Shown here: in pieces, positions 1 to 64,000 of the stretch
Position numbering within the stretch: position 1 is the stretch's first letter
How the letters are laid out: the number at the start of each line of letters is the position of its first letter
Assembly: GCA_963662575.1 (NCBI GenBank)
Contig: OY759723.1
Span: 2,696,340 to 2,760,339 of the forward strand
Reading direction: 5' to 3'
Length of the DNA stretch: 64,000 nt
Source: Caldilineaceae bacterium
GTDB lineage: Bacteria > Chloroflexota > Anaerolineae > Caldilineales > Caldilineaceae
Translations under genes and position numbers: made by a program
The notes under the pieces: model-generated
Seen by the model: the letters and a program-made list of their open reading frames with translations, nothing else
The model's database searches: none
Told to the model about the DNA's origin: nothing

Positions 1-90
1 CATATGGCCCCCGTTCACCATATTTATGACCAGTTCCATGCTGGCGCCGTCCATGCCGATCATGATAGCGCGCCGTGCCGGGCTTTGCAT
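1..90 (-). CDS. First 30 codons of an alkaline-phosphatase / nucleotide-pyrophosphatase-superfamily protein; the gene continues beyond the window start
   Basis: Hand translation of the reverse strand gives ATG at 90-88 preceded by AAAGGAGAGAGAG. Peptide: MQSPARRAIMIGMDGASMELVINMVNGGHM. The IGxDG...EL start is typical of type I phosphodiesterase/AlkP-like proteins. It is absent from the ORF track because it is truncated. Confidence 0.4.
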   Translation of the reverse strand, partial: MQSPARRAIMIGMDGASMELVINMVNGGHM

Positions 91-527
91 CTCTCTCTCC
101 TTTAACTGGTTGCGTTTGCACTGATTGGCGGCCCGAAGTTCTGGACGGCCGCAGGTCTGTCATGCAGAAGGATAAGGACTTACATGATAACCCGCAACCG
201 GGCGGAATTCACAAAGCAGGAGGTGGGGAGTTAAGAGCTGTCGCTTCGCCTGTCGACCTCTTCTGTTTGAATGGCTCTCTGTTCACAGTCTGGCAGGCGC
301 GTGTACGCCACTGTCGTTGCCTGGCGGTTGGGCCAGTCGCAGACGGTCGAGGCGAAAGTTTCTTTGAGGACGAATCGACCCGGCGCGGGTAATCGCAGCC
401 CAGCCATCAAGTTCCCAAGGTCACGGTTCAGACAGTCGACCCAACGCTTATGCAAGCGCAACTGTGGCGGCGGGGCCAACCAAAGGCGGCAAAGACGGGT
501 TGCCGCAAACCATGTTGGAAAAAGTGA

Positions 528-557
528 TTGGACACTGCACGATTTAGCATTTATCAT
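528..557 (+). promoter_or_regulatory. Weak sigma70-like promoter candidate (TTGGAC-N18-TATCAT) about 60 nt upstream of the 617 start
   Basis: Motif read directly in the 526-nt divergent intergenic region; no other support. Confidence 0.2.
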
Positions 558-616
558 GCCAACGGAAAACTACATCCAGACCCGCGGCTTGCGGGCACAC
601 CCGAAAAGATAGCCAC

Positions 617-1621
617 ATGAGATCCGTAATCTGCGTCCACGAGCGCTTTGACGCCGACTGGCCATTCGTGGCCGACTTCTGGCAGGAGCGCTGGCAGAGC
701 AGCGGCTGTGAACTTTACCGCACGGAGGAGCCGGACGGACGTGCGCCGCAACTCGTGCCGGACCCAGCTTCAGTGCAGCGCCTGATCCTGCTCGGCCTGC
801 CCGCGGGCAGCGATGACCTTGCGTCCTTTAGTGCGCTTGAGGAGTGCTTCCACAGCTCCTACCGCGACCTGCCGAAAGCTGGACTCGAAGAGGCGGCCGC
901 ACGCGGCGTACACATCGTGCCCCACCGTCCCGAGCTATACTGGGGCCAATCCGTGTCCGAGTACGGCCTGGCCCTTACGCTTGCCGGGCTACGCCGCATT
1001 CCCCAGCTCTACGCCGCGATGATGAAGAGCCATGTGCCCTGGAAATACAGACCGGCCGTTGGCAGACCTGGGCAACGGGGCAGCCAGTTTGGCGATGACG
1101 ACCGGTTTAGCAGCGGTACTCTGGGTGGTAAACGGGTACGCATCGTCGGCGCAGGCAATATCGGCGCCCGTTACGCCTCCTTTTGTGTCGCGATTGGCGC
1201 CGACGTTGCCATCTGGGACCCGTTTGCTCCTGATGCCACTTTTGCCGCGGCTGGCGCAAGACGCTGCTTTCATGTGGCGGAACTTGTGAAAGATGCTGAT
1301 GTCTTCGTGCCGATGGTGCCTCTGAAGGAGGATACGCGCGGGTTGATCGGGAAGGACTTGATCGAAGCCTTGCCGCACGGTTGTCTGGTGGTACAGGTAA
1401 CGCGGGCACTCATCTGTGATACCGAAACGCTCTATCGTCGCGTTCTGAACGATGAACTGGCGCTGGCTGCCGATGTTTTTGACATCGAGCCTGTGCCGCT
1501 GGACAGTCCTCTGCTCGGGCGTCACAACGTGGTTCACACGCCGCATAACGCCGGTCGCACGATTGACGCCAATCGGGCCTGGGTGGACGATCAGATTGCG
1601 CGTTTCAAACCACGTCCTTAA
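617..1621 (+). CDS. D-isomer-specific 2-hydroxyacid dehydrogenase family (glyoxylate/hydroxypyruvate-reductase-like), NAD(P)-binding
   Basis: GKRVRIVGAGNIGARYA Rossmann motif; C-terminal HTPHNAGRT catalytic-His motif; 334 aa, typical length. Confidence 0.8.
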   Translation: MRSVICVHERFDADWPFVADFWQERWQSSGCELYRTEEPDGRAPQLVPDPASVQRLILLGLPAGSDDLASFSALEECFHSSYRDLPKAGLEEAAARGVHIVPHRPELYWGQSVSEYGLALTLAGLRRIPQLYAAMMKSHVPWKYRPAVGRPGQRGSQFGDDDRFSSGTLGGKRVRIVGAGNIGARYASFCVAIGADVAIWDPFAPDATFAAAGARRCFHVAELVKDADVFVPMVPLKEDTRGLIGKDLIEALPHGCLVVQVTRALICDTETLYRRVLNDELALAADVFDIEPVPLDSPLLGRHNVVHTPHNAGRTIDANRAWVDDQIARFKPRP

Positions 1622-1657
1622 GGGATAATTGCCCGTCCATGCCGCGTACGAGAAGGA

Positions 1658-3826
1658 ATGATGAATCCACTGGAATCGGAGTGCCTCGCTTCCTTCGCGG
1701 AAAACTTGCAGAACGACTTCTCAGCGCACATTGGGCGCGGCGAAGCAGAGGCCGCCGAATTGGACCGGTTGCGCGATGCACTGCGCGACACGCTCGACCT
1801 GGGAATTTATGCGCGCGAGGGTATCGAGTGGTACCGGAGCGCCTACGTTGAGGCCTTTCTGTTCATGTACGATACTTCCTTCTATGATCGTGAGGAAGGA
1901 CGTTACCGTATCGACGAGATCCTCGACGACGGCGAGCGCGAGTTCGGCGGGTACGACATTATCCTGCTGTGGCAGTCCTATCCCCGGCTTGGCATTGACA
2001 GCCGCAACCAGATCGATTACTACCGCGACATGCCGGGCGGCTTGCAGGGGCTGCGCGAGGTGGTTGACCGTGCGCATGCGCGCGGCGTGCGCGTCTTCGT
2101 CAACTATAATCCCTGGGACATCGGCACGCGCCGCGAGCCGGGCGCGCCGCCTTATACCGATGCCAGGGGATATCGCGGGAGGTTCCCTGACACCAACGCG
2201 CCCGCGGTGGCCGACGCCGAGGCTCTCGGTGAGGTGATCGAAGCGATCGGTGCGGACGGCGTCTTTCTCGATACGATGGCCTCGGACGACCAGGGGTTTC
2301 GGGCGCCGATGGAGCGGGCCAACCCCAATGTCGTCTTCAACCCGGAGGCCGTGCCCCCGCTCGACGCCCTTTCCTCGATCGCTGGCAGTTGGCTGCAGCG
2401 CAAAACCGCTGTCCCGCCAGACCTATTGACCATCCGCTGGGTGGAGCCGCGCTTCTCCTTTCGAGCTATTGACCGCAACGCCCACGAACACGGCGACATC
2501 ATCCAGAAGGCCTTTTTCCACGGCTGCGGGCAGGTCGTTTGGGAGAACGTCTTCGGCTGGTGGAACCCCTGGCCTGAGGAAGATCGTGCACTGCTGCGTC
2601 GTTGTGTCCGTCTCTTGCGCCAGTACTCGGACGCGTTCCAGGACCAGGGATGGCAGCCCTATGTCGCCACTGAGGTGGAGGGCGTGTACGCGCACCGCTG
2701 GCAAAGCGGTGATCAGGTACTGCATACGTTGATCAACGAGACAGGCGGTCTTGTCGACGGCCCGCTGTTGCGTGCGCCCGCGGCCGCGCCTGACGGCCGC
2801 CCTATGCGCCACTACGACCTATGGAATGGCACAGAAATCGAACCCGATCCGCTAGGTGACGCGCATCTGCTTTCGCTTTCTATGGCCAGCGGCGCGGCGG
2901 GATGTATCGTTTCGGCTCCTGAGGGCATAGACATAGACCTACGATCCGGGTTGGAGGAACCGAAGAAGGAAGGACCCGACGGTATTGACCGCAGGCGCGT
3001 CGGTCTTGCCGACCTGACTCTACGTCCGGTCGGGGCATCGCGCCCGGTCGCGGCTGGTGAAGAACCGGAGGAGATGTGCCAGGTACCTGCGGGCCCCTTC
3101 ATTTTCGGCGTGCGTCACAACAATCGCACGGCGATGGAAGGCGCCTGCTACGGTAAAATGGACCAGCTCTGGGACAAGTACCATCCCAGGGACTTCATCG
3201 ACTTACAAGAATACTGGATCGATCGTACCGAGGTCACGAACGCCTCCTACAGCGCATTTCTCGAACAGACCCGCTACCTGCCGCGCGACCTCACCAACTT
3301 CCTGCGCCACTGGCACAAGCCGGCCGGCAGCGAACGAGAGCCTTGGACATGGAGCCCGCCCGCCGGCAAAGAGCGGCATCCCGTCATCTGGGTGGACCTG
3401 GACGATGCCCGCGCTTACGCGGGCTGGGCGGGCAAACGGCTGCCGCGCGAGGAGGAATGGCAGAAGGCGGCGGGATTTGCCGTGTGGCCCTGGGGTGACG
3501 GCTTTGACCCCTCCCTTTGCAATAGCGGCAGCGACGATACAACCCCTGTCGACCAGTTCCCGGGCGGCGCCAGTTACGTCGGTTGCCTCGATTTGGCCGG
3601 CAATGTCTGGGAGTGGACCGAAAGCGAACGCGACGACGGCCATACGCGCTACGCCATCATCCGCGGGGGCAGCTACTTGAAAATTGAAGGCAGTATCTGG
3701 TACAACGCCAGCGGCGCGCAGCCCAACGACTGCCACGAGAAGATACTGCTGATGTACCCGGGTTTGGACCGCTGCGGCACGGTCGGCTTCCGCTGCGTTA
3801 AGGATGCCGCCCCATCCGCATCGTAG
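1658..3826 (+). CDS. Fusion protein: N-terminal glycoside-hydrolase-like (TIM-barrel-like) region plus C-terminal FGE/SUMF1-fold domain lacking the FGE catalytic cysteines
   Basis: The C-terminal ~240 aa carry WVDLDDARAYAGWAGKRLPREEEWQKAA, GNVWEWTE and RGGSY (FGE-sulfatase fold). The N-terminal part has VFVNYNPWD and GADGVFLDTM strand-like motifs. No signal peptide. Confidence 0.7.
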   Translation: MMNPLESECLASFAENLQNDFSAHIGRGEAEAAELDRLRDALRDTLDLGIYAREGIEWYRSAYVEAFLFMYDTSFYDREEGRYRIDEILDDGEREFGGYDIILLWQSYPRLGIDSRNQIDYYRDMPGGLQGLREVVDRAHARGVRVFVNYNPWDIGTRREPGAPPYTDARGYRGRFPDTNAPAVADAEALGEVIEAIGADGVFLDTMASDDQGFRAPMERANPNVVFNPEAVPPLDALSSIAGSWLQRKTAVPPDLLTIRWVEPRFSFRAIDRNAHEHGDIIQKAFFHGCGQVVWENVFGWWNPWPEEDRALLRRCVRLLRQYSDAFQDQGWQPYVATEVEGVYAHRWQSGDQVLHTLINETGGLVDGPLLRAPAAAPDGRPMRHYDLWNGTEIEPDPLGDAHLLSLSMASGAAGCIVSAPEGIDIDLRSGLEEPKKEGPDGIDRRRVGLADLTLRPVGASRPVAAGEEPEEMCQVPAGPFIFGVRHNNRTAMEGACYGKMDQLWDKYHPRDFIDLQEYWIDRTEVTNASYSAFLEQTRYLPRDLTNFLRHWHKPAGSEREPWTWSPPAGKERHPVIWVDLDDARAYAGWAGKRLPREEEWQKAAGFAVWPWGDGFDPSLCNSGSDDTTPVDQFPGGASYVGCLDLAGNVWEWTESERDDGHTRYAIIRGGSYLKIEGSIWYNASGAQPNDCHEKILLMYPGLDRCGTVGFRCVKDAAPSAS

Positions 3827-3888
3827 GTAGAGGAGAAGAGTTTGGAAGCCGGGCTCCTCGCAGTTCCCATTTCAGTTAAGGAGCGAAG

Positions 3889-4758
3889 ATGACGACCGAC
3901 CTGACACCGGAAGCGCGCATGGCACAACTCACGCAGAATGGCTTCTGCGTCATCGAAAAGGTGGCCGACAGGTGGCTCATGGACAGGACGCGGGCCTGCG
4001 TAGACAAGGCCCTGGCCGAAGTTGACCCCGAACGACTGGCCAAAACCAAGTCCCCCGGCAGCCTGATCGACTCCAACAACTACCCTGAGCTGGCCGATCT
4101 GATAGGCAACCCGCGCGCGCTGGCCGAACTCGACCGCATGGGCGTGAAGGACATTAGGTTCTGGAAGGCGGTGATTATCAGCAAGCCGCCGGGCGGCCCC
4201 CGACTCTACTGGCACCAGGACTGCCTGATGTGGCAGGACCCGCGCGCCTACAGTGACAGGCCGCCGATGATCTTCCTGATGTACTACATGGAGGACACGA
4301 CGCGACAGAACGGCTGCCTGCGCCTTTTGCCCGGCACCCACCGCTACCGTCACATCCTTCACGACATGGGGGAGGCGCACACCAGAGAGATCAACCGCAT
4401 CGACGACCCGGACGACCCGCGTTTCCGCGACTATCCCGGCGAGGTCGATGTGCCGGTCAAGGCGGGGGATGTGGTGGTTGGCGACGCGCGCATGTTCCAC
4501 TCGGCGCACACAAACCTTTCTGACGATAAACGGACGGTGATCACCATCTGGTTTCACCCGTTCTATACCGACCTGCAGGAGCCGACGCAGAGTTGGATCC
4601 ACGACTACATGCACAGGCAGCACGCCAACTGGCCGCAGGAGGCGCTGGCCAAGATCGAGCCGCTCATCCCCGACTATCGCGGCGGGGTCGCGCCGATGGA
4701 GCAGAATCGAATGCCTGATGAGCGCTTGCGCTGGCCCGAGACGGTGGCAGCCGGCTAG
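3889..4758 (+). CDS. Phytanoyl-CoA dioxygenase (PhyH) family Fe(II)/2-oxoglutarate dioxygenase
   Basis: LYWHQDCLMWQD (HxD), PGTHRY, distal His in FHSAHTN; AAGGAG RBS before the ATG. Confidence 0.8.
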   Translation: MTTDLTPEARMAQLTQNGFCVIEKVADRWLMDRTRACVDKALAEVDPERLAKTKSPGSLIDSNNYPELADLIGNPRALAELDRMGVKDIRFWKAVIISKPPGGPRLYWHQDCLMWQDPRAYSDRPPMIFLMYYMEDTTRQNGCLRLLPGTHRYRHILHDMGEAHTREINRIDDPDDPRFRDYPGEVDVPVKAGDVVVGDARMFHSAHTNLSDDKRTVITIWFHPFYTDLQEPTQSWIHDYMHRQHANWPQEALAKIEPLIPDYRGGVAPMEQNRMPDERLRWPETVAAG

Positions 4759-4859
4759 CCGCAAAGCGCCTGCATCGGAGGACCATGCCCGGCGTCCCCG
4801 CGATTTTCATCGGGCTGACAGGACATGTACAAACTCCCAACCCTCCCCAGGAGATAGAG

Positions 4860-5651
4860 ATGAAGATTCTTATCACCGGCATCACCGGCAAGATTGGCCG
4901 CTACCTGGCGCCGTTACTTGCCCGCGACCATGAGGTCTCTGGCATTGACATTCTCCCCTCGGACTGGCCCAGTTCTACCCAGGCCGACCTCTGCGACGCC
5001 GACGCGCTGCCGCCCGTCTTCGAGGGCATGGACGTGGTCATCCATCTGGCTGCCGACCCCCGCCACGAGGTCGAGATCGGCTGGGATGAGCTGACCAACC
5101 CCAACCTGATCGCCACGGCCAGAATGTACGACGCGGCTCACGATGCCGGTGTGGGGAGGGTCATCTTCGCGAGTTCGATGCACGTCATGGGCGCATACGA
5201 GTGGGATGAGCCGTACTTCTCCATCCTTTGCGGCCGCCACGACGGCCTGGACCCGGCCGCCATCCCACTGGTCAAAGGGGATGATCCGGGCAGGCCGGAC
5301 AGCCGCTACGGCGCCACTAAGATATTCGGCGAGTCGTTGGGCCGCTATTACACCGAGGGCGGCAACATCGACCGCCCTGAAGAGCGTCCGATGGAGGTCA
5401 TCTGCGTCCGTCTTGGCACGCTGCCGGCCTCCGATCGTCCCGGTGGTGACTATCGCTCGCTGGTGAGCTGGTTCAGTTATCGCGATGCGGGCGGCTTCTT
5501 TCGGGCCTGCGTTGAGCGGCCTGGCATCAGCTATGAGATCATCTACGGCGCGTCCAACAATAAGTGGAAAATTTACGACACGCCCTACGCGTGGGAGCTG
5601 CTGGACTTCATGCCCGTCGACAGGGCGGAAGACCACTGGCGCAAAGAGTAA
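4860..5651 (+). CDS. Short NAD(P)-dependent SDR (epimerase/dehydratase-like), cassette copy 1
   Basis: MKILITGITGKIG (GxxGxxG) and SRYGATK (YxxxK). The true ATG at 4860 follows CAGGAGA; the upstream extension of ORF 4785 was rejected. Confidence 0.85.
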   Translation: MKILITGITGKIGRYLAPLLARDHEVSGIDILPSDWPSSTQADLCDADALPPVFEGMDVVIHLAADPRHEVEIGWDELTNPNLIATARMYDAAHDAGVGRVIFASSMHVMGAYEWDEPYFSILCGRHDGLDPAAIPLVKGDDPGRPDSRYGATKIFGESLGRYYTEGGNIDRPEERPMEVICVRLGTLPASDRPGGDYRSLVSWFSYRDAGGFFRACVERPGISYEIIYGASNNKWKIYDTPYAWELLDFMPVDRAEDHWRKE

Positions 5652-5701
5652 CCGACATCGCCCCGCCTACACCGCGGCGCAACACGGGAGGACAACCGAT
5701 C

Positions 5702-6598
5702 ATGACAGTTGGAGAAGGCGATTTTCGCTACGAACTGGACGATTCCTGGCCGATACTGCCAGAAGGATGGTCGCTCGGCTCTGTGCCCGATCTGGCGATC
5801 GATTCGCGGGATCGCGTCTTTGTCTTCTGCCGCCATAAACATCCCGTCGTCGCCTTTGAGGCGGAGACCGGGAAATTCATCACCTCCTGGGGTGAAAATG
5901 AATTCACTGAGCCGCACGGCATCTTCATCGACGCCGACGACTACGTGTGGGTCACCGACCGGCAGGAGCACGTGGTCACCAAGCACACGCAGCATGGTGA
6001 GAAACTGCTCGAACTGGGCCGCCGCGGCTGGGCCATGATGACGGTGACGCCCTACGGCACCTCCTTGGACCCGCCCTTCAACATGCCGGCCGGCGTGGCC
6101 ACCGCCGAGGACGGTTGCATCTTCGCGGCCGACGGCTACGGCAACCGCCAGGTCCACCGCTTTTCCGCGGAGGGCGAGCTGGAAGTGTCGTGGGGGACGT
6201 CCGGCCTGGAGCCGGGCCAGTTCGCGCTGGTACACAATATCGGCATCGACACGCAAGGCCGGGTTCTTATCTGCGACCGCGAGGCCAACCGCATCCAGCT
6301 CTTCGATCGCGATGGGAATTTCATTACTATGTTTGAAGATGTACACCGGCCTGGCGACGTGTACTGCAGCCCCGACCAGTTCGTCTATGTCGCCGAACAG
6401 GGCAGCGCATTTGGCAAGGGGCCTCTCCCCTGCGGCATCTCCATCTTCCATGAATCGGGCGAGCTGGTCTGCCGCTTCCGCGGCCCCGAAACTGGACTGC
6501 GCATGCCGCACGGCATCTGGTGTGATTCGAAAGGAAACATCTTTGTGGCCGAGCTGGGCGAAGAAGGCAACCGTGCGCGCAAGTTTGTCAAAGTGTGA
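5702..6598 (+). CDS. NHL-repeat six-bladed beta-propeller resembling peptidyl-alpha-hydroxyglycine alpha-amidating lyase (PAL), cassette copy 1
   Basis: Motifs PHGIFID, DGYGNRQVHRF, PGQFALVHNIGID, CDREANRIQLF and MPHGIWCD. ATG at 5702 inside ORF 5564. No signal peptide. Confidence 0.75.
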   Translation: MTVGEGDFRYELDDSWPILPEGWSLGSVPDLAIDSRDRVFVFCRHKHPVVAFEAETGKFITSWGENEFTEPHGIFIDADDYVWVTDRQEHVVTKHTQHGEKLLELGRRGWAMMTVTPYGTSLDPPFNMPAGVATAEDGCIFAADGYGNRQVHRFSAEGELEVSWGTSGLEPGQFALVHNIGIDTQGRVLICDREANRIQLFDRDGNFITMFEDVHRPGDVYCSPDQFVYVAEQGSAFGKGPLPCGISIFHESGELVCRFRGPETGLRMPHGIWCDSKGNIFVAELGEEGNRARKFVKV

Positions 6599-6794
6599 AG
6601 CGAGTAGGTGCGAAGCGCGGGCTGTCAATAGCATGAGAGCGCCGCTTCCCCTGTCGAAAAAAGCGATCTGGCGGTCGCGACGGGGGGAGGACGGAATTGC
6701 TATCTGCTGGTCCTGACCTTCGTTGGCGAATCCAAAATGATATCGCAAGAAACCGGCATATAAATAGGATGATACGCCCACCAGGAGACAATCT

Positions 6795-7586
6795 ATGAAA
6801 ATTCTACTCACCGGCATCAGCGGTACAGTCGGCAGCTTGCTGGCGCCCGAACTTGGTCGCGACCACGAAGTGTCCGGCGTGGACCTGCGTCCCTCCGACT
6901 GGCCGAACGCGACGCAGGCCGACCTCTGCGACCCGGACGCCCTGCCCCCCATCTTCGAAGGCATCGACGTAGTCGTCCACCTGGCCGCTGACCCGCGGCA
7001 CGAGGTCGAAATCGGCTGGGAAGAGCTCACCAACCCGAATCTGATCGCCACCGCGCGCATGTACGACGCTGCCCATGACGCGGGCGTGCGTCGGGTCATC
7101 TTCGTCAGCTCGATGCACACAATGGGCGGTTACGAGTTTGACGAGCCTTACTTGTCGATCGTTTCCGGCCGCGTGGACGGCCTCGACCCGGCCTCCATTC
7201 CCCTGGTCAAGGGCGATGACCCGGCCAGGCCGGACAGCCGCTACGGGGCGACCAAGATATTCGGCGAGTCCCTGGGCCGCTACTATACCGAGGGCGGCAA
7301 CATCGACCGCCCTGACGAGCGCCCGATGGAGGTCATCTGTGTACGGCTTGGAACGTTGCCCCGGTCCAACCGGCCTGAAAAGGACTACCGTTCGCTGGTG
7401 AGCTGGTTCAGCCGGCGCGACGCGGTCGGCTACTTCCGGGCCTGCGTTGAGCAACCCGGCATCAACTATGAGATTATCTACGGTGCATCCAACAATACGT
7501 GGAAAATCTATGACACACCCTACGCCTACAATCTGTTGAATTTCGTTCCTCAAGACAACGCTTCAGAACACTGGGGCAAGGAATAA
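6795..7586 (+). CDS. Short NAD(P)-dependent SDR (epimerase/dehydratase-like), cassette copy 2
   Basis: Paralog of 4860-5651 with the same GxxGxxG and YxxxK motifs. Confidence 0.85.
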   Translation: MKILLTGISGTVGSLLAPELGRDHEVSGVDLRPSDWPNATQADLCDPDALPPIFEGIDVVVHLAADPRHEVEIGWEELTNPNLIATARMYDAAHDAGVRRVIFVSSMHTMGGYEFDEPYLSIVSGRVDGLDPASIPLVKGDDPARPDSRYGATKIFGESLGRYYTEGGNIDRPDERPMEVICVRLGTLPRSNRPEKDYRSLVSWFSRRDAVGYFRACVEQPGINYEIIYGASNNTWKIYDTPYAYNLLNFVPQDNASEHWGKE

Positions 7587-7600
7587 CAGGAGGTCTACCA

Positions 7601-8479
7601 ATGCTGACCGTTGGACATGGCGATTTTCGCTTCCAGCAGGACGATACCTGGCCCACTCTGCCAGAAGGGTGGATTATGGATCATCCTTCCGGTATTGCGG
7701 TTGATTCGCACGATCGGGTCTATGTATTTAATCGCAACAAGCACCCAATGATCGTCTTCGAGGCCGACACTGGTGAGTTTGTTACATCCTGGGGCGAAGG
7801 CGAATTCAAGGAGCCGCACGGCATCTTCATCGACGACGAAGACCATGTTTGGACCACTGACCGCAATGACCACACCGTCGTCAAGTACACGCGCTACGGC
7901 GAGAATCTGCTCGAACTGGGCACGCGCGGCTGGGCCAATATGACGGTAACGCCGCAGGGCACGACGCTCGATCCGCCGTTCAACATGCCGGCCGGCGTAG
8001 CCATCGCCGAGGACGGCTGCATCTTTGTTGCCGACGGTTATGGCAACCGGCAGGTTCATCGTTTCTCAGCGGGAGGCGAATTGGAGCTCTCGTGGGGAAC
8101 GTCGGGGACGGAGCCGGGTCAGTTCGCGCTGGTGCATAACATCGGCATCGACACGCAGGGGAGAGTACTGGTATGTGACAGGGCAAACCATCGCATTCAG
8201 TTTTTCGACCACGAAGGGCAGTTCATTCAGATCTGGGACGATGTCCAAGCACCAGGCGGTGTCTACTGCAGTCCCGAGGGCGTGATCTACGTCGCCGAAC
8301 AGGGCGGTGGTGGTTCCGTCTCGATCTTCAGTGAAGACGGCGAACTGATTTGCCGCTTTACCGGCGAGAAAGCCGGCCTGCGCGGTGTGCACAGCGTCTG
8401 GATCGATTCGAAGAAGAACCTCTTCATTTCGGAGCTGAGTCACCACGGTCATTGTGTGCAGAGATATGCCAAGATCTAA
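7601..8479 (+). CDS. PAL-like NHL beta-propeller, cassette copy 2 (most diverged copy)
   Basis: PHGIFID, DGYGNRQVHRF, VHNIGID and DRANHRIQFF are retained, but the last motif is GVHSVWID instead of MPHGIWCD. 292 aa. AGGAGG RBS. Confidence 0.75.
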   Translation: MLTVGHGDFRFQQDDTWPTLPEGWIMDHPSGIAVDSHDRVYVFNRNKHPMIVFEADTGEFVTSWGEGEFKEPHGIFIDDEDHVWTTDRNDHTVVKYTRYGENLLELGTRGWANMTVTPQGTTLDPPFNMPAGVAIAEDGCIFVADGYGNRQVHRFSAGGELELSWGTSGTEPGQFALVHNIGIDTQGRVLVCDRANHRIQFFDHEGQFIQIWDDVQAPGGVYCSPEGVIYVAEQGGGGSVSIFSEDGELICRFTGEKAGLRGVHSVWIDSKKNLFISELSHHGHCVQRYAKI

Positions 8480-8824
8480 CTGCGGGAAGTGCCGAGCCAG
8501 CCAGTCGGCATCCTGAGAGCGCGGCCTCCTACTGTTGAGCGAAGCTATGGCAGACCGAGATGGGGGGGTTGCCCCGCCTGACCAGGCAGGGGTGAGACGG
8601 AAACGCGCCCGCACTTTGCAGACACGCCAGACCTATCTATCTCGCAGGCAATGCGGGGTCGTGAATGTGCCAGAATCCCAAGAGTCCTGGCTCAGGCTAC
8701 GGCTGCACGACGCATCCGGAGACAGCCTCTGCATCGCAGCCGATCCGCCGGCAGATGGCGCACACGCCCAGAGACAGAAAGTGACTCACCGCCCCATATT
8801 GGGTATATGGTATTTTTCGCGCGC

Positions 8825-8853
8825 TTGACATCGCTGTAATTCCTATGGATAAT
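8825..8853 (+). promoter_or_regulatory. Near-consensus sigma70-like promoter (TTGACA-N17-GATAAT) about 30 nt upstream of cassette copy 3
   Basis: Read directly in the 403-nt spacer between copy 2 and copy 3. Confidence 0.4.
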
Positions 8854-8882
8854 TCACTCAAAACCCCCTGCAGGAGACAGTC

Positions 8883-9674
8883 ATGAAAATTCTCATCACC
8901 GGCATCACCGGCACGATCGGAAGTTTCCTGGCGCCTGAATTAGCGCGCGACCACGATGTATACGGCATCGACCTTCTGCCCTCGGACTGGCCCAACTCCA
9001 CCCAGGCCGACCTCTGCGACCCGGGCGCGCTGCCGCCCGTCTTCGAAGGCATGGACGTGGTCATCCATCTGGCTGCAGACCCCCGCCATGAGGTCGAGAT
9101 TGGCTGGGATGAACTGACCAACCCCAACCTGATTGCCACTGCCCGCATGTACGACGCGGCCCACGACGCCGGTGTGCGCCGGGTTATTTTCGCCAGTTCG
9201 ATGCACGTAATGGGCGGTTATGAGTTTGACGAGCCGTACCTGTCAATCGTTTCAGGCCGCCTTGACGGCCTGGACCCGGCCTCCATTCCACTGGTCAAAG
9301 GTGATGATCCTGGCAGGCCGGACAGCCGCTACGGCGCCACCAAGATCTTCGGCGAGTCTTTGGGCCGCTACTACACCGAGGGCGGCAACATTGACCGCCC
9401 TGACGAGCGCCCGATGGAAGTCATCTGCGTCCGCCTTGGCACACTGCCGCCATGGAACCGGCCCGGCAGTGGCTACCGTTCGCTGGTGAGCTGGTTCAGC
9501 CATCGCGATGGGGCAGGATTCTTTCGCGCCTGCGTTGAACGGCCCAACATAAACTACGAGATCATTTACGGCGCATCCAACAATACCTGGAAGATCTACG
9601 ACACGCCCTACGCCTGGGAGCTGCTGGATTTCATGCCTGTTGACAGCGCCGACGACCACTGGCGTAAGGAGTAA
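8883..9674 (+). CDS. Short NAD(P)-dependent SDR (epimerase/dehydratase-like), cassette copy 3
   Basis: Paralog of 4860-5651, roughly 30 differences in 263 aa by eye. Confidence 0.85.
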   Translation: MKILITGITGTIGSFLAPELARDHDVYGIDLLPSDWPNSTQADLCDPGALPPVFEGMDVVIHLAADPRHEVEIGWDELTNPNLIATARMYDAAHDAGVRRVIFASSMHVMGGYEFDEPYLSIVSGRLDGLDPASIPLVKGDDPGRPDSRYGATKIFGESLGRYYTEGGNIDRPDERPMEVICVRLGTLPPWNRPGSGYRSLVSWFSHRDGAGFFRACVERPNINYEIIYGASNNTWKIYDTPYAWELLDFMPVDSADDHWRKE

Positions 9675-9725
9675 CTTTTACCCCTGCGCGCCGCGGCTGC
9701 GCGCCACATCGGAGGACAACAGATT

Positions 9726-10622
9726 ATGACTGTTGGATATGGCGATTTTCGCTATGAACTGGACGATTCCTGGCCGAAAGTGCCAGAAGGATGGTTGCTC
9801 GGTTCGGTGCCCGACGTGGCGATCGATTCGCGCGACCGCGTCTTTGTCTTCTGCCGCCACAAGCACCCGGTGGTGGCGTTTGAGGCTGATACCGGAAAAT
9901 TTATCACGTCCTGGGGTGAGGGTGAATTCACCGAGCCGCACGGCATCTTTATCGACGCTGAGGACCATGTGTGGGTCACCGACCGGCAGGAGCACGTTGT
10001 CACCAAGCACACGCAGCACGGTGAAAAGCTGCTCGAACTGGGCCGCCGCGGCTGGGCCATGATGACGGTGACGCCCTACGGCACGACCCTGGATCCGCCC
10101 TTCAACATGCCGGCCGGCGTGGCCATTTCCCAAGACGGCAGCATTTTCACCGCCGACGGTTATGGTAACCACCAGGTCCATCGTTTCTCGGCGGAGGGTG
10201 AGCTTGAGTTGTCCTGGGGGACCTCCGGCACCGGGCCGGGACAGTTCGCGCTGGTGCACAATATTGGCATCGACACGCAGGACCGGATCCTGATCTGTGA
10301 TCGAGAGTCGAGCCGCATCCAGATCTTCGACTACGAAGGGCAGTTCATCACGATGTGGGAAGACGTGAACGGCCCCGGCGATGTCTACTGCAGCCCCGAC
10401 CAATTGGTCTACGTCGCCGAGCAGGGCGGCTCGTTGGGCAAGGGCCCGGCCCCGATCGGCGTCTCGATCTTCCATGAGTCGGGCGAACTGGTCGGCCGCT
10501 TCCGCGGGACGGAGACCGGCTTGTCAATGCCGCATGGCATCTGGTGCGATTCGAAGGGAAACATATTTGTAGCGGAGCTGGGCACCGAGGGAAACAAAGC
10601 CCGCAAGTTGGTCAAGATTTAG
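9726..10622 (+). CDS. PAL-like NHL beta-propeller, cassette copy 3
   Basis: Very close paralog of 5702-6598. All five motifs are retained (PHGIFID, DGYGNHQVHRF, VHNIGID, DRESSRIQIF, MPHGIWCD). Confidence 0.75.
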   Translation: MTVGYGDFRYELDDSWPKVPEGWLLGSVPDVAIDSRDRVFVFCRHKHPVVAFEADTGKFITSWGEGEFTEPHGIFIDAEDHVWVTDRQEHVVTKHTQHGEKLLELGRRGWAMMTVTPYGTTLDPPFNMPAGVAISQDGSIFTADGYGNHQVHRFSAEGELELSWGTSGTGPGQFALVHNIGIDTQDRILICDRESSRIQIFDYEGQFITMWEDVNGPGDVYCSPDQLVYVAEQGGSLGKGPAPIGVSIFHESGELVGRFRGTETGLSMPHGIWCDSKGNIFVAELGTEGNKARKLVKI

Positions 10623-10742
10623 CGGCGAGCGGCATAGAACCGCGGACTGTCCACAGACTGAAGAAGCGCGGAACGTTAGGAAATGGGTTGAATCCCTTCT
10701 TGAAACCGCGTTTACCGAGCCTTACGAGGAAGAACTGAACCG

Positions 10743-12074
10743 ATGAACGCGACAGCACCGCCGATAGCCGGTCTCTGCACGTATGCGCAGGGCGGCAAGC
10801 CGGGCTTCAGTGTTGAACGCACAGTACAGTTGCTGCGGCGCTATCTGTTTGTCGAGAGCCAGACGATGCGCTGTCTGGTCGCCCATCTGAACGGCGTGCC
10901 GGAGTGGGAGGTGAAGTGCGGCCTCTCGCTCCATCTGTGGCAGGACGCAGAACATTGCACCTGGCTGCGCGACCGGGTCAAGGAGATGCGAACGCCGCCC
11001 CTCCACCTGGACCGCATCCCTGACCCGGCCCTGGACGCCTTCTTCCAGGAGTTGATCCGTTCCCGCAACACGTTTGAGCTTCTGACCGGCGTATACCGGG
11101 TGCTCAAACCGGCCAGCATCGCGGCGATGCGGGGTCATCTTGCCGAAGCGAATCCGCTGGCCGATCAACCTACGCGGCGCCTGCTCAGGTTCATACTGCT
11201 GGAGGAAGAAGAGCAGCTCGCCTGGGGCGATCTCGCGCTGCACAGCTTGGTCAGTAAAGAAGACAATAGAGCAGCGGTCGAGGCAGGGGAACAGTGGACC
11301 GCGCATTTGCAGGCATACCTGGATGCCGCAGGCGGCATCGCCGCCGATGGTGAACGGGCAACGGAGAACGAGCTGCCGCCGGCCCGAGCAGTGGAGCCAT
11401 TCAACCCAATCCGGACACCGCAAAGAGATGAACGCTTTAACCGCGTGTGGCATTCACGCGGGCGCCCCCCTAACGCCGACATCTCCGCCAGCGAGCGAAA
11501 CTGGTTTCAACTATACATGCGGCTGACTGAAATGCACGTCCCTGAACTGATGGCATTGATCATCTACGACTGGGACGACCAACCCTGGGCGTTTTACCAC
11601 GACATGGCTCGCCAGCTCTGGGATGAGGCGCGCCACGCCATGATGGGCGAGATTGCGTTCGAATTGAGTGGTTTGGATTGGGCGGCGGTTCCGCACGAAA
11701 TCAGCTTTGGCGAATTTCCTAATACGCAACTCGAGCCCGCGGACCGACATTGCCTTCTGTGGGGGATCGAACAGGGGCTGATGAAACCGGACGGGAAACA
11801 ACGTGAGTACAAGCTCGCCCGCGAATCGGGCGACCCGCTGTCGATTACGTTTCAAGATTTTGATTGGGCTGACGAGGTACTGCATGCCCAGATAGGACGC
11901 AGATGGCTGCTGCCAGCCTTTGAATCGATGGAGGCAATGCAGCAGCGCTATGAAGAAGTCCTAGCGCGCTTTCAGGCTATCCTCGACCAGGATCAAGCGT
12001 TGCCAAGAGCAGAGTGGTGGGATGCCTTTTATCAGCAGGTACCTCGCCAAGAAAAACAGGAGGAACCAGTTTGA
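10743..12074 (+). CDS. Hypothetical protein, possible ferritin-like / dimetal-carboxylate fold
   Basis: Helical, with E/H-rich motifs LWDEARHAMMGE and DWADEVLHAQIGRRW. No signal peptide. The family assignment is tentative. Confidence 0.4.
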   Translation: MNATAPPIAGLCTYAQGGKPGFSVERTVQLLRRYLFVESQTMRCLVAHLNGVPEWEVKCGLSLHLWQDAEHCTWLRDRVKEMRTPPLHLDRIPDPALDAFFQELIRSRNTFELLTGVYRVLKPASIAAMRGHLAEANPLADQPTRRLLRFILLEEEEQLAWGDLALHSLVSKEDNRAAVEAGEQWTAHLQAYLDAAGGIAADGERATENELPPARAVEPFNPIRTPQRDERFNRVWHSRGRPPNADISASERNWFQLYMRLTEMHVPELMALIIYDWDDQPWAFYHDMARQLWDEARHAMMGEIAFELSGLDWAAVPHEISFGEFPNTQLEPADRHCLLWGIEQGLMKPDGKQREYKLARESGDPLSITFQDFDWADEVLHAQIGRRWLLPAFESMEAMQQRYEEVLARFQAILDQDQALPRAEWWDAFYQQVPRQEKQEEPV

Positions 12075-12209
12075 CGAGTTGTTCGGTACTTTGCCTGGCG
12101 CTGACGCCTGGCGGGGAACTCGAACGCATTGAACCAGACCATTAGCCAGAGGTGAATCCATCCAATTGACCCACAGGTATTTTCTCATTTCCACAAAGGA
12201 GGAGGAGAG

Positions 12210-14273
12210 ATGAAGCAGACCAAGTTTTCGTGGCTGTTGGGGATCGTGATGGTAGTAGCTCTTGTACTTTCGGGGTGTGCCGGCGCAGCCGAGCCTGCCG
12301 AACCGGCCGAGGAAATGGCCGCCCCAGCCGAGGAGGCGGAAGAGTCTTCCGAGCTACCTCAGATTGTCCCGATTGAAGGGCCTGACATCATCCTCGATGA
12401 GGCAATGTGGCCCACGGCATTCAGTGAAGCGCCGATGCTGGCTGAGATGGTTGCAGCAGGCGATCTGCCGCCGGTCGAGGAACGCCTGCCGTCAGATCCG
12501 ATGGTCATCAAGCCTTTGAATGAAATCGGCAAGTACGGCGGAACCTGGCGGCGCGGCTTCACTGGCCCGGCCGACGGCGAGAACATGATGCGCATCAATA
12601 ACTCGTCGAGGCTGCTCGCCTGGGACTACTCCGGTTCCTACATCGTACCCAGCCTGCTCGCGGGTTGGGACATTCAGGATGACAGTCGCAAGTACATCCT
12701 CTATCTCCGTGAAGGCGCCAAGTGGTCCGATGGCATGCCATTCACCGCCGACGATTTCCTCTTCTGGTACGAGGACGTCGCCCTGAACGAGGATATCTTC
12801 CCCAGCCCGCCGCCAGAAATGGTTATCGCCGGCGAACCGGGCCTGATGGAAAAGATTGACGACTATACGATCTCCTACACGTTTAAGGAGCCGTATCCCC
12901 TTTTCCTCGACATTCTTGCAGGCCATAACATGGTGGCGGCTGCGCCCGAGGGCAGCCTGGGAACAGGTGGCGGCGGATACGCGGCCAAGCATTACATGAG
13001 CCAGTTCCTTCCGAAATACTCCTCTGAGGAGGAAGTGACCGCAATGGCCGAGGAGTTGGGATTCGAGAGTTGGCTGGATATGTACCTCTTCCATTCCTAT
13101 CCCGCCCGCAACGCTGATCTGCCCGTGATGAGCCCCTGGGTCACAGATCGCCCCGTCATCGATCCGATCTGGGTGATGAAGCGCAACGCCTACTACTGGG
13201 CGGTCGACACGGAAGGCAATCAGCTCCCTTACATTGACGAGATCGTGATCAATCTTGCCGAGGATAGAGAAGTCCTCCTCCTGCGCGCCCTCGCAGGAGA
13301 AATTGACTTCCAGGGTCGCCACATCAGTATCTCGAGGCTGCCCGTCCTTATCGAGAACATGGATACAGGCGACTACCGGGTCGATATCGGCCGTGGATTC
13401 TGTCATTCGGCCGGTTTCCACTTCAACCACAGTTACGACGGTGACGCCGAGGTCCAGCAGTGGATACGAAACGTAGAGTTCCGCCGCGCCCTCTCTCTGG
13501 GGATCGATCGCGACCAGATCAACGAGGCCTACTTCCTGGGGCTGGGCGTGGGTGGCTCGGTGATGTGTTCACCCGACCTGCCCTCAACCGCAGGTGAAGA
13601 GTTCGTGACAAGGTGGGCTACCCACGAGCCCGATCAGGCCAACGAAATGCTTGACGCCATCGGGCTGACCGAGATGGACGACGAAGGTTACCGGCTGCGG
13701 ACGGACGGCTCCGGAGACCGGCTGCGCATTGAGATTGGCATGGTTGCAGGCGGCAACGAGCCGATTGCCGAAATGGTGAAAGACCACTGGAAGGATATCG
13801 GCATCTGGGCAGACCTCAAGGCCCAGGAGCGCAGTCTGTTCGAGACGGAAGCTCGCGCCAACAAGCACCAGATCGGAATTTGGGGCAACGGCGGCGCTTC
13901 GCAACTCTGGCTCTACCCCCGCCACGTCTTGCCTGTAAATACGAACGAGGCGTACATGGGACCGGAGATCGCCAGATGGTTCGTCAGCGGCGGCGAGGAT
14001 GGCATGGCGCCGCCCTATCCAGAGATGGAAAGGGCGCTCGAACTGTTCAGGCAGGGCGCCTCCGTGTCCGCCGAAGAGCGCAATAAGATCGGCCAGGAGA
14101 TCTGGAGTCTCGTGGTTGACCAGGTTTGGAGCATGGGTACGGTCGGCCAGTCAGCAGGAGTCTCCGTTACCAAGAACAACATGGGCAATGTTCCGCGGCG
14201 CGGCTGCCCGGCTCAGCACTGCCGGACGCCTGCCAGCGGCCATCCGCCGTCCTGGTACTTCACCGATCAGTAG
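12210..14273 (+). CDS. ABC transporter substrate-binding lipoprotein, family 5 (peptide/nickel/opine type), importer 1
   Basis: Lipobox LSGC after a signal peptide, an acidic Ala/Glu/Pro linker, 687 aa, and genomic context with DppBCDF-like genes. AAAGGAGGAGGAG RBS. Confidence 0.85.
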   Translation: MKQTKFSWLLGIVMVVALVLSGCAGAAEPAEPAEEMAAPAEEAEESSELPQIVPIEGPDIILDEAMWPTAFSEAPMLAEMVAAGDLPPVEERLPSDPMVIKPLNEIGKYGGTWRRGFTGPADGENMMRINNSSRLLAWDYSGSYIVPSLLAGWDIQDDSRKYILYLREGAKWSDGMPFTADDFLFWYEDVALNEDIFPSPPPEMVIAGEPGLMEKIDDYTISYTFKEPYPLFLDILAGHNMVAAAPEGSLGTGGGGYAAKHYMSQFLPKYSSEEEVTAMAEELGFESWLDMYLFHSYPARNADLPVMSPWVTDRPVIDPIWVMKRNAYYWAVDTEGNQLPYIDEIVINLAEDREVLLLRALAGEIDFQGRHISISRLPVLIENMDTGDYRVDIGRGFCHSAGFHFNHSYDGDAEVQQWIRNVEFRRALSLGIDRDQINEAYFLGLGVGGSVMCSPDLPSTAGEEFVTRWATHEPDQANEMLDAIGLTEMDDEGYRLRTDGSGDRLRIEIGMVAGGNEPIAEMVKDHWKDIGIWADLKAQERSLFETEARANKHQIGIWGNGGASQLWLYPRHVLPVNTNEAYMGPEIARWFVSGGEDGMAPPYPEMERALELFRQGASVSAEERNKIGQEIWSLVVDQVWSMGTVGQSAGVSVTKNNMGNVPRRGCPAQHCRTPASGHPPSWYFTDQ

Positions 14274-14398
14274 AAGCTGGAACGCATCTGCCCTGGTCTT
14301 ACTGGGGGCGATGCCGCGAAACTTACCTGTTAGAGGCTGATTCACTCCTTCAGCCCTGACCATGTAGTGAGTATGTCGAGGTCAAACGCGTATGAACT

Positions 14399-14431
14399 CT
14401 CCCGGGCGCCCCAGTTGGGTGTGCCCGGGAG
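14399..14431 (+). other. Intercistronic stem-loop after the SBP gene (9-bp GC stem CTCCCGGGC/GCCCGGGAG with an inner CCCA/TGGG stem)
   Basis: Complementarity read directly; no U-tract follows. Confidence 0.5.
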
Positions 14432-14491
14432 TGTCATGCGCACCAACTGCACGAATCGCGTCGTTTTGCTGCCTTTCGCGGAGACTGTAGG

Positions 14492-15481
14492 ATGCTTGCT
14501 TACCTTGCCCGTCGCGCCGTCTTTGCCATCTTTACGTTGTGGGCTGTCTCGGTGCTCTCCTTCATCATCATCCAGCTCCCTCCCGGGGACTTTGTCGACG
14601 CCTACATGGCTCAATTGGCTGTCATGGAGACCGATGTCTCGGAGCAGCAGATGGAGGCCATGCGCCGCCAGTATGCCCTGGACAGGCCCATTCACGAACA
14701 GTACCTGAGATGGATTGGAAATATGGTCCAAGGCAACTTCGGCGTATCCATGCTGTGGAAGCAGTCGGTCCGCGATGTGATCGGAGACAGGCTTGCGATG
14801 ACCATGGCCGTCTCACTGGGGGCGGTCCTGCTTACCTGGGCCATTGCCGTGCCCATCGGAATCTATTCGGCAGTGCGTCAGTATTCGATCGGCGATTATG
14901 TTTTCACCTTTGTCGGTTTCATCGGTCTGGGGGTACCCAATTTCCTTCTGGCGCTGGTGCTTATGTACCTGGGTTTCTACCTTTTCGGGGCGAATGTTGG
15001 CGGTCTGTTTTCGCCGGAATTCCAACTGGAACCGTGGAGTTGGGCCAAAGTGAAGGACTTGCTCTATCATCTCCCCCTGCCCGCCTTTGTTGTCGCCCTC
15101 AGCGGTACCGCCGAGTTAATCCGGGTACTGCGTGCGAATCTGCTTGACGAGCTGCGCAAGCCCTATGTGATCACGGCGCGGGCGATGGGGCTGGCCGAGC
15201 ACCGCCTGATCCTGAAGTTTCCGGTGCGCGTCGCTCTCAATCCCTTTGTCAGCACGATCGGCTATCTGTTGCCCTACATCCTGTCCGGCAGCGTTATCGT
15301 CTCGGTCGTTTTGAGCCTGCCGACGGTTGGGCCGATTCTCCTTGGTTCCCTTATCGCACAGGATATGTTCCTGGCTGGGACGATTGTCCTGATGCTCGGC
15401 TCGATGACCGTCATCGGCACTTTTTTGTCCGACATGCTGCTGATGTGGATCGATCCCCGTATTCGTCTGGGTATGATTTAG
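14492..15481 (+). CDS. ABC transporter permease (DppB/OppB-like), importer 1
   Basis: MLAYLARRAVFAIFTLWAVSVLSFIIIQLPPGD N-terminus and multiple TM segments. Confidence 0.9.
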   Translation: MLAYLARRAVFAIFTLWAVSVLSFIIIQLPPGDFVDAYMAQLAVMETDVSEQQMEAMRRQYALDRPIHEQYLRWIGNMVQGNFGVSMLWKQSVRDVIGDRLAMTMAVSLGAVLLTWAIAVPIGIYSAVRQYSIGDYVFTFVGFIGLGVPNFLLALVLMYLGFYLFGANVGGLFSPEFQLEPWSWAKVKDLLYHLPLPAFVVALSGTAELIRVLRANLLDELRKPYVITARAMGLAEHRLILKFPVRVALNPFVSTIGYLLPYILSGSVIVSVVLSLPTVGPILLGSLIAQDMFLAGTIVLMLGSMTVIGTFLSDMLLMWIDPRIRLGMI

Positions 15482-15538
15482 CAAGGGGAAAATCGTGGTT
15501 GGCATCCGACGTCTGTTTCCCTATTTGTCCTCACGGCA

Positions 15539-16681
15539 ATGACCACTGAGCATAGACTAGGCGTAGGTGAAGATCTTGTAACTGTCGACAGCGAAGAGCG
15601 AATCTTCGTTGCCGGTCAGATGCAACTGATGTGGTGGCGGTTTCGCAAGCACCGCGTCGCAGTTGCGGCAACGGTAATTGTCGCTGCCTTCTACATCGTT
15701 GTGCTGGGCGCTGATTTCTTTGCCTACACGGACCCTGAATCGACCGAAGCCTACCGCTCCTTGATGCCGCCTCAGCCTGTTCGCTTCTTTGACGACGGTA
15801 GATTCAGCCCCCATGTCTACCAAGTCGATGGAAAACGGGACCTAAGAACATTCAAGCGAGTCTACGAGGCAAATCCTGACCGCAAGTTTCGGGTTCGCCT
15901 CTTTGCACGCGGCTACAAATACGATTTCCTGGGATTCATTCCGTCTGACCTCCATCTGTTCGGCGTTGAGGGCGCCAGCGTGGAGGAGTCTCTGTTCATC
16001 CTTGGAACGGACTCGTTGGGCCGCGATGTCTGGTCCCGGCTCATACATGCCTCCCGCACCTCCCTGACGATTGGACTGATCGCGGTTGCACTCAGTCTCG
16101 TGCTGGGGGTGATTCTAGGTGGGATTTCGGGCTTTTACGGAGGTGTCGCAGATAACATTATCCAGCGCCTCATCGAGATACTTCGCTCGATTCCTACCAT
16201 TCCGTTGTGGATGGGGCTGGCTGCAGCCGTGCCCAGACAGTGGAGCGTTGAGCAGGTCTACTTTGCCATTACAATCGTTATCGCGTTGCGGGGCTGGACG
16301 GGTCTGGCACGAGAGGTGCGCGGCCGCTTCCTTTCACTGCGCGAGGAGGATTTTGTGACAGCCGCGGAATTGGCCGGTTGCAGCCGCAAACGCATCATTT
16401 TCCGCCATATGGTGCCCTCCTTCCAGAGTCACATCATCGCTACCGTCACCTTATCTGTGCCTGCCATGATTCTGGCAGAGACGGCGTTGAGTTTTCTCGG
16501 GCTGGGTCTGCGCCCGCCTGCCATCAGTTGGGGGGTCATGCTCCAGCAAGCACAGAATGTAGAGACGGTCGCGCTGTCGCCCTGGCTGCTGTTGCCAGCG
16601 ATCCCCGTCGTTGTCGTGATCCTGGCCTTCAACTTCATGGGAGACGGATTGCGAGACGCAGCCGATCCTTATGGGATTTGA
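15539..16681 (+). CDS. ABC transporter permease (DppC/OppC-like with N-terminal extension), importer 1
   Basis: TM-rich, LGTDSLGRDVWSRL motif, C-terminal MGDGLRDAADP. Confidence 0.9.
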   Translation: MTTEHRLGVGEDLVTVDSEERIFVAGQMQLMWWRFRKHRVAVAATVIVAAFYIVVLGADFFAYTDPESTEAYRSLMPPQPVRFFDDGRFSPHVYQVDGKRDLRTFKRVYEANPDRKFRVRLFARGYKYDFLGFIPSDLHLFGVEGASVEESLFILGTDSLGRDVWSRLIHASRTSLTIGLIAVALSLVLGVILGGISGFYGGVADNIIQRLIEILRSIPTIPLWMGLAAAVPRQWSVEQVYFAITIVIALRGWTGLAREVRGRFLSLREEDFVTAAELAGCSRKRIIFRHMVPSFQSHIIATVTLSVPAMILAETALSFLGLGLRPPAISWGVMLQQAQNVETVALSPWLLLPAIPVVVVILAFNFMGDGLRDAADPYGI

Positions 16682-16729
16682 AATCATGTTTATTGGTGCT
16701 ACCTCCATAGACAATCGGCCACATTAACT

Positions 16730-17764
16730 ATGCAGAACGACCAGCAGCCGATCCTGTCGGTGCGCAACTTGAAAACGAGCTTTTTCACCGATGAGGGAGT
16801 CGTCCGCGCCGTCGACGGCGCCAGCTTTGACGTTCACCTCGGCCAGACACTCGGCATAGTGGGTGAAAGCGGCTGTGGAAAGAGCGTAACCTCTCTTTCT
16901 ATTCTCCGCATCGTTCCTCGCCCCGGCCGCATTGTGGAGGGGGAGATTCTCCTGCGGCGGGAGACTGAAGGCGGCCAATTGCAGGAGGTGGCCCTGACTT
17001 CTCTGGGCGAGAACAGCAGAGAGATGCGTTCGATTCGCGGTGCGGAGATTGCGCTCGTTTTCCAGGAGCCAATGACTTCCCTCAGCCCAGTTCACACGAT
17101 CGGCAACCAGATAATCGGAGCCGCCCGTCTGCACCGCCAACTCTCGAAGCAGGAAGCGCGGGAGATGGTGATCGAACTGCTTGGCCTTGTGGGGATTGCC
17201 CGGCCCGAGACAGCCGTGGACTCCTATCCAATGCAGCTTAGCGGCGGTATGCGCCAGCGCGCCTTAATCGCTCTGGCCCTTTCCTGCGATCCCAGAATCC
17301 TGATTGCCGACGAACCGACGACCGCCCTGGACGTGACCACCCAGGCACAAATACTCGATCTCCTGCGCTCGCTGCAGGAGCAGAAGGGGTTGGCAATCAT
17401 GCTGATCACCCACAATATGGGAGTGATCGCGGAGATGGCCGACCAAGTCGTGGTGATGTACCTGGGTCGCGTGGTGGAGGAAGGGCCAGTCGACGTCGTC
17501 TTTGGGGAATCGAAGCATCCTTACACACAGTCGCTGCTGCGCTCGATCCCCAGCATACATTCGACGCCCAAGGTGCAGTTGCCCACGATCAGCGGGACCA
17601 TTCCCCACCCATACAACCGGCCGACCGGGTGCCCATTCCACCCCCGCTGCCCGGACGTAATTCCGGGTGTCTGCGACCAGCATGAGCCTGAGCTACATTC
17701 GATTGGAGATCAGCACCTGGTGAGCTGTTTCCTCTATCATCCGGTACCGGAAACCAACGAGTAG
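16730..17764 (+). CDS. ABC transporter ATP-binding protein (DppD/OppD-like)
   Basis: Walker A GESGCGKS, signature LSGGMRQR, Cys-rich oligopeptide-transporter C-terminal domain. Confidence 0.92.
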
Positions 17765-17816
17765 CGGTCTGTTTCGACTACGGGTCAACAGCCCCCGTCA
17801 GTCACCGACTGGAATA

Positions 17817-18860
17817 ATGGAAGACGATCAAGTACTGCTGGAAGTAAAAGGGCTACAGAAATTCTTCCCGATTCGGAAGGGCTTCCTGCAACGCGCAGTT
17901 GGCCAGGTCCGCGCGGTTGACGGCATAGATTTTCGCGTTTACAAGGGGGAGACTTTCGGCATTGTCGGAGAGAGCGGCTGCGGCAAGACGACCGCCTCCC
18001 GCTGTATCGTGCGGGCGCTTCAGCCTTCGGCCGGAGAAATCTTCTTCCGCGTCGACGACGGTGAATTGACTGACATCGCCAATCTGTCCAGGGACGAACT
18101 GCAACCCCTGCGCCGCCACATGCAGATGATCTTCCAGGACCCCTTCTCCTCGCTGAACCCGCGCATGACCCTTTTCGACATAATCGGCGAACCGTTGCTC
18201 GTGCACGGGATGACGGCCCGCCAGCAACGAATCGAACGCGTGGAGGAGTTGCTTGGCCTGGTGGGACTGCGACCCGAATTCCTGCAACGCTTCCCTCACG
18301 CCTTCAGCGGCGGCCAACGCCAGCGGATCGGCATCGCCCGTGCGCTCGCTCTCAATCCGAGCCTGATTGTGGCCGACGAGCCGGTGTCGGCGCTCGATGT
18401 GTCCGTGCAGGCGCAGATCCTGAACCTACTGCTGGAGTTACAGGGGCGCCTCGGCCTCACCTATCTGTTCGTGGCGCACGATCTCAGCGTCGTCAAGCAT
18501 ATCTGCGACCGCGTCGCCGTCATGTATGTCGGGCGCGTGGTCGAGACTGCAGAGACGAAGCAACTCTTTGAATCGCCGAAACACCCTTACACCGAAGCCC
18601 TGCTCTCCGCCGTGCCCCAGCCGGATCCGAGCCTGCGAACGCAGCGAATCATCCTGGAGGGCGAAGTGGCGGACCCCGCCAACCCGCCGTCGGGTTGTTA
18701 TTTCCACCCGCGCTGCCGCTACGCCGTCGACCTCTGCCGCGAGGAGACTCCCGAACTTGAAGAGGTTGCGCCAGGCCACGCGGTGAGCTGTCACCGTGCG
18801 CGAGAATTGGACCTGGTGGGCACTCTGGACGCGCCCGTTCCACAGGCAGCGCACTCGTAG
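17817..18860 (+). CDS. ABC transporter ATP-binding protein (DppF/OppF-like)
   Basis: Walker [10 protein letters not shown], signature FSGGQRQR, C-terminal CYFHPRC motif. Confidence 0.92.
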
Positions 18861-18957
18861 CCGGTGGGGATGCGCTCTATTTGACTGGCGGTTCTGGAAT
18901 TCCGGTCGGCGCGGATCAGTACAGTTGGAAAGAAGGGGCGAGCGGTTTTTTCTCTCC

Positions 18958-19968
18958 TCACTGCGTCATTGCTTCTGCCTTCGACGCCCAGGCTTCATCA
19001 ACCATCTGAAATACGTCCCTGGTCGGGTTATACCCCAGCATTGTTCGCGCCTTGGCGATGCTCAACTCCCAGTTGACGACCTTGGAGACGGTCACTTCGA
19101 CGTAGGGCCAGCCAGTCACTTTCGATATGTGTCTCAGCAGTTGATCGTGTGCGAACGGCTGCGCGGCCATCAGATGAAAGACTTTGCCGACCGCGATCTT
19201 TTTTTCCAACAGGAGAAGCAACCCCTCGGCCAGATTGCGCGGATCGTTTACCATTTCGGTCCCTACTACGCCCTGTGTGTCATACGCAATCACCAGTCTG
19301 GGATCGCGGGGATCAAGGTCCTCCAGATTCTCGACCGTTTCCTGCTCCTCGGGTGACAGGCTGGGCTTGGATTTCAGCGCCTTAAGGAAACCTGGCAGGT
19401 AGAGTTTGTCGGCCCAGATCGACGTGGGGTTCAGAAGCTCTTCGCGGGCCAGCGTTACACCAAAACGGGGAATTGTCACAGGCAGGCCACAGCGCCGCAT
19501 GTAATTCCAGCACATATCCTCGCATAGTATCTTGCTCATTCCATAGGGGTCGTCGTTAATGCGGGGATGCTGTTCGTCCACGGGCAGATAGAGGGCACCG
19601 TTGGGATTCCAGTAAACGTTGTCGGTGCTGGCAAGGACGAATCGACTGATCCGGTTTGCGTGCGGGACAAGAGATTCCAGCAGATTGTATGTACCGACTA
19701 CATTAGTAGCGAAGATTTCATCTGATGTTCGGCCCTGGGGCAAATGGGCGCCCAGGTGGTAGACCGCTTCAACCCCCTCCACAGCAGGGTGCAGGCTGTC
19801 CCGCTCCGTGAGCTGTCCCTCCACAATTTCGACGCCCGGTCGCTCAATCCGCGTCCGCAGAGGATCTGCTGGCATAACGAGGGCACGCACCTGATGGTTC
19901 CGCCGCAGGAGTTCGGCGACAAGACGGCTGCCGATGCGTCCAGTGGCGCCGGTTACAAGGATCTTCAT
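18958..19968 (-). CDS. NAD-dependent epimerase/dehydratase family protein (extended SDR)
   Basis: MKILVTGATGRIGSRLV Rossmann start; 336 aa. Confidence 0.8.
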   Translation of the reverse strand: MKILVTGATGRIGSRLVAELLRRNHQVRALVMPADPLRTRIERPGVEIVEGQLTERDSLHPAVEGVEAVYHLGAHLPQGRTSDEIFATNVVGTYNLLESLVPHANRISRFVLASTDNVYWNPNGALYLPVDEQHPRINDDPYGMSKILCEDMCWNYMRRCGLPVTIPRFGVTLAREELLNPTSIWADKLYLPGFLKALKSKPSLSPEEQETVENLEDLDPRDPRLVIAYDTQGVVGTEMVNDPRNLAEGLLLLLEKKIAVGKVFHLMAAQPFAHDQLLRHISKVTGWPYVEVTVSKVVNWELSIAKARTMLGYNPTRDVFQMVDEAWASKAEAMTQ

Positions 19969-20033
19969 CGTTTACGCTCCAGTGTCGAATGAAAGGAGAA
20001 AAGGGGAGAGAAGATCCCTCCCCACGTGTAGTT

Positions 20034-20939
20034 TCAGCGTTCGCGCAAGGTCGGGTCAAGCAGGTCTCGGAGACCGTCGCCGAGCAGATTGAATCCGAGC
20101 ACTGAGATGGCAATGGCGATGCCTGGGAAGACGGACATCTCCGGATGGGTATTCAGGTACTTTCGTCCTCCGGCCAGGATCAAGCCCCACGATGGGTCGG
20201 GCGGCTGCGCGCCAAATCCAAGAAACGACAGGGCCGCCTCGCTCAAGATGGTCCACGCCAGCCCGATCGTAATCTGTACGATCACCGGCGCGCTGGCATT
20301 GGGAAGCAGATGGAGGAACATTATGCGCCAGTTGGACACGCCGATGGCGCGCGCGCTTTCAATGTAAGGAAGTTGTGATACAGCGATCACTGCGCCGCGT
20401 GAGACGCGACAGAGAATAGGAACATAGATGACCGCAAGCGCGATAATCAGATTCTGCGTGGACGGCCCAAGCAGGACTGAAATGGTAAGGGCCAACAGCA
20501 GACCGGGAATAGCAAACATCAAGTCGATGAACGCCATGATGCCGGTCTCGACAGGCCCGCGGAGGAAGCCGGCCGTGATCCCAAGCAGTAGACCAACCAG
20601 GCCGGACAGGGCCATCGACAGAATGGCGACAAGCAGACTGAACCGCCCTCCGTAGATGATGCGGCTGAAGAGGTCGCGTCCGAGGTAGTCAGTGCCGAAC
20701 AGATGCTCCACGCTGGGACTGGCAAGCATTTGACTGAAATCCGCCTCGAAAGGGTCTGCGGTCGCGACGACAGGCGCGAAAACAGATGTAATTATCAGAG
20801 CGAGCGTGATGATGAAGCCGACCACGAATAGGCGGTGACGGGCGGCACGGCGCAAGAAACGCCGTAGGGGATTTCTCGCCTTCCCTCTCCGCTCTGTTTC
20901 AGAGCTATTCGTAGCGAATTCGCGGATCGAGTTGGCCAT
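20034..20939 (-). CDS. ABC transporter permease (DppC-like), importer 2
   Basis: TM-rich, FGTDYLGRDLFSRI, C-terminal LGDGLRDLLDP. ATG at 20939 is preferred over the TTG at 20957 and overlaps the upstream permease by 35 nt. Confidence 0.85.
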   Translation of the reverse strand: MANSIREFATNSSETERRGKARNPLRRFLRRAARHRLFVVGFIITLALIITSVFAPVVATADPFEADFSQMLASPSVEHLFGTDYLGRDLFSRIIYGGRFSLLVAILSMALSGLVGLLLGITAGFLRGPVETGIMAFIDLMFAIPGLLLALTISVLLGPSTQNLIIALAVIYVPILCRVSRGAVIAVSQLPYIESARAIGVSNWRIMFLHLLPNASAPVIVQITIGLAWTILSEAALSFLGFGAQPPDPSWGLILAGGRKYLNTHPEMSVFPGIAIAISVLGFNLLGDGLRDLLDPTLRER

Positions 20940-21852
20940 AAAGTACGTCCACGACAAGGTTCACTAAGACGAAAGCGGTCGAGTAGAGAAGCAGTACACC
21001 CTGCAGCACCGGCAAATCCCGGTTCAGCAGCGCGCGTATCGTCAACTGACCCAGCCCCGGCACGAAGAACAGTTCTTCGATCAGGACCGTCCCGCCCAGC
21101 AGGTAGCCCAACTCCAGGCCAATGACGGTCACAATAGGGATCGCGGCATTCTTGAGACCATGTCTCCAGAGTATTTGCCGAGGACGGAGTCCCTTGGCAT
21201 GCGCAACCCGCATGTAGTCGCGATTGAGAACCTCGAGAACGGCGGAGCGCACGACGCGCGTCATCACCGCGGCCAAGGGCAACGCGAGGCTCAAGGTGGG
21301 CATGATCATATGTACCAGGTTGACGCCCAGGCCATCGCTGATTGGCTTAAAGCCGGAAGGCGGCAGCCACCGCAGGCGCACCGCGACCACCAGGATCAGA
21401 ATCGTGGCAATCCAAAAGTTGGGAATTGAGATTCCGAGTTGACCGAATTGCATCGCCAGCAAGTCAACCCACGTCCCGTTGCGGGCAGCCGCTAAGATTC
21501 CCAGGGGAAGGGCGATCGAGAGCCCCAACAGAATGGTGAGAAGACTCAATTCCACCGTCACGGGGATGCGCGATTTGACCAGATCCCAAACGGGGTAGCC
21601 GCCTAACAAGGAGTTGCCCATGTCTCCGCGGAGGAGATCTCCCAGCCAGTCAAAGTACTGCACATAGAGCGGGCGATCAAGGCCCAGGAACTGACGCATC
21701 TTGTCGGCCGCTGGCGATCCTGCTCCCACGGTATCGAGCAGGACGAGCACCACGTCGCCGGGAAGCGCGTGCATCAGCAGAAAGACGAGGGTCGCCACTG
21801 CCCAGACGGTCAGGACAGCGCGAATCAGCCGGCGACCCAGAAATCCCGACAT
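20905..21852 (-). CDS. ABC transporter permease (DppB-like), importer 2
   Basis: GFLGRRLIRAVLTVWAVATLVFLLMHALPGD N-terminus; C-terminal DPRIRYE. Confidence 0.9.
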   Translation of the reverse strand: MSGFLGRRLIRAVLTVWAVATLVFLLMHALPGDVVLVLLDTVGAGSPAADKMRQFLGLDRPLYVQYFDWLGDLLRGDMGNSLLGGYPVWDLVKSRIPVTVELSLLTILLGLSIALPLGILAAARNGTWVDLLAMQFGQLGISIPNFWIATILILVVAVRLRWLPPSGFKPISDGLGVNLVHMIMPTLSLALPLAAVMTRVVRSAVLEVLNRDYMRVAHAKGLRPRQILWRHGLKNAAIPIVTVIGLELGYLLGGTVLIEELFFVPGLGQLTIRALLNRDLPVLQGVLLLYSTAFVLVNLVVDVLYGQLDPRIRYE

Positions 21853-21948
21853 ATGAAGTCGCCTCCTCTTTCACAGTCTGGAATTATGAAACAGGGCGAG
21901 AAATGGACGGGCGCGCCAAGTACAGAAGGGACAGTTCGCCGCCGAACG

Positions 21949-21985
21949 GAGGACGCATCTCCTCTCTGCGGGGAAATGCGTCCTC
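21949..21985 (-). other. Intercistronic stem-loop after the SBP gene (10-bp stem GAGGACGCAT/ATGCGTCCTC, 17-nt loop)
   Basis: Complementarity read directly; lies between the SBP stop (22006) and the permease start (21852). Confidence 0.5.
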
Positions 21986-22005
21986 TTGAATGAGAATATA
22001 CTCCG

Positions 22006-23613
22006 TTACCGGTCCAGCCAAACGTACTTCATAAAGCGCACTGTGCCCAGACCATCTACCTGGTAGTCCATGACCTCCGGGTGCATGCCCATGCGGTCGT
22101 CATAGGTGAAGAGGTAGACGAGGGGCCATCCCGCATCATACCCAATGGTCAACGCTTCGGTATAGAGTTCTCGGCGCTGGTCGGGATCGGTTACTTTGCG
22201 CGCCTCTTCGACTAACTCGTTGTACTCGGGAATGTCGAAGTTTGGTGCAAAGCCGTGCGACACGCCTTCCGGATGCATGATGCCGTAGAAGATGTCGTCC
22301 GGACTGGATGCGTAGAGACCTTGCAAGGCGGCGGTAAATTCGCCCTTGTAGACCTTCTCCACCCAGACGGCGTGATCGGTGGCCAGCAGATTGAATTTTA
22401 TCCCCAACTCTGCTGCGCTGATCTGGAGGATCTCGGCGATTTGGCCTTCATCCGAAGCCGCCCCGTAGAAGTTCAAATCGACTTCAAAACCGTCCGGATA
22501 GTTGGAATTGGCCAGGTACTCCTTGGCCTTCTCAATATCGGGCGATTTATAGTCCTCGATTCCGGTATAGTACTGGCTGTTCGGGGGCTGCGGGTCGCCA
22601 GCGAAAAAGCGGTTGCAGCGGCCGGCGGTATAGACATCGCACATGACCTGCTTGTCGACCAGATGCTGCAAAGCCTTCAACACATTGGGGTCGTTGAACG
22701 GTTCCCTCCCTACGTTGAAGGTGAACATAAAGAAGATGCCGGTGTCGCCGGTAAACAGCTTGTACTCCTGCTGGGTCAGAGTTTCCCAGGAGGCGCCGGG
22801 AACCATCATAATGAAATCGACAGCATCAGAGGAAAGGTTGGCCGCGCGCGCGGCATCGTCAAGCAGATAGGACATGCTGATGCCATCCAGGTAGGGAACG
22901 CCCTCCTCCCAATAGTCTTCATATCTAACCAGTTCCGTCTTGACACCCGGCTCGAACTCCTTCAACTTGAAAGGACCCGTGCCAATGTATTCGAAAGGCT
23001 CCTTCTCGAAGGTGCCTGCGGGCATAACCAGCACTGCCGGCCTGCCAAGCACGTCCAGGAAGGGGCTGTATGGTTCCTTAAGGGTCACCTTAATTGTATA
23101 TTCGTCTACAGCTTCGACGCTTGCAACCGGCGACAGCCAACCCGCATACGCGGAGATCGAGTCATCCATCGCGTGTTCAAAAGAGTAGACGACGTCTTCG
23201 GATGTCATCTCCTGGCCGTTGTGGAACAGGACCCCTTTGCGCAGATGGAAGATATATTCAGTGTCGCTGACGGCCTCCCAAGTCTCGGCCAGAGACGGGT
23301 TATTGTTATATCCCGAATCCCAAAACAGGAGTCCTTCATAGATCTGGTGGAGGATGTTCCACTCGGTTGCGCCGTGCAGCCGCCCGCCCCAGGGGTTGAT
23401 CACGGTTGACGCCTGCGCTTGGCCAAACTTGAGGATACCGCCGTACCTGGGCCCTTCCTCAGCGGCCGGTGCGGCCGCTTCCGATTCATCGGCGCTGGCG
23501 GCCTGCTCAGCACCGCCTTCAGCCGGAGCCGCGGGCGCGCAAGCGGCAAGCAGGGCGAGTACCACGATTAGTCCGAAAATCGTAGCGGCAACAGAAATAT
23601 TTCGCCTTCTCAT
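22006..23613 (-). CDS. ABC transporter substrate-binding lipoprotein, family 5, importer 2
   Basis: Signal peptide plus lipobox LLAAC, Ala/Glu-rich linker, 535 aa, CAGGAGG RBS. Confidence 0.85.
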   Translation of the reverse strand: MRRRNISVAATIFGLIVVLALLAACAPAAPAEGGAEQAASADESEAAAPAAEEGPRYGGILKFGQAQASTVINPWGGRLHGATEWNILHQIYEGLLFWDSGYNNNPSLAETWEAVSDTEYIFHLRKGVLFHNGQEMTSEDVVYSFEHAMDDSISAYAGWLSPVASVEAVDEYTIKVTLKEPYSPFLDVLGRPAVLVMPAGTFEKEPFEYIGTGPFKLKEFEPGVKTELVRYEDYWEEGVPYLDGISMSYLLDDAARAANLSSDAVDFIMMVPGASWETLTQQEYKLFTGDTGIFFMFTFNVGREPFNDPNVLKALQHLVDKQVMCDVYTAGRCNRFFAGDPQPPNSQYYTGIEDYKSPDIEKAKEYLANSNYPDGFEVDLNFYGAASDEGQIAEILQISAAELGIKFNLLATDHAVWVEKVYKGEFTAALQGLYASSPDDIFYGIMHPEGVSHGFAPNFDIPEYNELVEEARKVTDPDQRRELYTEALTIGYDAGWPLVYLFTYDDRMGMHPEVMDYQVDGLGTVRFMKYVWLDR

Positions 23614-23686
23614 CTTCTGGCCTCCTGGTGTCTTTGATGGATTTTACGGTTGGAAACATCGATGCAGAAAACGGCAAGACAACATA

Positions 23687-23716
23687 ATTTTATTACATTG
23701 GCAACGAGTCGGTCAA
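23687..23716 (-). promoter_or_regulatory. Sigma70-like promoter candidate (TTGACC-N18-TAAAAT) about 70 nt upstream of the importer-2 SBP gene
   Basis: Read directly in the AT-richer part of the 416-nt spacer. Confidence 0.35.
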
Positions 23717-24029
23717 GTCGATTTTTCCGACTAGCATGCGACCCCCAAGAGCCAAAACTACTCTTGCCTATCGTGGGTGTCTCCGTTCAGTGTACCCAGG
23801 TCGAACAGCGCTTGCCGGAGAAGAAAGTGCAGGAGGGGGCCTGAAATTGGAACTGAAGGCCCATCAGGCAAGTTCTGCCCTTTGTATTAGACGGCGCACG
23901 ACGGGGACGATCTGAGGCTGAGATGGAAGGGAATCCGGAGGGAATTGAAGCGGGATGCAGGGAAGCGGAATTGAGCGGGGGTAAATCGACCGGGCAACTG
24001 ATTGCGATGGACAGACCGTCACATCGACT

Positions 24030-25103
24030 CTATGCGCGAAAAGCCTTTATCATCTCAATCAGCAGAGCAATCTGTGCACGACCTCCTTTAGCCGGCGTGA
24101 GCGGCGTCTTTCCATTCACGATACAGTCGTGGAAGTGAATCAGTTCCAGCTTGAACGCTTCCTCGTACGAGGCGGTCGTCGTCGACTCGCGGAGGTGGCC
24201 CCCATCCATCCGCCACTCTTCAACTACCGTGGCTGCATTCTTCAGAAACGGACTGGGAAATTTTATCGACACGATGCTATCCGGCGCATAAACGGTCATC
24301 GTCTCGTCGAAGACGCGTAGTCCCTGCACCGAGGCGGTGTCCAGTATACAACGCAGATTGTTCGGATAAGCCAGGATCGAGACGAAGGCCCCGCCGCCAT
24401 TCCAGATTTCAGTCGAAACGACACGCTCCGGCAGCCCGAAAGCGCCGTCCAGAATATAGATGTCGTGAATCGACAGGCCCAGCATCTTGCCATAGGCGCG
24501 CATGACCGGTTCGGGTTGGGCGCCAATTGCGCGTTGCAGGCCGTCCTGCTGAAGCCGCTGCAACCTGTTCTTGACGGCCGCGTCAACGTCATCGACGCGC
24601 ACGATGTCATAGTGCTCCAGAAAGAGGTCGTTCGGGCCATTGATATCGTAAAGGCGGATCAGACTCGGGTCTTGCATCTGCTGGATGCGCTCACGCCCGG
24701 CCACATAGCCGGGATCGTAGCATTTGTGATGACCGAGCATCGCAACGCAGCCGCTCTGTGCCTGGGCATCCAGGATGTCATCGGCCTCATCCAGGTTGTA
24801 GCACATCGGTTTCTCGATGAAGACGTGCTTGCCCGCCCGCAGCGCATCCGTCGCCGGCTGGGCATGGTCCTGCGTCAGCACCATCACCGCATCCAGGTCC
24901 GCCCGCTCCAGCATCTCGCGATAGTCGGAAAATGTGTGCCGGATTCCGTACTTCGCGCCGACAGCCTGAACGGTTCCGGGGGACAGGTCGCACAGGGCCG
25001 CAATCTCAAAGAGCTGCGGCATTTCAGACAGATGCGGCAAGTGCATCACCTGCGCGACCATGCCGGTACCGATCAACCCGATTCTGACTGGCTTGTTTCC
25101 CAT
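24030..25103 (-). CDS. Gfo/Idh/MocA family NAD(P)-dependent oxidoreductase
   Basis: VRIGLIGTGMVAQ Rossmann start. ATG at 25103 follows GGAGGAG; the longer ORF start at 25157 was rejected. Confidence 0.8.
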   Translation of the reverse strand: MGNKPVRIGLIGTGMVAQVMHLPHLSEMPQLFEIAALCDLSPGTVQAVGAKYGIRHTFSDYREMLERADLDAVMVLTQDHAQPATDALRAGKHVFIEKPMCYNLDEADDILDAQAQSGCVAMLGHHKCYDPGYVAGRERIQQMQDPSLIRLYDINGPNDLFLEHYDIVRVDDVDAAVKNRLQRLQQDGLQRAIGAQPEPVMRAYGKMLGLSIHDIYILDGAFGLPERVVSTEIWNGGGAFVSILAYPNNLRCILDTASVQGLRVFDETMTVYAPDSIVSIKFPSPFLKNAATVVEEWRMDGGHLRESTTTASYEEAFKLELIHFHDCIVNGKTPLTPAKGGRAQIALLIEMIKAFRA

Positions 25104-25194
25104 GCTTTGACTCCTCCGTACAAAAAGTTGGCGCCGCTTTCGTACACCGCATCGCATTCTGCCCGAATTTTTAAGGCTGGAGCTTTAGACGACT

Positions 25195-26412
25195 TCAAAA
25201 TGTGCCGAGAAACGCCTCCATGCTCAGATCAGCCGGAACCTGATCAAAATAATAGCGGGTCTCGTCACCCTGGAAGCCCGGCACCCACTGATCTTCCTCG
25301 TCCTGCAACAGATCGTCAACAAACTTGAAACGCGTCCACAGAATTCCGGCTTCCTGGTCGCTGAAGCGATCGGCCAGTGGCTTGCCCCATTGCAGAGTCA
25401 TGGGATGAATGCTCGTCGCCCAAACTTGCTCTTGCTCGGGTAGGCTGTCAAAGTCCGGACTCTTAAGTTGATGAATGCGCTTGGCGCTCTTGCTCAAAAA
25501 GATCGTTGAGAGTAACCTGCCCTTTTCGCCGCGACCTGGGTGCAGACGCTCCAGAGCGGCCTTGTATGCAGTGCCGTCACCGTTAACAACCGCCCGCGAA
25601 GCCTCCTCGATATGCTCGAACGTCTGGGAACTGCGTTCGTTCCAACGCTTGAATGCCGCCTGCGACGCGGGTGACAGATGTTCAAAGTATGGAAGGTCCT
25701 TGTGCGAGGTGTACTCCGAAAAACCGCCATGAATAGTTCGGCGCATCTTGGCGTTGTAGCGGCTGCCCCAGTGCAGCAGGGGCAGGATATAGGCCACGCC
25801 ATCACCGGCCGCCAGATGTGTCTGGACGGCGCCGGGAACAGGGGTACGTGCATCGGAATTTAGCGCCGCGTTTTCCTCCGCGGTGTTGAGACGAGCGTGG
25901 CTGCCGGGCACAACCCACAGGACATTGTCGTCGTAAAGCGGCAGATTCCACTGCACGTAGCGCGGCCCATTCTCGAGGAAGTCGTCTGCATAGCCTTGCA
26001 GCGGCGCGGTGTGCGGCGGATAGAAGTCGCGGTGCCAGCCGCGATGACCGGCCGTCTCGTGGTCGCGCACCGGATTGCACATGACCATCATTTCGGTGAC
26101 AGACGCGTCCTCCACGCCCAGCAAACTGCTGCTGACGCCCTGCATGTTCTCGTGCAACCAGATCTCGACCGCGCCTATGGTCAGCGCATCGATCTGGTCG
26201 GACAGCGCTCCCAGATTGAGACGGGGCTGGGCGTGGGTCTCCCAGACACCGCCCGGCGGGTCGTCCGGTCCCCGCTCCCGCGCCCAGATCTCTTTCTGAC
26301 GCTCGACGAGCACCTCATGAGCCCGCCGCAGGCCTTCCAGCTGTTGCGGCGGAATTACCCCCTGTAGAATCACATATCCATCTTCCAGAAACTGATCGCG
26401 GCTGAATTCCAT
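25195..26412 (-). CDS. PhyH-family Fe(II)/2OG dioxygenase-like protein (long form, 405 aa)
   Basis: N-terminal FLEDGYVILQGVIP, GWHRDFY (HxD), later His residues. Confidence 0.65.
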   Translation of the reverse strand: MEFSRDQFLEDGYVILQGVIPPQQLEGLRRAHEVLVERQKEIWARERGPDDPPGGVWETHAQPRLNLGALSDQIDALTIGAVEIWLHENMQGVSSSLLGVEDASVTEMMVMCNPVRDHETAGHRGWHRDFYPPHTAPLQGYADDFLENGPRYVQWNLPLYDDNVLWVVPGSHARLNTAEENAALNSDARTPVPGAVQTHLAAGDGVAYILPLLHWGSRYNAKMRRTIHGGFSEYTSHKDLPYFEHLSPASQAAFKRWNERSSQTFEHIEEASRAVVNGDGTAYKAALERLHPGRGEKGRLLSTIFLSKSAKRIHQLKSPDFDSLPEQEQVWATSIHPMTLQWGKPLADRFSDQEAGILWTRFKFVDDLLQDEEDQWVPGFQGDETRYYFDQVPADLSMEAFLGTF

Positions 26413-26465
26413 GACTGTTCCCTCTTCACTTTCGTCCCAGGAAGTCGTTTCCCGAACTGAGCCTC

Positions 26466-26479
26466 ATTCGCGCGCGAAT
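26466..26479. promoter_or_regulatory. Perfect 14-bp palindrome ATTCGCGCGCGAAT in the spacer between the two PhyH genes
   Basis: Read directly; function (operator or RNA hairpin) unknown. Confidence 0.3.
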
Positions 26480-26499
26480 TGGCTTTCCAACGCGCCGGG

Positions 26500-27318
26500 C
26501 TAATCGATGACCCGGCAGGTGGCGTGCAGTCTACGTCCTCTCTCCGAAATATTGTCGAACTCCGTCCGTGTCATTTCGATTGGCACGCGCTGGCCGAACC
26601 AGGGCAGTGAGTAACAGATAACCAGTTCCGGCCGCACGTGATCCGAGCGGTTGGGCGTGCCGCGGTGCAGCGTACGCGGGTCCTGGATCCACAGCGTACC
26701 TTTTTTCAGATTGAGACGGCGCCGGGTGGGGAAATCACCCGCCTCCAGGATCTCATCGTAACGCGTCTCCATCTCCGGGTCGGCAAGATATTGCGTGCAT
26801 GGCAGTATCTCGAAGCTGCCATTTTCTTCGTAAGTGTCGACCAGGGGGAACTTGACCCCGAAATGGGGGCAGACTTCCAGGCCGACGTGCGGCACCAATT
26901 TGGATATGCCCGCGTCACGGTGCCACCTCTGGAATTCGCTGCCTGGATAGGGGTTGTTGGAGTGATAGCAGGTGATTCGATAGTTCTCAGTTCCCCAATA
27001 GCGGTCCAGAAAGTCCAGCAAGACCGGGTTTTCGTAGATCTCCGGGTCAGCAAACGGCTGCTCCCAGGGGACGTAGACGGTGTAGCGGTTGACCACCTGC
27101 AGACGCCCCTCGAAGACAAGACGATCATCGCTGCGCCCATGCAATTCTACGCCGCTTTCCGGATCGCCGTGCGCCCGCACCGTTTCCAGGTAAGGGAGAA
27201 ATGCTTCCCTTATCCGGTCGATCTTCTCTACCGGAATCAGCTCTTCAAATAGTACATAACCATTGATACGCAGCTCAGCCAGCTTAAGATCGAGGTCATA
27301 TTGGTTTAGCGATGCCAA
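26500..27318 (-). CDS. PhyH-family Fe(II)/2OG dioxygenase
   Basis: LRINGYVLFEELIP, RWHRDAG (HxD), TLHRGTPN. TTG start with GGAGG 9 nt upstream. Confidence 0.75.
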   Translation of the reverse strand: MASLNQYDLDLKLAELRINGYVLFEELIPVEKIDRIREAFLPYLETVRAHGDPESGVELHGRSDDRLVFEGRLQVVNRYTVYVPWEQPFADPEIYENPVLLDFLDRYWGTENYRITCYHSNNPYPGSEFQRWHRDAGISKLVPHVGLEVCPHFGVKFPLVDTYEENGSFEILPCTQYLADPEMETRYDEILEAGDFPTRRRLNLKKGTLWIQDPRTLHRGTPNRSDHVRPELVICYSLPWFGQRVPIEMTRTEFDNISERGRRLHATCRVID

Positions 27319-27363
27319 GATCTGGTCCTCCTTCGGAGCGGGGATACAGTTAACAAGGGGGCT

Positions 27364-27387
27364 GCCAGGCCTGAAGGCAGGCCTGGC
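27364..27387 (-). terminator. Strong stem-loop (10-bp perfect GC-rich stem GCCAGGCCTG/CAGGCCTGGC, 4-nt loop) 27 nt after the PIG-L gene stop
   Basis: Read directly. It is followed by CCCCCUUGUU rather than a clean U-tract, so it could be a terminator, attenuator or mRNA-stabilising element. Confidence 0.4.
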
Positions 27388-27413
27388 ACCGTCTGCCCCA
27401 GGTCTAGGGGATT

Positions 27414-28277
27414 TCAGTCAACCGGCACGCGATAGGACGTTTCTTCGATCTTGTCGTGGTCTGACGACCGCGCTCTCTCCATCGCACGCTCAGTAACCGG
27501 CAGATAGTAGTGCGTTTCGGCGTTCATCGAGATGAACCCCTCCGCGTAGGCAACACCGCCGGACATGCCGAATGCGCCGTCGCTGGTCTCGATGCGCTTG
27601 CGGGCGTAGGCCCCGCCATAGCCCTGGCTGACCAGACAGTCCAATGCAGCCAGCTTCTTGTCGACGACGTCGGTGATGTCGATAAAAACGTCGTTATAGT
27701 ATCCTCCCTCGGATTGCCAGACCTGGCGGGGAATCGAGGCCGCGCCGGTCCCAAAGAAGAAGACCTGGGCGGCCTTGTGAGGTGGATTCCTATCGCCGGG
27801 ATCCACGCCGGATGCGAGCGACAAGGCATGGAGAACGATCTGTCCGGCGACGGCATGGGCGTTTGTCAGGCCGTCGCCCTCCTTGGGGAAATGGGTCAAA
27901 ACCAGGTCCGGCTTCAGTTGGCGTAAGAGCCTGGCCAGACGCCTGACAGACTCGTCGGTGACGAGGAGAACGGCATCATCAGCGCCGAAAAAGTATACGT
28001 CTTCAACGCCCAACAGATTGCAAGCCTGGCGGGCCTCTTCCGCCTTGACATCGGAGCGCTCGGCCATCAGGGACTGGAGTTCATCGGCGGCAGGCACTTC
28101 GCTGCGGTGGTGCATCTCATCGCTGATGACCTTATCGTGGACGCGCGCGCCGTGTGTGAGGACGACACAGCCAACGTAGTCGCCGCGGGCGGCGTGATGG
28201 GCCATGGTCCCGCCGGACTGGTCGAAAATGTCGGCGGGATGGGCGCCGACGGATAGAATTCGTAGCGGTTCAGACAT
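27414..28277 (-). CDS. PIG-L/LmbE family N-acetylglucosaminyl deacetylase-like protein
   Basis: LRILSVGAHPADIFDQSGGTMAHH (AHPDD-type Zn motif); 287 aa; AGGAGG RBS. Confidence 0.8.
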   Translation of the reverse strand: MSEPLRILSVGAHPADIFDQSGGTMAHHAARGDYVGCVVLTHGARVHDKVISDEMHHRSEVPAADELQSLMAERSDVKAEEARQACNLLGVEDVYFFGADDAVLLVTDESVRRLARLLRQLKPDLVLTHFPKEGDGLTNAHAVAGQIVLHALSLASGVDPGDRNPPHKAAQVFFFGTGAASIPRQVWQSEGGYYNDVFIDITDVVDKKLAALDCLVSQGYGGAYARKRIETSDGAFGMSGGVAYAEGFISMNAETHYYLPVTERAMERARSSDHDKIEETSYRVPVD

Positions 28278-28398
28278 GGGTCATGCCTCCTGGTAGTTGT
28301 GGGAGCTCAGATCACCCTAAAGTATAGCTTACAAACCCACGAGGAGTGAGTGGACAAAAACAGGGGCAATTGAAATTCGCCTGGCCAGCGAATACGTT

Positions 28399-28416
28399 CG
28401 CACAGGCGCCTGTGCG
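28399..28416. promoter_or_regulatory. Perfect 18-bp palindrome CGCACAGGCGCCTGTGCG, 10 nt after the stop of 28427-30025 and upstream of the PIG-L gene
   Basis: Read directly; hairpin or operator. Confidence 0.3.
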
Positions 28417-28426
28417 AGGCCCGCGT

Positions 28427-30025
28427 TTACGACTCAACAGGGTCCTCGAAGTGGAATGAAAACAGTTCAGCGTCTCGCAGGAAGAAGCGCAGTTTGCGCC
28501 AGTAGGTTCTCTCGCCCGGCCCTCCCCATCGGGAGCCGACCCCCGCCGGGATGTCGGGATTTCCGGCCCACGTTACCGTGTGGGCCACGCTGTCGCCCGT
28601 GAACGGATCGCAGCGCTCCTTCAAGCAGGGCTCGAGTGGTTCGTCGTACCTGTCCGCCACCTCGACCCGCACCGAGCCGCCCGGCGCGCAACGGGCGTTG
28701 ATTATCAGTTTCGTACCCAGGCTGACTAGTTGGCGTGTCACAACAGTTCCCTCGCGATACCTGTTGGCGTACAACCCCGCGTACCCGTCCTTGCGCAGGG
28801 TCGCCAGTCCCAGACCGAACCGCGCATTCAACGGATCGCGCGCCTCCGGATGATCCAGCCTCTCACGCGCGCCGGACAGGAAGTAGTCATGATGATAATT
28901 GGTACCGCCGTGATAGAACCACAGTTCATCCTCCACCTCGATTGGCGGACTCACCAGCGAGACCATGTAGGCGTCCCAGTAGCCCTCGCCGCGCGGGGCC
29001 AGGAACGGCTGACGCTTGCCGGTCCGCTGCCAACGCAGCCCGTCACGGCTCATCAGCAGCTGGACCTCCATCTCGTTGTCAACCGCCTGGAACACGCCGA
29101 CCGTAGCCAGATGCATATTGCCCATCTTGTACTGCGACATGCCGTAGAACGAGTCGTCCAGGTTGTCCTCCTCGTCGTCGGCCGCCGCCACCAGGACCGG
29201 CTCGCTCCAGTGCAGAAAATCGTGGCTGCGGCACTGAAAGACCCGCCGCTGACTGTAGGAGGCGAAGTTGTGCGGCTCGTTGGTTATGGTGAAGGAGCGG
29301 CGATTCTGCGGATTGCGCATGTTGTTCGCGCCGGCCGCAACCATCATCACATGCCGCGTATTCTGCACGAACTCGCGCGCATATTCATCATAGAAGAGCG
29401 CCGACACGTCGTCGAGTTTGGATCCCAGCATTCCGATCGAGGGCAACTCGTCGTAGACGGTCCAATGAATGCCATCAGGCGAGCGCGCGCACCTGATGTT
29501 GTGAAAACTGGCAACCTCGTCGTTCCGCATATGCGAAAAGAGCGCGCGAAAGCGCTCATCCGGAGTGTCAGGATGGGGATCGAGGACGACGTTCATAGAG
29601 TGGACTTGCCCAAACTCGCTGTCCCCCAGAACAATGTTGGTCTTGTGGCCGTACAGTTCGTATGCATCCAGTTCCGGCTTCTGCCAGTGGATCCCGTCCT
29701 CGCTCTCGGCATAAAGCTGGCGCGAAAAGGTACCAAAGGGGTTGTTCGGGATCGGCTCGGGCGCGGGTTTGCCCGCCATGTCCTCATACCAGCACTTGAA
29801 GAGGCCATCCTGCGGATCGCGCAGCACACAGTAGTTTGAATAGGTAAAGTAGGGCACGTGCTCCCAGGGGCGATTCTTGCTGATAAGAGGTGTTTCCAGG
29901 CGGCGTTTGGGCCGGTGCCAGCGGCGCGTCACATCCTGCACAGATTCGATTATGACATTGTCCAGAAAAGTCTGTGTAAACTCTTTAACGAACAGATGAG
30001 TGCTGTCCCTGCTCAGATCGCGCAT
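28427..30025 (-). CDS. Hypothetical protein, possibly a beta-propeller glycoside-hydrolase-like enzyme (GH43/GH32/GH130-like)
   Basis: The long ORF has coding-like composition. Repeated W/Y-rich strand patterns (WYEDM, WTVYDE, LWFYHGG) are reminiscent of 5-bladed propeller hydrolases. No signal peptide. The family call is weak. Confidence 0.3.
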   Translation of the reverse strand: MRDLSRDSTHLFVKEFTQTFLDNVIIESVQDVTRRWHRPKRRLETPLISKNRPWEHVPYFTYSNYCVLRDPQDGLFKCWYEDMAGKPAPEPIPNNPFGTFSRQLYAESEDGIHWQKPELDAYELYGHKTNIVLGDSEFGQVHSMNVVLDPHPDTPDERFRALFSHMRNDEVASFHNIRCARSPDGIHWTVYDELPSIGMLGSKLDDVSALFYDEYAREFVQNTRHVMMVAAGANNMRNPQNRRSFTITNEPHNFASYSQRRVFQCRSHDFLHWSEPVLVAAADDEEDNLDDSFYGMSQYKMGNMHLATVGVFQAVDNEMEVQLLMSRDGLRWQRTGKRQPFLAPRGEGYWDAYMVSLVSPPIEVEDELWFYHGGTNYHHDYFLSGARERLDHPEARDPLNARFGLGLATLRKDGYAGLYANRYREGTVVTRQLVSLGTKLIINARCAPGGSVRVEVADRYDEPLEPCLKERCDPFTGDSVAHTVTWAGNPDIPAGVGSRWGGPGERTYWRKLRFFLRDAELFSFHFEDPVES

Positions 30026-30095
30026 GTCTTTTCTCCCCGGCCCTCGTCTACTTAACGGTTGAACTCAATATGTATGAATGATGGTACACCGCCAG

Positions 30096-32039
30096 TCAGA
30101 TCGCGTGGCCGATTCGCGCGCCATCAGTGGTGGCCTCGAAGATAAATCGGGAAGCGCTGGCAGCGCCGATTACATGCAATTCGTCAACCTTGCCTGCCAG
30201 CGCAGTGGCCAGCGGATTGTAGGGCTGGCTGCCGGCTGCAACAACAGTCTCGTCAAAGGGACCAATTTCCTGCTCGCCGCCGGTGTAAATGCTTCTGAGG
30301 GTCGCGATAGCCCCGTTCACCCGCGCCAAGTCGTGCCCGACTATGATGGTCACGCCGTGATCGGCCAGACGCTGGCAGAGCATGGCCGCGTCCCTTTCGC
30401 CCAGGTCAGCGCCGGCCCGGGCCATCGCCGCCACGAATGTGACCGCAACTCCCGCGCTGCTCAGATGGTCCGCAGCTACGAACGCCTGCGCATGCCCGTC
30501 GCGGTCGACGATCAGAACGCTTTTGCAGCTATCCGCTTTGCCTTCAAGCACTTCATGGACCGTCAGAGCATCTGCGTCGCTGCCGTGGATCCGCGCTCGG
30601 GTGGGCCCTGAGCCGGTCGCCAAAATCACCGCGTCTGGGTGCAGAGTCATTATGCTATCATGCGTTGCTTCGACACCTGTCCGAACTTCAAAACGACCGC
30701 TAGCGGCCTGACGCTGATAGTACTCTGCGATTGTCGAAAAGTTGCGGCGCAACGGCGCCGCGCCGGCCAGGTGGACCTGACCACCGACGCGATCCGCCTT
30801 TTCCAGGACAATCACCTTGTGGCCCCGCTCAGATGCGGTAATTGCCGCCTCCATGCCGGCCGGCCCCGCGCCCGCGATCACCACACGTCTACGGACCAGG
30901 GCCGGCGCAGGTGTCGCCCATTCCTTCTCGCGGCCGGTCACCGGGTTGTAGATGCAACCGACCGGACCTTCGCCGCCGTCACAACAGAACTGACACCGAA
31001 TGCAGAGACGAATCTCACCGCGCCGGCCGTCACGCAGCTTGTTCACAAAATGGGCATCGGCAAAATGACCCTTGGTAATGCCCACGACGTCCAGACAGCC
31101 CTCCGCCAGCGCAGCCTCAGCCACCTCCGGCGTAACGATGCCGCCGGCATGAAATACAGGCAGATCGATCGCGCGGCGTACGCGGGCCACCCGCTCAAGC
31201 TGCGCCGCTTCCGCCATATACATTGACCCGGTATGGTGAACCGCCCCGCCGACGGTGAGGCTCACATAGTCGATCAGTCCTTTGGCCTTCAGATGTTCGA
31301 TCAGGCGAACGCAGTCCTGTTCGTCATAGCCATCCGGGTGCATGTCGTGAGCCTTCAAGCGCACACCGACGACAAAGTCGTTGCCCACAGCCTGCCGCAT
31401 CGCCGTCAGCGAATCAACGAGCAGACGCGCGCGACTGGCGAAGTTGCCGCCATAGGCGTCGTCGCGTGGGTTACTAGCCGGGCTGAGGAACTGCGAGAGC
31501 AGATGATGCTGATGTGCATGCAGCTCCACGCCATCGGCGCCGCCGGCCCGCGCCCGCCAGGCCGCCCGACCGCAACACGCGACAAGGTCCTCGAGTTCCT
31601 CCTCCGACCAGGAGGCGACATGCTCCGACGCCGGAATGGGCGGACTGATAACGCTCGGCACCACGCGCGCAGCCGGCGCGGTCGGCATCGGCTCGCAAAA
31701 TTCAGACAGATGTACCTGGGCGCCGCGGGGACAAAACTGGGCGATGAACTTCGCGCCGTGACGGTGTACCGCTTGCGTCAGCGTGCGGTAGGAGGCGATG
31801 AAACGATCGTCAAGATTCTGGAAGTAGGCCGGATGATCACCTTCTCGCACCGCGGTCGCGCCCAGCGTCACCAATGCGATGCCGCCCTTGGCGCGCTCCT
31901 CGAAATAGGCCCGGCAGCTGTCGTTGGGCACGCCGTTGTGGTGCATCCACGACGCCATGTGGCCGGTACTGCATATGCGGTTTCGCAGCGTCATCCCCTT
32001 GATTGTCAACTGCGAAAAAATATGGGGGTAGTCTGTCAT
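30096..32039 (-). CDS. NADH:flavin oxidoreductase of the 2,4-dienoyl-CoA reductase type (OYE FMN domain + 4Fe-4S + FAD/NAD(P) domain)
   Basis: N-terminal LTIKGMTLRNRICSTGH, Cys cluster CIRCQFCCDGG...GC, and dinucleotide motif VVIAGAGPAGMEAA. Confidence 0.85.
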   Translation of the reverse strand: MTDYPHIFSQLTIKGMTLRNRICSTGHMASWMHHNGVPNDSCRAYFEERAKGGIALVTLGATAVREGDHPAYFQNLDDRFIASYRTLTQAVHRHGAKFIAQFCPRGAQVHLSEFCEPMPTAPAARVVPSVISPPIPASEHVASWSEEELEDLVACCGRAAWRARAGGADGVELHAHQHHLLSQFLSPASNPRDDAYGGNFASRARLLVDSLTAMRQAVGNDFVVGVRLKAHDMHPDGYDEQDCVRLIEHLKAKGLIDYVSLTVGGAVHHTGSMYMAEAAQLERVARVRRAIDLPVFHAGGIVTPEVAEAALAEGCLDVVGITKGHFADAHFVNKLRDGRRGEIRLCIRCQFCCDGGEGPVGCIYNPVTGREKEWATPAPALVRRRVVIAGAGPAGMEAAITASERGHKVIVLEKADRVGGQVHLAGAAPLRRNFSTIAEYYQRQAASGRFEVRTGVEATHDSIMTLHPDAVILATGSGPTRARIHGSDADALTVHEVLEGKADSCKSVLIVDRDGHAQAFVAADHLSSAGVAVTFVAAMARAGADLGERDAAMLCQRLADHGVTIIVGHDLARVNGAIATLRSIYTGGEQEIGPFDETVVAAGSQPYNPLATALAGKVDELHVIGAASASRFIFEATTDGARIGHAI

Positions 32040-32082
32040 AAGTCAGTGGGAGTTGCCCTTATCTGCGGCTGAAATGAAATCC

Positions 32083-33699
32083 TCAGTGCCACGCCAGTTC
32101 CCGGAAGTTGTGTACACGATGAAAAGTGGCGAGGTCGGCGTCATGATAGTTCCCTGAATTCCTGCCGGTGCGCGAAAGAATCGCCAGGTCGTCGCCGTCA
32201 ACGACCATGGACGGATACATAAACGATTGACTCGAAGTGGGAGCGATGGCAACGCAGCCGACAGGCAGCCAGTTCAATCCGTCTATGCCGCAATACAGCA
32301 TCAGGAAGCGTCTCTCCGCGTTAGGGCCGCCATCCAGCATCTGCGGCTCAGCGCTCGAAATTAAGTTGCTGGTCATCCAGAACAGCCGCGTTAGTTCGTC
32401 ATAGACGATACAGAACTTGGACTGTCCACCCGGCCAGGGATAGTGCTGGTCGAACCGCAGTTTCAGATTGGTACCGTCGTCCTCAAGGTCGTAGAGCGCG
32501 GCGATGCCTGGCGTGGTGCCTGTATGCTTTGGGTTGACGCGGCAGGCGATCCTGAGATGGCCGTCCACGTCCATGACATTCCCTTCAAGATTCCAGTCGT
32601 CAAACAGGTCCGGCTGGTGATGGTCATGCGCGGTTCTGAACTGCAGAGCCGTCTGTGTTGCCGGAATGACCTGGGACACACGCCATGCGCTTGGGTCCCG
32701 CAGGTTTCTTGAGAGGTCGGCGGCGATCGCAACCGTGGCTTTGTGCTTTTGGTCGAGAACCCAATACAACTGTCCATCTCTGATCACCATGTTCGTCTGG
32801 CAGTTCCAGAAGGCCCCCTCCAATACCATAGCGGGATCGGACCAGGTTTCGCCCTCATCGTCGCTGCGCATGAAATAGACGTCCTGGTGCTGACGGGGCT
32901 GGGTAAACATATAAAGTTTGTCTTCGACGACAAACGGTGTTCCTTCGGCGAGCGGCAGGTCAGGCAAACTTTGCCAGCTTCTGCCGCCGTCAACGCTGCG
33001 CGACATCATCAGGTGATCCGGTCCGACGCCACGTTGCCAGCACGGGGCGGCGACCAGAAAGTGGCCGTTGGGCAGCCGGGCCATGCCTGGGTCGTGGATA
33101 AAGTACTTCACATGATCGGGAACTTGGGCTGCGATGGTGTAGTTCTGGGCCAAGGGAGGTGAGAAGGGATTTCGGACGCGCTGGCGCGCAGAGGAACTAT
33201 CGCCGCCACCATACCCGGCATCGTCGCCGGTCTTGCCGGCCGGCGAAGGGGCCGCGGCGACAAGTACGCACCAGGGCGCGTCCGAAGTGAGGTCCAGTCC
33301 TGGCGAACCGATGTCGATGCGTTCACCCGCCCGCATTCGTTTCTGATAGACCGCGCAGTCAAGCGCCGTGCCGTCGCACACTACGCGGAATGCCGAAACA
33401 ATCGCCTGCCGGAAGCCCATGCGTTCGAGCTGCTCGGCCCGGCTCTGCCTACCTTGTCCTCGTGCAGGGGTAATGGCGTAGGCGACTCCTGCCTGGCGGC
33501 AGATTTTGCGTGTGCCGAAGAAACTCGAGCGAATAAAGCTCCGGCCCGCCAGCGCCTCCGGCAGCTCGGCCAAGGTATGATTCATATCCAGAAAAAGGCG
33601 CGCCCCTTTGGCCAGTGTATCGGTTTCCCATTCAAGCGGCTCAAGCACGGCTAGCGCGCCGTCTACAAGCGCCTCTGCACCGTGGTCGAAACGCGTCAC
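32083..33699 (-). CDS. BNR-repeat (sialidase-superfamily) beta-propeller protein with a ~190-aa N-terminal extra domain
   Basis: BNR motifs SVDGGRSW and SDDEGETW. GTG start without a clear RBS, so the start is uncertain. No signal peptide. Confidence 0.65.
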   Translation of the reverse strand: MTRFDHGAEALVDGALAVLEPLEWETDTLAKGARLFLDMNHTLAELPEALAGRSFIRSSFFGTRKICRQAGVAYAITPARGQGRQSRAEQLERMGFRQAIVSAFRVVCDGTALDCAVYQKRMRAGERIDIGSPGLDLTSDAPWCVLVAAAPSPAGKTGDDAGYGGGDSSSARQRVRNPFSPPLAQNYTIAAQVPDHVKYFIHDPGMARLPNGHFLVAAPCWQRGVGPDHLMMSRSVDGGRSWQSLPDLPLAEGTPFVVEDKLYMFTQPRQHQDVYFMRSDDEGETWSDPAMVLEGAFWNCQTNMVIRDGQLYWVLDQKHKATVAIAADLSRNLRDPSAWRVSQVIPATQTALQFRTAHDHHQPDLFDDWNLEGNVMDVDGHLRIACRVNPKHTGTTPGIAALYDLEDDGTNLKLRFDQHYPWPGGQSKFCIVYDELTRLFWMTSNLISSAEPQMLDGGPNAERRFLMLYCGIDGLNWLPVGCVAIAPTSSQSFMYPSMVVDGDDLAILSRTGRNSGNYHDADLATFHRVHNFRELAWH

Positions 33700-33774
33700 T
33701 GTTGAGTTCGTGATGGTTCCCTCCTAGAGAAGGGGACTGTGGCCCGATTCAGACGCTACATCTTCCTCAAGAGT

Positions 33775-35301
33775 CTAGATCGGCCAGATTGCGTCCATCT
33801 GCCATGCCTCCAGAGATTGAAGGGTCGCGTTGCCCCCCAACGAGAAAATCTGAACGCCCAGGCTGTCAGGCCGCGCCGGATATATGCGCTTGCCCAGGTA
33901 CTGACCGCCATCCGTAAAGACCTCGACCACGCTGCGGTCAACGAAGACGCGCAACTCGATCGGCTTGTCGTAGGAGTGCCTGACGATACAACGCTGCGAC
34001 TCACGATTCTTGACCGCCTGACTGACACTCGAACGGGTAACGTCCAGGACCAGCATTCTGTCAGGACTCAGCTTGTCCGGTGGCTGCGTTGAATCATTGG
34101 GGTTGACGTTGAAGCGGATCATCGTTTGCTCAGCGCCGTCGGGCGAACAGCAAACGCTCAGGCCGAACTCCTCTGCGCTTTCCCAACTGAAGAGAGCCCG
34201 GATCTCCAAACGGTTACCGCGCACGCGGTCAAGCGTGATCGTCGAATCTCCCGCCAAGTGGATGTTGGAAAATGTGACAGGATTGCGGCGCAGCGCCTCC
34301 AGTTCCTCTACCGGGTTCAGGAGCAGGTCGCCCTGCTCACCCATGGTTAGCGCCATCGGCAGGGACATGATCCCCGACCAGCCCGATGCCCGCTGGATGT
34401 AACCGAATCGCCCCTCGGACAGCCTGCCAAAGAGAACGCGGCGGCCGTTGCCGTCCAGAAGCGTCTGGCACTCATTCAGGATGCCTGTCCTGTTGGAGAA
34501 ATTCGTCTCGCCATAGGCCTGTCGCCCGTGCCGCGTGGGAGTAAATCTCTGGTTCGCGTAGGTTCCCGTATAGTATTGCGGCCCGCGACGATGGCTGGCG
34601 AAGAGCAGGACATGCCTGTCAGCCAACGGAAAAAAGTCCGGGACAGCACAATCCTCACCGATTTCAGTGTGCTCGCCGCCTTCATAGAGCGTATGCAGAT
34701 ATTCCCAGTGCACCAGATCTTTCGACCTGAACAGGAAGGCCCTGTCCGGCTCGAGACCGTCGAATGCTTCCTGGCTGCTGTTTCCCGTAAGCGCGTAATA
34801 GGTGTCGCCTTCGATCCACGCGCAGGGGGCGCCGTCCACCTTGTAATCGTCGCCAGGCACCGGCGACGGGATAACCGGGTTCGCTGGATGCTTCTCCCAC
34901 TCGACCAGCAGCTCATCTTGGCTGGTAGCGATACAGATCCCACCCCGCACGCCGTGATAGATGATGGTAGGCACGCCATCCATGTTGACAAAGGCCGTGC
35001 CGCTGTAGCAGCCGTCCCGGTCGAAGGGGTCCACCGGCGCGAGCGCGATCGGGAGGTCCTGCCAGTGCACCAGATCCTCGCTGACCGCGTGCCCCCAGTG
35101 TATGGTTCCCGTTGCCCCGCCGTGGTAAGCGCCGTAGGGGTTATTCTGGTAGAACAGGTGATACCGGCCCTTCCAGAAGATAGTCCCGTTCGGGTCATTC
35201 AGCCAGTTGTGCGGGGCCAGGAAGTGGTAGGCCGGGCGATACGGGTCGGACGCAAGTTTCAGGCGGTTCAGGTCCGCGGCGCCCGCGTCTGTTTCGATCA
35301 T
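33775..35301 (-). CDS. Glycoside hydrolase family 32 (beta-fructofuranosidase / levanase / sucrose-6-P hydrolase type)
   Basis: RPAYHFLAPHNWLNDPNG...GRYHLFYQ catalytic-nucleophile block and a C-terminal beta-sandwich region. No signal peptide. Confidence 0.85.
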   Translation of the reverse strand: MIETDAGAADLNRLKLASDPYRPAYHFLAPHNWLNDPNGTIFWKGRYHLFYQNNPYGAYHGGATGTIHWGHAVSEDLVHWQDLPIALAPVDPFDRDGCYSGTAFVNMDGVPTIIYHGVRGGICIATSQDELLVEWEKHPANPVIPSPVPGDDYKVDGAPCAWIEGDTYYALTGNSSQEAFDGLEPDRAFLFRSKDLVHWEYLHTLYEGGEHTEIGEDCAVPDFFPLADRHVLLFASHRRGPQYYTGTYANQRFTPTRHGRQAYGETNFSNRTGILNECQTLLDGNGRRVLFGRLSEGRFGYIQRASGWSGIMSLPMALTMGEQGDLLLNPVEELEALRRNPVTFSNIHLAGDSTITLDRVRGNRLEIRALFSWESAEEFGLSVCCSPDGAEQTMIRFNVNPNDSTQPPDKLSPDRMLVLDVTRSSVSQAVKNRESQRCIVRHSYDKPIELRVFVDRSVVEVFTDGGQYLGKRIYPARPDSLGVQIFSLGGNATLQSLEAWQMDAIWPI

Positions 35302-35378
35302 CTGCCCACCTCTCTTGGCGGCTGGGATTGCGGCTGAATCCAGAGGATGGAACGCTTAGCCGCAGTCAAGGGTTGTTG

Positions 35379-35415
35379 AAAAAGTTGCGAGCACCCCCGT
35401 TGGAGTGCTCGCAAC
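35379..35415 (-). terminator. Rho-independent terminator after the importer-3 SBP gene
   Basis: On the minus strand an 11-bp perfect stem GTTGCGAGCAC/GTGCTCGCAAC with a 10-nt loop is followed directly by TTTTT. It lies 42 nt after the stop at 35458. Confidence 0.75.
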
Positions 35416-35457
35416 GAGCTATTCCAGCATTCCAGAGTCGAACCTGGACGAAATCGT

Positions 35458-37197
35458 CTACTGTGAATCAGCATCCGGATCCCAGAGCCACCAGTTGGCG
35501 ATATCGACCAGCTGCGGCACGATGTACACACTGACATCGAGGTCAAGGTCTACACCCTGAAGGCGTTTGCTCTTGAGGGCGATCCACGACTCACCGATGA
35601 GTTGCGGTATGAAGACCTCCTCATTCAGGATGCAGTCCAGTTCCTGGAAGTAAGGCGTCTGTGCCTCGATGTCTGTCTCAGCGAAGATGTTGGCCCAGAG
35701 CTCCTTTGCCTTGTCCGCATTCAGGCTGTACTCACTCCAGTGATAGTCCCGTTCTACGTCCAGCGGCCAGTAGCCCAGATCGACCGTACCAACCATATAC
35801 GGCTCGAGGACATAGGGATTGGTGCCCGGGCCCCAGTTGGCGATGGCGAAGTCGAACTCGGTGCCGCGCGGCCCTTTGCCATTACGGTAGTCGGCCCAGG
35901 AGGCCGCGTCGATGAGATCGACGTTGGTCTTGAAACCGAGCTGGGTGTAGGCCTCATGCAGCATGACGGCGTAGTCGACGCGCATCTTGTTGCCTGGATA
36001 GACAGTCAGCTCAAGCTGGTATTCGGCGCGTTTGTCCGCGGTCATGCCGATTTCGTCGAGCAGCGCTTTCGCCTTGTCCAGGTCGTATTCAAACTCGATC
36101 AAGGTGGGGCACTCGAACCGCGTTCCGTGGAACCAGCTGTGGCGCACCACGCCAAAGCCCTGCATCACGTTGTCCACGAAGCCCTGCCGGTCGGCAGCGT
36201 ACAACAGCGCCTGCTTGGCCTTCGGGTTTTGCCACAAGCCATCGCCGGCATGCCAGTTCGGCGTCTGAATCCAGAAGCCCATCACGTTGTCGGCTACCAG
36301 TACATCGATGTCGGGATTGTCCATCATCCGCACAGCCTCTTCAGGGGGCGCTTCCCACACGATGTCGAGTTCGCCCTTTTCCAGCATGATGATCGCCGTC
36401 TCTACCGGCGCGAACTTCACGAAGACACGCTCGGGGCCGGGCTGTCCGCCCCAGTAGTCATCGAAACGCGCATATTCGACATACTGACCAGGCACATGCT
36501 CCACGAACTGGTAAGGACCGGTGCCGATCGGCCCTGTGACCCAGTAGTCGCTCGTGCCCGCAACCAGTTCGTCGCGGTCAAGCGTTTCAAGAGCATGCTT
36601 GGGCATCATCGGATGTTCGACATAGCCCAAAAACCCGGGAAAGAAGCTGGGATCCTGCTCAGTCAGCACGAACTCAACCGTGTAATCGTCAACGATGCGA
36701 ATGCCGGTAATCTCATCGGCGCCCTCTTCCCCCTGCTTGTAGGCGAACAGCCCTTCAACCCGCTCCGCTTCGGCCTTCAGCGCCTCCGGCGGCAGGATGC
36801 CGGGATCATACTTCAGTTCGAAGGAGTACTTGACGTCCTCGGCGGTGAAATCCTCGCCGTCATGGAATTTTACGCCCTCCCGCAGATGCACCGTGTAGAT
36901 CAGCCCATCGTCGGATACGTCATAGCCGGTGGCGAGGACGGGGATAAAGCTGCCTGTGGTGGTAAAGAAGAGCTCCTCCCACATCCACGTTGTCACCTCG
37001 TCCCTCTTGATATGGTGGAACCAGTCCTTGCTTCCATCCCAGGAAGGCTGCCAGAAGTTGAGCGTGCCGCCGTACTGTCTCTCTGTAGGCGGTTCCTGCA
37101 TGGTGGTGGCGGCCGGGGCCGTATCCACCGGTGCGCAGCCGGTAAGCAGCAGAGCCGCTACGATTAGCATATTTACTGCAAGTAGTAGCCGTTTCAT
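35458..37197 (-). CDS. ABC transporter substrate-binding lipoprotein, family 5, importer 3
   Basis: MKRLLLAVNMLIVAALLLTGC lipoprotein signal. ATG at 37197 follows GGAGGAG; the longer ORF start at 37254 was rejected. Confidence 0.85.
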   Translation of the reverse strand: MKRLLLAVNMLIVAALLLTGCAPVDTAPAATTMQEPPTERQYGGTLNFWQPSWDGSKDWFHHIKRDEVTTWMWEELFFTTTGSFIPVLATGYDVSDDGLIYTVHLREGVKFHDGEDFTAEDVKYSFELKYDPGILPPEALKAEAERVEGLFAYKQGEEGADEITGIRIVDDYTVEFVLTEQDPSFFPGFLGYVEHPMMPKHALETLDRDELVAGTSDYWVTGPIGTGPYQFVEHVPGQYVEYARFDDYWGGQPGPERVFVKFAPVETAIIMLEKGELDIVWEAPPEEAVRMMDNPDIDVLVADNVMGFWIQTPNWHAGDGLWQNPKAKQALLYAADRQGFVDNVMQGFGVVRHSWFHGTRFECPTLIEFEYDLDKAKALLDEIGMTADKRAEYQLELTVYPGNKMRVDYAVMLHEAYTQLGFKTNVDLIDAASWADYRNGKGPRGTEFDFAIANWGPGTNPYVLEPYMVGTVDLGYWPLDVERDYHWSEYSLNADKAKELWANIFAETDIEAQTPYFQELDCILNEEVFIPQLIGESWIALKSKRLQGVDLDLDVSVYIVPQLVDIANWWLWDPDADSQ

Positions 37198-37312
37198 CGT
37201 TTTCTCCTCCAGTCCTGACGTGAGCCGGTGCGGCTCGTTTGTGTTGTCTGACATTCTTCGAGAAAGCTGAACGACCAGAGTTCTCGCACCTCCTTTCGGC
37301 TATGACTAAAGT

Positions 37313-38203
37313 TTAGCCGGTTTCCATGCCGCGCGGATCCAGTGCGTCGCGTAGCCCATCACCGATGAAGTTAATCGAAAGCACAGAAAGCATAATGGCG
37401 ATACCGGGCGGAACCCACAGCCAGGGCACCCGCTCCAGAATGTTCAACGATTGCGCTGAGCTCATCATGTTTCCCCAACTGGCAGTAGGGGGCGGCACAC
37501 CGAGGCCAAGAAATGAGAGGCCTGCTTCAAGGAGAATGGCACCGGCGACGCCGAAAGTGGCGTGAACCACCAGCGGCGCTACCACACCGGGCAGTACGTG
37601 CCGCAGGATGATCCGGTGGGTGGGCAGACCAAGCGAGCGTGCGGCGGTCACGTAGTCCATCTCCCGCAACGAAAGGATTTGACCGCGCACCAGCCGCGTT
37701 GGCTCCGGCCACCCCATTATTCCGATGGCAAGCATCGAGTTATACATGCTGGGGCCAAGAATCGAGACCAGGAAGATGATTACGATCATGGTTGGGATCG
37801 TCATGACGACATCTACGGCGCGCATGATGATCCAGTCCAGTTTGCTGCCATAGTAGCCGGCGATCGCGCCCAGAAGAATGGCGATCGTTTCATAGATGCC
37901 GACAGCTACCAGCCCCACACTGAGAGAGACCCGGCCGGCGTGGATCAGGCGGGAGAACACGTCGCGGCCCAGAGAATCGGTGCCCAGCCAGTGCGTCGAT
38001 GTGGGCGGTTTGCGGTAGAGGCTCAACTCCTGCTTGGTCGGAGAGTGCGGAGCGACCGCGGGCGCGAAGACGGCGAGCAACACCATGATCAGCAACACAC
38101 CGAGGCCGAGCATCGCCAGACGGTGCCGTGAAAAGCGACGCACCGCGCGCCTGGCAGGTGTATCGACAAACAGCTGTTGCTCCGCCTGCAGATCATTGGC
38201 CAT
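37313..38203 (-). CDS. ABC transporter permease (DppC-like), importer 3
   Basis: LGTDSLGRDVFSRL and C-terminal IGDGLRDALDP. ATG at 38203 was chosen to avoid an 80-nt overlap with the upstream permease. Confidence 0.85.
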   Translation of the reverse strand: MANDLQAEQQLFVDTPARRAVRRFSRHRLAMLGLGVLLIMVLLAVFAPAVAPHSPTKQELSLYRKPPTSTHWLGTDSLGRDVFSRLIHAGRVSLSVGLVAVGIYETIAILLGAIAGYYGSKLDWIIMRAVDVVMTIPTMIVIIFLVSILGPSMYNSMLAIGIMGWPEPTRLVRGQILSLREMDYVTAARSLGLPTHRIILRHVLPGVVAPLVVHATFGVAGAILLEAGLSFLGLGVPPPTASWGNMMSSAQSLNILERVPWLWVPPGIAIMLSVLSINFIGDGLRDALDPRGMETG

Positions 38204-38243
38204 CGGCCCGGCCCTCCAGCGCGGCACAGGTCTGTGCGTAAGT

Positions 38244-39206
38244 TCAATCGTAACGAATTCTCGGATCGGCCACGGCGTACAGAATATCGGCCAGCAGGTT
38301 GCTGGCAAGAACCATCGTGGAGGCAATCAGAATGATCCCCATCAGGATCGGGTACTCCCGGTTCAACGTGGCCTGCCAGCCCAGCATACCAAGCCCCGGC
38401 CACTGGAAGATCGTCTCGATGATGATCGATCCCCCCAGCAGTTGACCCAGGCTCAGCGATGCGACCGTGATCATCGGCAAGAGCGCATTGCGGAGAGCGT
38501 GACGGAAGACCACGACCCGTTCTCGAAGCCCCTTGGCGCGCGCCGTAGTTACGAATTCCAGGTGCATTGTCTCCAACATGCTGGAACGCGTGTAACGCGC
38601 CCAGACACCGGCAAAGTAAGCGGCCAGGATGAACGAAGGCATGATGAGATGGTGAATCCGATCCCAAAGAGAGAAGGGTTCGCCAATCGTTTGCAGACCG
38701 GAAGTGGGGAATATGTCCAGCTTCAGCGAAAAGACGTACATCGCGCCGAGAGCGAGGAAGAATGAAGGAATCGACAGTTGCGCGAAGGCGAGTACGGTGA
38801 CGAGATAGTCGATCCAGGAGTACTGCTTGAGGGCCATTACGATCCCCATGGGAACGCCTGCCAGAAGGGATACGGCGAAAGCCGTCGCCATCAGCAGCAG
38901 CGTCGGACCGATACGCTGCTGCAGGAGTTCCATAACGGTATAACCACCGGTTAGGGGATATCCCAGGTCGCCGCGAACTGCTCTGCTTAGCCAGGTGAGA
39001 TAGCGGCCCAGCCAGGGATCGTTCAGACCAAGACTATCTCGCGCCGCTTCCAGCTCCTCGGCGGTCATCTCCAGCATGGCCCGCTCGCCCAGCAGCATTG
39101 CCAGCGGATCGCCCGGCGCAAGCGCATACAGCGCGAAGACGATCATGGTTATGCCGAAGAAGATCGGAATAGAGACTATTACACGTTGGATAATGTACTT
39201 GGTCAT
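38244..39206 (-). CDS. ABC transporter permease (DppB-like), importer 3
   Basis: MTKYIIQRVIVSIPIFFGITMIVFALYALAPGDP N-terminus; C-terminal DPRIRYD. Confidence 0.9.
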   Translation of the reverse strand: MTKYIIQRVIVSIPIFFGITMIVFALYALAPGDPLAMLLGERAMLEMTAEELEAARDSLGLNDPWLGRYLTWLSRAVRGDLGYPLTGGYTVMELLQQRIGPTLLLMATAFAVSLLAGVPMGIVMALKQYSWIDYLVTVLAFAQLSIPSFFLALGAMYVFSLKLDIFPTSGLQTIGEPFSLWDRIHHLIMPSFILAAYFAGVWARYTRSSMLETMHLEFVTTARAKGLRERVVVFRHALRNALLPMITVASLSLGQLLGGSIIIETIFQWPGLGMLGWQATLNREYPILMGIILIASTMVLASNLLADILYAVADPRIRYD

Positions 39207-39376
39207 CGCTCGTCAGTTCCCAGAGAGCGTATTCGCGCGTTGCGTACTACCACGTCTTGAATCTTTGGAAACGGGCGGCGTGTACGGCCTTTCGCTTCGT
39301 TCAGCGCTATGTAACCAGCGGGCGACGGCGCGAAATAGAGTGGCGGCATGGTCAGGAGGATTTCCCCCTCTGCCTT

Positions 39377-40399
39377 TCAGTCATCCCAGATCTCCCGGAA
39401 CAACCGCAGCCAGTTGCCGCCCAATATCTTTTCAACGTTGGCCGAACTATAGCCCCGATCCAGAAGGGCCACGGCCAGATTCGGCATTTCATCAGGCGAC
39501 TCCAGGCCCAGGGGATAGCGGAGGCCGTCGCGCTGGCTGCGCGACAGGTCAACGAACTTGGCCGGAAATTTCGTGCCCTGCTGCGACCCGATATATCGTC
39601 CAAACGACTCCGGCTGATCCTGCGTAAAGTCGGTGCCGATGCCGACATGGTCGATGCCTACTATGGACACCATGTCATCGATAGCGTCGATGTAATCCGC
39701 TAAGGTGGAATCAAAGCCGGTGCGCAGAAAAGCCGTGATGGCCGTCGCGCCGATCACGCCCCCGCGCTCCGCCGCCAGCTTCAGGGCATCCTCCGTCTTG
39801 TTGCGGGGAACGTCGTAATAGGACTTGCCGTTGGCATGGGTTATCGCTACCGGTCGGTCCGACGCCTCAATCGCCTCCATTGTCGAGCGCACGCCAACGT
39901 GGGAAAGGTCGATGAGAATGCCAAGGCGGTTCATATCCTCGATCGCGTCGACGCCAAAATGGCTCAGTCCGTCATCGCGGCGCTCGTAGCAACCGCTCCC
40001 TAGCAGATTGCGCTCGTGAAAGGTCAACTGGATGATCCGCACGCCCAGGGCATGGAACAGGTCCAGCCGGTCAAGATCGTTCTCGATCGGCGTGGCGTTC
40101 TGAAAGCCGAGGATTACGCCGACCTTGTTATCCCGCTTGGCTTGCAGGATATCCTCCACGCTCTTGATTTGAAGGAGGGTCTCTTCGTATGTCCTGAAGC
40201 GCTGCAGCCAGGCGGCAATGTGGTCCAACGTCTGGGTGTAGTTTTCCAATGTGGCGACCGTCGCGTTGAAAGCCGTAACGCCCCCGGCGTGCAGGCTCTC
40301 AAACACCGCCGGGCTGTCCCAATTGCTGACATTCAGACCGTCGATGATGACAGCCTCCTGGTAGAGCTTGCGTGCAGTCTCTTCGTGCGATGCAGTCAT
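39377..40399 (-). CDS. Membrane (renal-type) dipeptidase, peptidase family M19
   Basis: VIDGLNVSNWD, LTFHERNLLGSG, HVGIGTDF. ATG at 40399 follows GGAG; the ORF-track start at 40411 is a GTG. Confidence 0.85.
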   Translation of the reverse strand: MTASHEETARKLYQEAVIIDGLNVSNWDSPAVFESLHAGGVTAFNATVATLENYTQTLDHIAAWLQRFRTYEETLLQIKSVEDILQAKRDNKVGVILGFQNATPIENDLDRLDLFHALGVRIIQLTFHERNLLGSGCYERRDDGLSHFGVDAIEDMNRLGILIDLSHVGVRSTMEAIEASDRPVAITHANGKSYYDVPRNKTEDALKLAAERGGVIGATAITAFLRTGFDSTLADYIDAIDDMVSIVGIDHVGIGTDFTQDQPESFGRYIGSQQGTKFPAKFVDLSRSQRDGLRYPLGLESPDEMPNLAVALLDRGYSSANVEKILGGNWLRLFREIWDD

Positions 40400-40482
40400 C
40401 TTTTTCTCCACGGTGGATGCCGTCTTACTGCCTTGGGATCGGCTGTTCTGCGCTCAGCTTGGGAGCGGCGACGCGTTTCTGG

Positions 40483-41610
40483 TCATGCACCGCCCACCTT
40501 GTCGAACCGGTCCAGCCGGAACCGCTCCACCGGATAGTCGGTGGAGCCGTCCGCGGCTAAGTCAGCCAGGATCTTCCCAATGAGGGTCGAAAACTTGAAC
40601 CCGTGCCCGGAGAATCCCGCGCCCACGAGTACATTTGGATTGCGGGGATGGGAGCCAATGAGAAAGTCCCGGTCCGGTGTCAACGTATACATGCAGGTCG
40701 ATCCTTCGACGTAGGAGAAGCCGCTTCCTGGCATAATGGATTCAAGCCATTGCTGCAGTTCATCGCGCTTAGCAAGGTCTAGAGTTCGATCGACTTCAGA
40801 GGGAGAGAATTCAGCGCCAAGTCCATCATCCGCGACCTTAAGCCCCGGGCCGTAGTCGGGAAAGCCGTAGAACTTGGTGTCGCTGTCGCCATAGACGGGC
40901 AGGGGGCCGGGCTGGTAAGGGGCTCGGTTTTTTGGTCGAAAGTAGAACTTCTGCTGGCGCGTAACGCGCAGCGGAAGCGCAAGCTCCGCCAGGATCTCGG
41001 AGGCCCAAGGGCCCGGCGAGATGATAAGCCGTTCGCAGCGGTACTGGCCGGCGGATGTCTCTAGCACCGGCGACTCCCCGCTAAGGTCAATACGATCGAC
41101 GCGAACCTGGTCGTGGATGGTTGCCCCAAAACGCTGCGCCTGTTTCAGATTCGCCAGGACACAGCGGCCCGCATCCAGAAAACCAGCCCCGGGCGTAAGG
41201 CAGGCGACGGAATCCTCAGGCAGTCGCAGTGCGGGGAACCTGGCCGAGACTTCCTGCGCCGTCAGCCTCTCATAGGGCCTTTTCAGCGCCTCCATTACGT
41301 CCATTCTCTGTTCGACATTGTCGTTGCCGGGGCGCGCGAAGTATAGCAGTCCAGTAAGGTGGAGAAGCTTCTGGTCAGAGAGGGACTCCAACTCCTGCCA
41401 AAGAGGGAGGGCCTCTTCAGCGAGCTCTACGTAGAGCGGATCATCGTAAAAGTTGCGATAGATCCTCGAGAAGCCATGGGAGCTACCCAGGTCATGGCCG
41501 ATCTGAAACTGTTCGATCCCGACCGCAGCCACCCCGCTGCGAGCAAGGTGATATAGGGCTGCGCTTCCCATGGCGCCTAATCCAACGACCAGAATGTCTG
41601 CGTTGCGCAT
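40483..41610 (-). CDS. FAD-dependent N-methyl amino acid oxidase of the monomeric sarcosine oxidase / N-methyltryptophan oxidase family
   Basis: DILVVGLGAMGSAALYHLARSG, GSSHGFSRIYR, conserved Cys in STCMYTLTPD, and GFSGHGFKF. Confidence 0.8.
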   Translation of the reverse strand: MRNADILVVGLGAMGSAALYHLARSGVAAVGIEQFQIGHDLGSSHGFSRIYRNFYDDPLYVELAEEALPLWQELESLSDQKLLHLTGLLYFARPGNDNVEQRMDVMEALKRPYERLTAQEVSARFPALRLPEDSVACLTPGAGFLDAGRCVLANLKQAQRFGATIHDQVRVDRIDLSGESPVLETSAGQYRCERLIISPGPWASEILAELALPLRVTRQQKFYFRPKNRAPYQPGPLPVYGDSDTKFYGFPDYGPGLKVADDGLGAEFSPSEVDRTLDLAKRDELQQWLESIMPGSGFSYVEGSTCMYTLTPDRDFLIGSHPRNPNVLVGAGFSGHGFKFSTLIGKILADLAADGSTDYPVERFRLDRFDKVGGA

Positions 41611-41692
41611 GATTATTTGAGCCGATTTGCGTTGAGGAAAGGATGTGAACTGAGCGGCCTGGAACAGGAATTCCTACCTGAAGTCTGGCCTG

Positions 41693-41721
41693 ATTATATG
41701 CGAAAGGAAGCAGACGATCAA
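41693..41721 (-). promoter_or_regulatory. Sigma70-like promoter (TTGATC-N17-TATAAT) about 75 nt upstream of the MSOX-like gene
   Basis: A perfect -10 hexamer read directly in the 330-nt spacer. Confidence 0.45.
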
Positions 41722-41940
41722 GTTGCCAGAAAATGTTGAATCATTGTCGTCAGTTGACGTCGCTTGGTTAGGTCTCCTCGCCAGCGTTCCGATTGGCAAG
41801 CTCGGCCATGTCGCAGGCGTCCAGCCGCGGCAGACTGGTGCGACCGCCTGTTGCGAACGCGGCAACGCCTACGCTGTCATTGTGTGTAGGAAAGATGCGG
41901 CTGGTGCGGGAGCGAGATTCTCGTTGCTCTTCGATTTCTT

Positions 41941-42885
41941 CTATTTGTCGATGCCCAACATCCGGCGCGTCTCTTCAATGGTGGCGACGCCCCGACCGAG
42001 GTCGTTGGCCATGCGGGCGATGCGCTCCACCATTTGGGCATTGCTCTGCGCCAGCTCGCCGCGTTGGTAGTGGATACAGTCCTCCAACCCGGTGCGTACA
42101 TGGCCGCCCAACAGCATCGCCATCACATTCACCTGAAGCTCCTCGAGGCCGAGCGCGCATGTCTGGAAGAGGGAATCCTCGGGCAGGTTGCGAACCATGT
42201 AGAGGAAACTGTCCATGCTCGTGTTGATACCGCTCTGCTGCCCGAAGACCAGCTGCAAAAAGTAGGGCTTGTCGAGCGCGTCGCGTTGGATGAGATAGTC
42301 CAGAATGTCGAGATGGCCGGGATGGTAGAGGAAGACCTGCGGCTTGATGCCGCGCTCCCGCAGACGGTGTGCGGTGCGCTCGGAGTCGTCGAAGGTGGCA
42401 ACGGTGACTTTGCTGGGCCCGCTGTCGCCGCCGGTGTAGGCGGCGCCGCCGCGAAAGGTCATAGGCCCGGGGTTGAAGGCCATGATATCGGGGCCGGCGT
42501 CGATGGGCGCGGACTTGTAATGGTGGGCAGTGCCAACGAAATCGCTGCCCGCGGTCGCCAGGTCTGCGAATCCTTGCGAGTTGTCGACCAGGATCTGCGG
42601 CGCTTTGGCGCGCATCAGGTCGTTGATTTCGCGATAGCGGTCCGCTTCGTGGGATGACTGGGTCGGGTCGTCGGCCTGGCGGGCGTGGATGTGGATGATG
42701 GTGGCGCCGGCGGCGAAGACCTCGGCAGCAGCATCGGCCTGCTCGGCGGCGGTTACCGGCATCGCCGGATTCTCGCTCTTCTGATGCCCACCGGTAACAA
42801 CCGCGCTGATGATCACCGGCGGCATGCCTGCGCTGATCCGTTTGACATACTCGCGTTGGTTCGTGTAATCCCAGGTGATGTCCAT
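41941..42885 (-). CDS. Beta-keto acid cleavage enzyme (BKACE / DUF849, 3-keto-5-aminohexanoate cleavage enzyme family)
   Basis: PVIISAVVTGG, IIHIHAR, TIM-barrel length of 314 aa, GAGGAG RBS. Confidence 0.8.
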   Translation of the reverse strand: MDITWDYTNQREYVKRISAGMPPVIISAVVTGGHQKSENPAMPVTAAEQADAAAEVFAAGATIIHIHARQADDPTQSSHEADRYREINDLMRAKAPQILVDNSQGFADLATAGSDFVGTAHHYKSAPIDAGPDIMAFNPGPMTFRGGAAYTGGDSGPSKVTVATFDDSERTAHRLRERGIKPQVFLYHPGHLDILDYLIQRDALDKPYFLQLVFGQQSGINTSMDSFLYMVRNLPEDSLFQTCALGLEELQVNVMAMLLGGHVRTGLEDCIHYQRGELAQSNAQMVERIARMANDLGRGVATIEETRRMLGIDK

Positions 42886-42896
42886 GCAAACGCTCC

Positions 42897-43985
42897 TCAG
42901 TTGGGAACTATTACGCCTTTGATGAAGCCATCCAGTTCTATTTCGCCTGCGGCGGCGAGCACTGCTGTCTCGGCCTGGGCCAGCGGGAAATGGTGTGTGA
43001 CCATCTTCTCGATGGGATAGCGGCGGGATTCGACGATCTTGATGGCAGCCTGCACGGCGGGGGTATCGTGCGTATTCACGCCCTGCACGCGCAGCTCCTT
43101 GATGGGGATCTTGCTGGGAACGATGGCGACCTCCTGCGCGCCGGTATTCGAGCCGACGACGACAACACCCAGGGGCCGCGCCAAGTCAAGAGCGAGAGGA
43201 AACGAGGCTGTAGCGCCGGTCAGGTCCACAACCAGGTCGGCCAATACGCCGTCGGTAAGCTCCAAAACGGCTTCGACCGGATCATCGCGGTCAAGATTGA
43301 TTATATGGGTTGCGCCGTAAAGTTTGGACAGCTCGAAACGGTGTTTGTCGCGGGTCAGGCCGACTACGATAATCTTTGATGCACCGGCCTCGTTGGCTGC
43401 CAAGATGGCGGCCAGGCCCTGTCCGCCCGGGCCAATAACGACTACGTTATCGCCGATGGCGGCCCCGCCTTTAGTACGCACCCAGCGCAGACCGTTGCCG
43501 ATGTTGGCGCAGGTCATGGCAGCGGCTTCGGCAGGCACATCCTCCGAAATACGATGCACGCGCGAATTGGGCGCCAGATACATATACTGGCTATACGCGC
43601 CCCACAGGTGAGGCGGCACGCTGGACGGCGTTGTTCCACCGTAGCCCTGATGCTCTTTGCAGAAACGATATTCGCCGAGCAGGCACCAGCGGCAGTGCCC
43701 GCAGCCGAAGAGGTGCTCGACGATGACGCGATCGCCGACCTGGACGCGCCAGCGGGCGGCGGCCCGGCTGCCGAGTTGCTCGATGTGCCCGACGAGCTCG
43801 TGCCCCATAATGAGCGGAAAACGATGGGGTTCGGTCCAATTGTAAATACGGGGATCGCTGCCGCAGACACCGCATAGTTCGACTCGCAGCAGCCCGTCGT
43901 CTTCGTTGATATTGGGCGGGTCGAAGGCCTGAATCTCCATCTTTCGCGTGGTCACTACGACCGCGGCTTGTATTTTGGTTGACAA
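42897..43985 (-). CDS. Zn-dependent medium-chain alcohol/polyol dehydrogenase (MDR)
   Basis: GVCGSDPRIY, GHELVGHIE, structural-Zn Cys cluster CGHCRWC. TTG at 43985 with GGAGGG 6 nt upstream is preferred over the GTG at 44015. Confidence 0.85.
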   Translation of the reverse strand: MSTKIQAAVVVTTRKMEIQAFDPPNINEDDGLLRVELCGVCGSDPRIYNWTEPHRFPLIMGHELVGHIEQLGSRAAARWRVQVGDRVIVEHLFGCGHCRWCLLGEYRFCKEHQGYGGTTPSSVPPHLWGAYSQYMYLAPNSRVHRISEDVPAEAAAMTCANIGNGLRWVRTKGGAAIGDNVVVIGPGGQGLAAILAANEAGASKIIVVGLTRDKHRFELSKLYGATHIINLDRDDPVEAVLELTDGVLADLVVDLTGATASFPLALDLARPLGVVVVGSNTGAQEVAIVPSKIPIKELRVQGVNTHDTPAVQAAIKIVESRRYPIEKMVTHHFPLAQAETAVLAAAGEIELDGFIKGVIVPN

Positions 43986-44059
43986 GTCAGACCCTCCATT
44001 GCCGGGAGAGAGCACCCCAGTTGGATACGCGATGCGCTACAAAATGGATGGATTTACAG

Positions 44060-45154
44060 TTAGGTCAGGTCAAAGATGACCTTCATCATCCCTGCCGCGC
44101 CTTCGTCGATCAGTCTGTAGGCCTGGGGCGCTTCCTCCAGGGCGAAGCGATGCGTGATCAGACCGCTGACATCGAGTTTGCCGGTGTGCAACAGCTTGAT
44201 GATCACATTGTGAACGCGGATGATGTCCCAGCTGCGATGGTAGAGTCCGCCATCAGGACTTTCAGGGGGCAGTCGATAGCCGCCGCTGCGAGAGTGGAGG
44301 ATCTGGCCGGCGCTGCGGCAGAACTCCTCGCCCAGGTACAGGTCATCGGCCGGGCCGTCGTACATGCCCACGGCAACGACCTTGGGGAAAGGGGTCCCGC
44401 AGTGCATTGCCAGACCGATGCCGCCCGCCTTGCCGGAACACTCGAAGCAGACGTCGGCGCCGGGCCCACCGAGGATGCGCTTCACCTCGCGCCCAACATC
44501 GCCATGGTTGGGGTTGAGGACGTAATCGGCGCCGAGGCGTTTTGCGGTTTCGAGCCGTTCATCGAGTAGATCGATGGCAATGACCGGGTCGGCGCCGGAA
44601 AGTTTGCAGAGCTGCATTGTCAGCAGACCGACTACGCCCTGGCCGACCACTACTGCGCTCTCGCCCAGCCGCACCGGTCCGACGAGGACGGCGTCCAGTG
44701 CGACGGTGCCCAGGCTAATGAAGATGTATTTTTCGAGGTCGTCGTCCGGCGGCAGCGGGTACGGAAAGACGTTTACGCCGACGCCGCGGGTCGTCGCCCC
44801 GACTTTGGCTCGGTCCAGGTCAAAGTTTCTGGTCTCGCGATGGTGCGCCGAACCCATCACGACGTCGCCGACCGCCAGCTCGCCCACCTCCGCCCCGACC
44901 TCCACGACGCGGGCGACATCTTCGTAACCGTAGGTGAAGGGGTGGCTCATGGAACGCCCCTCGGTAACGAAGCCGTCGGTCTCCACGCTGCGGCCATGCC
45001 AGACGGCTTCGCCGCGAAAATGGGAGCGCTCGGTGCCATGGCTGATGCCGGAGTAAAGATTCGCGACCTTCACATCCCTGGGACCAAGCGGCGGGTCGGT
45101 ATATTCGCCTATTTCCACCTGGCGAGGACCGACAAACAGGACTTCTTTCGGCAT
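44060..45154 (-). CDS. Zn-dependent MDR dehydrogenase (threonine/sorbitol-dehydrogenase-like)
   Basis: GISHGTE, VVGQGVVGLL dinucleotide fold; 364 aa; starts 6 nt after the SDR stop. Confidence 0.8.
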   Translation of the reverse strand: MPKEVLFVGPRQVEIGEYTDPPLGPRDVKVANLYSGISHGTERSHFRGEAVWHGRSVETDGFVTEGRSMSHPFTYGYEDVARVVEVGAEVGELAVGDVVMGSAHHRETRNFDLDRAKVGATTRGVGVNVFPYPLPPDDDLEKYIFISLGTVALDAVLVGPVRLGESAVVVGQGVVGLLTMQLCKLSGADPVIAIDLLDERLETAKRLGADYVLNPNHGDVGREVKRILGGPGADVCFECSGKAGGIGLAMHCGTPFPKVVAVGMYDGPADDLYLGEEFCRSAGQILHSRSGGYRLPPESPDGGLYHRSWDIIRVHNVIIKLLHTGKLDVSGLITHRFALEEAPQAYRLIDEGAAGMMKVIFDLT

Positions 45155-45160
45155 AGGCAG

Positions 45161-45964
45161 TTACGGAGCGAATCCGCAGGTGAGGCCGCCATCGACGAGC
45201 AGGTTGACGCCGGTGATATATTTGGCCTCGTCGGATGCCAGGAACAGGGCTGCGTAGGCGACATCCCAGGCATCTCCCATCTTTTTCATTGGGCACAGGT
45301 TGTCCCGCTGTCTGACCATCTCGTCGACGCCCTCATCCGAATAGGCGCTTACGAGGCCTTCCCTGATGAAGGGCGTGTTCATCAGACCCGGCAGGATACA
45401 GTTCGCCCGGATGCCCTTTGGCGCATATTGCATGGCAATATTTTGGGTCAGCTGGTTGATGGCGCCTTTGGAGGCGTTGTAGGAGACACTGGGATAACCG
45501 GTGTAGCGGATGCCGGCGATGGAGGAGATGTTGACGATTGCGCCGGCCGCCTGCCTTTCCATATGGGGGATGCAGAACTTGCAGGTCAGAAACATCCCTT
45601 TCACATTGACATTCATTAGCCGGTCCCAGTTTTCTTCGCTGATTTCGACCGGTCCGCCGACTTCGATAATGCCGACGTTGTTATGAAGGATATCGATCCT
45701 GCCATAGGCTTCGATGCAGGCCGCTGCCATTTCCTCAACAGCCTGAGAATTGGTCACGTCAGCCTCAAAGGCGGTGCACTCCCCGCCTTCCTGCTCGATG
45801 ATGCCCTTTGTCTCGTTGGCGGCCGCGGGGTTGTAATCGACGAGAAAGACCTTTGCGCCTTCGCGGGCATAGAGAACCGCGGCCGCTTTGCCGTTTCCCC
45901 AGCCGGGACCGACCGAGCCGGCCCCGGTGACGAGGGCAACTTTTCCTTTTACACGATCTGTCAT
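45161..45964 (-). CDS. Classical short-chain dehydrogenase/reductase (SDR)
   Basis: KGKVALVTGAGSVGPGWGNG, NISS..., YNASK catalytic motif. ATG at 45964 inside ORF 46006. Confidence 0.88.
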   Translation of the reverse strand: MTDRVKGKVALVTGAGSVGPGWGNGKAAAVLYAREGAKVFLVDYNPAAANETKGIIEQEGGECTAFEADVTNSQAVEEMAAACIEAYGRIDILHNNVGIIEVGGPVEISEENWDRLMNVNVKGMFLTCKFCIPHMERQAAGAIVNISSIAGIRYTGYPSVSYNASKGAINQLTQNIAMQYAPKGIRANCILPGLMNTPFIREGLVSAYSDEGVDEMVRQRDNLCPMKKMGDAWDVAYAALFLASDEAKYITGVNLLVDGGLTCGFAP

Positions 45965-46207
45965 CTGTACCTCACATCTGATTTGCTTGGTTGTCGGTAG
46001 TTGCAATGCCTCAGAGGAAAAGATTCACAGGCAGCCATGTTCCGGTAAGCGGTGACCGTCCACTTTCTGGCCTGGAGGGCAGAGTAGAGAGGGAATGTAA
46101 CCGCGGCACCGTTGCCATGGCTCTTGAAAGCATCATCCTCCTGGGGCGAATTTAGCCGAGTAAGTCGGTCGCTACGGCTACCAGTACAGCTCACGGGATA
46201 TTGCCAG

Positions 46208-46236
46208 AATCTATCACACGTGATCTGTCTGGTCAA
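46208..46236 (-). promoter_or_regulatory. Sigma70-like promoter candidate (TTGACC-N17-TAGATT) with an ATCAC-N2-GTGAT inverted repeat in the spacer, about 235 nt upstream of the SDR gene
   Basis: Read directly. Confidence 0.3.
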
Positions 46237-46445
46237 TCCCATTTTCCTGGAGCCTGCTGCAGAACCGGCACTTTCATGGGCACGGCGCGCCCTGTCGAGG
46301 GGCGCCGCGGTCGTTGTTGCCGTCCAGGTATGTCAACATGCAAGGCCTGCTATAGAGAGGAGATTAACAGTGCAGACTGTGCGTCACAGGAGGCCAGATC
46401 ACGCAGCGCGGAAGGGGATCGCTACTGCACTGCGTAGTTTGACGG

Positions 46446-46695
46446 TAACTACTAAGCCGCAAACATTGGCTGTCTTGATCAGCCCTTCATCGCCGACGCC
46501 ATTCAGACAATCTCATCGTGTATTCGTTGGCAGCCGCCAGCTTGGATGAGCCGCACGGCTGGAATCACGACGAACGGTCGCTGAGCGATGGTTTTGGAGG
46601 GGGGCGTTGCGGGGGCGCAGCCCCTGCACAAGGGAGGGCCGAAGGCCCGACCGCCAAAATGACAGAAATGAGTGTAGAGAAGTGAGGAGTGAGTG
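46446..46695. repeat. Copy A of a ~250-nt dispersed repeat with conserved GC hairpins (candidate structured RNA or MITE-like element)
   Basis: Aligns along its length with 55785-56035. The 75-nt core 46587-46661 differs from copy B by 2 substitutions and 1 indel. The core has hairpins GGGGC-NNN-GCCCC (46611-46624) and GGGCC-GAA-GGCCC (46636-46648), enclosed by TTTTGG/CCAAAA. Confidence 0.85.
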
Positions 46696-46796
46696 AGACA
46701 GCTGCACTCGCCGCGCTCAGGGTTGCGAATCAGTTGCGGCTGCCTAGCTGTGTTTGGCGTCCAATGTTAGGGCTGATTCCACTTGTGTTAAGGGCT

Positions 46797-47300
46797 CTAC
46801 GTGTTTTCGTCCTCCCCATTGATGGATTTGAGGGCGGTGCTGGCTATGTCTGCCCAGGGGCTGGGCAATTTTTCACTAATCCATTGAATGCGCTTCTGTG
46901 CCCTTTTTTCTTTGAATTCGCCGAGTTGACGCACTACAACCTGGCCCATATCGGGACCTATCGGATAGCGACTCTCGGAGACGTGTTTGAAGAAATTTTC
47001 AAGCAGTTCAAGCAAGTGCAGGCGGATCTCCTCTGTGTCAGGAGAGGCCAGCCACACTTCGCGATCGTTGCCCGACCCACCAGAATGACGTGTTAGCGGC
47101 CCGATCGGAATAGGATCGCGGTTGGGCCTTCGGTGCGGGTGGTTGGCGCAGTAGGTCCAGAAGGGATTCTCGATGGAGACTTGCCTGATTTCGCAGTAGG
47201 GTTCCACATTGCTGTCGTGGGCCCTGTTGTAACCTTTTTCACCGTGGTTCCTGCGGTTGAACCAGCAGGTTCCACAGCAGTCTGAGCCGCCATTGGGCAT
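46797..47300 (-). CDS. Hypothetical Cys/His-rich small protein (possible Zn-binding N-terminal domain)
   Basis: MPNGGSDCCGTCWFN...YCEIR...YCANHPH. ATG at 47300. Locally lower GC. Lies directly downstream of the lipoprotein gene. Confidence 0.5.
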   Translation of the reverse strand: MPNGGSDCCGTCWFNRRNHGEKGYNRAHDSNVEPYCEIRQVSIENPFWTYCANHPHRRPNRDPIPIGPLTRHSGGSGNDREVWLASPDTEEIRLHLLELLENFFKHVSESRYPIGPDMGQVVVRQLGEFKEKRAQKRIQWISEKLPSPWADIASTALKSINGEDENT

Positions 47301-47398
47301 GGTAAACAGTCCTTTTCGGGGGGTACAAAAAGAGGCGAAAGCGCCAGATGTTCCGCTTTCGCCTCTAAACAAAGGCAATGGAATTGCTGAGAGGACAA

Positions 47399-49879
47399 CT
47401 ATTCCTGCGTAAACTCCGCGGTCACGTCCAGTTGGGCGCCCACTATCAGCGGCAGGAGGTCCTCTGTGAACAGTGCGTTGACATTCGGGTCCGCAAGTGC
47501 GTTAGTGATGTCTTCCGGGAGGAAAGGCGCCGCCAAGTCCAAAGTGCGGAGGATCGAAGGTGAATCATAGTGAATGGTGAGGAGGACAACCTCGTCGGCC
47601 ACGACATTCAACTGGTTGGAGGATGATGTCAACACCAACTCCGAAACCTGCAGGCCATCGTAGAGAATGGAGGAGATATTGCCAGGCAGGGCGGGCAGGT
47701 TCACACCATACTCTTGCAGTTCACTTGCGGCCATTCCGGCGACAGACGTGATTTCCGAACGATCCAGCGTGAGACCGAGCGCAAGCACGGGGCGGTGTTC
47801 GGCGTCAATGTCGGGCGGCTCCATTCGCACTGCGGTTACATCGAAGGCGGGCGGCACGTCTACAGATGCCGCGCCATCGGCAGGCGGGATCGAGAGAGCG
47901 ACGCCGATATCGGTCTTTTTGAGGAACTCAATGCCTACGCCAAGTACGCCGGGCGGGATAGGGATGAGTTCAGTCACGACCTGCTGGAGTGTCTCCATGG
48001 ACTGATCGGTCCAAGAGATGACGGGGAGGTGCCCTCCATTCGAGGCCAGATAGAGACTGGCGTCGATTATGTTGAGATCGAGGCGCTGGATGCCGAGGGC
48101 CTGCATGTCGATGATGAATTGCGGCTGCAGTATTGACTGACTGCCCAGGGGGATGCCCATTACGGCAAGGGCTCCGTCCGCCTTTACTTCAACAGGCAGT
48201 GAGGAGAGTTTTGTTTCGGGCGCTTCCTGCCCTGCCAAGGCAAGCTGTACATCGACGCCGTTAGAGATAACGGGAGGCAGGTGCGGCAGGTACTCGCTAA
48301 TGGTGCCGATAAAGGCGATATCGTCCGAAAGCGAGGAGATGACGACCACGAGGCGATTCAGCGCGGCTTCGTCGTATTGCAATGTCAGGAGGCTGCCGGA
48401 GTCACCTGAGAGTTCAATAGCACCTGCTGATGTCGTCAACTGGAGGGAGTCCGCCCCGACGCCGCTGACAATGTCCATTACAAGCGGGGGCAAACTTACA
48501 GGCGGCAGCAGTCCGACCAGGTCGGCGAGTGAGATGCCGAGTGCGGACATTACATAGCCGTCTCTGTCAATGGCGGCGCCGATTTTCAAGGCCGGTTCCA
48601 TTGCTTCGGGCGCGGCTGCGAAGTTGGGAGCGGCCACGTCGTATTCTTCGCTAAAGGTCAATCCGTCCAGCGCGGGCAGATCCAATGACAGGCCGACGCT
48701 TGTTGTTGCGAGCAGACTGCGTAATAGGGTAAGGCCGACGTCCACCATGCCGGGAGCTACGCCGAGAAGTTCAACAGCAACCTCCCCGATCGTGTCCAGC
48801 GACGAATCGGTCCAGAGAATGGAGGGCAATGGCTCCTGATTGAGCGCCAGGTAGAGGCCGTCGGCCTGGATGCTCAGGTCCAGCTTCTGTACGTTCAAAT
48901 TACCCAAGAGGTCGAGCACATTCGAGGGCAAAAGTGCGGCTGCTCCCAAAGGAATGCCCCAGACGCCCATCGAACCATCTTCGCCGACACTTACGGGAAT
49001 GGTTGGCAGCAGGGTCTCCGCGGCCGGTTCACCGGTAAAGGAGACGATGACGTCAAGGTCGGCGCCGGGCAGTTTGGGCAGGACTTCGGCGATCATGCCG
49101 CCCATTGATGGGTCGACGAAGGCGCTGACGATGGGCAGGAGGTTGTTCAGGCGTCGGGTATCGTAAGCGAGACCCGGCAGGTCGGTGCTGTCAAGTGCGA
49201 GATCGATGCCGTTGGGCTGGGTGGCGAGGGAGAATTGCTCAACGCCCACTGCCGACAAAATCTGAAGGGCCATGGGCGGCAGTTCCACGCCAAGGGATGC
49301 GCCCAGAGCCTGCTCGATTTCCGCCATGGGGATACCTTCGAACGACGCTTTGCCGTCTGCATCGAAGGCAAGACTGCCAAACTGGAGCGGGCCGATGGTC
49401 GTCTCCGACGCTGACGCAGTCCTGACCAACTCTTCGCCCGTCCAGCGGGGAATGTTGTCGCCGGCCGTGGGCAGAATGATGATTGCGCCGAGGCCTATCT
49501 GTCGCAACCCGGACAAAGCGGAAGCTCCTTGCTCGGCACCGGGGACATTGGCCAGGATTTCTGTCAGCAATTCTGCCGATTCGTCACTCCACTTCAGATA
49601 GGGAAGAGGCTCTCCATCCGCGTAAAGAAATATGCCGTGGTAGCCGACACGAGCTTCGAGAACATCGACACCGGCAAGAGCGAACTGATCCAACATCGGT
49701 TGTTGCAGAATAGCTTCGATCGGGAAGCCGAGTACAGTGCCATTGCCATTGGCATCAATTCTGATCGGAACGGACGGGAGGTTGAGCAGCGTAGAGCCGC
49801 CGTCACCACCGCCATTACAGGCGCCCAGAATCAGAATGAAGGCCAGGATAAGAATAATTTTGCGGAGTAAGGCCGGCAC
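47399..49879 (-). CDS. Large hypothetical lipoprotein built from three ~260-aa internal repeats
   Basis: Signal plus lipobox ILGAC. The repeated block (E/G)xLP..(W)(S/T)D.S.(E/D).(L/I) occurs near aa 97, 356 and 623. GTG start with GGAGG 8 nt upstream. Confidence 0.8.
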   Translation of the reverse strand: MPALLRKIILILAFILILGACNGGGDGGSTLLNLPSVPIRIDANGNGTVLGFPIEAILQQPMLDQFALAGVDVLEARVGYHGIFLYADGEPLPYLKWSDESAELLTEILANVPGAEQGASALSGLRQIGLGAIIILPTAGDNIPRWTGEELVRTASASETTIGPLQFGSLAFDADGKASFEGIPMAEIEQALGASLGVELPPMALQILSAVGVEQFSLATQPNGIDLALDSTDLPGLAYDTRRLNNLLPIVSAFVDPSMGGMIAEVLPKLPGADLDVIVSFTGEPAAETLLPTIPVSVGEDGSMGVWGIPLGAAALLPSNVLDLLGNLNVQKLDLSIQADGLYLALNQEPLPSILWTDSSLDTIGEVAVELLGVAPGMVDVGLTLLRSLLATTSVGLSLDLPALDGLTFSEEYDVAAPNFAAAPEAMEPALKIGAAIDRDGYVMSALGISLADLVGLLPPVSLPPLVMDIVSGVGADSLQLTTSAGAIELSGDSGSLLTLQYDEAALNRLVVVISSLSDDIAFIGTISEYLPHLPPVISNGVDVQLALAGQEAPETKLSSLPVEVKADGALAVMGIPLGSQSILQPQFIIDMQALGIQRLDLNIIDASLYLASNGGHLPVISWTDQSMETLQQVVTELIPIPPGVLGVGIEFLKKTDIGVALSIPPADGAASVDVPPAFDVTAVRMEPPDIDAEHRPVLALGLTLDRSEITSVAGMAASELQEYGVNLPALPGNISSILYDGLQVSELVLTSSSNQLNVVADEVVLLTIHYDSPSILRTLDLAAPFLPEDITNALADPNVNALFTEDLLPLIVGAQLDVTAEFTQE

Positions 49880-49968
49880 GAGCCGCCTCCTTATGGGTGC
49901 GTAACAATGATAAGCAGATAAAATGCGGCAGCACGCCGCGGACGCGTCAACCGATCACGGTTGGCATT

Positions 49969-49997
49969 GTTATATCACGATTCATTCGGAATGACAA
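49969..49997 (-). promoter_or_regulatory. Sigma70-like promoter candidate (TTGTCA-N17-TATAAC) about 85 nt upstream of the lipoprotein gene
   Basis: Read directly in an AT-richer 444-nt spacer. Confidence 0.35.
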
Positions 49998-50323
49998 TGC
50001 CGAGAGTTTATCTCTGGTCAACTTTGAACAGACGATGCGCTTGTACTTCCTGGCGGCCCCTCGCTGGACTGGTCGAGATAGACGACCGCCAAGCTCTTTG
50101 GGCACCTTCCAGATTACTATACATCTTACAATAGGAAACAGAGAGACACAAAACCGGTATTTAGGATACTGAAATTCGTTCTGACCATATAGAGTAGAGG
50201 AAGCGTATGAAATTAGTCGATCTGTTAATTCCCGTTCCACTGTTTATTGGGTCCGAAGCGGGCCCACTGTGTGATGAGTCGAGGGACAGAGCGTATCGCT
50301 CAACGGATCACAACTCTATCGCC

Positions 50324-52084
50324 TCACTTCGCCTCAAGCCCTCCAGTGCGGGCGCGCAGGGCGGACAGCATGGCATCCTGTTCGTTCCAGGGGTACTCCG
50401 TCTCGCCGTAGCACATGCTGCGTTCATGGCCCTTGCCAAAGGAGGCGACCACGTCACCTGCGCGGGCCATATTCGCGCCGAAGCGAATCGCCTCGGTGCG
50501 GTCCGGGACTATGGCAAAGCGGGGCGCGAGGAACTCGGCATGGGTACGGGAGGGCTGCTCGATATTTTCGACTTGCCTGCTTGTCTGCATGCTCTTCTCT
50601 GCAGCGGAGCCGGCGATAACTTCCTGTACGCCGGCTGCAATTTCCTGGTTTATGTCCGCCAGGTCTTCTGTGCGAGGATCCTCGGCGGTGATGATTGTGA
50701 AATCGGCGAGCCGCCCGCTGACCTGGCCCATGAGCCGGCGTTTGCCCTTGTCGCGCAGACCGGCGCAGCCGAAGATAGCGATCAGCCTGCCCCCATCCCT
50801 GTCTTCGCCGGCAGCTACCAGTGGGCGCAGCGTCTCCAGTGCCCGTTCCAGACTGGCGGGGGAGTGGGCGAAGTCGACGACGGCCAGAAAATCCTGGCCG
50901 GCATTCATGCGTTGCATTCGTCCTAAGACAGACGAAAGGGAGGCAACCCCGTTGCGGATCTGTTGGGGCGGGATGCCCAGCCCAAGAGTTACGGCAGCTG
51001 CGCACAGTATGTTGGACACATTGAACTCGCCGATTAGCCGGGTCTCCATCGGAATGCGACCGCCCCGCCAGACCAGATCAAAACGGGTGGCGGCGGGCAG
51101 ATACTCGATGTTACGGGCGTGCACGTCGGCGTTGGGGTCGGTTACGCTATAGGTATATAACGTCACGCCATCCACTTCAGTGCGCGCTTGTTCTGCGGCC
51201 AACGCTGCACGTAAGGGCTGGCAGCTGTTGTCGTCCAGGTTGAAGACGGCGATACGGGGCACGCCCGGTTTGGGCGCGGAGTGGAACAGACTGCGGAAGA
51301 GCAGGAACTTTGCTGCCTGGTAGGCTTCGAAAGAGCCGTGAATGTCCAGGTGCTCGTGGGTGATGTTGGTCAGGGCGGCGACATCGTAGTCGACCGCTGC
51401 CACGCGTTTCTGGTCGAGGCCGAAGCTGGTGCTTTCGATAATTGCATATTGGCAGCCCTCTGAAAGCATCTGGGCCAGAAATGCCTGCACTGTCGGCGCG
51501 TCCGGCGTGGTCACGTGCAGCCCGGTTTCCTGATCGACGCCGGCGATGCGGGCGCCGACGGTGGTGATGACGCCGACGGCGGCGGAGCGGCTGAGAATCG
51601 CCTCCAGGATCGAGCAGGTTGTGGTCTTACCGTCGGTGCCTGTCACTCCTATGACTGTATGGGCGCGGCTGGGAAAGTCATGGAACGCGGCACTGAGCCA
51701 AGCGAGGGCTTCGCGGCTGTCGGTCACCTGGACATAGGGTAGGCCTGCATCCTGCGGCCACCAGCCCTGTTCTTTCAGCCAGGCGAGCGGATGGCTGCCA
51801 ACGACAGCGGCGGCGCCGGCGGAAACAGAATGGGGAATAAAGCGATGACCGTCGAGTTGCAGGCCCGGTACCGCTACGAAAAGCGTATCGGGGCCGACTT
51901 CGCGGCTGTTGTCGGTGATGCGGCGCACGGCAACGGCAGGCGCAGGTGCAACGCCGGGAAGGCGGAGTCTGTGCGGGAGTCGCGCTAGCAGGGTTGCCAG
52001 CGGTCGTTCACCGTCATTTACGTGTGTGGATACTCGGGCGGCCTCGGTAGCTGACTGTTCCGCCTTCGGGGCGTCCGCCGTCAT
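50324..52084 (-). CDS. murE: UDP-N-acetylmuramoyl-L-alanyl-D-glutamate--diamino acid ligase MurE (amino-acid specificity not assignable)
   Basis: [15 protein letters not shown]...[26 protein letters not shown] at 52084 overlaps the upstream stop as ATGA; the longer ORF start at 52174 was rejected. Confidence 0.9.
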
Positions 52085-53871
52085 AGCTCGTCGGTTCCGG
52101 AGTTTCCGTCGCGCGCCACCGAGACTCCGGCGACCAGAAGCAGCAGGAAGAAGACCGCCGCGCCCCCAACCCAAATCGGCGGTATCCGGGTGAGGCTATC
52201 GTTGACATTTCCGGAACTGACAGCGGTGGAGGTCGAAGTCGGCGGTGGTTGCTCTCCGTCGTCGCTCGCGGTAGGCGTGCTGGTTGGCATGTCGTCGGTC
52301 GCGGGAGGAGATTGCAGAGTTGCGGTACCGGAAGCCGGCGGAATTGGTGTCGCGGTCGGCGTATCCGTTGCCGTTGGCGTATGGGTAGGCGCATTAGGAT
52401 CCGGCGTCGGGGTCGGCGTACATGCGACAGTTGGCGTAGCGATTGGCGCATTGGGATTCGGCGTTGCGGTCGGTGTGCCTGTGACTGTTGGCGTCGCGGT
52501 CAGCGTATTGGGATCCGGCGTCGCGGTCGACGTTCCTGTGACTGTTGGCGTCGCGTGAGGTGCGTGGGTATCGTGCATGGCGGAAAGCGTACATTCGTCC
52601 GTTGGCGTCGCGGTTGGCGCGTTGGGATCGTGGGTCGGGGTGGCGGTTGGCGTACTGGTGGGCACACTGGGATCGTGCGTGGCGGTGACGGTTGGCGTCT
52701 CGGTAGGAAGCGTCGTTGCAGTTGCGGTCGGTGAAACTGAAGGGGTGGAGGTTGGAGCCCTGGGCAACTCGGCCGGATCCAAAGGTGTAATTTGCGCCGA
52801 CGAAAGGAAGGAGAAGCCGCTGTCGAGGGTACGCAGCACGCCGTCCTGCTCGGTGCCGGCGTAGGTGACGCCGACGAAGGTGGACGAGGAAGCCAGACGG
52901 AAAACGGGATTGGTATAGGCGGCGCCATTGACGGACACGCGCGTCCAGTCCGGTACACCTTCGGCCCACAGACCGACATTGGTGCCGACGACGACTTCCT
53001 GGCCACTGACGGTCAGGTCGTAGATGACGACACCGGCGGGGAAGGAGGGATCCTGCAGCCAGTTGTAGCCGTCATCGCTCAGGTACAGGCCGGAGGCGAA
53101 GGTGCCTACATATAAGCGGCCATTCAGCATTGTCATGCCGCGGGCGATGATGCCTGGAGGCAAGTTTACCCGTTCCCAACTGACGGCTGATGGCGTCAGG
53201 CGCCAGACGCCGTCATGTGTGCCGGCATAGAGGGCACCGTCTTTATTTGCAAAGGCGCGCACGCGCAGGGCGCTCCCGGTCAGGCCTTCGCCGTACCACT
53301 CCCAGTTCAGGCCGCCGTCAAAGCTGCGAACTACACCGTCAAAGCGGGTGCCAGCGTAGAAGACGGTCTGTCCGTCCTCGACGCGGGTGAATAGGCGGCC
53401 AACGCCGCTGCTGGGGGTGAGTACCTGGTTGATCGAAGGTTCTTGCCGCCAGGTCAGGCCCCCGTCCTCACTAATGAACAGATGGCCGACACCGCCGTCC
53501 GCGGCCAAGACCCGGTTCCCATCCTGCGGATCGAAACGAATTGAAGCGACAGAGGTGTCGGCAGGCAGGTCCACGCTGGCGCGGCTCCAGGTGTGGCCGC
53601 CGTCGGTGCTACGGTAGATTGCGGCCGGCACGGGCACGTTGAGTGTGCCGGCAACGACGATACTGGGATCATCGGGGGATACGTCGAGGCCGATGATGCT
53701 GTTGGAGAAAGGCACAAAGCCGGACTGGGCGAAGATCTGACCGCTGGCAGGGGCAATCAGAACTGCAAGTATGGCAAGAATCAGCCACAGTCGGTGTGAA
53801 GTCAGGGGAATCGTGAATTTGGTTGCTGGGCGGTGTTTGCCGCGCAGTTTTTGCTGGTGGCCAGCGTGCAT
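52081..53871 (-). CDS. Secreted/anchored BNR (Ycf48/sortilin-like) beta-propeller protein with a Thr/Pro-rich repeat linker and a C-terminal TM anchor
   Basis: N-terminal hydrophobic signal; BNR-like [16 protein letters not shown] and SFDGGLNW; ~180-aa PTxTPT repeats; C-terminal [21 protein letters not shown]. Confidence 0.8.
52206..52749 (-). repeat. In-frame degenerate tandem repeats encoding the Thr/Pro-rich linker (approximate bounds)
   Basis: Repeated [20 protein letters not shown] peptides and the corresponding repetitive DNA. Confidence 0.7.
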
Positions 53872-53909
53872 AGGCCCTCCCGAAAGGGCGTTGGAGAGGT
53901 GGTGAGGAA

Positions 53910-53937
53910 ATTATACGACAGACAAACTATAGCACAA
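53910..53937 (-). promoter_or_regulatory. Sigma70-like promoter candidate (TTGTGC-N16-TATAAT) about 35 nt upstream of the BNR/TP-rich gene
   Basis: Perfect -10 hexamer read directly. Confidence 0.4.
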
Positions 53938-54030
53938 AAGCTTTCTTTCTTGCTGTAGGTGTGTATCTTGTGTGCGTTCAGTATGTGGGGATATATATTG
54001 ATTGTTGGTAAGGCGGCTGGCGGGTTCGTT

Positions 54031-54353
54031 ACTGCAACTGCAACTGCAACTGCAACTGCAACTGCAACCCCTTTTGTCCACGGAGGGCCACGAAGGGCCA
54101 CGAAGGGCCACGAAGGGCCACGAAGAACTGCAACTGCAGAACTGCAACGGCAATATTTTTTATGTGCGGAGGGACGTGGAGGGTCACGGAGAACTGCTAC
54201 TGCAAGACCCTTTGTCCGCGGAGGGCCGCGGAGGGCCGCGGAGAACTGCAACTGCAGAAGGGCGACTGCAGAAGGGCAACGGCAACATTTTTGTCTGCGG
54301 AGGGCGGCGGCGAATTGCAACTGCAAGAGGTTTTGGCCACGAAGGGCCACGAA
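54031..54353 (+). repeat. Compound short-tandem-repeat array of five modules, each (A)ACTGC(A) hexamer repeats + a T-rich spacer + CG(G/A)AGGGCC(A/G) decamer repeats
   Basis: (ACTGCA)x6 perfect at 54031-54066 and (CGAAGGGCCA)x4.5 at 54081-54125. Degenerate reiterations continue to 54353. Confidence 0.9.
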
Positions 54354-54626
54354 GAATACTATTTGTTGTTCACGTAGGGCCAGGAAGGACTTTGGTTGCG
54401 GGCGCGGCAGATGAAAGGATTGGAATGGGGGAATCAGGCGGGAACGGTCCGCTTCTGACGGCAGGCGTCTTGTCTTGCTGAACTGTTTTGTCGAGATGTC
54501 AGCGGCTCCTGGTTATTCCCTTCGCATTTGATGAGTCTCCTTTTCTGAAACTTGAGATACTGGGGCTCGTTTGAGGATTAGTGACTTTGGGATGCACGCT
54601 GGGTTTCCGCTTCCAGCTGGTATTGG

Positions 54627-54655
54627 TTGACACACCCAATCTGGCTCAATATACT
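54627..54655 (+). promoter_or_regulatory. Near-consensus sigma70-like promoter (TTGACA-N17-TATACT) about 200 nt upstream of the ribokinase gene
   Basis: Read directly. Confidence 0.45.
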
Positions 54656-54860
54656 CAATTTCAAGAATGTGATTTTCCCGGTATCGAGGTCGCGTTATCC
54701 GGTGGCGGTGGGAAACGGGTCGGTTTTCGACTGTGCGTCAGAGCAATGATCGTCAATGCGGGAGATGGCGAGCTGTACAGATTGTCGGATACAGCCAAGC
54801 CCGGCCGAGTCGCACTGGCTGCTGCAAAAGAGAGTACATATAAGAGGGGATGGCTGTACT

Positions 54861-55769
54861 ATGACCAAGCCTGTAATCACTGTTGTGGGCAGCTTTGCGG
54901 TGGGTATGACGCTGCGGACGCAGCGGATGCCGGTCTTTGGCGAGACGCTGGTCGGGTCAGACTTTGATATGGGGCCGGGCGGGAAAGGCTCTAATCAGGC
55001 TGTCGGCGTAGCAAGGCTGGGCGCGCTGGCTTACTTCGCCGGCATTATTGGCGTGGACAGATTGGGCGAGGTGGCGACCGACCTCTACGACCGCGAGGGC
55101 GTCGATACGACCTGGCTGCAGCGGACAACGGCGATGGCTACGGGCGTCGGCTTTATCATTCTGAACGCTGAGGGCGAGAACGGCATCATCCTCGACATGG
55201 GCGCGAATGCGTTGATGGACAGCGCATACGTTGATCAGGTCGAGGGGCAGATTGCGCGTAGTGATGTGGTGATGTCGGTGCTGGAAATACCGGTGGCGGC
55301 GGCGGCACGGGCGATGGAATTGGGTAAGAAGCATGGGGTGCGCACGATTCTCAATCCTGCGCCGGCCACTGCGCTCGATGGGAGAGTCTTGCAAGATGTA
55401 GACTACCTGACTCCGAACGAGACCGAGCTGCGCATCCTGCTGGGGCTTGCGCCGGATGATCCCACTGATTCGGTTGAACTGGCGCGGCAACTGCGGGCGC
55501 GAGGGGTCGGCAACTTGATCGTGACGATGGGAGAGAAGGGCGCGCTGGTCCTGACGGAGGACGGGCAGGAGGAGGTGGCGGGCGTTGCGGTCGATGTTGT
55601 CGATACAACCGGCGCCGGGGACGCTTTCAATGCCGGTCTGGCGGTCGCGCTGGCTGAAGGCAAAAGCCTGGCGGAGGCGGTTGCTTTCGCCAACCGCTGC
55701 GGGGCGATTGCCTGTCAGAAATTGGGCGTGATCCCAGGACTGGCGGTACGGTCGATGGTTGGGGGATAG
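54861..55769 (+). CDS. rbsK: Ribokinase (PfkB family carbohydrate kinase)
   Basis: GPGGKGSNQAVGVARLG and DTTGAGDAFNAG motifs. ATG at 54861 follows AAGAGGGGA; the longer ORF start at 54756 was rejected. Confidence 0.85.
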   Translation: MTKPVITVVGSFAVGMTLRTQRMPVFGETLVGSDFDMGPGGKGSNQAVGVARLGALAYFAGIIGVDRLGEVATDLYDREGVDTTWLQRTTAMATGVGFIILNAEGENGIILDMGANALMDSAYVDQVEGQIARSDVVMSVLEIPVAAAARAMELGKKHGVRTILNPAPATALDGRVLQDVDYLTPNETELRILLGLAPDDPTDSVELARQLRARGVGNLIVTMGEKGALVLTEDGQEEVAGVAVDVVDTTGAGDAFNAGLAVALAEGKSLAEAVAFANRCGAIACQKLGVIPGLAVRSMVGG

Positions 55770-55784
55770 CTTTTAGATTCTGGT

Positions 55785-56035
55785 TAACTACTAAGCCGCA
55801 AGCAGAGCCTGTTTTGACCAACCCTTGATCCCCGCCGCGGTTCAGGCTCTCTCATCGTGTATTTGCTGGCATCAGCTACTTTGGATGAGGCGCACCGCTG
55901 GAATGACGCCGAACGGTGGGTGAGGGATGGTTTTGGACGGGGCGTTGCGGGGGCGGAGCCCCTGCACAAGGGAGGGCCGAAGGCCCGACCGCCAAAATGC
56001 AAGGTGAGCATATAGAAGAGCAAGTGGAGAGAGAA
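55785..56035. repeat. Copy B of the ~250-nt dispersed repeat
   Basis: Aligns with 46446-46695, with the core at 55926-55999. It starts 16 nt after the rbsK stop and ends about 85 nt from the stop of the convergent gene 56120-57286. Confidence 0.85.
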
Positions 56036-56119
56036 CATCTTTGCTCAATTTAGTCATATTCGTGTAGTGATTGTGGCTGGGAGGTCAGGTTCTTGGTTCG
56101 TCGTTGACAAGAACAGTTG

Positions 56120-57286
56120 TCAAGCGATGGTCACAGTGCGTACGAGGATGCTTTTGCGCTTTTGGCCCTGGGCGTCGGGGTAGTTGAAATCGGAATAGGC
56201 CAGCAAGGCAGTGCGCCCGTCCAGCGGGAGCAGGTCGGAATAGGAGCAGGTGTCGCGGCGCCCTTCGGCTGGCTCGACCGCCACCACTCTCGGTTGCCAA
56301 GTGAGACCGGCTGGGTCCGCGGTGGCGCGGACGTAGAGACCGGGCCGGCCGTATGCGGCAAGCGTAACACCATTGCCGAGGGTCAACGTACGCGGCCAAA
56401 CGCCGCAGTCGTCAAGTACGCGCGGATGGCTCCAGGTCTGGCCGCTGTCCAGTGAGCGGCACCAATACAGCGGGCCAACCCCTAGCAGGTCATGGGTGCG
56501 GATGAGGCACAGAACCGAGCAGTCCGGCATGAAGTTGAACTCCGGCTCGGTGAAGCCGTCCCGCTGGTCCGCGTGCGGATCGGCCTCCCTGTCCGGCTGG
56601 TAGAGGATTTCGCTCAGAACATCCCAGGTATATCCCGCATCGACCGACCGCAGATAGAGAATATTGTTCGCCGGCTGTACCTTGCCATCGACGATCCGCT
56701 TCGTATGGATCGCTTCCCAAATGGAGCCGTCGGGGGCCAGTTGCAGGCGGCCATGGCGAAAGGAGGGCCAGAAGGCGTACATGCCTTCGCGGACGATACG
56801 GATTTCGCCGGGCATGCGCACGGAGGCCGTCTCTTCGATCCAGTCCTTCTCTCCGCTGCGCTGGCGCAAGAAGCGCCAGCCCGAGAGTTCGTCGGCCAGG
56901 TCGGCAGCACGGTAAATGTGGGTTATGCGGGTGGGCGCATCCTCCTGGACCAGCACCGGTTCGGGCAAGGTCACCTCGTCACGGGGGCGGGACGGCAACT
57001 GCACCGGTAGGAGTCGATCTCCGTTTGGCAGCAGGAGACCGCCGCGGGCGTCGCGGCCTTCAACCGGCTGCCACGTTTCGCCTTCGTCGGCAGATAGCGC
57101 ATGTCTGGTGGGCAGCCCGTAGGCGGTGACGGAATCGGCTTCGACGTGGAATTCGATGTGGATACGGCCGTCGGCAAGCCGTTCGAGGTGGGGGAACTGC
57201 CAGGGGCCCCATTCTTTTACTTCAGCCGGGGCCTGGTGTACCAGAACCGGTTCGCCTAAGGTGATCTGCGGCAAGGTCGCCTCCAT
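56120..57286 (-). CDS. BNR-repeat sialidase-superfamily beta-propeller protein (cytoplasmic)
   Basis: SADEGETW, SVDAGYTW and SLDSGQTW BNR motifs. No signal peptide. Confidence 0.7.
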   Translation of the reverse strand: MEATLPQITLGEPVLVHQAPAEVKEWGPWQFPHLERLADGRIHIEFHVEADSVTAYGLPTRHALSADEGETWQPVEGRDARGGLLLPNGDRLLPVQLPSRPRDEVTLPEPVLVQEDAPTRITHIYRAADLADELSGWRFLRQRSGEKDWIEETASVRMPGEIRIVREGMYAFWPSFRHGRLQLAPDGSIWEAIHTKRIVDGKVQPANNILYLRSVDAGYTWDVLSEILYQPDREADPHADQRDGFTEPEFNFMPDCSVLCLIRTHDLLGVGPLYWCRSLDSGQTWSHPRVLDDCGVWPRTLTLGNGVTLAAYGRPGLYVRATADPAGLTWQPRVVAVEPAEGRRDTCSYSDLLPLDGRTALLAYSDFNYPDAQGQKRKSILVRTVTIA

Positions 57287-57331
57287 TCGGTCGTGGCTTA
57301 TGACGAGATACTGTGCTGGATGTGGACAGGC

Positions 57332-59086
57332 TCAGTGCAAGCCCAGTTTTTGCGCGCGTTCGCGCACGGCTTCGGTCAGGCCGGGAAGGAAATTGAGGCG
57401 GCCGTCGGCCCCTTTATGGTGCCTGTCGTAAAGGGCTGCGGTCTCATATATGGTATAACCGTCGAGCCGACCGGACCGATAGGTGTACTCGATCTGATCT
57501 GCCAGCCGGTTGCCGTCGGTGCCCGATACTCTTACAGGAAGGCTAAGGTGCGCGGGCACGCTGTTCGCTGAAACTTCATCCAACACATTTTGCACGAAGG
57601 TGTCGCTGAGAAGGCGTTCGGGCGGCCAGGCGCGGCCGAAGAGCGTCGTCTCGTCGGTCAGACCGGTCTGCAGCCAGCGGCGCCAGTGGAAGTTGATGTT
57701 GCCGGGACGGGAACGCGTGCGCGACGGCGAGGCATCGGGGCGGAAGGATTCGATTTCGATATGGTGATGCAGCGGCAACTCGGCCGCCGCGAGCCGCGCC
57801 CTGGCTGCGTGCAGGAACCGGTCGTACAGGTCGCCGCGCACGTCGCCCAGAATGACCGGATCGTAGGGCTCGACATCGGGGTTGACGCCGTAGCGCCGTT
57901 CGTACTCGGCCGCCACAGGCGGGTTGAAGCCGTAGATCTCGGGTGAATCGGTCCACGAGCTGTGGCAGGAGATGCGCACGTCCAGGCCGTCAACGCCGGC
58001 GGCAATGCAGTCGCTGACCCACTCCATCCAGTGCGCTTGGACCTCGGGTTCACCCTCGCACAGCGAGCCAGCGACGTAGGTGTTTCGCCCTTTGGCAAAG
58101 GCGATCACGCCGTCTGGGGCGTCGGCGGCGTGGGTAAGTACGTTGTCGAAAGCGGACGCGGAGTTGGATACGTCGAGGCGCACCGGTGCCCCGCCGAGGC
58201 CGGTGTCGAATTCGAGGTCGCCGCTGCGCAGGTCGCGCTGGGGCCGCCAGATCGCCTTGTGGCTGGCGACGACGATGGGCAGGGGTTGGTCGTCAGGACC
58301 AAAGGCGCGCACCATCTCTACGGCCGTGTTTGCGAATGTGCCCTCGTTGTCCTCGAAATTGGTCGTGACGGCAATGAAGGGGTCCAGCAGATTGAGGCCG
58401 GAGATATTGAGGACGCGCACTTCATCGCCCCGGCTGCTGATTGGATTGCCGTCGATGTCGACGACATCACGGGGACAGGTCTCTATTCCTTCGCTGACGT
58501 CGAACTCCAGGTCGCGCTTGTGGTATCCGTCGTTGTCGTCGCTGGTCCAGATCTCCAGGTTTTCCGGTCGGATGCGAAGCGGTGTATTGTCCTTTTGCCG
58601 CAGTTGGATGCGTGTGACCGGCGTCGTGTCGAGCCCGTGCGGCAGGTCGGCATGGCGGGCCTTCACCCGCATTTCGGGCCGTGCCACCACCCAAGGGTCG
58701 ACGTGGTAGTAGCCGCCGATGCCGGGCAACCCGATGATGCCGTCTTTCGCCAGAACGGCCTTCGTATTGGCGTGGCTGACGCCGTTCTCGTAGGGCTTGA
58801 TAACGGCGTAGAACTCCATGCCGCGCTCGTGGGCCAGGCGGCGCCCTACGCGCATCGGATCGCCCAGGTTTTCGAGAGTTTTGGCCACGCCTCCGAGCGG
58901 CCCGTATGCCAGGAACCACTCCCAGTGACCAGCGTGGTAGTAGTTCCAATAGACGCGGCGCACACCCATCCAGTGGAGACGGTCTATCAGTTGGGCCACC
59001 AGATCTTCGGTGAATTCGATTCGCTGGCAGTCGTCGGGGAAGTCCACCAGGGTTGAGAGTAGAAAGGGGCGGTCTTTCATTGTCAA
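57332..59086 (-). CDS. Hypothetical protein, possibly a glycoside-hydrolase-like TIM barrel
   Basis: 584-aa ORF with coding-like composition and the N-terminal block RLHWMGVRRVYWNYYHAGHWEW. The start is ambiguous (TTG 59086 or ATG 59080). The family call is weak. Confidence 0.3.
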   Translation of the reverse strand: MTMKDRPFLLSTLVDFPDDCQRIEFTEDLVAQLIDRLHWMGVRRVYWNYYHAGHWEWFLAYGPLGGVAKTLENLGDPMRVGRRLAHERGMEFYAVIKPYENGVSHANTKAVLAKDGIIGLPGIGGYYHVDPWVVARPEMRVKARHADLPHGLDTTPVTRIQLRQKDNTPLRIRPENLEIWTSDDNDGYHKRDLEFDVSEGIETCPRDVVDIDGNPISSRGDEVRVLNISGLNLLDPFIAVTTNFEDNEGTFANTAVEMVRAFGPDDQPLPIVVASHKAIWRPQRDLRSGDLEFDTGLGGAPVRLDVSNSASAFDNVLTHAADAPDGVIAFAKGRNTYVAGSLCEGEPEVQAHWMEWVSDCIAAGVDGLDVRISCHSSWTDSPEIYGFNPPVAAEYERRYGVNPDVEPYDPVILGDVRGDLYDRFLHAARARLAAAELPLHHHIEIESFRPDASPSRTRSRPGNINFHWRRWLQTGLTDETTLFGRAWPPERLLSDTFVQNVLDEVSANSVPAHLSLPVRVSGTDGNRLADQIEYTYRSGRLDGYTIYETAALYDRHHKGADGRLNFLPGLTEAVRERAQKLGLH

Positions 59087-59160
59087 TCACTCTTGGTGGT
59101 TCGCGGCCTGTGGCCGGATTGGTAAAGTAGAAGATCGGAAGTTGGTAACGGTAAAGGCGA

Positions 59161-60075
59161 TCAGTCGAGCGTCATGCGGGGGTCGAAGGCGTCGCGCAGG
59201 CCATCGCCCACAAAGTTGATTGCCAGCACAGTGAGAAGGATCGCCATACCGGGCGGCAGCCAGATCCACCAGTGGCGTTCGAGGATGTAGATAGATTGGG
59301 CGCCGTTGAGCATATTGCCCCAGGAGGGTGTGGGCGGCAGCACGCCAAGCCCCAGGAAGGAGAGACCGGCCTCGGTCAGGATGGCACCGGCAACGCCGAA
59401 TGTGGCGGCCACGAGCAAGGGGGCAAGCACGTGCGGCAGGATATGCTTGAACATGATGTTGCGGTCCAGCACGCCGAGGCTGCGCGCGGCCATCACAAAG
59501 TCCCATTCACGCACCGACAGGATCTGGCCGCGCACGAGCCGAGCCGAACTCGGCCATCCCAGAAAGCCGATTACGATCATCACATTGTAAATGCTGGGCC
59601 CCAAGACAGCCACTACGGTCATGATCAGAATCAGCACGGGGAAGACCATCATTACGTCAGTGGTGCGCATGATTGCCATGTCTACCCATCCGCCGTAGTA
59701 GCCCGCAAGCGTTCCCAGCAAGAGCGCGATCACGATCGAGATCGAAACAGCAACCAACCCTACGGAGAGCGAAACGCGTCCGCCGAATACCACCCGCGAC
59801 CAGATATCGCGTCCCGCAATGTCTCCCCCCAGAATGTGTTCGGCGCTGGGCGCGGCGCGTGCCAGGCCGGAGTGGATCTTGCTCGGAGCGTGCTGTGTGA
59901 CCAAAGGGGCGGCCACTGCGAGCAAGGCCACAATGACCAGGAAGATCAGCCCGGCCATGGCCAATTTATGGCGGCGAAAGCGCCGCCAGGAGCGGGCGCG
60001 CGGCGTGGCCGTCACAGAGCGCCGCGGCTCGTCAAATATATCCTCGGACGCTGTCGCTGTTTGCTTCTCAGTCAT
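59161..60075 (-). CDS. ABC transporter permease (DppC-like), importer 4
   Basis: TM-rich, GGDIAGRDIWSRV, C-terminal VGDGLRDAFDPR. Confidence 0.9.
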   Translation of the reverse strand: MTEKQTATASEDIFDEPRRSVTATPRARSWRRFRRHKLAMAGLIFLVIVALLAVAAPLVTQHAPSKIHSGLARAAPSAEHILGGDIAGRDIWSRVVFGGRVSLSVGLVAVSISIVIALLLGTLAGYYGGWVDMAIMRTTDVMMVFPVLILIMTVVAVLGPSIYNVMIVIGFLGWPSSARLVRGQILSVREWDFVMAARSLGVLDRNIMFKHILPHVLAPLLVAATFGVAGAILTEAGLSFLGLGVLPPTPSWGNMLNGAQSIYILERHWWIWLPPGMAILLTVLAINFVGDGLRDAFDPRMTLD

Positions 60076-60080
60076 CGACC

Positions 60081-61049
60081 TCAGCCTTCTTCATAGCGGA
60101 TGCGTGGGTCGGCCATGGTATAGACCAGGTCCGCGAGCAGGTTGCTCAACAGGACCAGGATCGCTGTCATCAACACACCGCCCATCATCAGAGGGTAATC
60201 TCGTATCTCCGTGGCCCTAAATATTGTCAGGCCGACGCCGGGATAGTTGAACACCGTTTCGATCAGAACGGCCCCCCCAAACATGCTCGGAAGGCGAAGG
60301 CCGAGAATGGTGATGATAGGCAGCAGGGCGTTGCGAAGTCCATGCCGAAGGATCACTATATGCTCGACCAGGCCTTTGGCGCGCGCGGTGGTCATGTAAT
60401 CCTGGTTCAGGACTTCCAGCAGACTCGCCCGTGTATAGCGCAACAGGCTGCCGGTCGTATCATAGGCCAGGGCGATGCCGGGCAGGATGATATGCGCGAA
60501 TCGATCCCCGAAAGAAGGCTCCAAGCCAGGCGTGGTGACGCCCCCGGTCGGCAGGATATCCATCTTGATGGCCACGGCGTAGATGAGGAGCAGGGCGAAG
60601 AAAAAGCCGGGTACGGCCACGCCGGCGAAGGCGAAGGTGGTCAATATGCTGTCAAGCAGCGAATACGGTTTCAAGGCGGAGATTATGCCTAGGATGATGC
60701 CCGAGACGGTCGAAACCACAAGCGCAAAGATCATCACCGGCATACTGTTGCCCAATGCGCGCAACATCACCTCAAACACGGGCGTGTTAAACCAGATTGA
60801 GTAGCCCAGATTGCCCTGTAAGGCCTGTCCAAGCCAGAGCAGATAGCGTACGGGGATCGGTTTGTTCAGTCCCAGTGCCTCGCGCGCTTCCTGCAGATCT
60901 TCTGCCGTCATGCTGCTCAACTCTAAGGGGTCGATCATGGCGGAGACCGGGTCTCCTGGCGCCAGCGCAAGGATTGTATAGTTGATAATCGTTATGCCGA
61001 GCAGTAAAGGGAAGACCAGGAGAATCCGGCGCAGGATGTAAGTTGACAT
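60081..61049 (-). CDS. ABC transporter permease (DppB-like), importer 4
   Basis: MSTYILRRILLVFPLLLGITIINYTILALAPGDP; C-terminal DPRIRYE. Confidence 0.9.
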   Translation of the reverse strand: MSTYILRRILLVFPLLLGITIINYTILALAPGDPVSAMIDPLELSSMTAEDLQEAREALGLNKPIPVRYLLWLGQALQGNLGYSIWFNTPVFEVMLRALGNSMPVMIFALVVSTVSGIILGIISALKPYSLLDSILTTFAFAGVAVPGFFFALLLIYAVAIKMDILPTGGVTTPGLEPSFGDRFAHIILPGIALAYDTTGSLLRYTRASLLEVLNQDYMTTARAKGLVEHIVILRHGLRNALLPIITILGLRLPSMFGGAVLIETVFNYPGVGLTIFRATEIRDYPLMMGGVLMTAILVLLSNLLADLVYTMADPRIRYEEG

Positions 61050-61067
61050 ATCTGTAGCGTGTTTGCC

Positions 61068-61100
61068 GGTCCTCCGAGGCCTTCACGACCTCGGAGGACC
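61068..61100 (-). other. Intercistronic stem-loop after the SBP gene (12-bp perfect stem GGTCCTCCGAGG/CCTCGGAGGACC, 9-nt loop)
   Basis: Read directly between the SBP stop (61141) and the permease start (61049); no U-tract. Confidence 0.55.
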
Positions 61101-61140
61101 TGTAGTTGGTCGAACTTTCAGTGGTCAGTTGCCGGCGATG

Positions 61141-62844
61141 CTATGCCGACACGTAGACGTTTACCCAGTCGATCCAGCTGGTGCGCGGTCCGTAAACAGG
61201 AACGACAGTGCCGTTCTGCACACGTTTGTTTATCACGTGTATGCCCGGAACCTGGGCGATTACACAGTGGCGCTGGAGGTCGGCGGCATACTCTTGCAGC
61301 CGCAAAGCGCCGGCGCGCAGCTCTTCCGGATCCTCCACGAGGATCAGTTCATCGACCATCGCCACGCCCTGTTCGTCGACGTCTCCCCAGCGCGGGTCGG
61401 TGAAGTTGTGGATGAAGCCGCCGGGTGTCAGACCCCATCCATAGCCGCTGAAGAGCGTATCGAAGTCGTGCGGAGGATTGTTAAGGATGTTGGTGTACTC
61501 TGCGGCCATGACGTGGAACTCGGTCTTGACGCCGACTGCATCCCACATTTCCCGCAACATGGCATAGAGAGGCTCGTAGGTTGGCGAGAGCGAAGACATC
61601 CCCAGGCGGAAGGTGTAATCGAAATCCCATCCGCCTTCCTCCAGCAGTTGGCGGGCCCTTTCCGGGTTGTACTCGTACCACTGGGCCGAATCGTCGCTGA
61701 TGCCGTAGTCGCCATACCAGAGCGGCGCCTTGGCGCCTTCGACGGTGCCGAAGAAGAAGTCTTTGGCGATCTGTTCGCGGTCCAGCGCCAGGCTCAGGCC
61801 TTGGCGGACGCGCTTGTCGTTGAGGACGTAGCGCAGGTTGTGGTACCAGGCAAAGGCGCTGGGGCCATGGTTGAGCACGATGTCGACGTGGTCCATCAAT
61901 TGGAAGCGTTCGTACTCGGACTGCGGCGTGCGGATGGCGATATGGCACTCGCCCTTTTCCACGGCGGCGGCCATCGCCAACTGGTCGGTATAGGGGACAA
62001 AGGCGAGCTTGTCCAGCTGCGGCTTTCCGCCCCAGTAGTCGTCGAATGGTTCGTACTCGACGATCTGATCGGGGATGTAGTTGCTGACTTTGAAGGGGCC
62101 GGTGCCGATGCCCTGCTCCTTGGCGTATGGTGTATTCTTCAGCCCCTGCTGCCCCTGATCGTCGATGCCCCACTGGTCCTCCGGATACTGGCTCAGGAGG
62201 TGTTTGGGCATAATGGGGAAATTGAGTAGCTTCTCCAGGAATGCGGCGCGATAAGGGTTGGTCATGTGGAAGACGATTGTATGGTCGTCAGGCGCCGAAA
62301 TCCCCGTCACCGCGTCGGCCTCACCTTCGGAGAACTCGGTCATACCCTCGATGATGCCCTTAAAGTGACGCACGCCGTTCCACTGGTTGACGTTCGGATG
62401 GCCAACAAGGCGTCCGATCGTAAACTCCACGTCGGCCGACGTGAACGGCTCGCCGTCGTGCCACTTGACGCCCTGGCGCAGATTGAAGGTCGCGTCATTG
62501 CCGTCGAACTCCCAGTTTTCGGCCAGTTCGGGCAACCACGTCGTGTAGTCGGTACTGATGTTGACCAGGCAGTTGTGCGTCAGACCGACCAGGTAGTATC
62601 TCCTGTTGCCGGCGTTATGCTCCATCGCCAGCAGATCCTGGTAGCTGGTCTTCTGGGGGTAGCCGAAGACGAGCGTGCCGCCCATGCGATCCGATGCCAT
62701 AGCGGCTTCTTCGTCTGCGGCAGGCGCCTCTCCTGCAGGCGCAGCAGCCGGTGCGCAGGCCGCCAGCAGGCCGCCGGCCGCGGCGATGACGGACCCCTTT
62801 AGGAAGTTACGGCGTGAGAAATCGTTGGACTCAAAGCGTTGCAT
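61141..62844 (-). CDS. ABC transporter substrate-binding protein, family 5, with a Tat-type signal plus lipobox, importer 4
   Basis: SRRNFLKGSVIAAAGGLLAAC; 567 aa; CAGGAGG RBS. Confidence 0.85.
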   Translation of the reverse strand: MQRFESNDFSRRNFLKGSVIAAAGGLLAACAPAAAPAGEAPAADEEAAMASDRMGGTLVFGYPQKTSYQDLLAMEHNAGNRRYYLVGLTHNCLVNISTDYTTWLPELAENWEFDGNDATFNLRQGVKWHDGEPFTSADVEFTIGRLVGHPNVNQWNGVRHFKGIIEGMTEFSEGEADAVTGISAPDDHTIVFHMTNPYRAAFLEKLLNFPIMPKHLLSQYPEDQWGIDDQGQQGLKNTPYAKEQGIGTGPFKVSNYIPDQIVEYEPFDDYWGGKPQLDKLAFVPYTDQLAMAAAVEKGECHIAIRTPQSEYERFQLMDHVDIVLNHGPSAFAWYHNLRYVLNDKRVRQGLSLALDREQIAKDFFFGTVEGAKAPLWYGDYGISDDSAQWYEYNPERARQLLEEGGWDFDYTFRLGMSSLSPTYEPLYAMLREMWDAVGVKTEFHVMAAEYTNILNNPPHDFDTLFSGYGWGLTPGGFIHNFTDPRWGDVDEQGVAMVDELILVEDPEELRAGALRLQEYAADLQRHCVIAQVPGIHVINKRVQNGTVVPVYGPRTSWIDWVNVYVSA

Positions 62845-63007
62845 GTTGTTCCTCCTGAGTTCTACTGTGACTGTCGTGATCGCCGTGATAAATGCAGTGA
62901 ATCATGCACATCACATGAATCAGGTGAATTGACTTCAATCGAGTGCATTGGCTCCTCCTGGCCGGTGTTCGACCTCCAAACTGCGCTGGCATTGGGACCT
63001 TGTGTTA

Positions 63008-64000
63008 TCAAAGCCGTCCCAAGTCCAATTCCAGCAGATAGATGCGTTCCCGTTCGTCGGGCGTCATGCTGTCCGGCGGCAGTGTGGAGGTGGGATAGCG
63101 CGCAAGGATGCGGCTGCGGACTTCGGCGTCGGTTGGCACAGGCATCCAGCCGTAGGGCATGCGGTCGTAAACCACCAACAGCCGGCCCGGCTCAACCTCC
63201 AGCATCGAAGTGTAGGATGTAGTCTGGTCCGACTGGTCGAAATTGTGATGGACGGTGTAGTACTGGTCCCTGGTGACCGGCTCCAGCCCGTACTTGCCGG
63301 GGCTGATCTGATGGGCGTCGTCCATCTCGGCGTTGTGGTGGGCCATGATGTCGAACGGCTGCCAATGTTCTCCGCGCGGGTCGGTCGAGAACCAGATGAA
63401 GAGTCCCGGACGGCCGGTCGAGATGACCAGGGCGCCGTTGCTCAGACGCTTTAAATCGGGCAGCACGCCCCAGGCCGGCAGGCGGTCGATGGGGGACCAG
63501 GTCTTGCCTTCATCGCTGGAGTAAGAACGCGCCAGCAGTTGATCGCGCCCGCCGCCCATGCGGCCCACACACATCAGGTCTCCGTCCTGTAGGCGCACGA
63601 GTGAGGACTCACAGAAGCCTTCCCAGGAGTCAGCGCCGGCCTCTGGGCCGCAGACGGTGGAAAGGTAATGCCAGCTGCGGCCTTCATCCTCTGAGACCAT
63701 AACCACGGTACTGTAGCGCTCGTCCCCTGCGAAGGTCATATAGGTGGTGGAAAGGTAGCGGCCCGGCTCCAGTTCGATGATGTCGCCAAAGGGGGAAAGC
63801 TCAGCCCAGCGGGTGGGACTCTGCACGGTGCGGGCCTGCACATCACGCGGCAGACCTTCGATGCGCGAGCCCCACAAATCGACGGTGTACTGCTCGGCGC
63901 CCTTTGCGATGCGTCCGTAGTGACCCACGAAGGTGCGCCACTGACCAAGCGGCTCGGGCTTGTATGGCTGGTTGGGGCCGACAAGCGAGCCGTCGGGCAG
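63008..64000 (-). CDS. BNR-repeat sialidase-superfamily protein, 5' end probably beyond the window
   Basis: SEDEGRSW and SSDEGKTW motifs. The ORF-track start at 63928 is a GTG, and I traced the frame open up to position 64000. Confidence 0.65.
   Translation of the reverse strand: MPDGSLVGPNQPYKPEPLGQWRTFVGHYGRIAKGAEQYTVDLWGSRIEGLPRDVQARTVQSPTRWAELSPFGDIIELEPGRYLSTTYMTFAGDERYSTVVMVSEDEGRSWHYLSTVCGPEAGADSWEGFCESSLVRLQDGDLMCVGRMGGGRDQLLARSYSSDEGKTWSPIDRLPAWGVLPDLKRLSNGALVISTGRPGLFIWFSTDPRGEHWQPFDIMAHHNAEMDDAHQISPGKYGLEPVTRDQYYTVHHNFDQSDQTTSYTSMLEVEPGRLLVVYDRMPYGWMPVPTDAEVRSRILARYPTSTLPPDSMTPDERERIYLLELDLGRL

Follow-up and report, generated by a model that had tools for sequence, protein, structure and literature searches.

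Propellers that keep the catalytic site of animal peptide-amidating lyase, and their probable role in sugar-lactone catabolism, in a Caldilineaceae gene cluster

A gene cluster at positions 617-18860 of a 64,000-nucleotide stretch of Caldilineaceae DNA (hereafter the window) encodes three propellers that retain the active site found in the peptide-amidating lyase (PAL) of animals and that probably act on sugar lactones, not in peptide amidation. We favor, at about an even chance, a reading in which the locus takes up a glycoside or oligosaccharide of anionic character, such as one with a uronate or 6-substituted sugar, and catabolizes it by an oxidative (non-phosphorylative) route, with PAL-family zinc propellers in the lactonase slot.

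Organization of the cluster

The 15 tightly spaced, co-directional plus-strand open reading frames of a preliminary description of this region were all recovered, and their Pfam domains match the labels given there. Gaps between genes are 14-218 bp, with the exception of the 403 bp between NHL2 and SDR3. The features are:

617..1621, plus strand: D-isomer 2-hydroxyacid dehydrogenase (2-HADH) family protein, 334 aa (Pfam 2-Hacid_dh_C, 4e-32)
1658..3826, plus strand: two-part fusion protein, 722 aa (Pfam FGE-sulfatase, aa 471-714)
3889..4758, plus strand: PhyH-family Fe(II)/2-oxoglutarate dioxygenase, HxD...H (Pfam PhyH, 1.7e-24; WHQDC...FHSAH)
4860..5651, plus strand: SDR1 (Pfam Epimerase, 9.5e-21; NCBIfam Azf, 1.4e-39, under the cut-off)
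5702..6598, plus strand: NHL1, six-bladed PAL-family NHL propeller that keeps the Zn(His)3/Tyr/Arg2 site and has a counterpart of Met784
6795..7586, plus strand: SDR2, Udh/Azf-like extended SDR with TGxxGxxG and YxxxK motifs (NCBIfam Azf, 4e-41)
7601..8479, plus strand: NHL2, PAL-family propeller, the paralogue used for the AF2 model
8825..8853, plus strand: sigma-70-like promoter match (11/12) inside the 403-bp gap 5′ of SDR3
8883..9674, plus strand: SDR3, Udh/Azf-like extended SDR
9726..10622, plus strand: NHL3, PAL-family propeller (Pfam and residue alignment)
10743..12074, plus strand: ferritin-like (DUF455-like) protein, 443 aa, ExxH motifs (Pfam DUF455, 28.7 bits; cut-off 34.3)
12210..14273, plus strand: lipoprotein SBP, family 5 (cluster C, large type), 687 aa (Pfam SBP_bac_5; LSGC lipobox)
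14492..16681, plus strand: two ABC permeases, OppB/OppC type (Pfam)
16730..18860, plus strand: two ABC ATPases with an oligo_HPY C-terminal region (Pfam)

The start codon of NHL1 is called correctly at 5702; the SDR1 frame opens at 4785, and the likelier start is 4860 (MKILITG). The enzymes show no obvious signal sequence in their N-termini as read, in keeping with the preliminary description, and the SBP has the lipoprotein signal LSGC. The three SDR+NHL pairs described earlier are present and are recent tandem duplicates, with SDRs 81-88% and NHLs 65-85% identical among copies. The promoter-like site 5′ of SDR3 may be an internal promoter of the cluster, in a region where such sites are not more numerous than chance.

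The propellers and their dehydrogenase partners

NHL1-3 belong to the PAL family and not to the SMP-30 type. Foldseek placed PAL (PDB 3fvz) first against the AF2 model of NHL2 (pLDDT 94.8; E 2.4e-17, TMq 0.80), and 3fvz is also the only full-length, single-stretch, in-register sequence match in the PDB (profile E 6e-38). Residues H73, H179, H264, Y147, R45, and R194 of NHL2 align with H585, H690, H786, Y654, R533, and R706 of PAL, so that the alignment earlier made by eye holds residue by residue. These zinc ligands, the tyrosine and both arginines are kept in all three paralogues; among 50 NHL homologues, the three histidines and Tyr654 have equivalents in every one, Arg706 in 48 and Arg533 in 46. 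The outcome that would have counted against the PAL resemblance, best matches of lactonase/SMP-30 type with catalytic residues that do not superimpose, was therefore not observed. The six-bladed propellers nonetheless differ from PAL in several ways: identity is only ∼22%, Gly or Ser stands where PAL has the structural Ca2+ ligand Asp787, the Met784 position is variable, and an obvious signal peptide and a PHM partner are both missing. As the preliminary description had it, no PHM-like gene occurs in the locus, nor does one occur among 142 sampled neighbors. A further difference is that each propeller gene has a sugar-type dehydrogenase gene as its partner, and relatives are also accompanied by dehydratase and aldolase genes.

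The partner enzymes, previously called short SDRs, are extended SDRs of ∼263 aa whose sequences place them with the uronate-dehydrogenase (Udh)/Azf type and not with the classical short SDRs. The best PDB matches of SDR2 are the uronate dehydrogenases 6mfh, 3rft, and 3ay3 (E 1e-25 to 2e-23), and the best NCBIfam model for the SDRs is Azf glucose-6-phosphate dehydrogenase (∼1e-40). The relationship is distant, with scores below the Azf cut-off. Uronate dehydrogenase and Azf both form a lactone by oxidizing a C6-anionic pyranose at C1, a carbon that bears a hydroxyl and a heteroatom. In the oxidative uronate pathway of A. tumefaciens, Udh operates with Gli and Gci, and the known lactonase partners of Udh are SMP-30/gluconolactonase or amidohydrolase proteins.

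SDR+NHL adjacency is retained in related clusters despite other gene changes (L001, L003/L004, L006, L007, L008, L086/L087, and L088), making a Udh/Azf-like SDR the constant partner of this NHL clade. The nearest NHL matches are from Caldilineaceae MAGs. The full set, with the fusion, occurs in just two Caldilineaceae MAGs; 2-HADH and PhyH occur together once more, in one further sample, and the homologous clusters L001, L008, L003/L004, and L088 have none of 2-HADH, PhyH, or the fusion. The ferritin-like gene, dispensable in relatives, is intact in L007, whereas L001 and L086/L087 have no more of it than small ORFs or a weak remnant.

The orthologous cluster L008, with a homologous ABC system and an NHL 54% identical, is ordered sulfatase, SDR, NHL, HpcH aldolase, NHL, SDR, and three enolase-superfamily (MR_MLE) genes. 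Together these genes make up the set for a dehydrogenase/lactonase/dehydratase/aldolase pathway, in which the NHL is the sole lactonase candidate. More widely, ∼20 of 92 loci have MR_MLE or HpcH genes at a distance of no more than 10 kb (directly adjacent in ∼8), with PfkB, FGGY, and RraA-type aldolase genes close by as well, which suggests a context of sugar-acid catabolism.

Import and oxidation of an anionic sugar

Import would be carried out by the lipoprotein SBP and its ABC transporter. The best PDB relative of the SBP is T. maritima OppA (5ipw, 3e-107), described as an oligopeptide binder. The earlier label of a peptide-type importer is nevertheless weakened by the second-best solved relative, which matches over its full length at 5e-86: SPH1118 of Sphingomonas sp. 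A1, a pectin/oligogalacturonide-binding protein with an ABC system (PMC9314435) and, like the SBP here, a large cluster-C family-5 protein annotated as an oligopeptide binder. The α-galactoside binder AgpA follows at 3e-31, and DppA at only 8e-9. Five of the 12 ligand residues of SPH1118 have equivalents (Arg57, Arg294, Arg466, Arg496, and Glu505), while seven are lost (the stacking Trp594, Arg438, Asn53, Glu216, Asn324, Asp483, and Phe592). The full-length kinship and the four shared arginines would favor an anionic sugar, and other family-5 ABC systems in the window, which flank GH32, BNR_2, and PfkB genes, also suggest sugar transport.

The imported glycoside would then be cleaved by the fusion protein. 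Its previously described FGE-fold part stands (the C-terminal 250 aa match PF03781 at 1.8e-37), and the N-terminal ∼430 aa are now seen to form a glycoside-hydrolase-like TIM barrel and β-sandwich. Foldseek matches of the AF2 model of aa 1-460 (pLDDT 89) are glycoside hydrolases only (GH13 neopullulanase at 2.7e-14, GH27, and others). The junction with this barrel sets the protein apart from FGE, EgtB, and SenA, as do the absence from its sequence of the CxxxxC cysteine pair of FGE and the lack of a DinB domain; the EgtB and SenA models match it in part only, far under cut-off. Homologues of this ∼700-aa family lie in sugar loci (L090-L092) beside GH116, GH172, GH127, GH31, GHL6, and sugar ABC genes. 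Both the fold and this company argue for a sugar substrate.

Given their best solved relatives and best NCBIfam model, the SDRs would oxidize the anomeric C1 hydroxyl to give 1,5-lactones, which the propellers would hydrolyze or isomerize to 1,4-lactones, taking the place that SMP-30 or amidohydrolase lactonases hold in known pathways. The conserved SDR+NHL adjacency and the gene set of L008 point to this role, as does a parallel in Pseudomonas putida, where the uronate dehydrogenase PP_1171 adjoins the lactonase PP_1170 (PMC9007349). The arrangement here is similar in that the second enzyme gene directly follows that of a Udh-family extended SDR, and L008 adds enolase-superfamily and aldolase genes as in the oxidative uronate pathway. 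It differs in having three tandem pairs, and a PAL/NHL propeller with Zn(His)3 that falls outside the known lactonase families. In Zn(His)3, the metal would either activate water or polarize the carbonyl of the lactone, and the conserved arginines would hold the anionic group of the substrate. In a uronolactone this group would lie α to the ester oxygen, giving the same acyl-X-CH(COO-) pattern as the N-acyl-α-hydroxyglycine of PAL. PhyH, 2-HADH, and the ferritin-like protein could be clade-specific accessory or tailoring enzymes, perhaps including reduction of a 2-keto-aldonate.

Several points count against this sugar reading. The literature searched contains no report of lactonase activity in any PAL-family protein, and the complete PAL lyase set, with Tyr654 and both arginines, fits lyase chemistry no worse than hydrolysis. 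The window has no sugar-acid dehydratase or aldolase, in contrast to the oxidative uronate pathway, and the best relative of the SBP is an oligopeptide binder and Trp594 is lost. The closest SDR+NHL variants, L003/L004 and L088, have a context not typical of sugar loci, and PhyH, 2-HADH, and the ferritin-like protein are left unaccounted for.

Alternative readings

There is a small but real chance that the propellers are true PAL-type C-N (or C-O) lyases working with the SDRs and not with PhyH. By analogy with ureidoglycolate dehydrogenase and lyase, the SDR might convert an N-oxalyl/imide or lactam-like carbonyl into a carbinolamide or hemiacetal and back, or its substrate might be an N-glycosyl amide or amino-sugar derivative; in either case the propeller would then split C(OH)-X. 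The complete lyase site fits such chemistry, as does the action of Udh-type SDRs on a carbon with a hydroxyl and a heteroatom, and the class-III aminotransferase, S15 peptidase, and Asp/Glu/hydantoin-type racemase genes in the L003/L004 and L088 clusters suggest a nitrogen-containing substrate. The chemistry is, however, conjectural: no precedent was found for an SDR that makes or consumes carbinolamides alongside a PAL-type enzyme, and NHL genes stand beside dehydratase and aldolase genes in L008 and many other loci.

Somewhat less probable is that the 15 genes do not serve one pathway, and that one Caldilineaceae lineage combined a conserved SDR+NHL+ABC module with catabolic genes unrelated to it (2-HADH, the fusion, PhyH, and the ferritin-like gene), in a region packed with catabolic islands. 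L001 has no 2-HADH, PhyH, or fusion; the fusion and an intact DUF455 gene are both missing from L086/L087; transposases break up L002 and L086/L087; the 403-bp gap with its promoter-like site lies inside the cluster; and at least four other catabolic or transport islands occur in the window. Against this, all genes are tightly spaced on one strand, 2-HADH and PhyH remain beside SDR/NHL wherever related loci carry them, and the fusion family is independently tied to sugar catabolism, which is compatible with one carbohydrate pathway.

Very improbable is the proposal of the preliminary description, a copper-independent analogue of PAM in which PhyH or the ferritin-like protein would hydroxylate Cα of a glycine-extended peptide or N-acylglycine after its import, the propellers would cleave the carbinolamide to amide and glyoxylate, and 2-HADH would reduce the latter. 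The fully kept PAL residues, the top structural match, and the Opp/Dpp family of the transporter agree with it, as do the 2-HADH and PhyH genes beside SDR/NHL in the window, L006, L007, and L086/L087 (with 2-HADH kept next to PhyH in the related loci), the 2-HADH genes flanking NHL in L034, L050, and L070, and a PhyH gene divergently adjacent to NHL in the distant L014. But it leaves the three SDRs, the constant partners of this clade, without a role, and the clusters L001, L008, L003/L004, and L088 do without 2-HADH, PhyH, and the fusion; the glycoside-hydrolase-like second gene and the sugar-acid catabolism around related NHL genes also speak against it. Carbinolamide dealkylation is spontaneous above neutral pH (PMC6529398), which makes it hard to see why the cytoplasm would require three lyases. 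In the 2-HADH the NAD domain alone is recognized, with every NCBIfam equivalog match far under cut-off (best PGDH, 92.8 bits vs. 454), including all glyoxylate-reductase models. The DUF455 match of the ferritin-like protein is weak, and no PDB relative of this protein was found. Nothing ties PhyH functionally to the propellers. L014 also bears MR_MLE, HpcH, and FGGY genes, and two further PhyH paralogues lie within the window. The best PDB relative of the PhyH protein, at just 2e-8, is EvdO2, a sugar-acting orthosomycin oxygenase.

Gene content and the propeller proteins

Fifteen open reading frames lie on the plus strand between positions 617 and 18860, at the coordinates assigned to them in the preliminary description, and each of their labels is backed by Pfam.

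Features of the cluster (labels from Pfam)
617-1621, +, D-2-hydroxyacid-dehydrogenase NAD domain (2-HADH)
1658-3826, +, 722-aa fusion protein with an FGE-sulfatase domain in its C-terminal 250 aa
3889-4758, +, PhyH dioxygenase
within 617-18860, +, three tandem pairs, in each of which an NHL propeller comes after an Epimerase-type SDR (SDR1-3, NHL1-3)
10743-12074, +, ferritin-like protein with a weak DUF455 match
12210-18860, +, 687-aa family-5 solute-binding protein (SBP), two permeases and two ATPases

Intergenic gaps across the cluster are 14-218 bp, with the exception of a non-coding gap of 403 bp (8480-8882) upstream of SDR3. Within this gap, just upstream of SDR3, an 11/12 match to a sigma-70-like promoter (8825-8853) may be an internal promoter of the cluster, although sigma-70-like sites in the region are no more frequent than in shuffled sequence. 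Pairwise identity is 81-88% among SDR1-3 and 65-85% among NHL1-3, and the three SDR/NHL pairs are, judged by sequence, recent duplicates. SDR1 probably starts at 4860.

An AlphaFold (AF2) model of NHL2, built from a 50-sequence homologue alignment, has a mean pLDDT of 94.8. The first-ranked match of this model in a Foldseek search of the Protein Data Bank is the rat structure of PAL, the animal peptide-amidating lyase (3fvz; E = 2.4e-17, TMq 0.80), followed by NHL domains of eukaryotic TRIM and Thin proteins, and its six-bladed NHL β-propeller superimposes on the PAL catalytic core. When sequences are searched against the same database, TRIM and designed "Pizza" NHL repeats outscore PAL, solely through one repeat matched many times, and they still rank above it when half-length queries are used. 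PAL is the sole PDB protein matched full-length in a single stretch (profile E = 6e-38; 239-282 positions).

A closer look at the active site shows the same relationship. The PAL core sequence, 100% identical to residues 7-329 of 3fvz (PAM 498-820), was placed on the family HMM with hmmalign. The PAL zinc ligands His585, His690, and His786 correspond to NHL2 residues H73, H179, and H264, each conserved without exception (50/50 homologues). The catalytic Tyr654 of PAL aligns with Y147 (50/50 homologues), and the substrate-binding Arg533 and Arg706 align with R45 (46/50) and R194 (48/50); all three are present in NHL1-3. There are also differences from PAL. Asp787, part of the structural Ca2+ site, is replaced by Ser in NHL2 and by Gly in NHL1, NHL3, and 41/50 homologues. 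Met784, near the active site, persists in NHL1 and NHL3 but not in NHL2, and 30/50 homologues have Ala in its place. PAL is secretory, whereas the N-termini of NHL1-3 open directly with the first strand, and PAL is coupled to the copper hydroxylase PHM, whereas the cluster has no copper monooxygenase partner. No copper-monooxygenase family occurs among the window genes scanned, or in the 25 commonest of 110 families represented by 142 immediate neighbours of 78 homologues. The preliminary description was right in likening the propellers to PAL.

An SMP-30/gluconolactonase/LRE (SGL) identity for the propellers was rejected, as the Pfam SGL matches are short fragments with no significant stretch. 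Lactonases of the SGL type have acidic or Asn metal ligands, and none of their structures is in the Foldseek top 50 for the NHL2 model. A search for the NHL/PAL-like family returned 2,469 bacterial and archaeal proteins at E ≤ 1e-10; named members belong to Chloroflexota (Caldilineaceae, Dehalococcoidia, SAR202), Poribacteria, and Planctomycetes, and a genome scan extends it to further phyla. Literature searches on bacterial PAL-like enzymes, NHL-type lactonases, and a link of PAL to Chloroflexi or sponge symbionts returned nothing relevant. In L089 (11130-14500), on a Dehalococcoidia contig, the zinc-uptake operon znuABC and a regulator of the fur family stand directly beside three NHL/PAL-like paralogues, a neighbourhood that fits zinc dependence of the propellers.

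Dehydrogenases, importer and fusion protein

SDR1-3 are extended SDRs of ∼265 aa with the N-terminus MKILxTGxxGxxG and a YxxxK motif, YGATK, that aligns to YGLSK of uronate dehydrogenase (Udh). They belong to the uronate dehydrogenase/Azf family: their best PDB relatives are the uronate dehydrogenases 6mfh, 3rft, and 3ay3 (E ∼1e-24), and the NCBIfam model that they fit best is that of the haloarchaeal Azf glucose-6-phosphate dehydrogenase (1e-39 to 4e-41), with scores of 133-141 bits that fall short of equivalog-level Azf identity (cut-off 400). Both uronate dehydrogenase and Azf oxidise the anomeric C1-OH of a C6-anionic pyranose to the 1,5-lactone. A lactonase and such a dehydrogenase are neighbours in Pseudomonas putida, as glucurono-1,5-lactonase PP_1170 and uronate dehydrogenase PP_1171 (PMC9007349).

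The importer has Opp/Dpp architecture, with an SBP_bac_5 protein that carries a lipoprotein signal, OppB/C permeases, and two ATPases with oligo_HPY domains. PDB relatives of the SBP include T. maritima OppA (5ipw, 3e-107), SPH1118 (5e-86), AgpA (3e-31), and DppA (∼8e-9); the ligand is a putative oligopeptide for 5ipw, oligogalacturonide/pectin oligomers for SPH1118, and an alpha-galactoside for AgpA. Five of the 12 SPH1118 ligand residues checked are kept in the SBP, four of them arginines, but the stacking Trp594 is not. The sugar-binding relatives, together with carbohydrate genes beside such systems, rule out reading a peptide substrate from family-5 membership. At least four family-5 ABC systems are present in the 64-kb window (12210-18860, +; 20034-23613, -; 35458-39206, -; 59161-62844, -), and carbohydrate-type genes near them encode a GH32 (33775-35301), BNR_2 proteins (32083-33699, 56120-57286, 63008-63928), and a PfkB kinase (54756-55769); PIG-L and GFO_IDH_MocA genes are close by as well. 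The family-5 systems of the source genome seem to have a role in sugar uptake, and for "oligopeptide" transporters of this family in these genomes, which are probably of Caldilineaceae, peptide import should not be assumed by default.

Residues 1-460 of the fusion protein were modelled (AF2, pLDDT 89) as a TIM barrel plus β-sandwich, which Foldseek matches to glycoside hydrolases alone, among them GH13 neopullulanase (2.7e-14) and GH27. No Pfam model matches the barrel domain (1658-3037, +), which, going by the structural model, may represent an unclassified glycoside hydrolase family. In formylglycine-generating enzyme (FGE), a CxxxxC catalytic pair binds Cu(I). The C-terminal domain of the fusion does not contain this pair and matches only the fold family; a sulfatase-maturase role was rejected because the cysteines are missing, and an EgtB/SenA identity on matches that are partial and far below cut-off. 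The locus draws attention to a whole family of such ∼700-aa proteins, found in several phyla and always joined to an FGE-fold domain without catalytic cysteines, whose neighbours (L090-L092) are GH116, GH172, GH127, GH31, GHL6, PfkB, GFO_IDH_MocA, and sugar ABC genes.

Neighbourhoods of related propellers

Altogether, 92 loci were compared; the genome scan found roughly 590 loci, of which 80 were fetched. Among the 92, the full set of 2-HADH, FGE fusion, PhyH, SDR/NHL, DUF455, and SBP-ABC genes recurs solely in the Caldilineaceae MAGs L006 and L007. L086/L087 keep 2-HADH and PhyH without the fusion or an intact DUF455 gene, in L008 the ABC system remains together with two SDR/NHL pairs, and L001 has only an SDR, two NHLs, and the ABC system. 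In L003/L004 and L088, the neighbours of SDR and NHL are a class-III aminotransferase and an S15 peptidase, joined in L003/L004 by an Asp/Glu-type racemase. The association of PhyH and 2-HADH with the PAL-like NHLs proposed earlier holds in L006, L007, and L086/L087 but not in L001, L008, L003/L004, or L088. The SDR is kept across the compared loci of this NHL clade and is therefore its constant partner.

L003 (489938-510834) and L004 (3838329-3859225) lie on the same 4.08-Mb contig. They share a block of SBP-permeases, RecQ, SDR, NHL, aminotransferase, S15 peptidase, and racemase, of which this genome thus has two copies. Both adjoin IS21-type and McrBC genes, so the block is a large recent duplication or a mobile segment.

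Nowhere does this NHL clade have a clearer sugar-acid context than in L008, a block at 7523-17791 of a Chloroflexota MAG beside the homologous ABC system. It runs from the ABC system through an SGSH-like sulfatase, SDR, NHL, HpcH aldolase, NHL, and SDR to two MR_MLE genes, another Epimerase-type SDR, and a third MR_MLE (three enolase-superfamily genes). This gene set is that of an oxidative dehydrogenase/lactonase/dehydratase/aldolase route, and it offers no candidate for the lactone enzyme other than the NHLs. In ∼20/92 loci an MR_MLE or HpcH gene is found within 10 kb, and in ∼8 (for example L005, L010, L012, L017, L021, and L060) it is directly adjacent; PfkB, FGGY, and RraA-type aldolase genes also occur near NHL loci. 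In L014 (7689-12629), from a distant uncultured bacterium, PhyH is divergently adjacent to NHL, and genes for MR_MLE, HpcH, and an FGGY sugar kinase are close at hand, so the PhyH-NHL link may recur beyond Caldilineaceae, within a sugar context.

No single partner dominates the immediate neighbours of the 78 more distant homologues; the commonest of these 142 genes encode MFS and sugar transporters, Zn-ADH, luciferase-like oxygenases, MR_MLE, SDR, and HpcH. Loci that combine NHL with 2-HADH (L034, L050, L070) have uninformative contexts.

Proposed function of the locus

The most economical reading of the locus, to which we give an even chance, is that it serves to take up an anionic glycoside and break it down oxidatively. 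The SBP-ABC system would import the glycoside, the GH-like enzyme would cleave it, the Udh/Azf-like SDRs would oxidise C1 of the sugar, and the PAL-family zinc propellers would hydrolyse or isomerise the lactone. The observations beneath this scheme are the gene content, the conservation of fold and active site, the family relationships, and the conserved neighbourhoods. Every substrate, and the lactone activity itself, we infer. Zn(His)3 would serve as a classical hydrolytic centre, and by analogy a uronolactone would share the acyl-X-CH(COO-) skeleton of the PAL substrate. Read so, the cluster represents a variant of the operons that degrade sugars oxidatively, not a copper-independent amidation pathway, and what is unusual in it is an uncharacterised PAL-family enzyme at the expected place of the lactonase and an unclassified GH-like/FGE-fold protein. 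If the propellers are lactonases, the PAL Zn/Tyr/Arg site would have a new catalytic use, with a hint at the origin of the animal amidating lyase.

Several points count against the anionic-glycoside reading. Of a four-step oxidative pathway, two steps have genes in the window, one for the dehydrogenase and one for a candidate lactone enzyme; among the window genes scanned, neither a sugar-acid dehydratase nor an aldolase is found. The PAL lyase site is retained complete, the neighbours in L003 and L088 are of nitrogen type, and PhyH, 2-HADH, and the ferritin-like protein are given no explained place.

The PhyH gene product is a family member by its Pfam match (1.7e-24) and HxD...H facial triad (WHQD, FHSAH); its closest structure, the sugar-acting EvdO2, scores only 2e-8, and there is no equivalog match. 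Two further PhyH paralogues (25195-26412, -; 26500-27318, -) sit between a GFO_IDH_MocA oxidoreductase (24030-25157) and a PIG-L deacetylase (27414-28277), so PhyH beside catabolic genes is common here rather than a peculiarity of the NHL cluster. The scores of the 2-HADH fall far short of all equivalog cut-offs. For the ferritin-like protein (443 aa, ExxH motifs, DUF455 below cut-off), there is neither a sequence relative in the PDB nor a match in NCBIfam. Its gene is intact in the window and L007, while between NHL and SBP in L001 (∼12204) and L086 (10907-11374)/L087 there are short ORFs or a weak remnant, a pattern that suggests ongoing decay in related loci.

The completeness of the lyase site brings in a PAL-type lyase working with the SDR, which we consider unlikely. 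That the cluster is a mosaic of unrelated modules is improbable. It is quite improbable that the propellers are C-X lyases with a PhyH-supplied substrate, which would make them part of a cytoplasmic, copper-independent counterpart of PHM plus PAL. Here hydroxylation by the Fe(II)/2OG dioxygenase would fall on a carbon bearing a heteroatom (N or O) and a carboxylate, in a carboxymethyl or N-acylglycine-type conjugate or at C5 of a uronoside; the zinc propeller would split the alpha-hydroxy adduct, and 2-HADH would then reduce the freed 2-oxoacid. A milder version of this improbable reading would make the PAL-fold enzymes a new class of zinc sugar lactonases, a bacterial family ancestral to animal PAL. 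If the propellers are lyases, this would be a bacterial PAL-type dealkylation step not described before. The preliminary proposal itself, a PhyH-PAL-glyoxylate reductase route acting on peptides, is highly improbable and has no use for the SDR, the constant NHL partner.

With each propeller paired to a Udh/Azf-like dehydrogenase in what would be a sugar-acid pathway, the locus and its relatives offer a testable biochemical setting for a large, misleadingly named family.

Elsewhere in the window, none of three long ORFs (28427-30025, -, 532 aa; 47399-49879, -, 826 aa; 57332-59086, -, 584 aa) matches a Pfam family at E ≤ 1e-4. A separate catabolic block at 39377-46006 (-) encodes an M19 dipeptidase, a DAO-family FAD oxidoreductase, a BKACE beta-keto-acid cleavage enzyme, two Zn-ADH-type dehydrogenases, and a classical SDR.

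Follow-up and report, generated by a model that had tools for sequence, protein, structure and literature searches.

The 64,000-nucleotide stretch of Caldilineaceae bacterium contig OY759723.1 (assembly GCA_963662575.1) analysed here, hereafter the window, carries three head-to-tail cassettes, each made up of an SDR gene followed by an NHL-propeller gene. The array is an old, stably maintained set of three paralogous two-gene modules and not a recent amplification, and its copies go back to two old in-situ duplications of the entire cassette. The evidence as a whole is best explained by an old triplicated catabolic module whose paralogs have diverged in specificity (probability about 0.7). A sequence-only reading had described the same arrangement as the snapshot of a recent amplification; the observation was confirmed and its interpretation partly supported.

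Architecture of the array

The cassettes occupy positions 4860-6598, 6795-8479 and 8883-10622, as first read and as confirmed by the open reading frames and their translations, with start-to-start distances of 1935 and 2088 nt. Cassette 1 consists of SDR1 (4860-5651, 263 aa), a uronate-dehydrogenase-like extended SDR, and NHL1 (5702-6598, 298 aa), a PAL-like six-bladed NHL propeller; cassette 2 of SDR2 (6795-7586, 263 aa) and the divergent propeller paralog NHL2 (7601-8479, 292 aa); and cassette 3 of SDR3 (8883-9674, 263 aa) and the PAL-like propeller NHL3 (9726-10622, 298 aa). All six genes are intact, lie on the + strand and have a Shine-Dalgarno site, AGGAG or GGAGG, 6-9 nt upstream of the ATG (AGGAG for SDR1, GGAGG for NHL1). 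Homology to NHL3 and the GGAGG site place the true start of NHL1 at 5702, not at the GTG at 5564 of a longer open reading frame. Each propeller gene begins 14-51 nt downstream of its SDR gene and, as had been proposed, the duplication unit is the two-gene pair.

The spacers (6599-6794, 196 nt; 8480-8882, 403 nt, the latter 88% identical to its counterpart in the sister-strain contig L004) gave no BLAST match to each other. The earlier statement that they are unrelated holds apart from the ~27 nt leading up to each SDR start, ribosome-binding site included, where the homology between units begins. A promoter-like site, TTGACA-17-GATAAT (8825-8853, + strand), matches the consensus at 11/12 positions 30 nt upstream of SDR3, but it is a consensus match only, and the region has two such sites, with 2.6 expected.

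By exact count SDR1 and SDR3 differ at 32 of 263 residues (87.8% amino acid and 85.4% nucleotide identity), close to the ~30 estimated by eye, while amino acid identity is 81.4% for SDR1 and SDR2 and 85.2% for SDR2 and SDR3. NHL1 and NHL3 are likewise close (85.2% amino acid, 83.0% nucleotide identity). NHL2 differs from them at about a third of positions, as had been noted (65.6% and 67.0% amino acid identity to NHL1 and NHL3, respectively), and is 6 aa shorter, a seven-residue gap at the (F/L)GKGP(L/A)P loop being offset by one extra N-terminal residue. Paralog DNA identity is 71-85% over ~1.7 kb, a similarity far above chance. The 29-nt identical run singled out earlier, ggcatggacgtggtcatccatctggctgc, is present at 5025 and 9048, but it is at chance level (P = 0.79, codon-shuffle test) and is not the longest, which is a 56-nt run shared by NHL1 and NHL3 at 6005 and 10029.

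The argument made from such runs, that the locus is prone to recombination and to assembly collapse, is weak here, where no run exceeds 56 nt and identity is 71-85%. In its favour are the gene conversion visible between the tandem propeller paralogs of a related locus, L003, and the variable gene content of the array among relatives. A repeat wrongly expanded or collapsed in assembly is a negligible prospect, for which nothing specific speaks beyond the general risk of repeats; 15-29% of nucleotides differ between copies, the three-cassette order is repeated in the independent contig L004, and multi-copy arrays are also found in L006 and L007 (chromosome-level MAGs) and L003 (a 5-Mb contig). 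The same multi-copy arrays are recovered by independent long-read-style assemblies.

Age and origin of the copies

Exact identities, dN/dS, copy number in relatives and copy phylogeny had been named as checks and were all run. Paralog dS is 0.6-1.06 by NG86, near saturation, and the trees are neighbour-joining (NJ) only, so that dating is rough. Paralog dN/dS is 0.11-0.24, and ortholog dN/dS, with each copy compared to L004, L006, L007, L001 and L003, is 0.01-0.13. Each paralog has orthologs in further genomes at the species level (L006, L007 and L001), and the copy-2 propeller lineage also occurs in L003; the youngest duplication is therefore older than the divergence of several species.

These results bear directly on the idea of an amplification caught in the act, with very young copies, unstable copy number and one copy only now diverging. 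The head-to-tail arrangement, the greater divergence of copy 2, the variable array content among relatives and the gene conversion in L003 would all suit it, but the dS values, the 71-85% nucleotide identity, the orthologs of each copy in other species, the unrelated spacers, the chance-level 29-nt run and the purifying selection on all copies run against it. We consider it highly improbable, and in our view the ortholog/paralog tree already refutes it; the terms recent and snapshot do not fit the array.

In the NJ trees the SDR copies form a single clade apart from their nearest outside sequences, and so do the NHL copies. Since all copies fall in one clade, their origin was in place, as the sequence-only reading had supposed; the phylogeny bears out duplication in situ over independent acquisition, with copies that are old rather than recent. 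The N2 clade (window, L007 and L003) has 100% bootstrap support and the N1 clade 87%, and the SDR2-type and SDR1/3-type clades agree with the propeller tree. Separate acquisition of the three cassettes and their assembly by horizontal transfer could draw on the several catabolic and transporter genes in the region and on the IS elements inside the array of relatives. It is nevertheless very unlikely given the monophyly of both gene sets, the congruence of their trees, a uniform GC content over the locus (0.56-0.63) and array flanks that are alike in related genomes.

We propose that an ancestral SDR and propeller pair, which persists singly in an outgroup lineage, was duplicated in place twice as a whole unit. 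Cassette 2 would have branched off in the first duplication, and the second would have split the common ancestor of cassettes 1 and 3, both probably before the divergence of the present Caldilineaceae species. Purifying selection still acts on all six genes. Window SDR1 and SDR3 group together with 49% support at a dS of 0.61, which is below the SDR3 ortholog dS to L006 (1.1), so that the order of the duplications may be obscured by a degree of concerted evolution.

Arrays in related genomes

The same three cassettes are present in L004 at 91-95% nucleotide identity; in the other relatives copy number varies. With S and N denoting SDR and propeller genes, L007 has S1N1, S2N2, a truncated S3, propeller scraps, a paralogous substrate-binding protein and permease, and then N3; L006 has an S1 remnant, N1, S2, S3 and N3; L001 and L002 have S2, S3 and N3, with an IS between S2 and S3 in L001; L003 has S, N2 and N3; and L005 has an S split by an IS, followed by N. 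A group II intron lies inside propeller 2 of a sister strain, and a decayed fourth cassette, deletions and IS insertions are found among relatives, each of which keeps one to three intact propeller genes. NHL2 has orthologs in L007 (90%) and L003 (79%). Among relatives, then, the array evolves by birth and death, with gene loss, IS or intron insertion, occasional gene conversion and decay of a cassette. The outgroup L086 has a single pair (SDR 58% and NHL 69% identical) that adjoins aminotransferase, CocE/NonD hydrolase and racemase genes, and these neighbours hint at amino-acid-type rather than sugar substrates.

Predicted structure of the two proteins

By sequence and predicted fold the SDR is nearest to uronate dehydrogenase (Udh). 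Its top PDB sequence matches are the uronate dehydrogenases 3rft and 3ay3 (E 1e-22), with ~28-30% identity to the enzyme, and the top five fold matches of the SDR3 AF2 model are all uronate dehydrogenases (TM 0.72), although model confidence is low at residues 107-149 and 187-202. The motifs GxxGxxG, SS-x-H and YxxxK are present. The haloarchaeal Azf model NF041293 is the best NCBIfam match for all three copies.

The propeller is closest to PAL, peptidyl-alpha-hydroxyglycine alpha-amidating lyase, with the putative zinc, Tyr and Arg catalytic positions kept in every copy. Its AF2 model (pLDDT 92.8) has PAL 3fvz as best Foldseek match (TMq 0.83), and the PAL sequence match covers residues 49-287 of 298 (E 1e-23, 24% identity). 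The family alignment shows H72, Y146, H178, R193 and H270 to be conserved, and all copies have them; by HMMER alignment boundaries they map to PAL His585, Tyr654, His690 (within 1 residue), Arg706 and His786, which we take to be the catalytic residues as numbered by Chufan et al. 2009. Whole-protein Pfam SGL scores of 33-37 bits exceed the 26.3 cut-off, with no single significant stretch.

In NHL2 seven residues of the blade-5 B-C loop are missing and Gly replaces Met268, while the catalytic candidates are kept. With the top face defined by the order of DSSP strands in the AF2 model and not by coordinates, 11/15 fixed differences specific to N2 against the rest (P = 0.005) and 11/17 between N1 and N3 (P = 0.019) fall in putative top-face loops. 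Changes on the presumed active-site face combined with invariant catalytic residues are, on the best reading, the pattern expected of three related but distinct specificities. The earlier view of copy 2 as the divergent one, with changes consistent with a new specificity, agrees with this.

The TRIM and Thin NHL domains are the top PDB sequence matches of the propeller, and NHL repeats are classed in the literature as eukaryote-like proteins in sponge symbionts. It could be supposed on these grounds that the NHL proteins are non-enzymatic, eukaryote-like repeat proteins that interact with the sponge host and are paired with the SDR only incidentally. We regard this as most improbable: no signal peptide is visible at the propeller N-terminus in the translations, spacing is operon-like and tight, the propeller gene was co-duplicated with an enzyme gene, and His, Tyr and Arg are invariant at the putative PAL catalytic positions. 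The TRIM matches reflect a generic repeat motif, whereas PAL aligns near full length and is the best fold match.

Gene neighbourhood and proposed function

Upstream of the array, all on the + strand, are a D-2-hydroxyacid dehydrogenase-family gene (617-1621; PF02826, E 4e-32), a gene for a 722-aa protein with a C-terminal FGE-sulfatase-type domain (1658-3826; PF03781, E 1.8e-37) and, directly 5' of cassette 1, a PhyH-family Fe/2-oxoglutarate dioxygenase gene (3889-4758; PF05721, E 1.7e-24). The N-terminal ~470 aa of the 722-aa protein are of unknown family, the sole hint being GHL6 at 14.6 bits. Both the dehydrogenase and the PhyH gene are kept beside the array in L001, L002 and L004. Downstream, also on the + strand, a gene for a 443-aa protein with a weak DUF455 (ferritin-like) match (10743-12074; PF04305, 28.7 bits, under the 34.3 cut-off) separates the array from a transporter in the window and L004. 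The transporter comprises an SBP_bac_5 (Opp/Dpp/Nik-type) substrate-binding protein (12210-14273; PF00496, E 2.7e-55), whose gene lies 3' of the array here as well as in L001-L007, two Opp-type ABC importer permeases (14492-15481 and 15539-16681) and two ATPases (16730-17764 and 17817-18860); the permease and ATPase labels are from translations and the Pfam labels of the orthologous L004 genes.

The best reading is that the array provides, next to an Opp-type importer, three diverged specificities of a putative module that joins a dehydrogenase to a ring- or bond-cleaving enzyme. Tentatively, at a little under even odds, a Udh/Azf-type SDR would form a lactone and the PAL-like Zn propeller would then open or cleave the product. 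Substrate would probably enter via the adjacent transporter; the NAD-dependent SDR would oxidise this anionic, sugar-like compound at its anomeric (hemiacetal) carbon; and the propeller would act through a His3-Zn/Tyr/Arg site whose conserved Arg may hold the substrate carboxylate. Here we infer the substrate, the reaction order and the reaction type. To our knowledge, no enzyme of this exact SDR and propeller pair has been characterised. Sponge Caldilineae have been described as degraders of carbohydrate and uronic acid (PMC6306507).

The same duplication history could accommodate another chemistry, in which the propellers are true PAL-type lyases acting on N- or O-substituted alpha-hydroxy-carboxylates. 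The substrates would be carbinolamides such as N-acyl-alpha-hydroxyglycines or ureidoglycolate-like compounds, which the neighbouring PhyH protein could form from Opp-imported peptides or N-acyl-glycines, and the substrate of the SDR would be either the hydroxylated intermediate or the aldehyde or glyoxylate set free from it. The complete putative catalytic set, with its carboxylate-binding Arg, and the structural match to PAL point this way, as do the PhyH and 2-hydroxyacid (glyoxylate-reductase-like) dehydrogenase genes just 5' of the array, the peptide/opine type of the transporter, the neighbours of the L086 pair and the occurrence of some distant homologs near Ldh_2, Mo-hydroxylase or malate-synthase genes. 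Yet the PhyH and dehydrogenase genes are single-copy and missing from the L003 array, no PHM-like copper monooxygenase is present, Gly occupies the position of the PAL Ca ligand Asp787, and the tight partner is an SDR whose known Udh/Azf-type relatives oxidise sugar hemiacetals. We consider this chemistry unlikely, though worth weighing, and prefer the lactone-forming scheme.

Comparison with known systems

The SDR resembles Udh (EC 1.1.1.203; 3rft, 3rfv and 3ay3), its best sequence and fold match, as a ~265-aa extended/intermediate SDR with catalytic YxxxK, the SS-x-H beta5 motif and a Y-R motif that aligns with Udh Arg174. It differs by two insertions (~116-139 and 166-176) and, from most Udhs, by a Met where the SSNH motif has its carboxylate-stabilising Asn, a position taken by Ile in the active Udh of O. 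granulosus (PMC4476818). Unlike in the known oxidative uronate pathway, its downstream partner is an NHL propeller. Azf, an NAD-dependent glucose-6-phosphate dehydrogenase that forms a lactone by oxidising an anionic sugar at C1, aligns over its full length (residues 3-257 against model 5-250), but at 133-141 bits against a 400-bit cut-off the SDRs are not equivalogs.

The propeller shares with PAL, the PAM catalytic core (3fvz and 5wm0), the six-bladed NHL fold and a near full-length alignment, and NCBI labels its close homologs "PAL family protein". In contrast to PAL it is a bacterial stand-alone protein coupled genetically to an SDR and not to PHM.

Dehydrogenase-lactonase pairs (xylB-xylC; sulfoquinovose dehydrogenase with an SGL lactonase) use SMP30/gluconolactonase-type propellers. 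The cassettes share with them the order of a sugar 1-dehydrogenase gene directly followed by a metal-dependent six-bladed propeller gene, both functions being predicted here, but the propeller here is of NHL/PAL type, with a predicted His3 site in place of a Glu/Asn/Asp metal site. Also unlike those pathways, the genes examined beside the array in the window yielded no aldonate dehydratase, aldolase or kinase.

The innovation-amplification-divergence model is one form of tandem-array duplication-divergence or birth and death. The array resembles it in whole-unit tandem duplication, one diverged copy, and loss and gene conversion in relatives, but differs from the transient amplification stage in being late and stabilised, with saturated dS and per-copy orthologs across species.

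Organisation and divergence of the three cassettes

The three cassettes lie head-to-tail on the forward strand, each consisting of a gene for a uronate dehydrogenase (Udh)-like short-chain dehydrogenase (SDR, 263 aa) followed by one for a PAL-like six-bladed propeller (NHL, 292-298 aa): SDR1 (4860-5651) and NHL1 (5702-6598) form cassette 1, SDR2 (6795-7586) and NHL2 (7601-8479) cassette 2, and SDR3 (8883-9674) and NHL3 (9726-10622) cassette 3. All six genes are intact and have AGGAG or GGAGG 6-9 nt before the start codon; the SDR-to-NHL gap within each pair is 14-51 nt, and the start-to-start spacing of the units is 1935 and 2088 nt. Homology between the units extends from ~27 nt upstream of the SDR start codon to the NHL stop, and beyond these SDR-proximal ~27 nt the spacers (196 and 403 nt) are related neither to each other nor to the rest of the window. 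Decayed genes or repeats were rejected as the origin of the spacers, blastn and blastx giving no significant signal, and an Rfam search of the whole window at gathering thresholds gave no matches. The second spacer contains, at 8825-8853 just upstream of SDR3, a near-consensus sigma-70-like promoter (TTGACA-17-GATAAT, found by consensus match). In L007, the locus of a Caldilineaceae relative (OZ241377.1), the ~70 nt around this site are conserved both ahead of SDR3 and ahead of NHL3; cassette 3 may have its own transcription from this candidate promoter.

SDR1 and SDR3 differ at 32 of 263 residues (87.8% amino acid and 85.4% nucleotide identity), while the amino acid identities of SDR1/SDR2 and SDR2/SDR3 are 81.4% and 85.2%, respectively. 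NHL1 and NHL3 are 85.2% identical; NHL2 shares 65.6% identity with NHL1 and 67.0% with NHL3 and has a 7-residue gap at the (F/L)GKGP(L/A)P loop. The sequence-only reading had described the layout, the SDR1/SDR3 differences, the NHL2 loop and the unrelated spacers accurately.

The same reading took the array for a recent amplification, which is contradicted by the divergence of the copies. The synonymous divergence (dS, NG86) is 0.61 for SDR1/SDR3 and 0.72 for NHL1/NHL3, and rises to 0.83-0.89 for SDR2 against either SDR and 1.02-1.06 for NHL2 against either propeller. For scale, dS is 0.16-0.23 between the window and the sister strain (L004) and 0.5-1.1 between the window and L006 and L007, which are relatives at the species level. 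A recent amplification would have left near-identical copies with dS close to 0 and similar junctions and spacers; instead, dS spans 0.6-1.06, the paralogs are 71-85% identical in nucleotide sequence overall, the spacers are unrelated and each copy has orthologs in other species. The paralog dN/dS is 0.11-0.14, or 0.23-0.24 where NHL2 is compared, and the ortholog dN/dS of 0.01-0.13 for every copy indicates strong purifying selection.

The locus had further been proposed to be unstable and prone to assembly collapse on account of long identical runs. The 29-nt run in the SDR genes (5025/9048) exists, but it is at chance level (codon-shuffle P = 0.79). The longest run is 56 nt (NHL1 6005-6060 and NHL3 10029-10084) and is the only one to exceed the codon-shuffle expectation (P = 0.0025). 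Because the stretch of the propeller gene that holds it encodes the active site and is the most conserved one, it is weak evidence for gene conversion inside the window, and could represent a small conversion tract or mere constraint. With copies that are 15-29% divergent in nucleotide sequence and independent assemblies that agree, instability of the locus is not supported and an assembly artefact is excluded.

Array states in relatives

Relatives were sought via homolog searches, look-up of the encoding contigs and scanning of the GTDB species representatives, which together assign the window to Caldilineaceae (Chloroflexota). Among the close relatives are "Chloroflexi bacterium TSY" and MAGs of Caldilineaceae, and the other phyla in the scan (Poribacteria, Latescibacterota and Dehalococcoidia) suggest a sponge microbiome. 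The syntenic locus is always upstream of the same SBP_bac_5 Opp-type ABC transporter, with a DUF455-like gene intervening in the window and in L004.

The full set of three SDR-NHL pairs seen in the window recurs in the sister strain (91-95% nucleotide identity). L007 retains cassettes 1 and 2, followed by an internally deleted SDR3, propeller scraps, a paralogous SBP and permease, and NHL3. L006 (OZ242384.1) has only a C-terminal remnant of SDR1 followed by NHL1, SDR2, SDR3 and NHL3, NHL2 having been lost. Two contigs (L001 and L002) carry SDR2, SDR3 and NHL3, with an ISAs1-type transposase between the two SDRs in L001. A 5-Mb contig (L003, s27.ptg000029c) encodes an SDR, an N2-type propeller and an N3-type propeller, and in the TSY genome (L005) there is one propeller next to an SDR gene that is split by an IS1595 transposase.

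Several of these loci show further rearrangement. Between the truncated SDR3 and NHL3 of L007 (L007:3478-8000) there are propeller fragments (4178-4377) and a paralogous SBP_bac_5 gene and permease that are 74-76% identical to the transporter genes of the window; the region looks like the decayed trace of a larger duplication, a fourth cassette-plus-transporter copy. The ISAs1-type transposase of L001 (L001:7867-9003; DDE_Tnp_1_assoc and DDE_Tnp_1) is absent in the co-occurring contig L002, which has in its place a spacer with 77-nt repeats (L002:8338-9160), and the IS1595-type element of TSY lies at L005:8210-9164. In the sister strain (ena:ERZ25072076:ctg232861_5x_l) a 620-nt ORF-less group II intron lies in sense orientation inside NHL2 (L004:7836-8455, corresponding to ~8180 of the window). 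The intron starts with GTGCG, ends with CTAC and matches domain V/VI of Rfam RF00029 (66.8 bits, E 1e-12), and its excision in silico restores the exon sequence of the intronless window NHL2 exactly. Owing to the intron, the gene caller gives a truncated NHL2 of 230 aa.

Phylogeny and order of duplication

Trees were constructed separately for SDR and NHL using the neighbour-joining method with 200 bootstraps. For both genes all copies at the locus are monophyletic with respect to the closest sequences from elsewhere. In the propeller tree the N2-type sequences (window, L007 and one L003 propeller; 100%) are separate from a group comprising the other L003 propeller with that of TSY, the NHL1 clade (87%) and the NHL3 group. 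The SDR tree is divided into an SDR2-type clade (window, L004, L007, L006_Sa and L001_Sa) and an SDR1/SDR3-type clade. The congruence of the two trees indicates that the whole cassette was the unit of duplication.

Separate orthologs of NHL1, NHL2, NHL3 and SDR2 were found in L006, L007, L001 or L003. In these trees cassette 2 split first, before the L003 lineage diverged, and cassettes 1 and 3 later, yet before the divergence of L006 and L007 and probably also before that of L001. Clustering of the copies by genome, expected of a recent amplification, is not seen, the sole exception being a weakly supported grouping (49%) of SDR1 with SDR3 in the window and in L004. As the dS between SDR1 and SDR3 is also below that between SDR3 and its L006 ortholog, some concerted evolution among the SDR copies is possible. 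Gene conversion is clear from the sequences of the two L003 propellers (10001-10879 and 11219-12118), which have a dS of 0.27 and share stretches that are 96-98% identical as well as one run of 100 identical nucleotides, despite belonging to the two oldest lineages (N2-type and N3-type).

The proposed in-place duplication of a functional pair is borne out by the monophyly of the copies and the congruent trees. The alternative named in the sequence-only reading, old paralogs acquired independently, is right as to age but not as to origin, the copies having arisen in place. The locus is a standard tandem paralog array under birth-and-death evolution whose amplification stage is long past; in-place duplication and a diverged copy stand, whereas a recent, unstable and collapse-prone amplification does not.

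Fold and predicted active sites

The SDRs match the Pfam Epimerase family (E 1e-20 to 1e-21), and their best sequence matches in the PDB are uronate dehydrogenases (3rft, E 1.2e-22). The AF2 model is of moderate confidence (pLDDT 70.5, with two low-confidence insertions) and uronate dehydrogenases take the top five places among its fold matches (TM 0.72, 27-29% identity). The conserved motifs are TGITGxIG (GxxGxxG), YGATK, which aligns to Y136/K140 of Udh (catalytic YxxxK), SS-x-H, and a Y-R that aligns with Arg174 of Udh. In Udh the SSNH motif (Ser-Ser-Asn-His) of beta5 functions in substrate recognition and its Asn stabilises the carboxylate. All three SDR copies have SSMH at this position, Met replacing Asn; an active Udh with Ile at the position of the Asn exists (PMC4476818).

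The propellers match Pfam NHL (54-82 bits) and score lower against SGL (PF08450), where the whole-protein score of 32.7-37.3 bits is above the cut-off of 26.3 and no single stretch is significant. The AF2 model is confident (pLDDT 92.8) and has six four-stranded blades. Among known folds it is closest to that of the PAL domain in peptidylglycine amidating monooxygenase (3fvz; E 1e-18, TMq 0.83, 24% identity), which ranks above the RNA-binding NHL domains of TRIM and Thin. At the sequence level PAL aligns to residues 49-287 of 298; the TRIM matches come from the repeated blade motif. Close homologs of the propellers are labelled as PAL family proteins at NCBI.

The repeat-rich TRIM and Pizza proteins outrank PAL in PDB sequence searches, whether the query is the A1 profile, either terminal part of the propeller or a homolog of 335 aa, and the catalytic positions were therefore anchored by the boundaries of three independent HMMER alignments, in which residues 49-287 correspond to 562-803 of PAM, 49-158 to 562-666 and 185-287 to 698-803. 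The PAL residues of interest, which are reportedly those of Chufan et al. 2009, we take to be the Zn-binding His585, His690 and His786, the catalytic Tyr654, the carboxylate-binding Arg706 and a structural Ca site that includes Asp787. His585 maps to H72, Tyr654 to Y146, His690 to 177/178 (H178, within 1 residue), Arg706 to R193, Met784 to position 268 and His786 to H270. In a 32-sequence family alignment H72, Y146, H178 and H270 are invariant and R193 is nearly so, and no paralog or ortholog lacks any of the five. The mapping by boundary anchors strongly suggests that these positions correspond to the PAL catalytic site. At the position of the Ca ligand Asp787, mapped by coordinates, NHL1 and NHL3 have Gly (HGIW) and NHL2 has Ser (HSVW).

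Paralog-specific changes on the propeller

The differences that are fixed within and differ between clades are concentrated in the D-A and B-C loops. In propellers these loops form the face that bears the catalytic residues, a face assigned here from the strand order of the model rather than from coordinates. The loops contain 11 of the 15 fixed differences between NHL2 and the rest, against 37% expected (P = 0.005), and 11 of the 17 between NHL1 and NHL3 (P = 0.019). The NHL2-specific changes include the 7-residue deletion, in the B-C loop of blade 5, and the replacement of Met268 by Gly, two residues before H270. Clustering in the loops, invariant catalytic residues and a dN/dS well below 1 are what sub- or neofunctionalised paralogs with distinct substrate specificities would show. 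The suggestion that one copy was diverging to a new specificity thus gains support from the loop-face changes, although the process is an old and completed one rather than ongoing.

Pairing of SDR and NHL across lineages

The pair is kept in six of the related loci (L001-L004, L006 and L007). An outgroup contig (L086) also has it, as a single pair 58% (SDR) and 69% (NHL) identical to the window copies; this single pair shows that the pairing predates the triplication. Among 78 genomes with NHL homologs of at most 51% identity, essentially none has this type of SDR within 8 kb. A metagenome scan with the SDR profile gave no relative above 53% identity and the SDR relatives had no adjacent NHL, as was also the case for the closest outside SDR (P0130, 77%). 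The pairing is lineage-restricted, and within its lineage the pair has been co-inherited and co-duplicated.

Propellers without an SDR occur as tandem arrays of two to four divergent copies with 35-50% identity to NHL3, in Dehalococcoidia/Chloroflexota MAGs (L009, L011, L012 and L018) and a Rhodospirillales MAG (L035); from these arrays, the PAL-like NHL family appears to have expanded in tandem repeatedly. A Pfam census of the flanks of 70 distant NHL homologs found MR_MLE (5), HpcH (2), Glu dehydrogenase (8) and Mo-hydroxylase (5) and no consistent partner gene, and with neighbours so heterogeneous the census does not fix the chemistry. In a Dehalococcoidia contig (L089:6001-10500) a 57%-identical propeller homolog adjoins the genes of a znuABC-type zinc importer and of a Zur-like regulator of the Fur family, and is preceded by a DinB_2 gene; the DinB_2 adjacency recurs in L090. 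These neighbours may reflect a zinc requirement. A profile search of 1.84 billion representatives gave 20,184 50%-identity clusters at E <= 1e-30, a number inflated by generic NHL repeat proteins; the top of the search is dominated by giant multi-NHL-repeat proteins and only the counts are usable. By these counts the bacterial PAL-like family appears to be large.

Gene neighbourhood and proposed chemistry

The array is downstream of genes for a PhyH dioxygenase, an FGE-domain protein and a 2-hydroxyacid dehydrogenase and upstream of the Opp-type ABC importer. The gene at 1658-3826 encodes a 722-aa protein with a C-terminal FGE-sulfatase/EgtB-like domain and an N-terminal region of ~470 aa without a family match (GHL6 hint, 14.6 bits); it is kept in L004, whereas L001 and L003 lack it at this locus. 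The gene at 10743-12074, which separates the array from the transporter, encodes a 443-aa protein with a sub-threshold match to DUF455 (ferritin-like), in place of which L001 and L002 have short ORFs only. The catabolic island goes on at 18958-26412 on the minus strand, with genes for an extended SDR (18958-19968), the SBP_bac_5 protein of a second Opp-type system (22006-23613), a GFO_IDH_MocA oxidoreductase (24030-25157) and a second PhyH-family protein (25195-26412). In relatives, sugar-type ABC components and a BNR-repeat protein are encoded near the array.

The SDR has two characterised relatives, Udh and Azf, and both turn an anionic sugar into a delta-lactone by oxidising its anomeric carbon. 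By analogy, the favoured mechanism, to which we assign a probability of about 45%, is that the SDR would make a lactone from an anionic sugar in the same way, and the PAL-type propeller would bind the lactone via its carboxylate-binding Arg and open it by hydrolysis or elimination. An aldaro-1,5-lactone, carboxylate-CH-X-C(=O), resembles the PAL substrate, carboxylate-CH(OH)-NH-C(=O), and a PAL-type site could therefore plausibly bind and open it. Sponge Caldilineae are reported to be rich in genes for carbohydrate and uronic-acid degradation (PMC6306507). As a second choice, the propellers would be true lyases of the PAL type, with carbinolamides or alpha-hydroxy-carboxylates as their substrates; the PhyH hydroxylase would generate these intermediates from peptides or N-acyl-glycines taken up by the cell, and the 2-hydroxyacid dehydrogenase would handle the released glyoxylate. 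The genes beside the outgroup pair, which are of amino-acid type (aminotransferase, CocE/NonD hydrolase and racemase), fit this second choice better; we consider it less likely than the favoured mechanism, although the data are compatible with both.

A further proposal is that the Udh-like SDR and the PAL-like Zn propeller constitute an undescribed bacterial two-step pathway. In it, the SDR would produce or use a carboxylated hemiacetal, hemiaminal or lactone, which a true PAL-type site (His3-Zn, Tyr base and carboxylate-binding Arg) would cleave or open, and the three cassettes would be natural specificity variants. We consider this rather unlikely. A literature search found nothing usable on the SDR/PAL-like pair, bacterial PAL-like enzymes or NHL-type lactonases, and to our knowledge the pairing has not been characterised so far. 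If the proposal is true, the locus would provide the first functional handle on a large bacterial family, giving bacterial PAL homologs a role as the ring-opening or bond-cleaving partner of a dehydrogenase; some "eukaryote-like NHL proteins" of sponge symbionts would be metabolic enzymes, and caution would be needed in reading such NHL-repeat genes as host-interaction factors. The locus would merit more attention if PAL-type chemistry were demonstrated. Its value is as a well-resolved natural experiment, one module present as three intact paralogs with the catalytic residues kept and the differences around the predicted pocket, to which the relatives add states in which members were lost, split by insertion sequences or homogenised by conversion, or carry a group II intron.

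Comparison with known systems

SDR1-3 share with Udh the Rossmann SDR fold, GxxGxxG and Tyr-x3-Lys and differ from it in having SSMH for SSNH. They align over their full length with Azf (NCBIfam NF041293), but the scores of 133-141 bits are below the 400-bit equivalog cut-off. PAL functions in a secretory compartment, where its step follows that of a PHM-type copper monooxygenase. It is the closest structure to the propellers, which have its six-bladed NHL fold and residues that probably correspond to its five catalytic positions; unlike PAL, they lack the Asp787-type Ca ligand and no signal peptide is visible at their N-termini. Examination of genes within the first ~26 kb of the window revealed none for a PHM-like copper monooxygenase, a PhyH dioxygenase being encoded upstream instead. 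The order of the genes, an SDR followed by a putatively metal-dependent propeller, is that of the known dehydrogenase-lactonase pairs, except that those use SMP30-type propellers and the propeller here is of the PAL/NHL type. By this analogy, the enzyme pair is best regarded as a variant of the dehydrogenase-plus-propeller theme.

Follow-up and report, generated by a model that had tools for sequence, protein, structure and literature searches.

Two dispersed repeats in a Caldilineaceae genome are probably decayed copies of an IS66-type MITE with a conserved, folded core

Overview

We found that two related repeats (copies A and B) in a 64,000-nt stretch of a Caldilineaceae genome, which we refer to as the window, are very probably decayed copies of an IS66-type MITE that has an IS66-family partner; we put the probability of this reading at about 0.88. 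The initial annotation of this DNA had listed a MITE-like element among several possible readings, and this one proved correct, as the family has inverted repeats, 8-bp duplications, more than 100 copies, an IS66-family partner, and empty sites in related genomes. Its identity as a MITE accounts for the repeat and cautions annotators against calling a small-RNA gene at these sites. As a MITE the element is ordinary; what goes beyond the ordinary is a constrained passenger module and a polarity relative to replication.

Two decayed copies in the window

Copies A and B have the same orientation and are spaced 9,339 nt apart, in agreement with the shared orientation and spacing of about 9.3 kb that had been noted initially. 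Their arms are 79-81% identical, which bears out an estimate by eye of roughly 70-80%, and sequence comparison confirmed that the cores differ by two substitutions and one indel, with one of the substitutions in the loop of the first hairpin (GCA vs GGA). A 24-mer from the core occurs exactly twice in the window, versus zero times in 100 shuffles. The unit of about 250 nt that was originally proposed was too short, having missed the right quarter of the element and its decayed right inverted end; the real lengths are 307 bp (A) and 305 bp (B). The features are as follows.

46437-46444, no strand: left target-site duplication of copy A (GTTTGACG), matching the right one (GTTTGGCG) at 7 of 8 positions; the rule in the family is 8 bp
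46445-46751, plus strand: MITE copy A, 307 bp, A2 subfamily, delimited by end-to-end alignment with canonical family members
46445-46462, plus strand: left terminal inverted repeat of copy A (GTAACTACTAAGCCGCAA), the first 14 nt of which equal both ends of a 1,566-bp Caldilineaceae IS66-family IS
46599-46656, plus strand: core of copy A, near-invariant in at least 138 copies
46602-46606/46652-46656, plus strand: helix P1 of the copy A core
46608-46616/46620-46628, plus strand: helix P2 of the copy A core (loop GCA)
46636-46640/46644-46648, plus strand: helix P3 of the copy A core (loop GAA)
46730-46751, plus strand: decayed right terminal inverted repeat of copy A (TCAGTTGCGGCTGCCTAGCTGT), 17/22 against the consensus TCAGTTGCGGCTGAGTAGTTAC
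46752-46759, no strand: right target-site duplication of copy A (GTTTGGCG), which pairs with GTTTGACG
55776-55783, no strand: left flank or decayed target-site duplication of copy B (GATTCTGG), joined directly to the right flank in the empty sites of loci L108, L112, and L113
55784-56088, plus strand: MITE copy B, 305 bp, A2 subfamily, delimited by alignment with the family; the orthologous site is empty in relatives
55938-55994, plus strand: core of copy B, with P2 at 55946-55954/55958-55966 (loop GGA) and P3 at 55974-55978/55982-55986
56067-56088, plus strand: decayed right terminal inverted repeat of copy B (GTGATTGTGGCTGGGAGGTCAG), 12/17 against the consensus right end over its last 17 nt
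56089-56096, no strand: right flank or decayed target-site duplication of copy B (GTTCTTGG)

The left ends are near-intact (14/14 in copy A and 13/14 in copy B), and the right ends have decayed in both; the target-site duplication of copy B has decayed as well (5/8). Because of the state of their right ends, the window copies are probably relics that can no longer move.

Copy B starts 15 nt past the stop codon of a gene for a PfkB ribokinase, and the other flanking genes in the window encode a BNR-repeat protein, a short-chain dehydrogenase, and a 193-aa protein without a family. The initial annotation had drawn attention to the location of both copies past the stops of minus-strand genes, but this is incidental, since related genomes keep the gene pair without the element. 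These genomes have a ribokinase 88-89% identical to the one in the window, followed by the BNR-repeat gene after a 20-bp spacer. In loci L108, L112, and L113, where the ribokinase is 93-97% identical, the copy B site is uninterrupted and reads …TTTCTGG directly followed by TTCTTGGGTTCG; the site is empty in loci L110 and L111 as well. At locus L109, in another genome, an element has inserted independently and in reverse orientation downstream of this ribokinase gene.

A MITE family in the Caldilineaceae

We scanned one genome per prokaryotic species for an exact 19-mer of the core, which returned at least 107 stretches; all of the matches listed were in nine MAGs of the Caldilineaceae (Chloroflexota), and there were none in viral contigs, plasmids, or phages. 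Counting further copies, as had been suggested at the outset, gave at least 138 full cores in 0.85 Mb of sampled loci from these nine MAGs, a sample that is enriched for intact cores by its collection through the exact 19-mer. Each of two closed chromosomes has at least 28 copies. As far as sampled, the family is restricted to the Caldilineaceae among the matches listed, with dozens of copies per genome.

When 119 copies were oriented and stacked, a near-invariant block of about 58 nt appeared between variable flanks. Inspection of the copy ends, also suggested initially, revealed terminal inverted repeats and 8-bp target-site duplications. Both inverted ends are present in 35 copies, with GTAACTACTAAGCC located 168-184 nt upstream of the 19-mer anchor and GGCTGAGTAGTTAC about 100 nt downstream of it; the inverted ends are 14-18 bp long (GTAACTACTAAGCCRCA … TGYGGCTGAGTAGTTAC), and these copies measure 282-333 bp, mostly 282-307 bp. 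Duplications of 8 bp with at most one mismatch flank 22 of the 35 (for example GATGAAGG, CATTTATC, and GTCGAATC). Target sites are AT-rich and intergenic, and by gene calls from an ORF/GC3 heuristic 113 of 117 copies are intergenic. The neighboring genes are diverse (ABC permeases, oxidoreductases, sulfatases, SDRs, and others), and we found no recurrent associated protein among the 646 ORFs flanking the copies. The family therefore has the features of a MITE, namely terminal inverted repeats, a duplication of fixed length, small size, no transposase gene, and many copies, together with ends in common with an IS in the same genomes and presence/absence polymorphism at orthologous sites.

An autonomous IS66-family partner

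Using the 485-aa transposase of an IS66-like IS on Geobacillus plasmid pHTA426 as a tblastn query against the collected Caldilineaceae loci, we identified a transposase homolog in locus L064 (E = 1e-66) that adjoins a perfect MITE-type end. The full transposase (P0121) is 495 aa long and is encoded by a single ORF that fills an IS of 1,566 bp; Pfam identified the domains DDE_Tnp_IS66, zf-IS66, and DUF6444 in it (E-values of 6.8e-41 and 2.9e-10 in the zf-IS66/DDE_Tnp_IS66 test). The same protein is encoded at three further places on chromosome OZ242287, each time inside a 1,566-bp element (loci L116-L118) with perfect 14-bp ends (GTAACTACTAAGCC / GGCTTAGTAGTTAC) and perfect 8-bp duplications (GTAGTCAG, GTTTTTAG, and CCCTGATC). 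Relatives of this IS in other genomes (loci L119-L122) are 1,526-1,567 bp long and behave in the same way with regard to their ends and duplications.

Members of the IS66 family have ends that start with GTAA and generate a direct repeat of 8-9 bp (PMC12898284, PMC12888890), and ISDge4, of the single-ORF ISBst12 group, has the ends GTGACTACTCAGCA / GTAACTGCTCAGCA and an 8-bp repeat (PMC12898284). The Caldilineaceae IS is likewise IS66/ISBst12-like, with ends starting with GTAA, an 8-bp repeat, and a single transposase ORF. The Geobacillus element itself is located at L115:14107-15741 and is flanked by the duplication GACGAGTT; its right end (GTAACTATTCAGCC, reverse strand) matches the MITE end at 13 of 14 positions, and its 485-aa transposase has the domains DDE_Tnp_IS66, zf-IS66, and DUF6444.

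The 14-bp ends are identical between the MITE and the 1,566-bp IS. The A2 subfamily, which includes both window copies, shares a further 28 nt with the IS, positions 1515-1542 of the IS corresponding to positions 24-51 of the MITE in direct orientation, and the plus strand of the MITE thus corresponds to the sense orientation of the transposase. The core is absent from the IS. The MITE is not a simple deletion derivative of the IS that we found; the parts in common are the ends and, in A2 only, these 28 nt. From the shared ends we infer that this transposase mobilizes the MITE in trans.

Mosaic elements and tandem arrays

The family is mosaic, with one core joined to at least four unrelated left arms and to two or three right arms. 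About 40% of the copies have no recognizable ends and sit in tandem arrays with heptamer repeats, so the family must also multiply by a second route, for example slippage or unequal exchange. The array unit is 139-171 bp long, is repeated up to at least seven times, and is built from heptamer repeats, a "B" arm, and a truncated core (GGGGCGTTGCGGGGGCGC joined to GGAACTGCAG); the full core is found only in the last unit and is followed there by a purine-rich tail. The IS has also inserted into heptamer arrays, with the target-site duplications GTAGTCAG and GTTTTTAG. Many array-type copies are adjoined by REP-like hairpins of the GTAG type, which are polar in a ratio of 33:0.

Structure of the core

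The conserved block (GGGGGGCGUUGCGGGGGCGCAGCCCCUGCACAAGGGAGGGCCGAAGGCCCGACCGCCC) is 58 nt long and folds into a three-way junction of the following helices.

P1: GGGCG / CGCCC, 5 bp
P2: UGCGGGGGC-GCA-GCCCCUGCA, 9 bp, with one G·U pair
P3: GGGCC-GAA-GGCCC, 5 bp

The strands of the junction (U/UU, CAAGGGA, and GAC) are near-invariant. This junction is the minimum-free-energy fold of the plus strand, both as RNA (-37.7 kcal/mol, z -2.8) and as DNA, and the fold of the minus strand is weaker (-30.7 kcal/mol, z -1.0); the G·U pair exists on the plus strand only. In a P2 variant (UGCGGGGGG-NNN-CCCCCCGCA), a C-G pair is flipped to G-C and the G·U pair is turned into G-C, and for P3 there are three versions, all of them perfectly paired (GGGCC/GGCCC, GGCCG-CUUG-CGGCC, and GGGCG-CUUG-CGCCC). 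Across 28 distinct sequences, 97.3% of pair cells are paired, versus 34-52% when the partners are slid, and three pairs show compensatory changes. The two hairpins with GCA and GAA loops that had been drawn in the initial annotation are therefore real, with compensatory changes in support of both, but the family does not conserve the TTTTGG/CCAAAA stem that was proposed to close them; the helix that it does conserve in this role is GGGCG/CGCCC. No conserved structure was seen in the 140-nt left arm (RNAalifold covariation term of +1.83). On the minus strand of the right arm, a weak terminator candidate can be seen by eye.

We considered several known kinds of element for the core. An Rfam scan, one of the checks initially proposed, gave zero matches in the window at the gathering threshold, and a permissive search of three copies with E-values up to 10 gave only hits at the level of chance. 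The junction lengths of 2, 7, and 3 nt had suggested a hammerhead, the core of which is CUGANGA … GAAA … UH; U4, G5, A6, and A14 are absent from the junction strands (UU, CAAGGGA, GAC), there was no Rfam hammerhead hit in the window or in the permissive search of copy A, and this candidate was rejected. An intrinsic terminator would have a GC-rich hairpin with a U run after it on the transcribed strand, but what follows the core on the plus strand is A-rich, and scans of copy A and the array copy L085 found no terminator. An ORF of eight codons 3' of the core (MQRESIEE-like) was set aside since copies without the ATG retain the purine-rich motif, which places the conservation at the nucleotide level. 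A tmRNA or tRNA-like element had been suspected from the minus-strand sequence …GCGGCTTAGTAG; ARAGORN found nothing, and the window has no tRNA or tmRNA. A guide-RNA scaffold of TnpB or IscB was considered for a copy beside a 388-aa minus-strand gene, which encodes the BNR-repeat protein and not TnpB. A riboswitch or gene-specific leader was rejected as well, as no gene family recurs alongside the copies.

Constraint on the core and its possible function

Among 37 full-length copies, which like the rest were gathered through the exact 19-mer, pairwise identity is 98.9% in the core (at the 19 positions 5' of the search anchor), 76-81% in the ends, and 55-60% in the arms. For pairs within the same subfamily, the corresponding values are 99.8% for the core, 82-90% for the ends, and 91% for the left arm. 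The window copies fit this picture, with decayed right ends and arms and intact cores. At one site with orthologous copies in three genomes, the left arm is 71-89% identical and the core 89-97%, compared with 75-90% for unique intergenic DNA, and all but one of the core differences are in the P2 apex or the hairpin loops. The slower evolution of the core relative to the ends and arms, together with compensatory changes in its stems, indicates that it is constrained in place and not merely young. The bias introduced by the 19-mer anchor cannot account for the lack of change at the other core positions. The MITE carries a passenger module that is more conserved than the transposon ends and whose stems covary.

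It could be argued that the core has no function and only looks conserved through recent bursts or gene conversion. Orthologous copies whose flanking genes are 97% identical differ by a block of six changes in P2, which resembles cassette-like replacement, and this explanation would also fit the mosaic elements, in which the same core sits on unrelated left arms, and the ascertainment of copies through an exact 19-mer. We nonetheless consider it unlikely, because within subfamilies the arms have diverged by 9% and the 19 non-anchor core positions by 0.2%, and because end-decayed copies, including both in the window, retain intact cores. When the 0.85 Mb were searched with BLAST for diverged cores, just 19 variant full cores came up, and the majority of the fuller-length ones differ by structure-preserving changes in P2 or P3. 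The junction strands are almost invariant while the stems covary.

As to function, the core may act on the plus strand as an RNA structure in read-through transcripts, bound by a protein or the ribosome, and it could serve as a stable barrier or processing site in a 3' or 5' UTR. We favor this predicted role, but only tentatively. The single-stranded junction sequence AAGGGAGG is complementary to the anti-Shine-Dalgarno sequence and might pair with it. The main alternative, with which the polarity would be compatible, is that the core could work as folded single-stranded DNA on the lagging-strand template. A broader and more speculative proposal, which we regard as doubtful, is that the core is an undescribed one-strand module, either RNA transcribed in the direction of replication or folded single-stranded DNA on the lagging-strand template, that was seeded across Caldilineaceae genomes by the MITE and is kept by selection at each site, with its polarity reflecting its function.

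Orientation relative to replication

Taking GC skew as a proxy for replication direction (8-kb blocks, elements masked), we found that the G-rich strand of the core is on the positive-skew (leading) strand in 106 of 116 copies (about 91%), copies of one locus not being fully independent in this count. On closed chromosomes, the core changes strand at about two places. The two window copies agree with the skew rule, being on the plus strand in a zone with a skew of +0.05 to +0.18, even though the minus strand encodes nearly all of the genes in that zone. Agreement with the skew varies with the state of the ends, as listed below.

No recognizable ends: 49/49
One end: 27/33
Both ends and a near-perfect duplication: 18/21

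We considered whether co-orientation with genes, called for these statistics with the ORF/GC3 heuristic, drives this pattern. In tandem gene contexts, 42 copies are co-oriented with their neighbors vs 14 that are not, and the replication rule is stronger. Coding-strand skew is +0.094 in genes co-oriented with the element and -0.080 in anti-oriented genes, and the co-oriented genes account for only 53% of gene bases, which makes the skew a property of the strand and not of the genes. Where the neighboring genes are on the lagging strand, 12 of 13 copies still follow replication, and gene co-orientation was rejected as the driver.

A tendency toward the leading strand has been described for IS66, and peptides of its transposase bind the beta clamp (Gómez et al. 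2014, PMC3971601); in phyla other than Firmicutes, Proteobacteria, and Actinobacteria, and hence in that of the Caldilineaceae, the same study found ISs to be unbiased in orientation. The IS copies identified here show a weaker bias (6/8, with noisy skew estimates), so a bias at insertion may not fully explain the polarity of 91-100% in the MITE. The polarity may have arisen through fork-coupled, orientation-specific insertion by the IS66-type transposase, through selection on the core, or through both. Should the transposase be responsible, the MITE family would offer clean natural data on fork-coupled DDE transposition among IS66 elements; should the core be responsible, this module would be a new strand-specific genomic signal or RNA motif. 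In a limited literature search, we did not find replication-tied orientation reported for bacterial MITEs.

Other identities of the repeat

The initial annotation had also raised a structured small RNA or a 3'-UTR element of the minus-strand genes, and more generally the repeat might be a duplicated small-RNA gene or cis-regulatory RNA element whose spread is secondary. This would be consistent with the stable plus-strand junction, the compensatory changes in P2 and P3, the G·U pair on the plus strand only, and the constraint on the core, but we consider it very unlikely. No Rfam family matched, even at E-values up to 10, and neither a promoter nor a terminator consensus turned up within the element when copy A and L085 were scanned. 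The left arm lacks conserved structure, as does the closing stem drawn initially lack conservation, and the neighboring genes belong to unrelated families. The inverted ends, 8-bp duplications, and IS partner account for the copies. Orientation tracks replication and not the adjacent gene: of the 13 copies between lagging-strand genes, 12 run antisense to their neighbors. Three lines of evidence, namely the G·U pair, the energy of folding, and the statistics on orientation, favor the plus strand over the minus-strand RNA originally envisaged.

It is also possible to imagine that the element moves as single-stranded DNA by means of an HUH/Y1 enzyme, in the manner of REP/RAYT or the PATEs of IS200/IS605, with the core hairpins as the recognition site. 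The near-complete polarity, with the better-folding strand on the lagging-strand template, matches the pattern known for IS200/IS605 (PMC5027513), and the polar GTAG-type hairpins beside many array-type copies point in the same direction. However, HUH elements do not generate the terminal inverted repeats and 8-bp duplications seen in canonical copies, the partner with identical ends is a DDE element of the IS66 family, and neither an HUH gene nor any other gene recurs near the copies; we therefore hold this to be highly improbable. Finally, an origin of the copies as decayed pieces of a duplicated protein-coding gene, an outcome named at the outset as one that would overturn the RNA and mobile-element readings, can be dismissed almost completely. 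Short minus-strand ORFs of 64 and 84 aa overlap the two copies, but P3 loop lengths of 13, 14, or 15 nt across the family mean that frameshifting variants of 1-2 nt occur where conservation is highest. The reading frame is thus not preserved and the core is not coding (as the initial annotation had held in finding no conserved ORF). The flanks have no protein-family context, substitutions have no coding pattern, and nearly all copies are intergenic.

Comparison with known elements

The interpretation of the repeats as IS66-type MITEs invites comparison with several known systems. Among them are the ISBst12-group members of the IS66 family, namely ISDge4 of Deinococcus geothermalis and the IS on pHTA426 of Geobacillus kaustophilus, which are similar in their ends (GTAACTACTMAGCC here, GTAACTATTCAGCC in Geobacillus, and GTGACTACTCAGCA / GTAACTGCTCAGCA in ISDge4) and which share with the Caldilineaceae IS the 8-bp duplication and a single ORF of about 450-495 aa with zf-IS66 and DDE_Tnp_IS66 domains. 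Unlike these, the window element has no transposase, and beyond the ends it has only the 28 nt in common with the Caldilineaceae IS. The Correia elements of Neisseria, ERIC/IRU, RUP, and BOX are likewise short, non-coding, multicopy, and intergenic, with inverted ends and fixed duplications; they are mobilized in trans by the transposase of an IS, and their internal sequences can act on neighboring transcripts. The Caldilineaceae MITE differs from them in its IS66/ISBst12-type ends and 8-bp duplication, in a core that is more conserved than the ends, and in an orientation that is tied to replication in about 91% of copies.

BrickBuilt of Porphyromonas gingivalis, a MITE with a minisatellite inside it (PMC4596501), is similar in that an internal tandem repeat expands; it differs in that the repeat unit in the Caldilineaceae includes a truncated core and heptamer repeats, with the full core in the last unit only. 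IS200/IS605 and REP/RAYT elements are also hairpin-rich and strongly biased in orientation relative to the fork, with the folding strand on the lagging-strand template, but they use HUH enzymes and have neither inverted ends nor duplications, whereas the Caldilineaceae MITE has both and a DDE partner. The Caldilineaceae element is a MITE of the ordinary kind, except for its near-invariant folded core of 58 bases and its near-constant orientation relative to replication.

Mobility and possible exchange of copies

One of the loci sampled from other genomes carries a 1,738-bp unit (L029:129-1866) that lies between two MITE-type ends and is bordered by a perfect 8-bp duplication (CTAAAAAC). Inside it are a reversed MITE copy and a gene for a PIN-domain toxin (Pfam, E 2.9e-15) with a small ORF upstream of it, and this vapBC-like passenger appears to have been moved by the MITE ends. 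Two copies of the autonomous IS, the 1,566-bp IS66-family element with the same type of ends, are both inserted in heptamer arrays (L116:1430-2995 and L117:1430-2995), with the duplications GTAGTCAG and GTTTTTAG around them. Directly downstream of both insertions are array-type copies of the core, which lack recognisable ends and are set in tandem arrays with heptamer repeats. Several MITE copies also lie in or beside heptamer arrays, and these locations hint at a target preference.

Three related genomes share a left-truncated orthologous copy that lies 3' of the ribokinase gene:

L108:4150-4300, orthologous left-truncated copy
L112:3620-3760, orthologous left-truncated copy
L114:3700-3850, orthologous left-truncated copy

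The apex of P2, one of the three stems of the core, differs between these copies as a block (GGGGGC-GCA-GCCCCU vs GGGGGG-UGU/AAU-CCCCCC), despite flanking genes that are up to 97% identical. This combination suggests that sequence has been exchanged between copies, through gene conversion or a cassette-like replacement.

Minisatellites, REP-like hairpins and the purine-rich tail

Three loci contain minisatellites with a truncated core in every unit:

L085:6690-8000, minus strand, 171-bp units, at least 7 units
L016:6180-6770, 139-bp units, about 4 units
L037:3400-3760, units of about 120 bp, 3 units

All three arrays have a single terminal full core with a purine-rich tail, immediately upstream of a gene. 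A GTAG-type REP-like hairpin, GGGCAGGC-ACAA-GCCTGCCCCTAC, is recurrent next to array-type copies, and its orientation in the sampled loci is 33:0 in favour of the G-rich strand.

L037:3330-3400, GTAG-type REP-like hairpin; also in L068, L018, L024, L063, L065, L070, L082 and L088

In copy A of the window, the purine-rich tail (46680-46709, minus strand) reads CACUCCUCAC after a hairpin on the minus strand. The match of this tail to the cyanobacterial sRNA Yfr1 (16 bits) is under the gathering score of 38, and we treat it as chance, although the motif GAGGAGTGAGGAG is recurrent in many copies.

Other repeats in the window

At 4833-10523 a unit of about 2 kb is present as three paralogous copies in tandem (70-89% identity), probably a tandem gene family. 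A 57-nt tandem repeat (52340-52629; 4.9 copies, 73% match) is enclosed by an ORF:

52081-53871, minus strand, 596-aa BNR/sortilin-like ORF

GC skew is about zero across 1-40 kb and +0.05 to +0.18 across 40-64 kb, and in this high-skew part the minus strand holds almost all genes.

Short tandem repeats occur in the divergent spacer that lies 5' of the ribokinase gene:

54031-54354, (ACTGCA)x6, (CCACGAAGGG)x5 and (CCGCGGAGGG)x3, with connectors GAACTGCA between them

In other genomes, the heptamer arrays flanking array-type copies consist of GGTCAGT, GGGGTCA and TTTTTAG linked by GGAACTGCAG, and they lie on the G-rich strand in the sampled loci (50:0 and 13:0). The spacer repeats of the window are of the same kind as these arrays.
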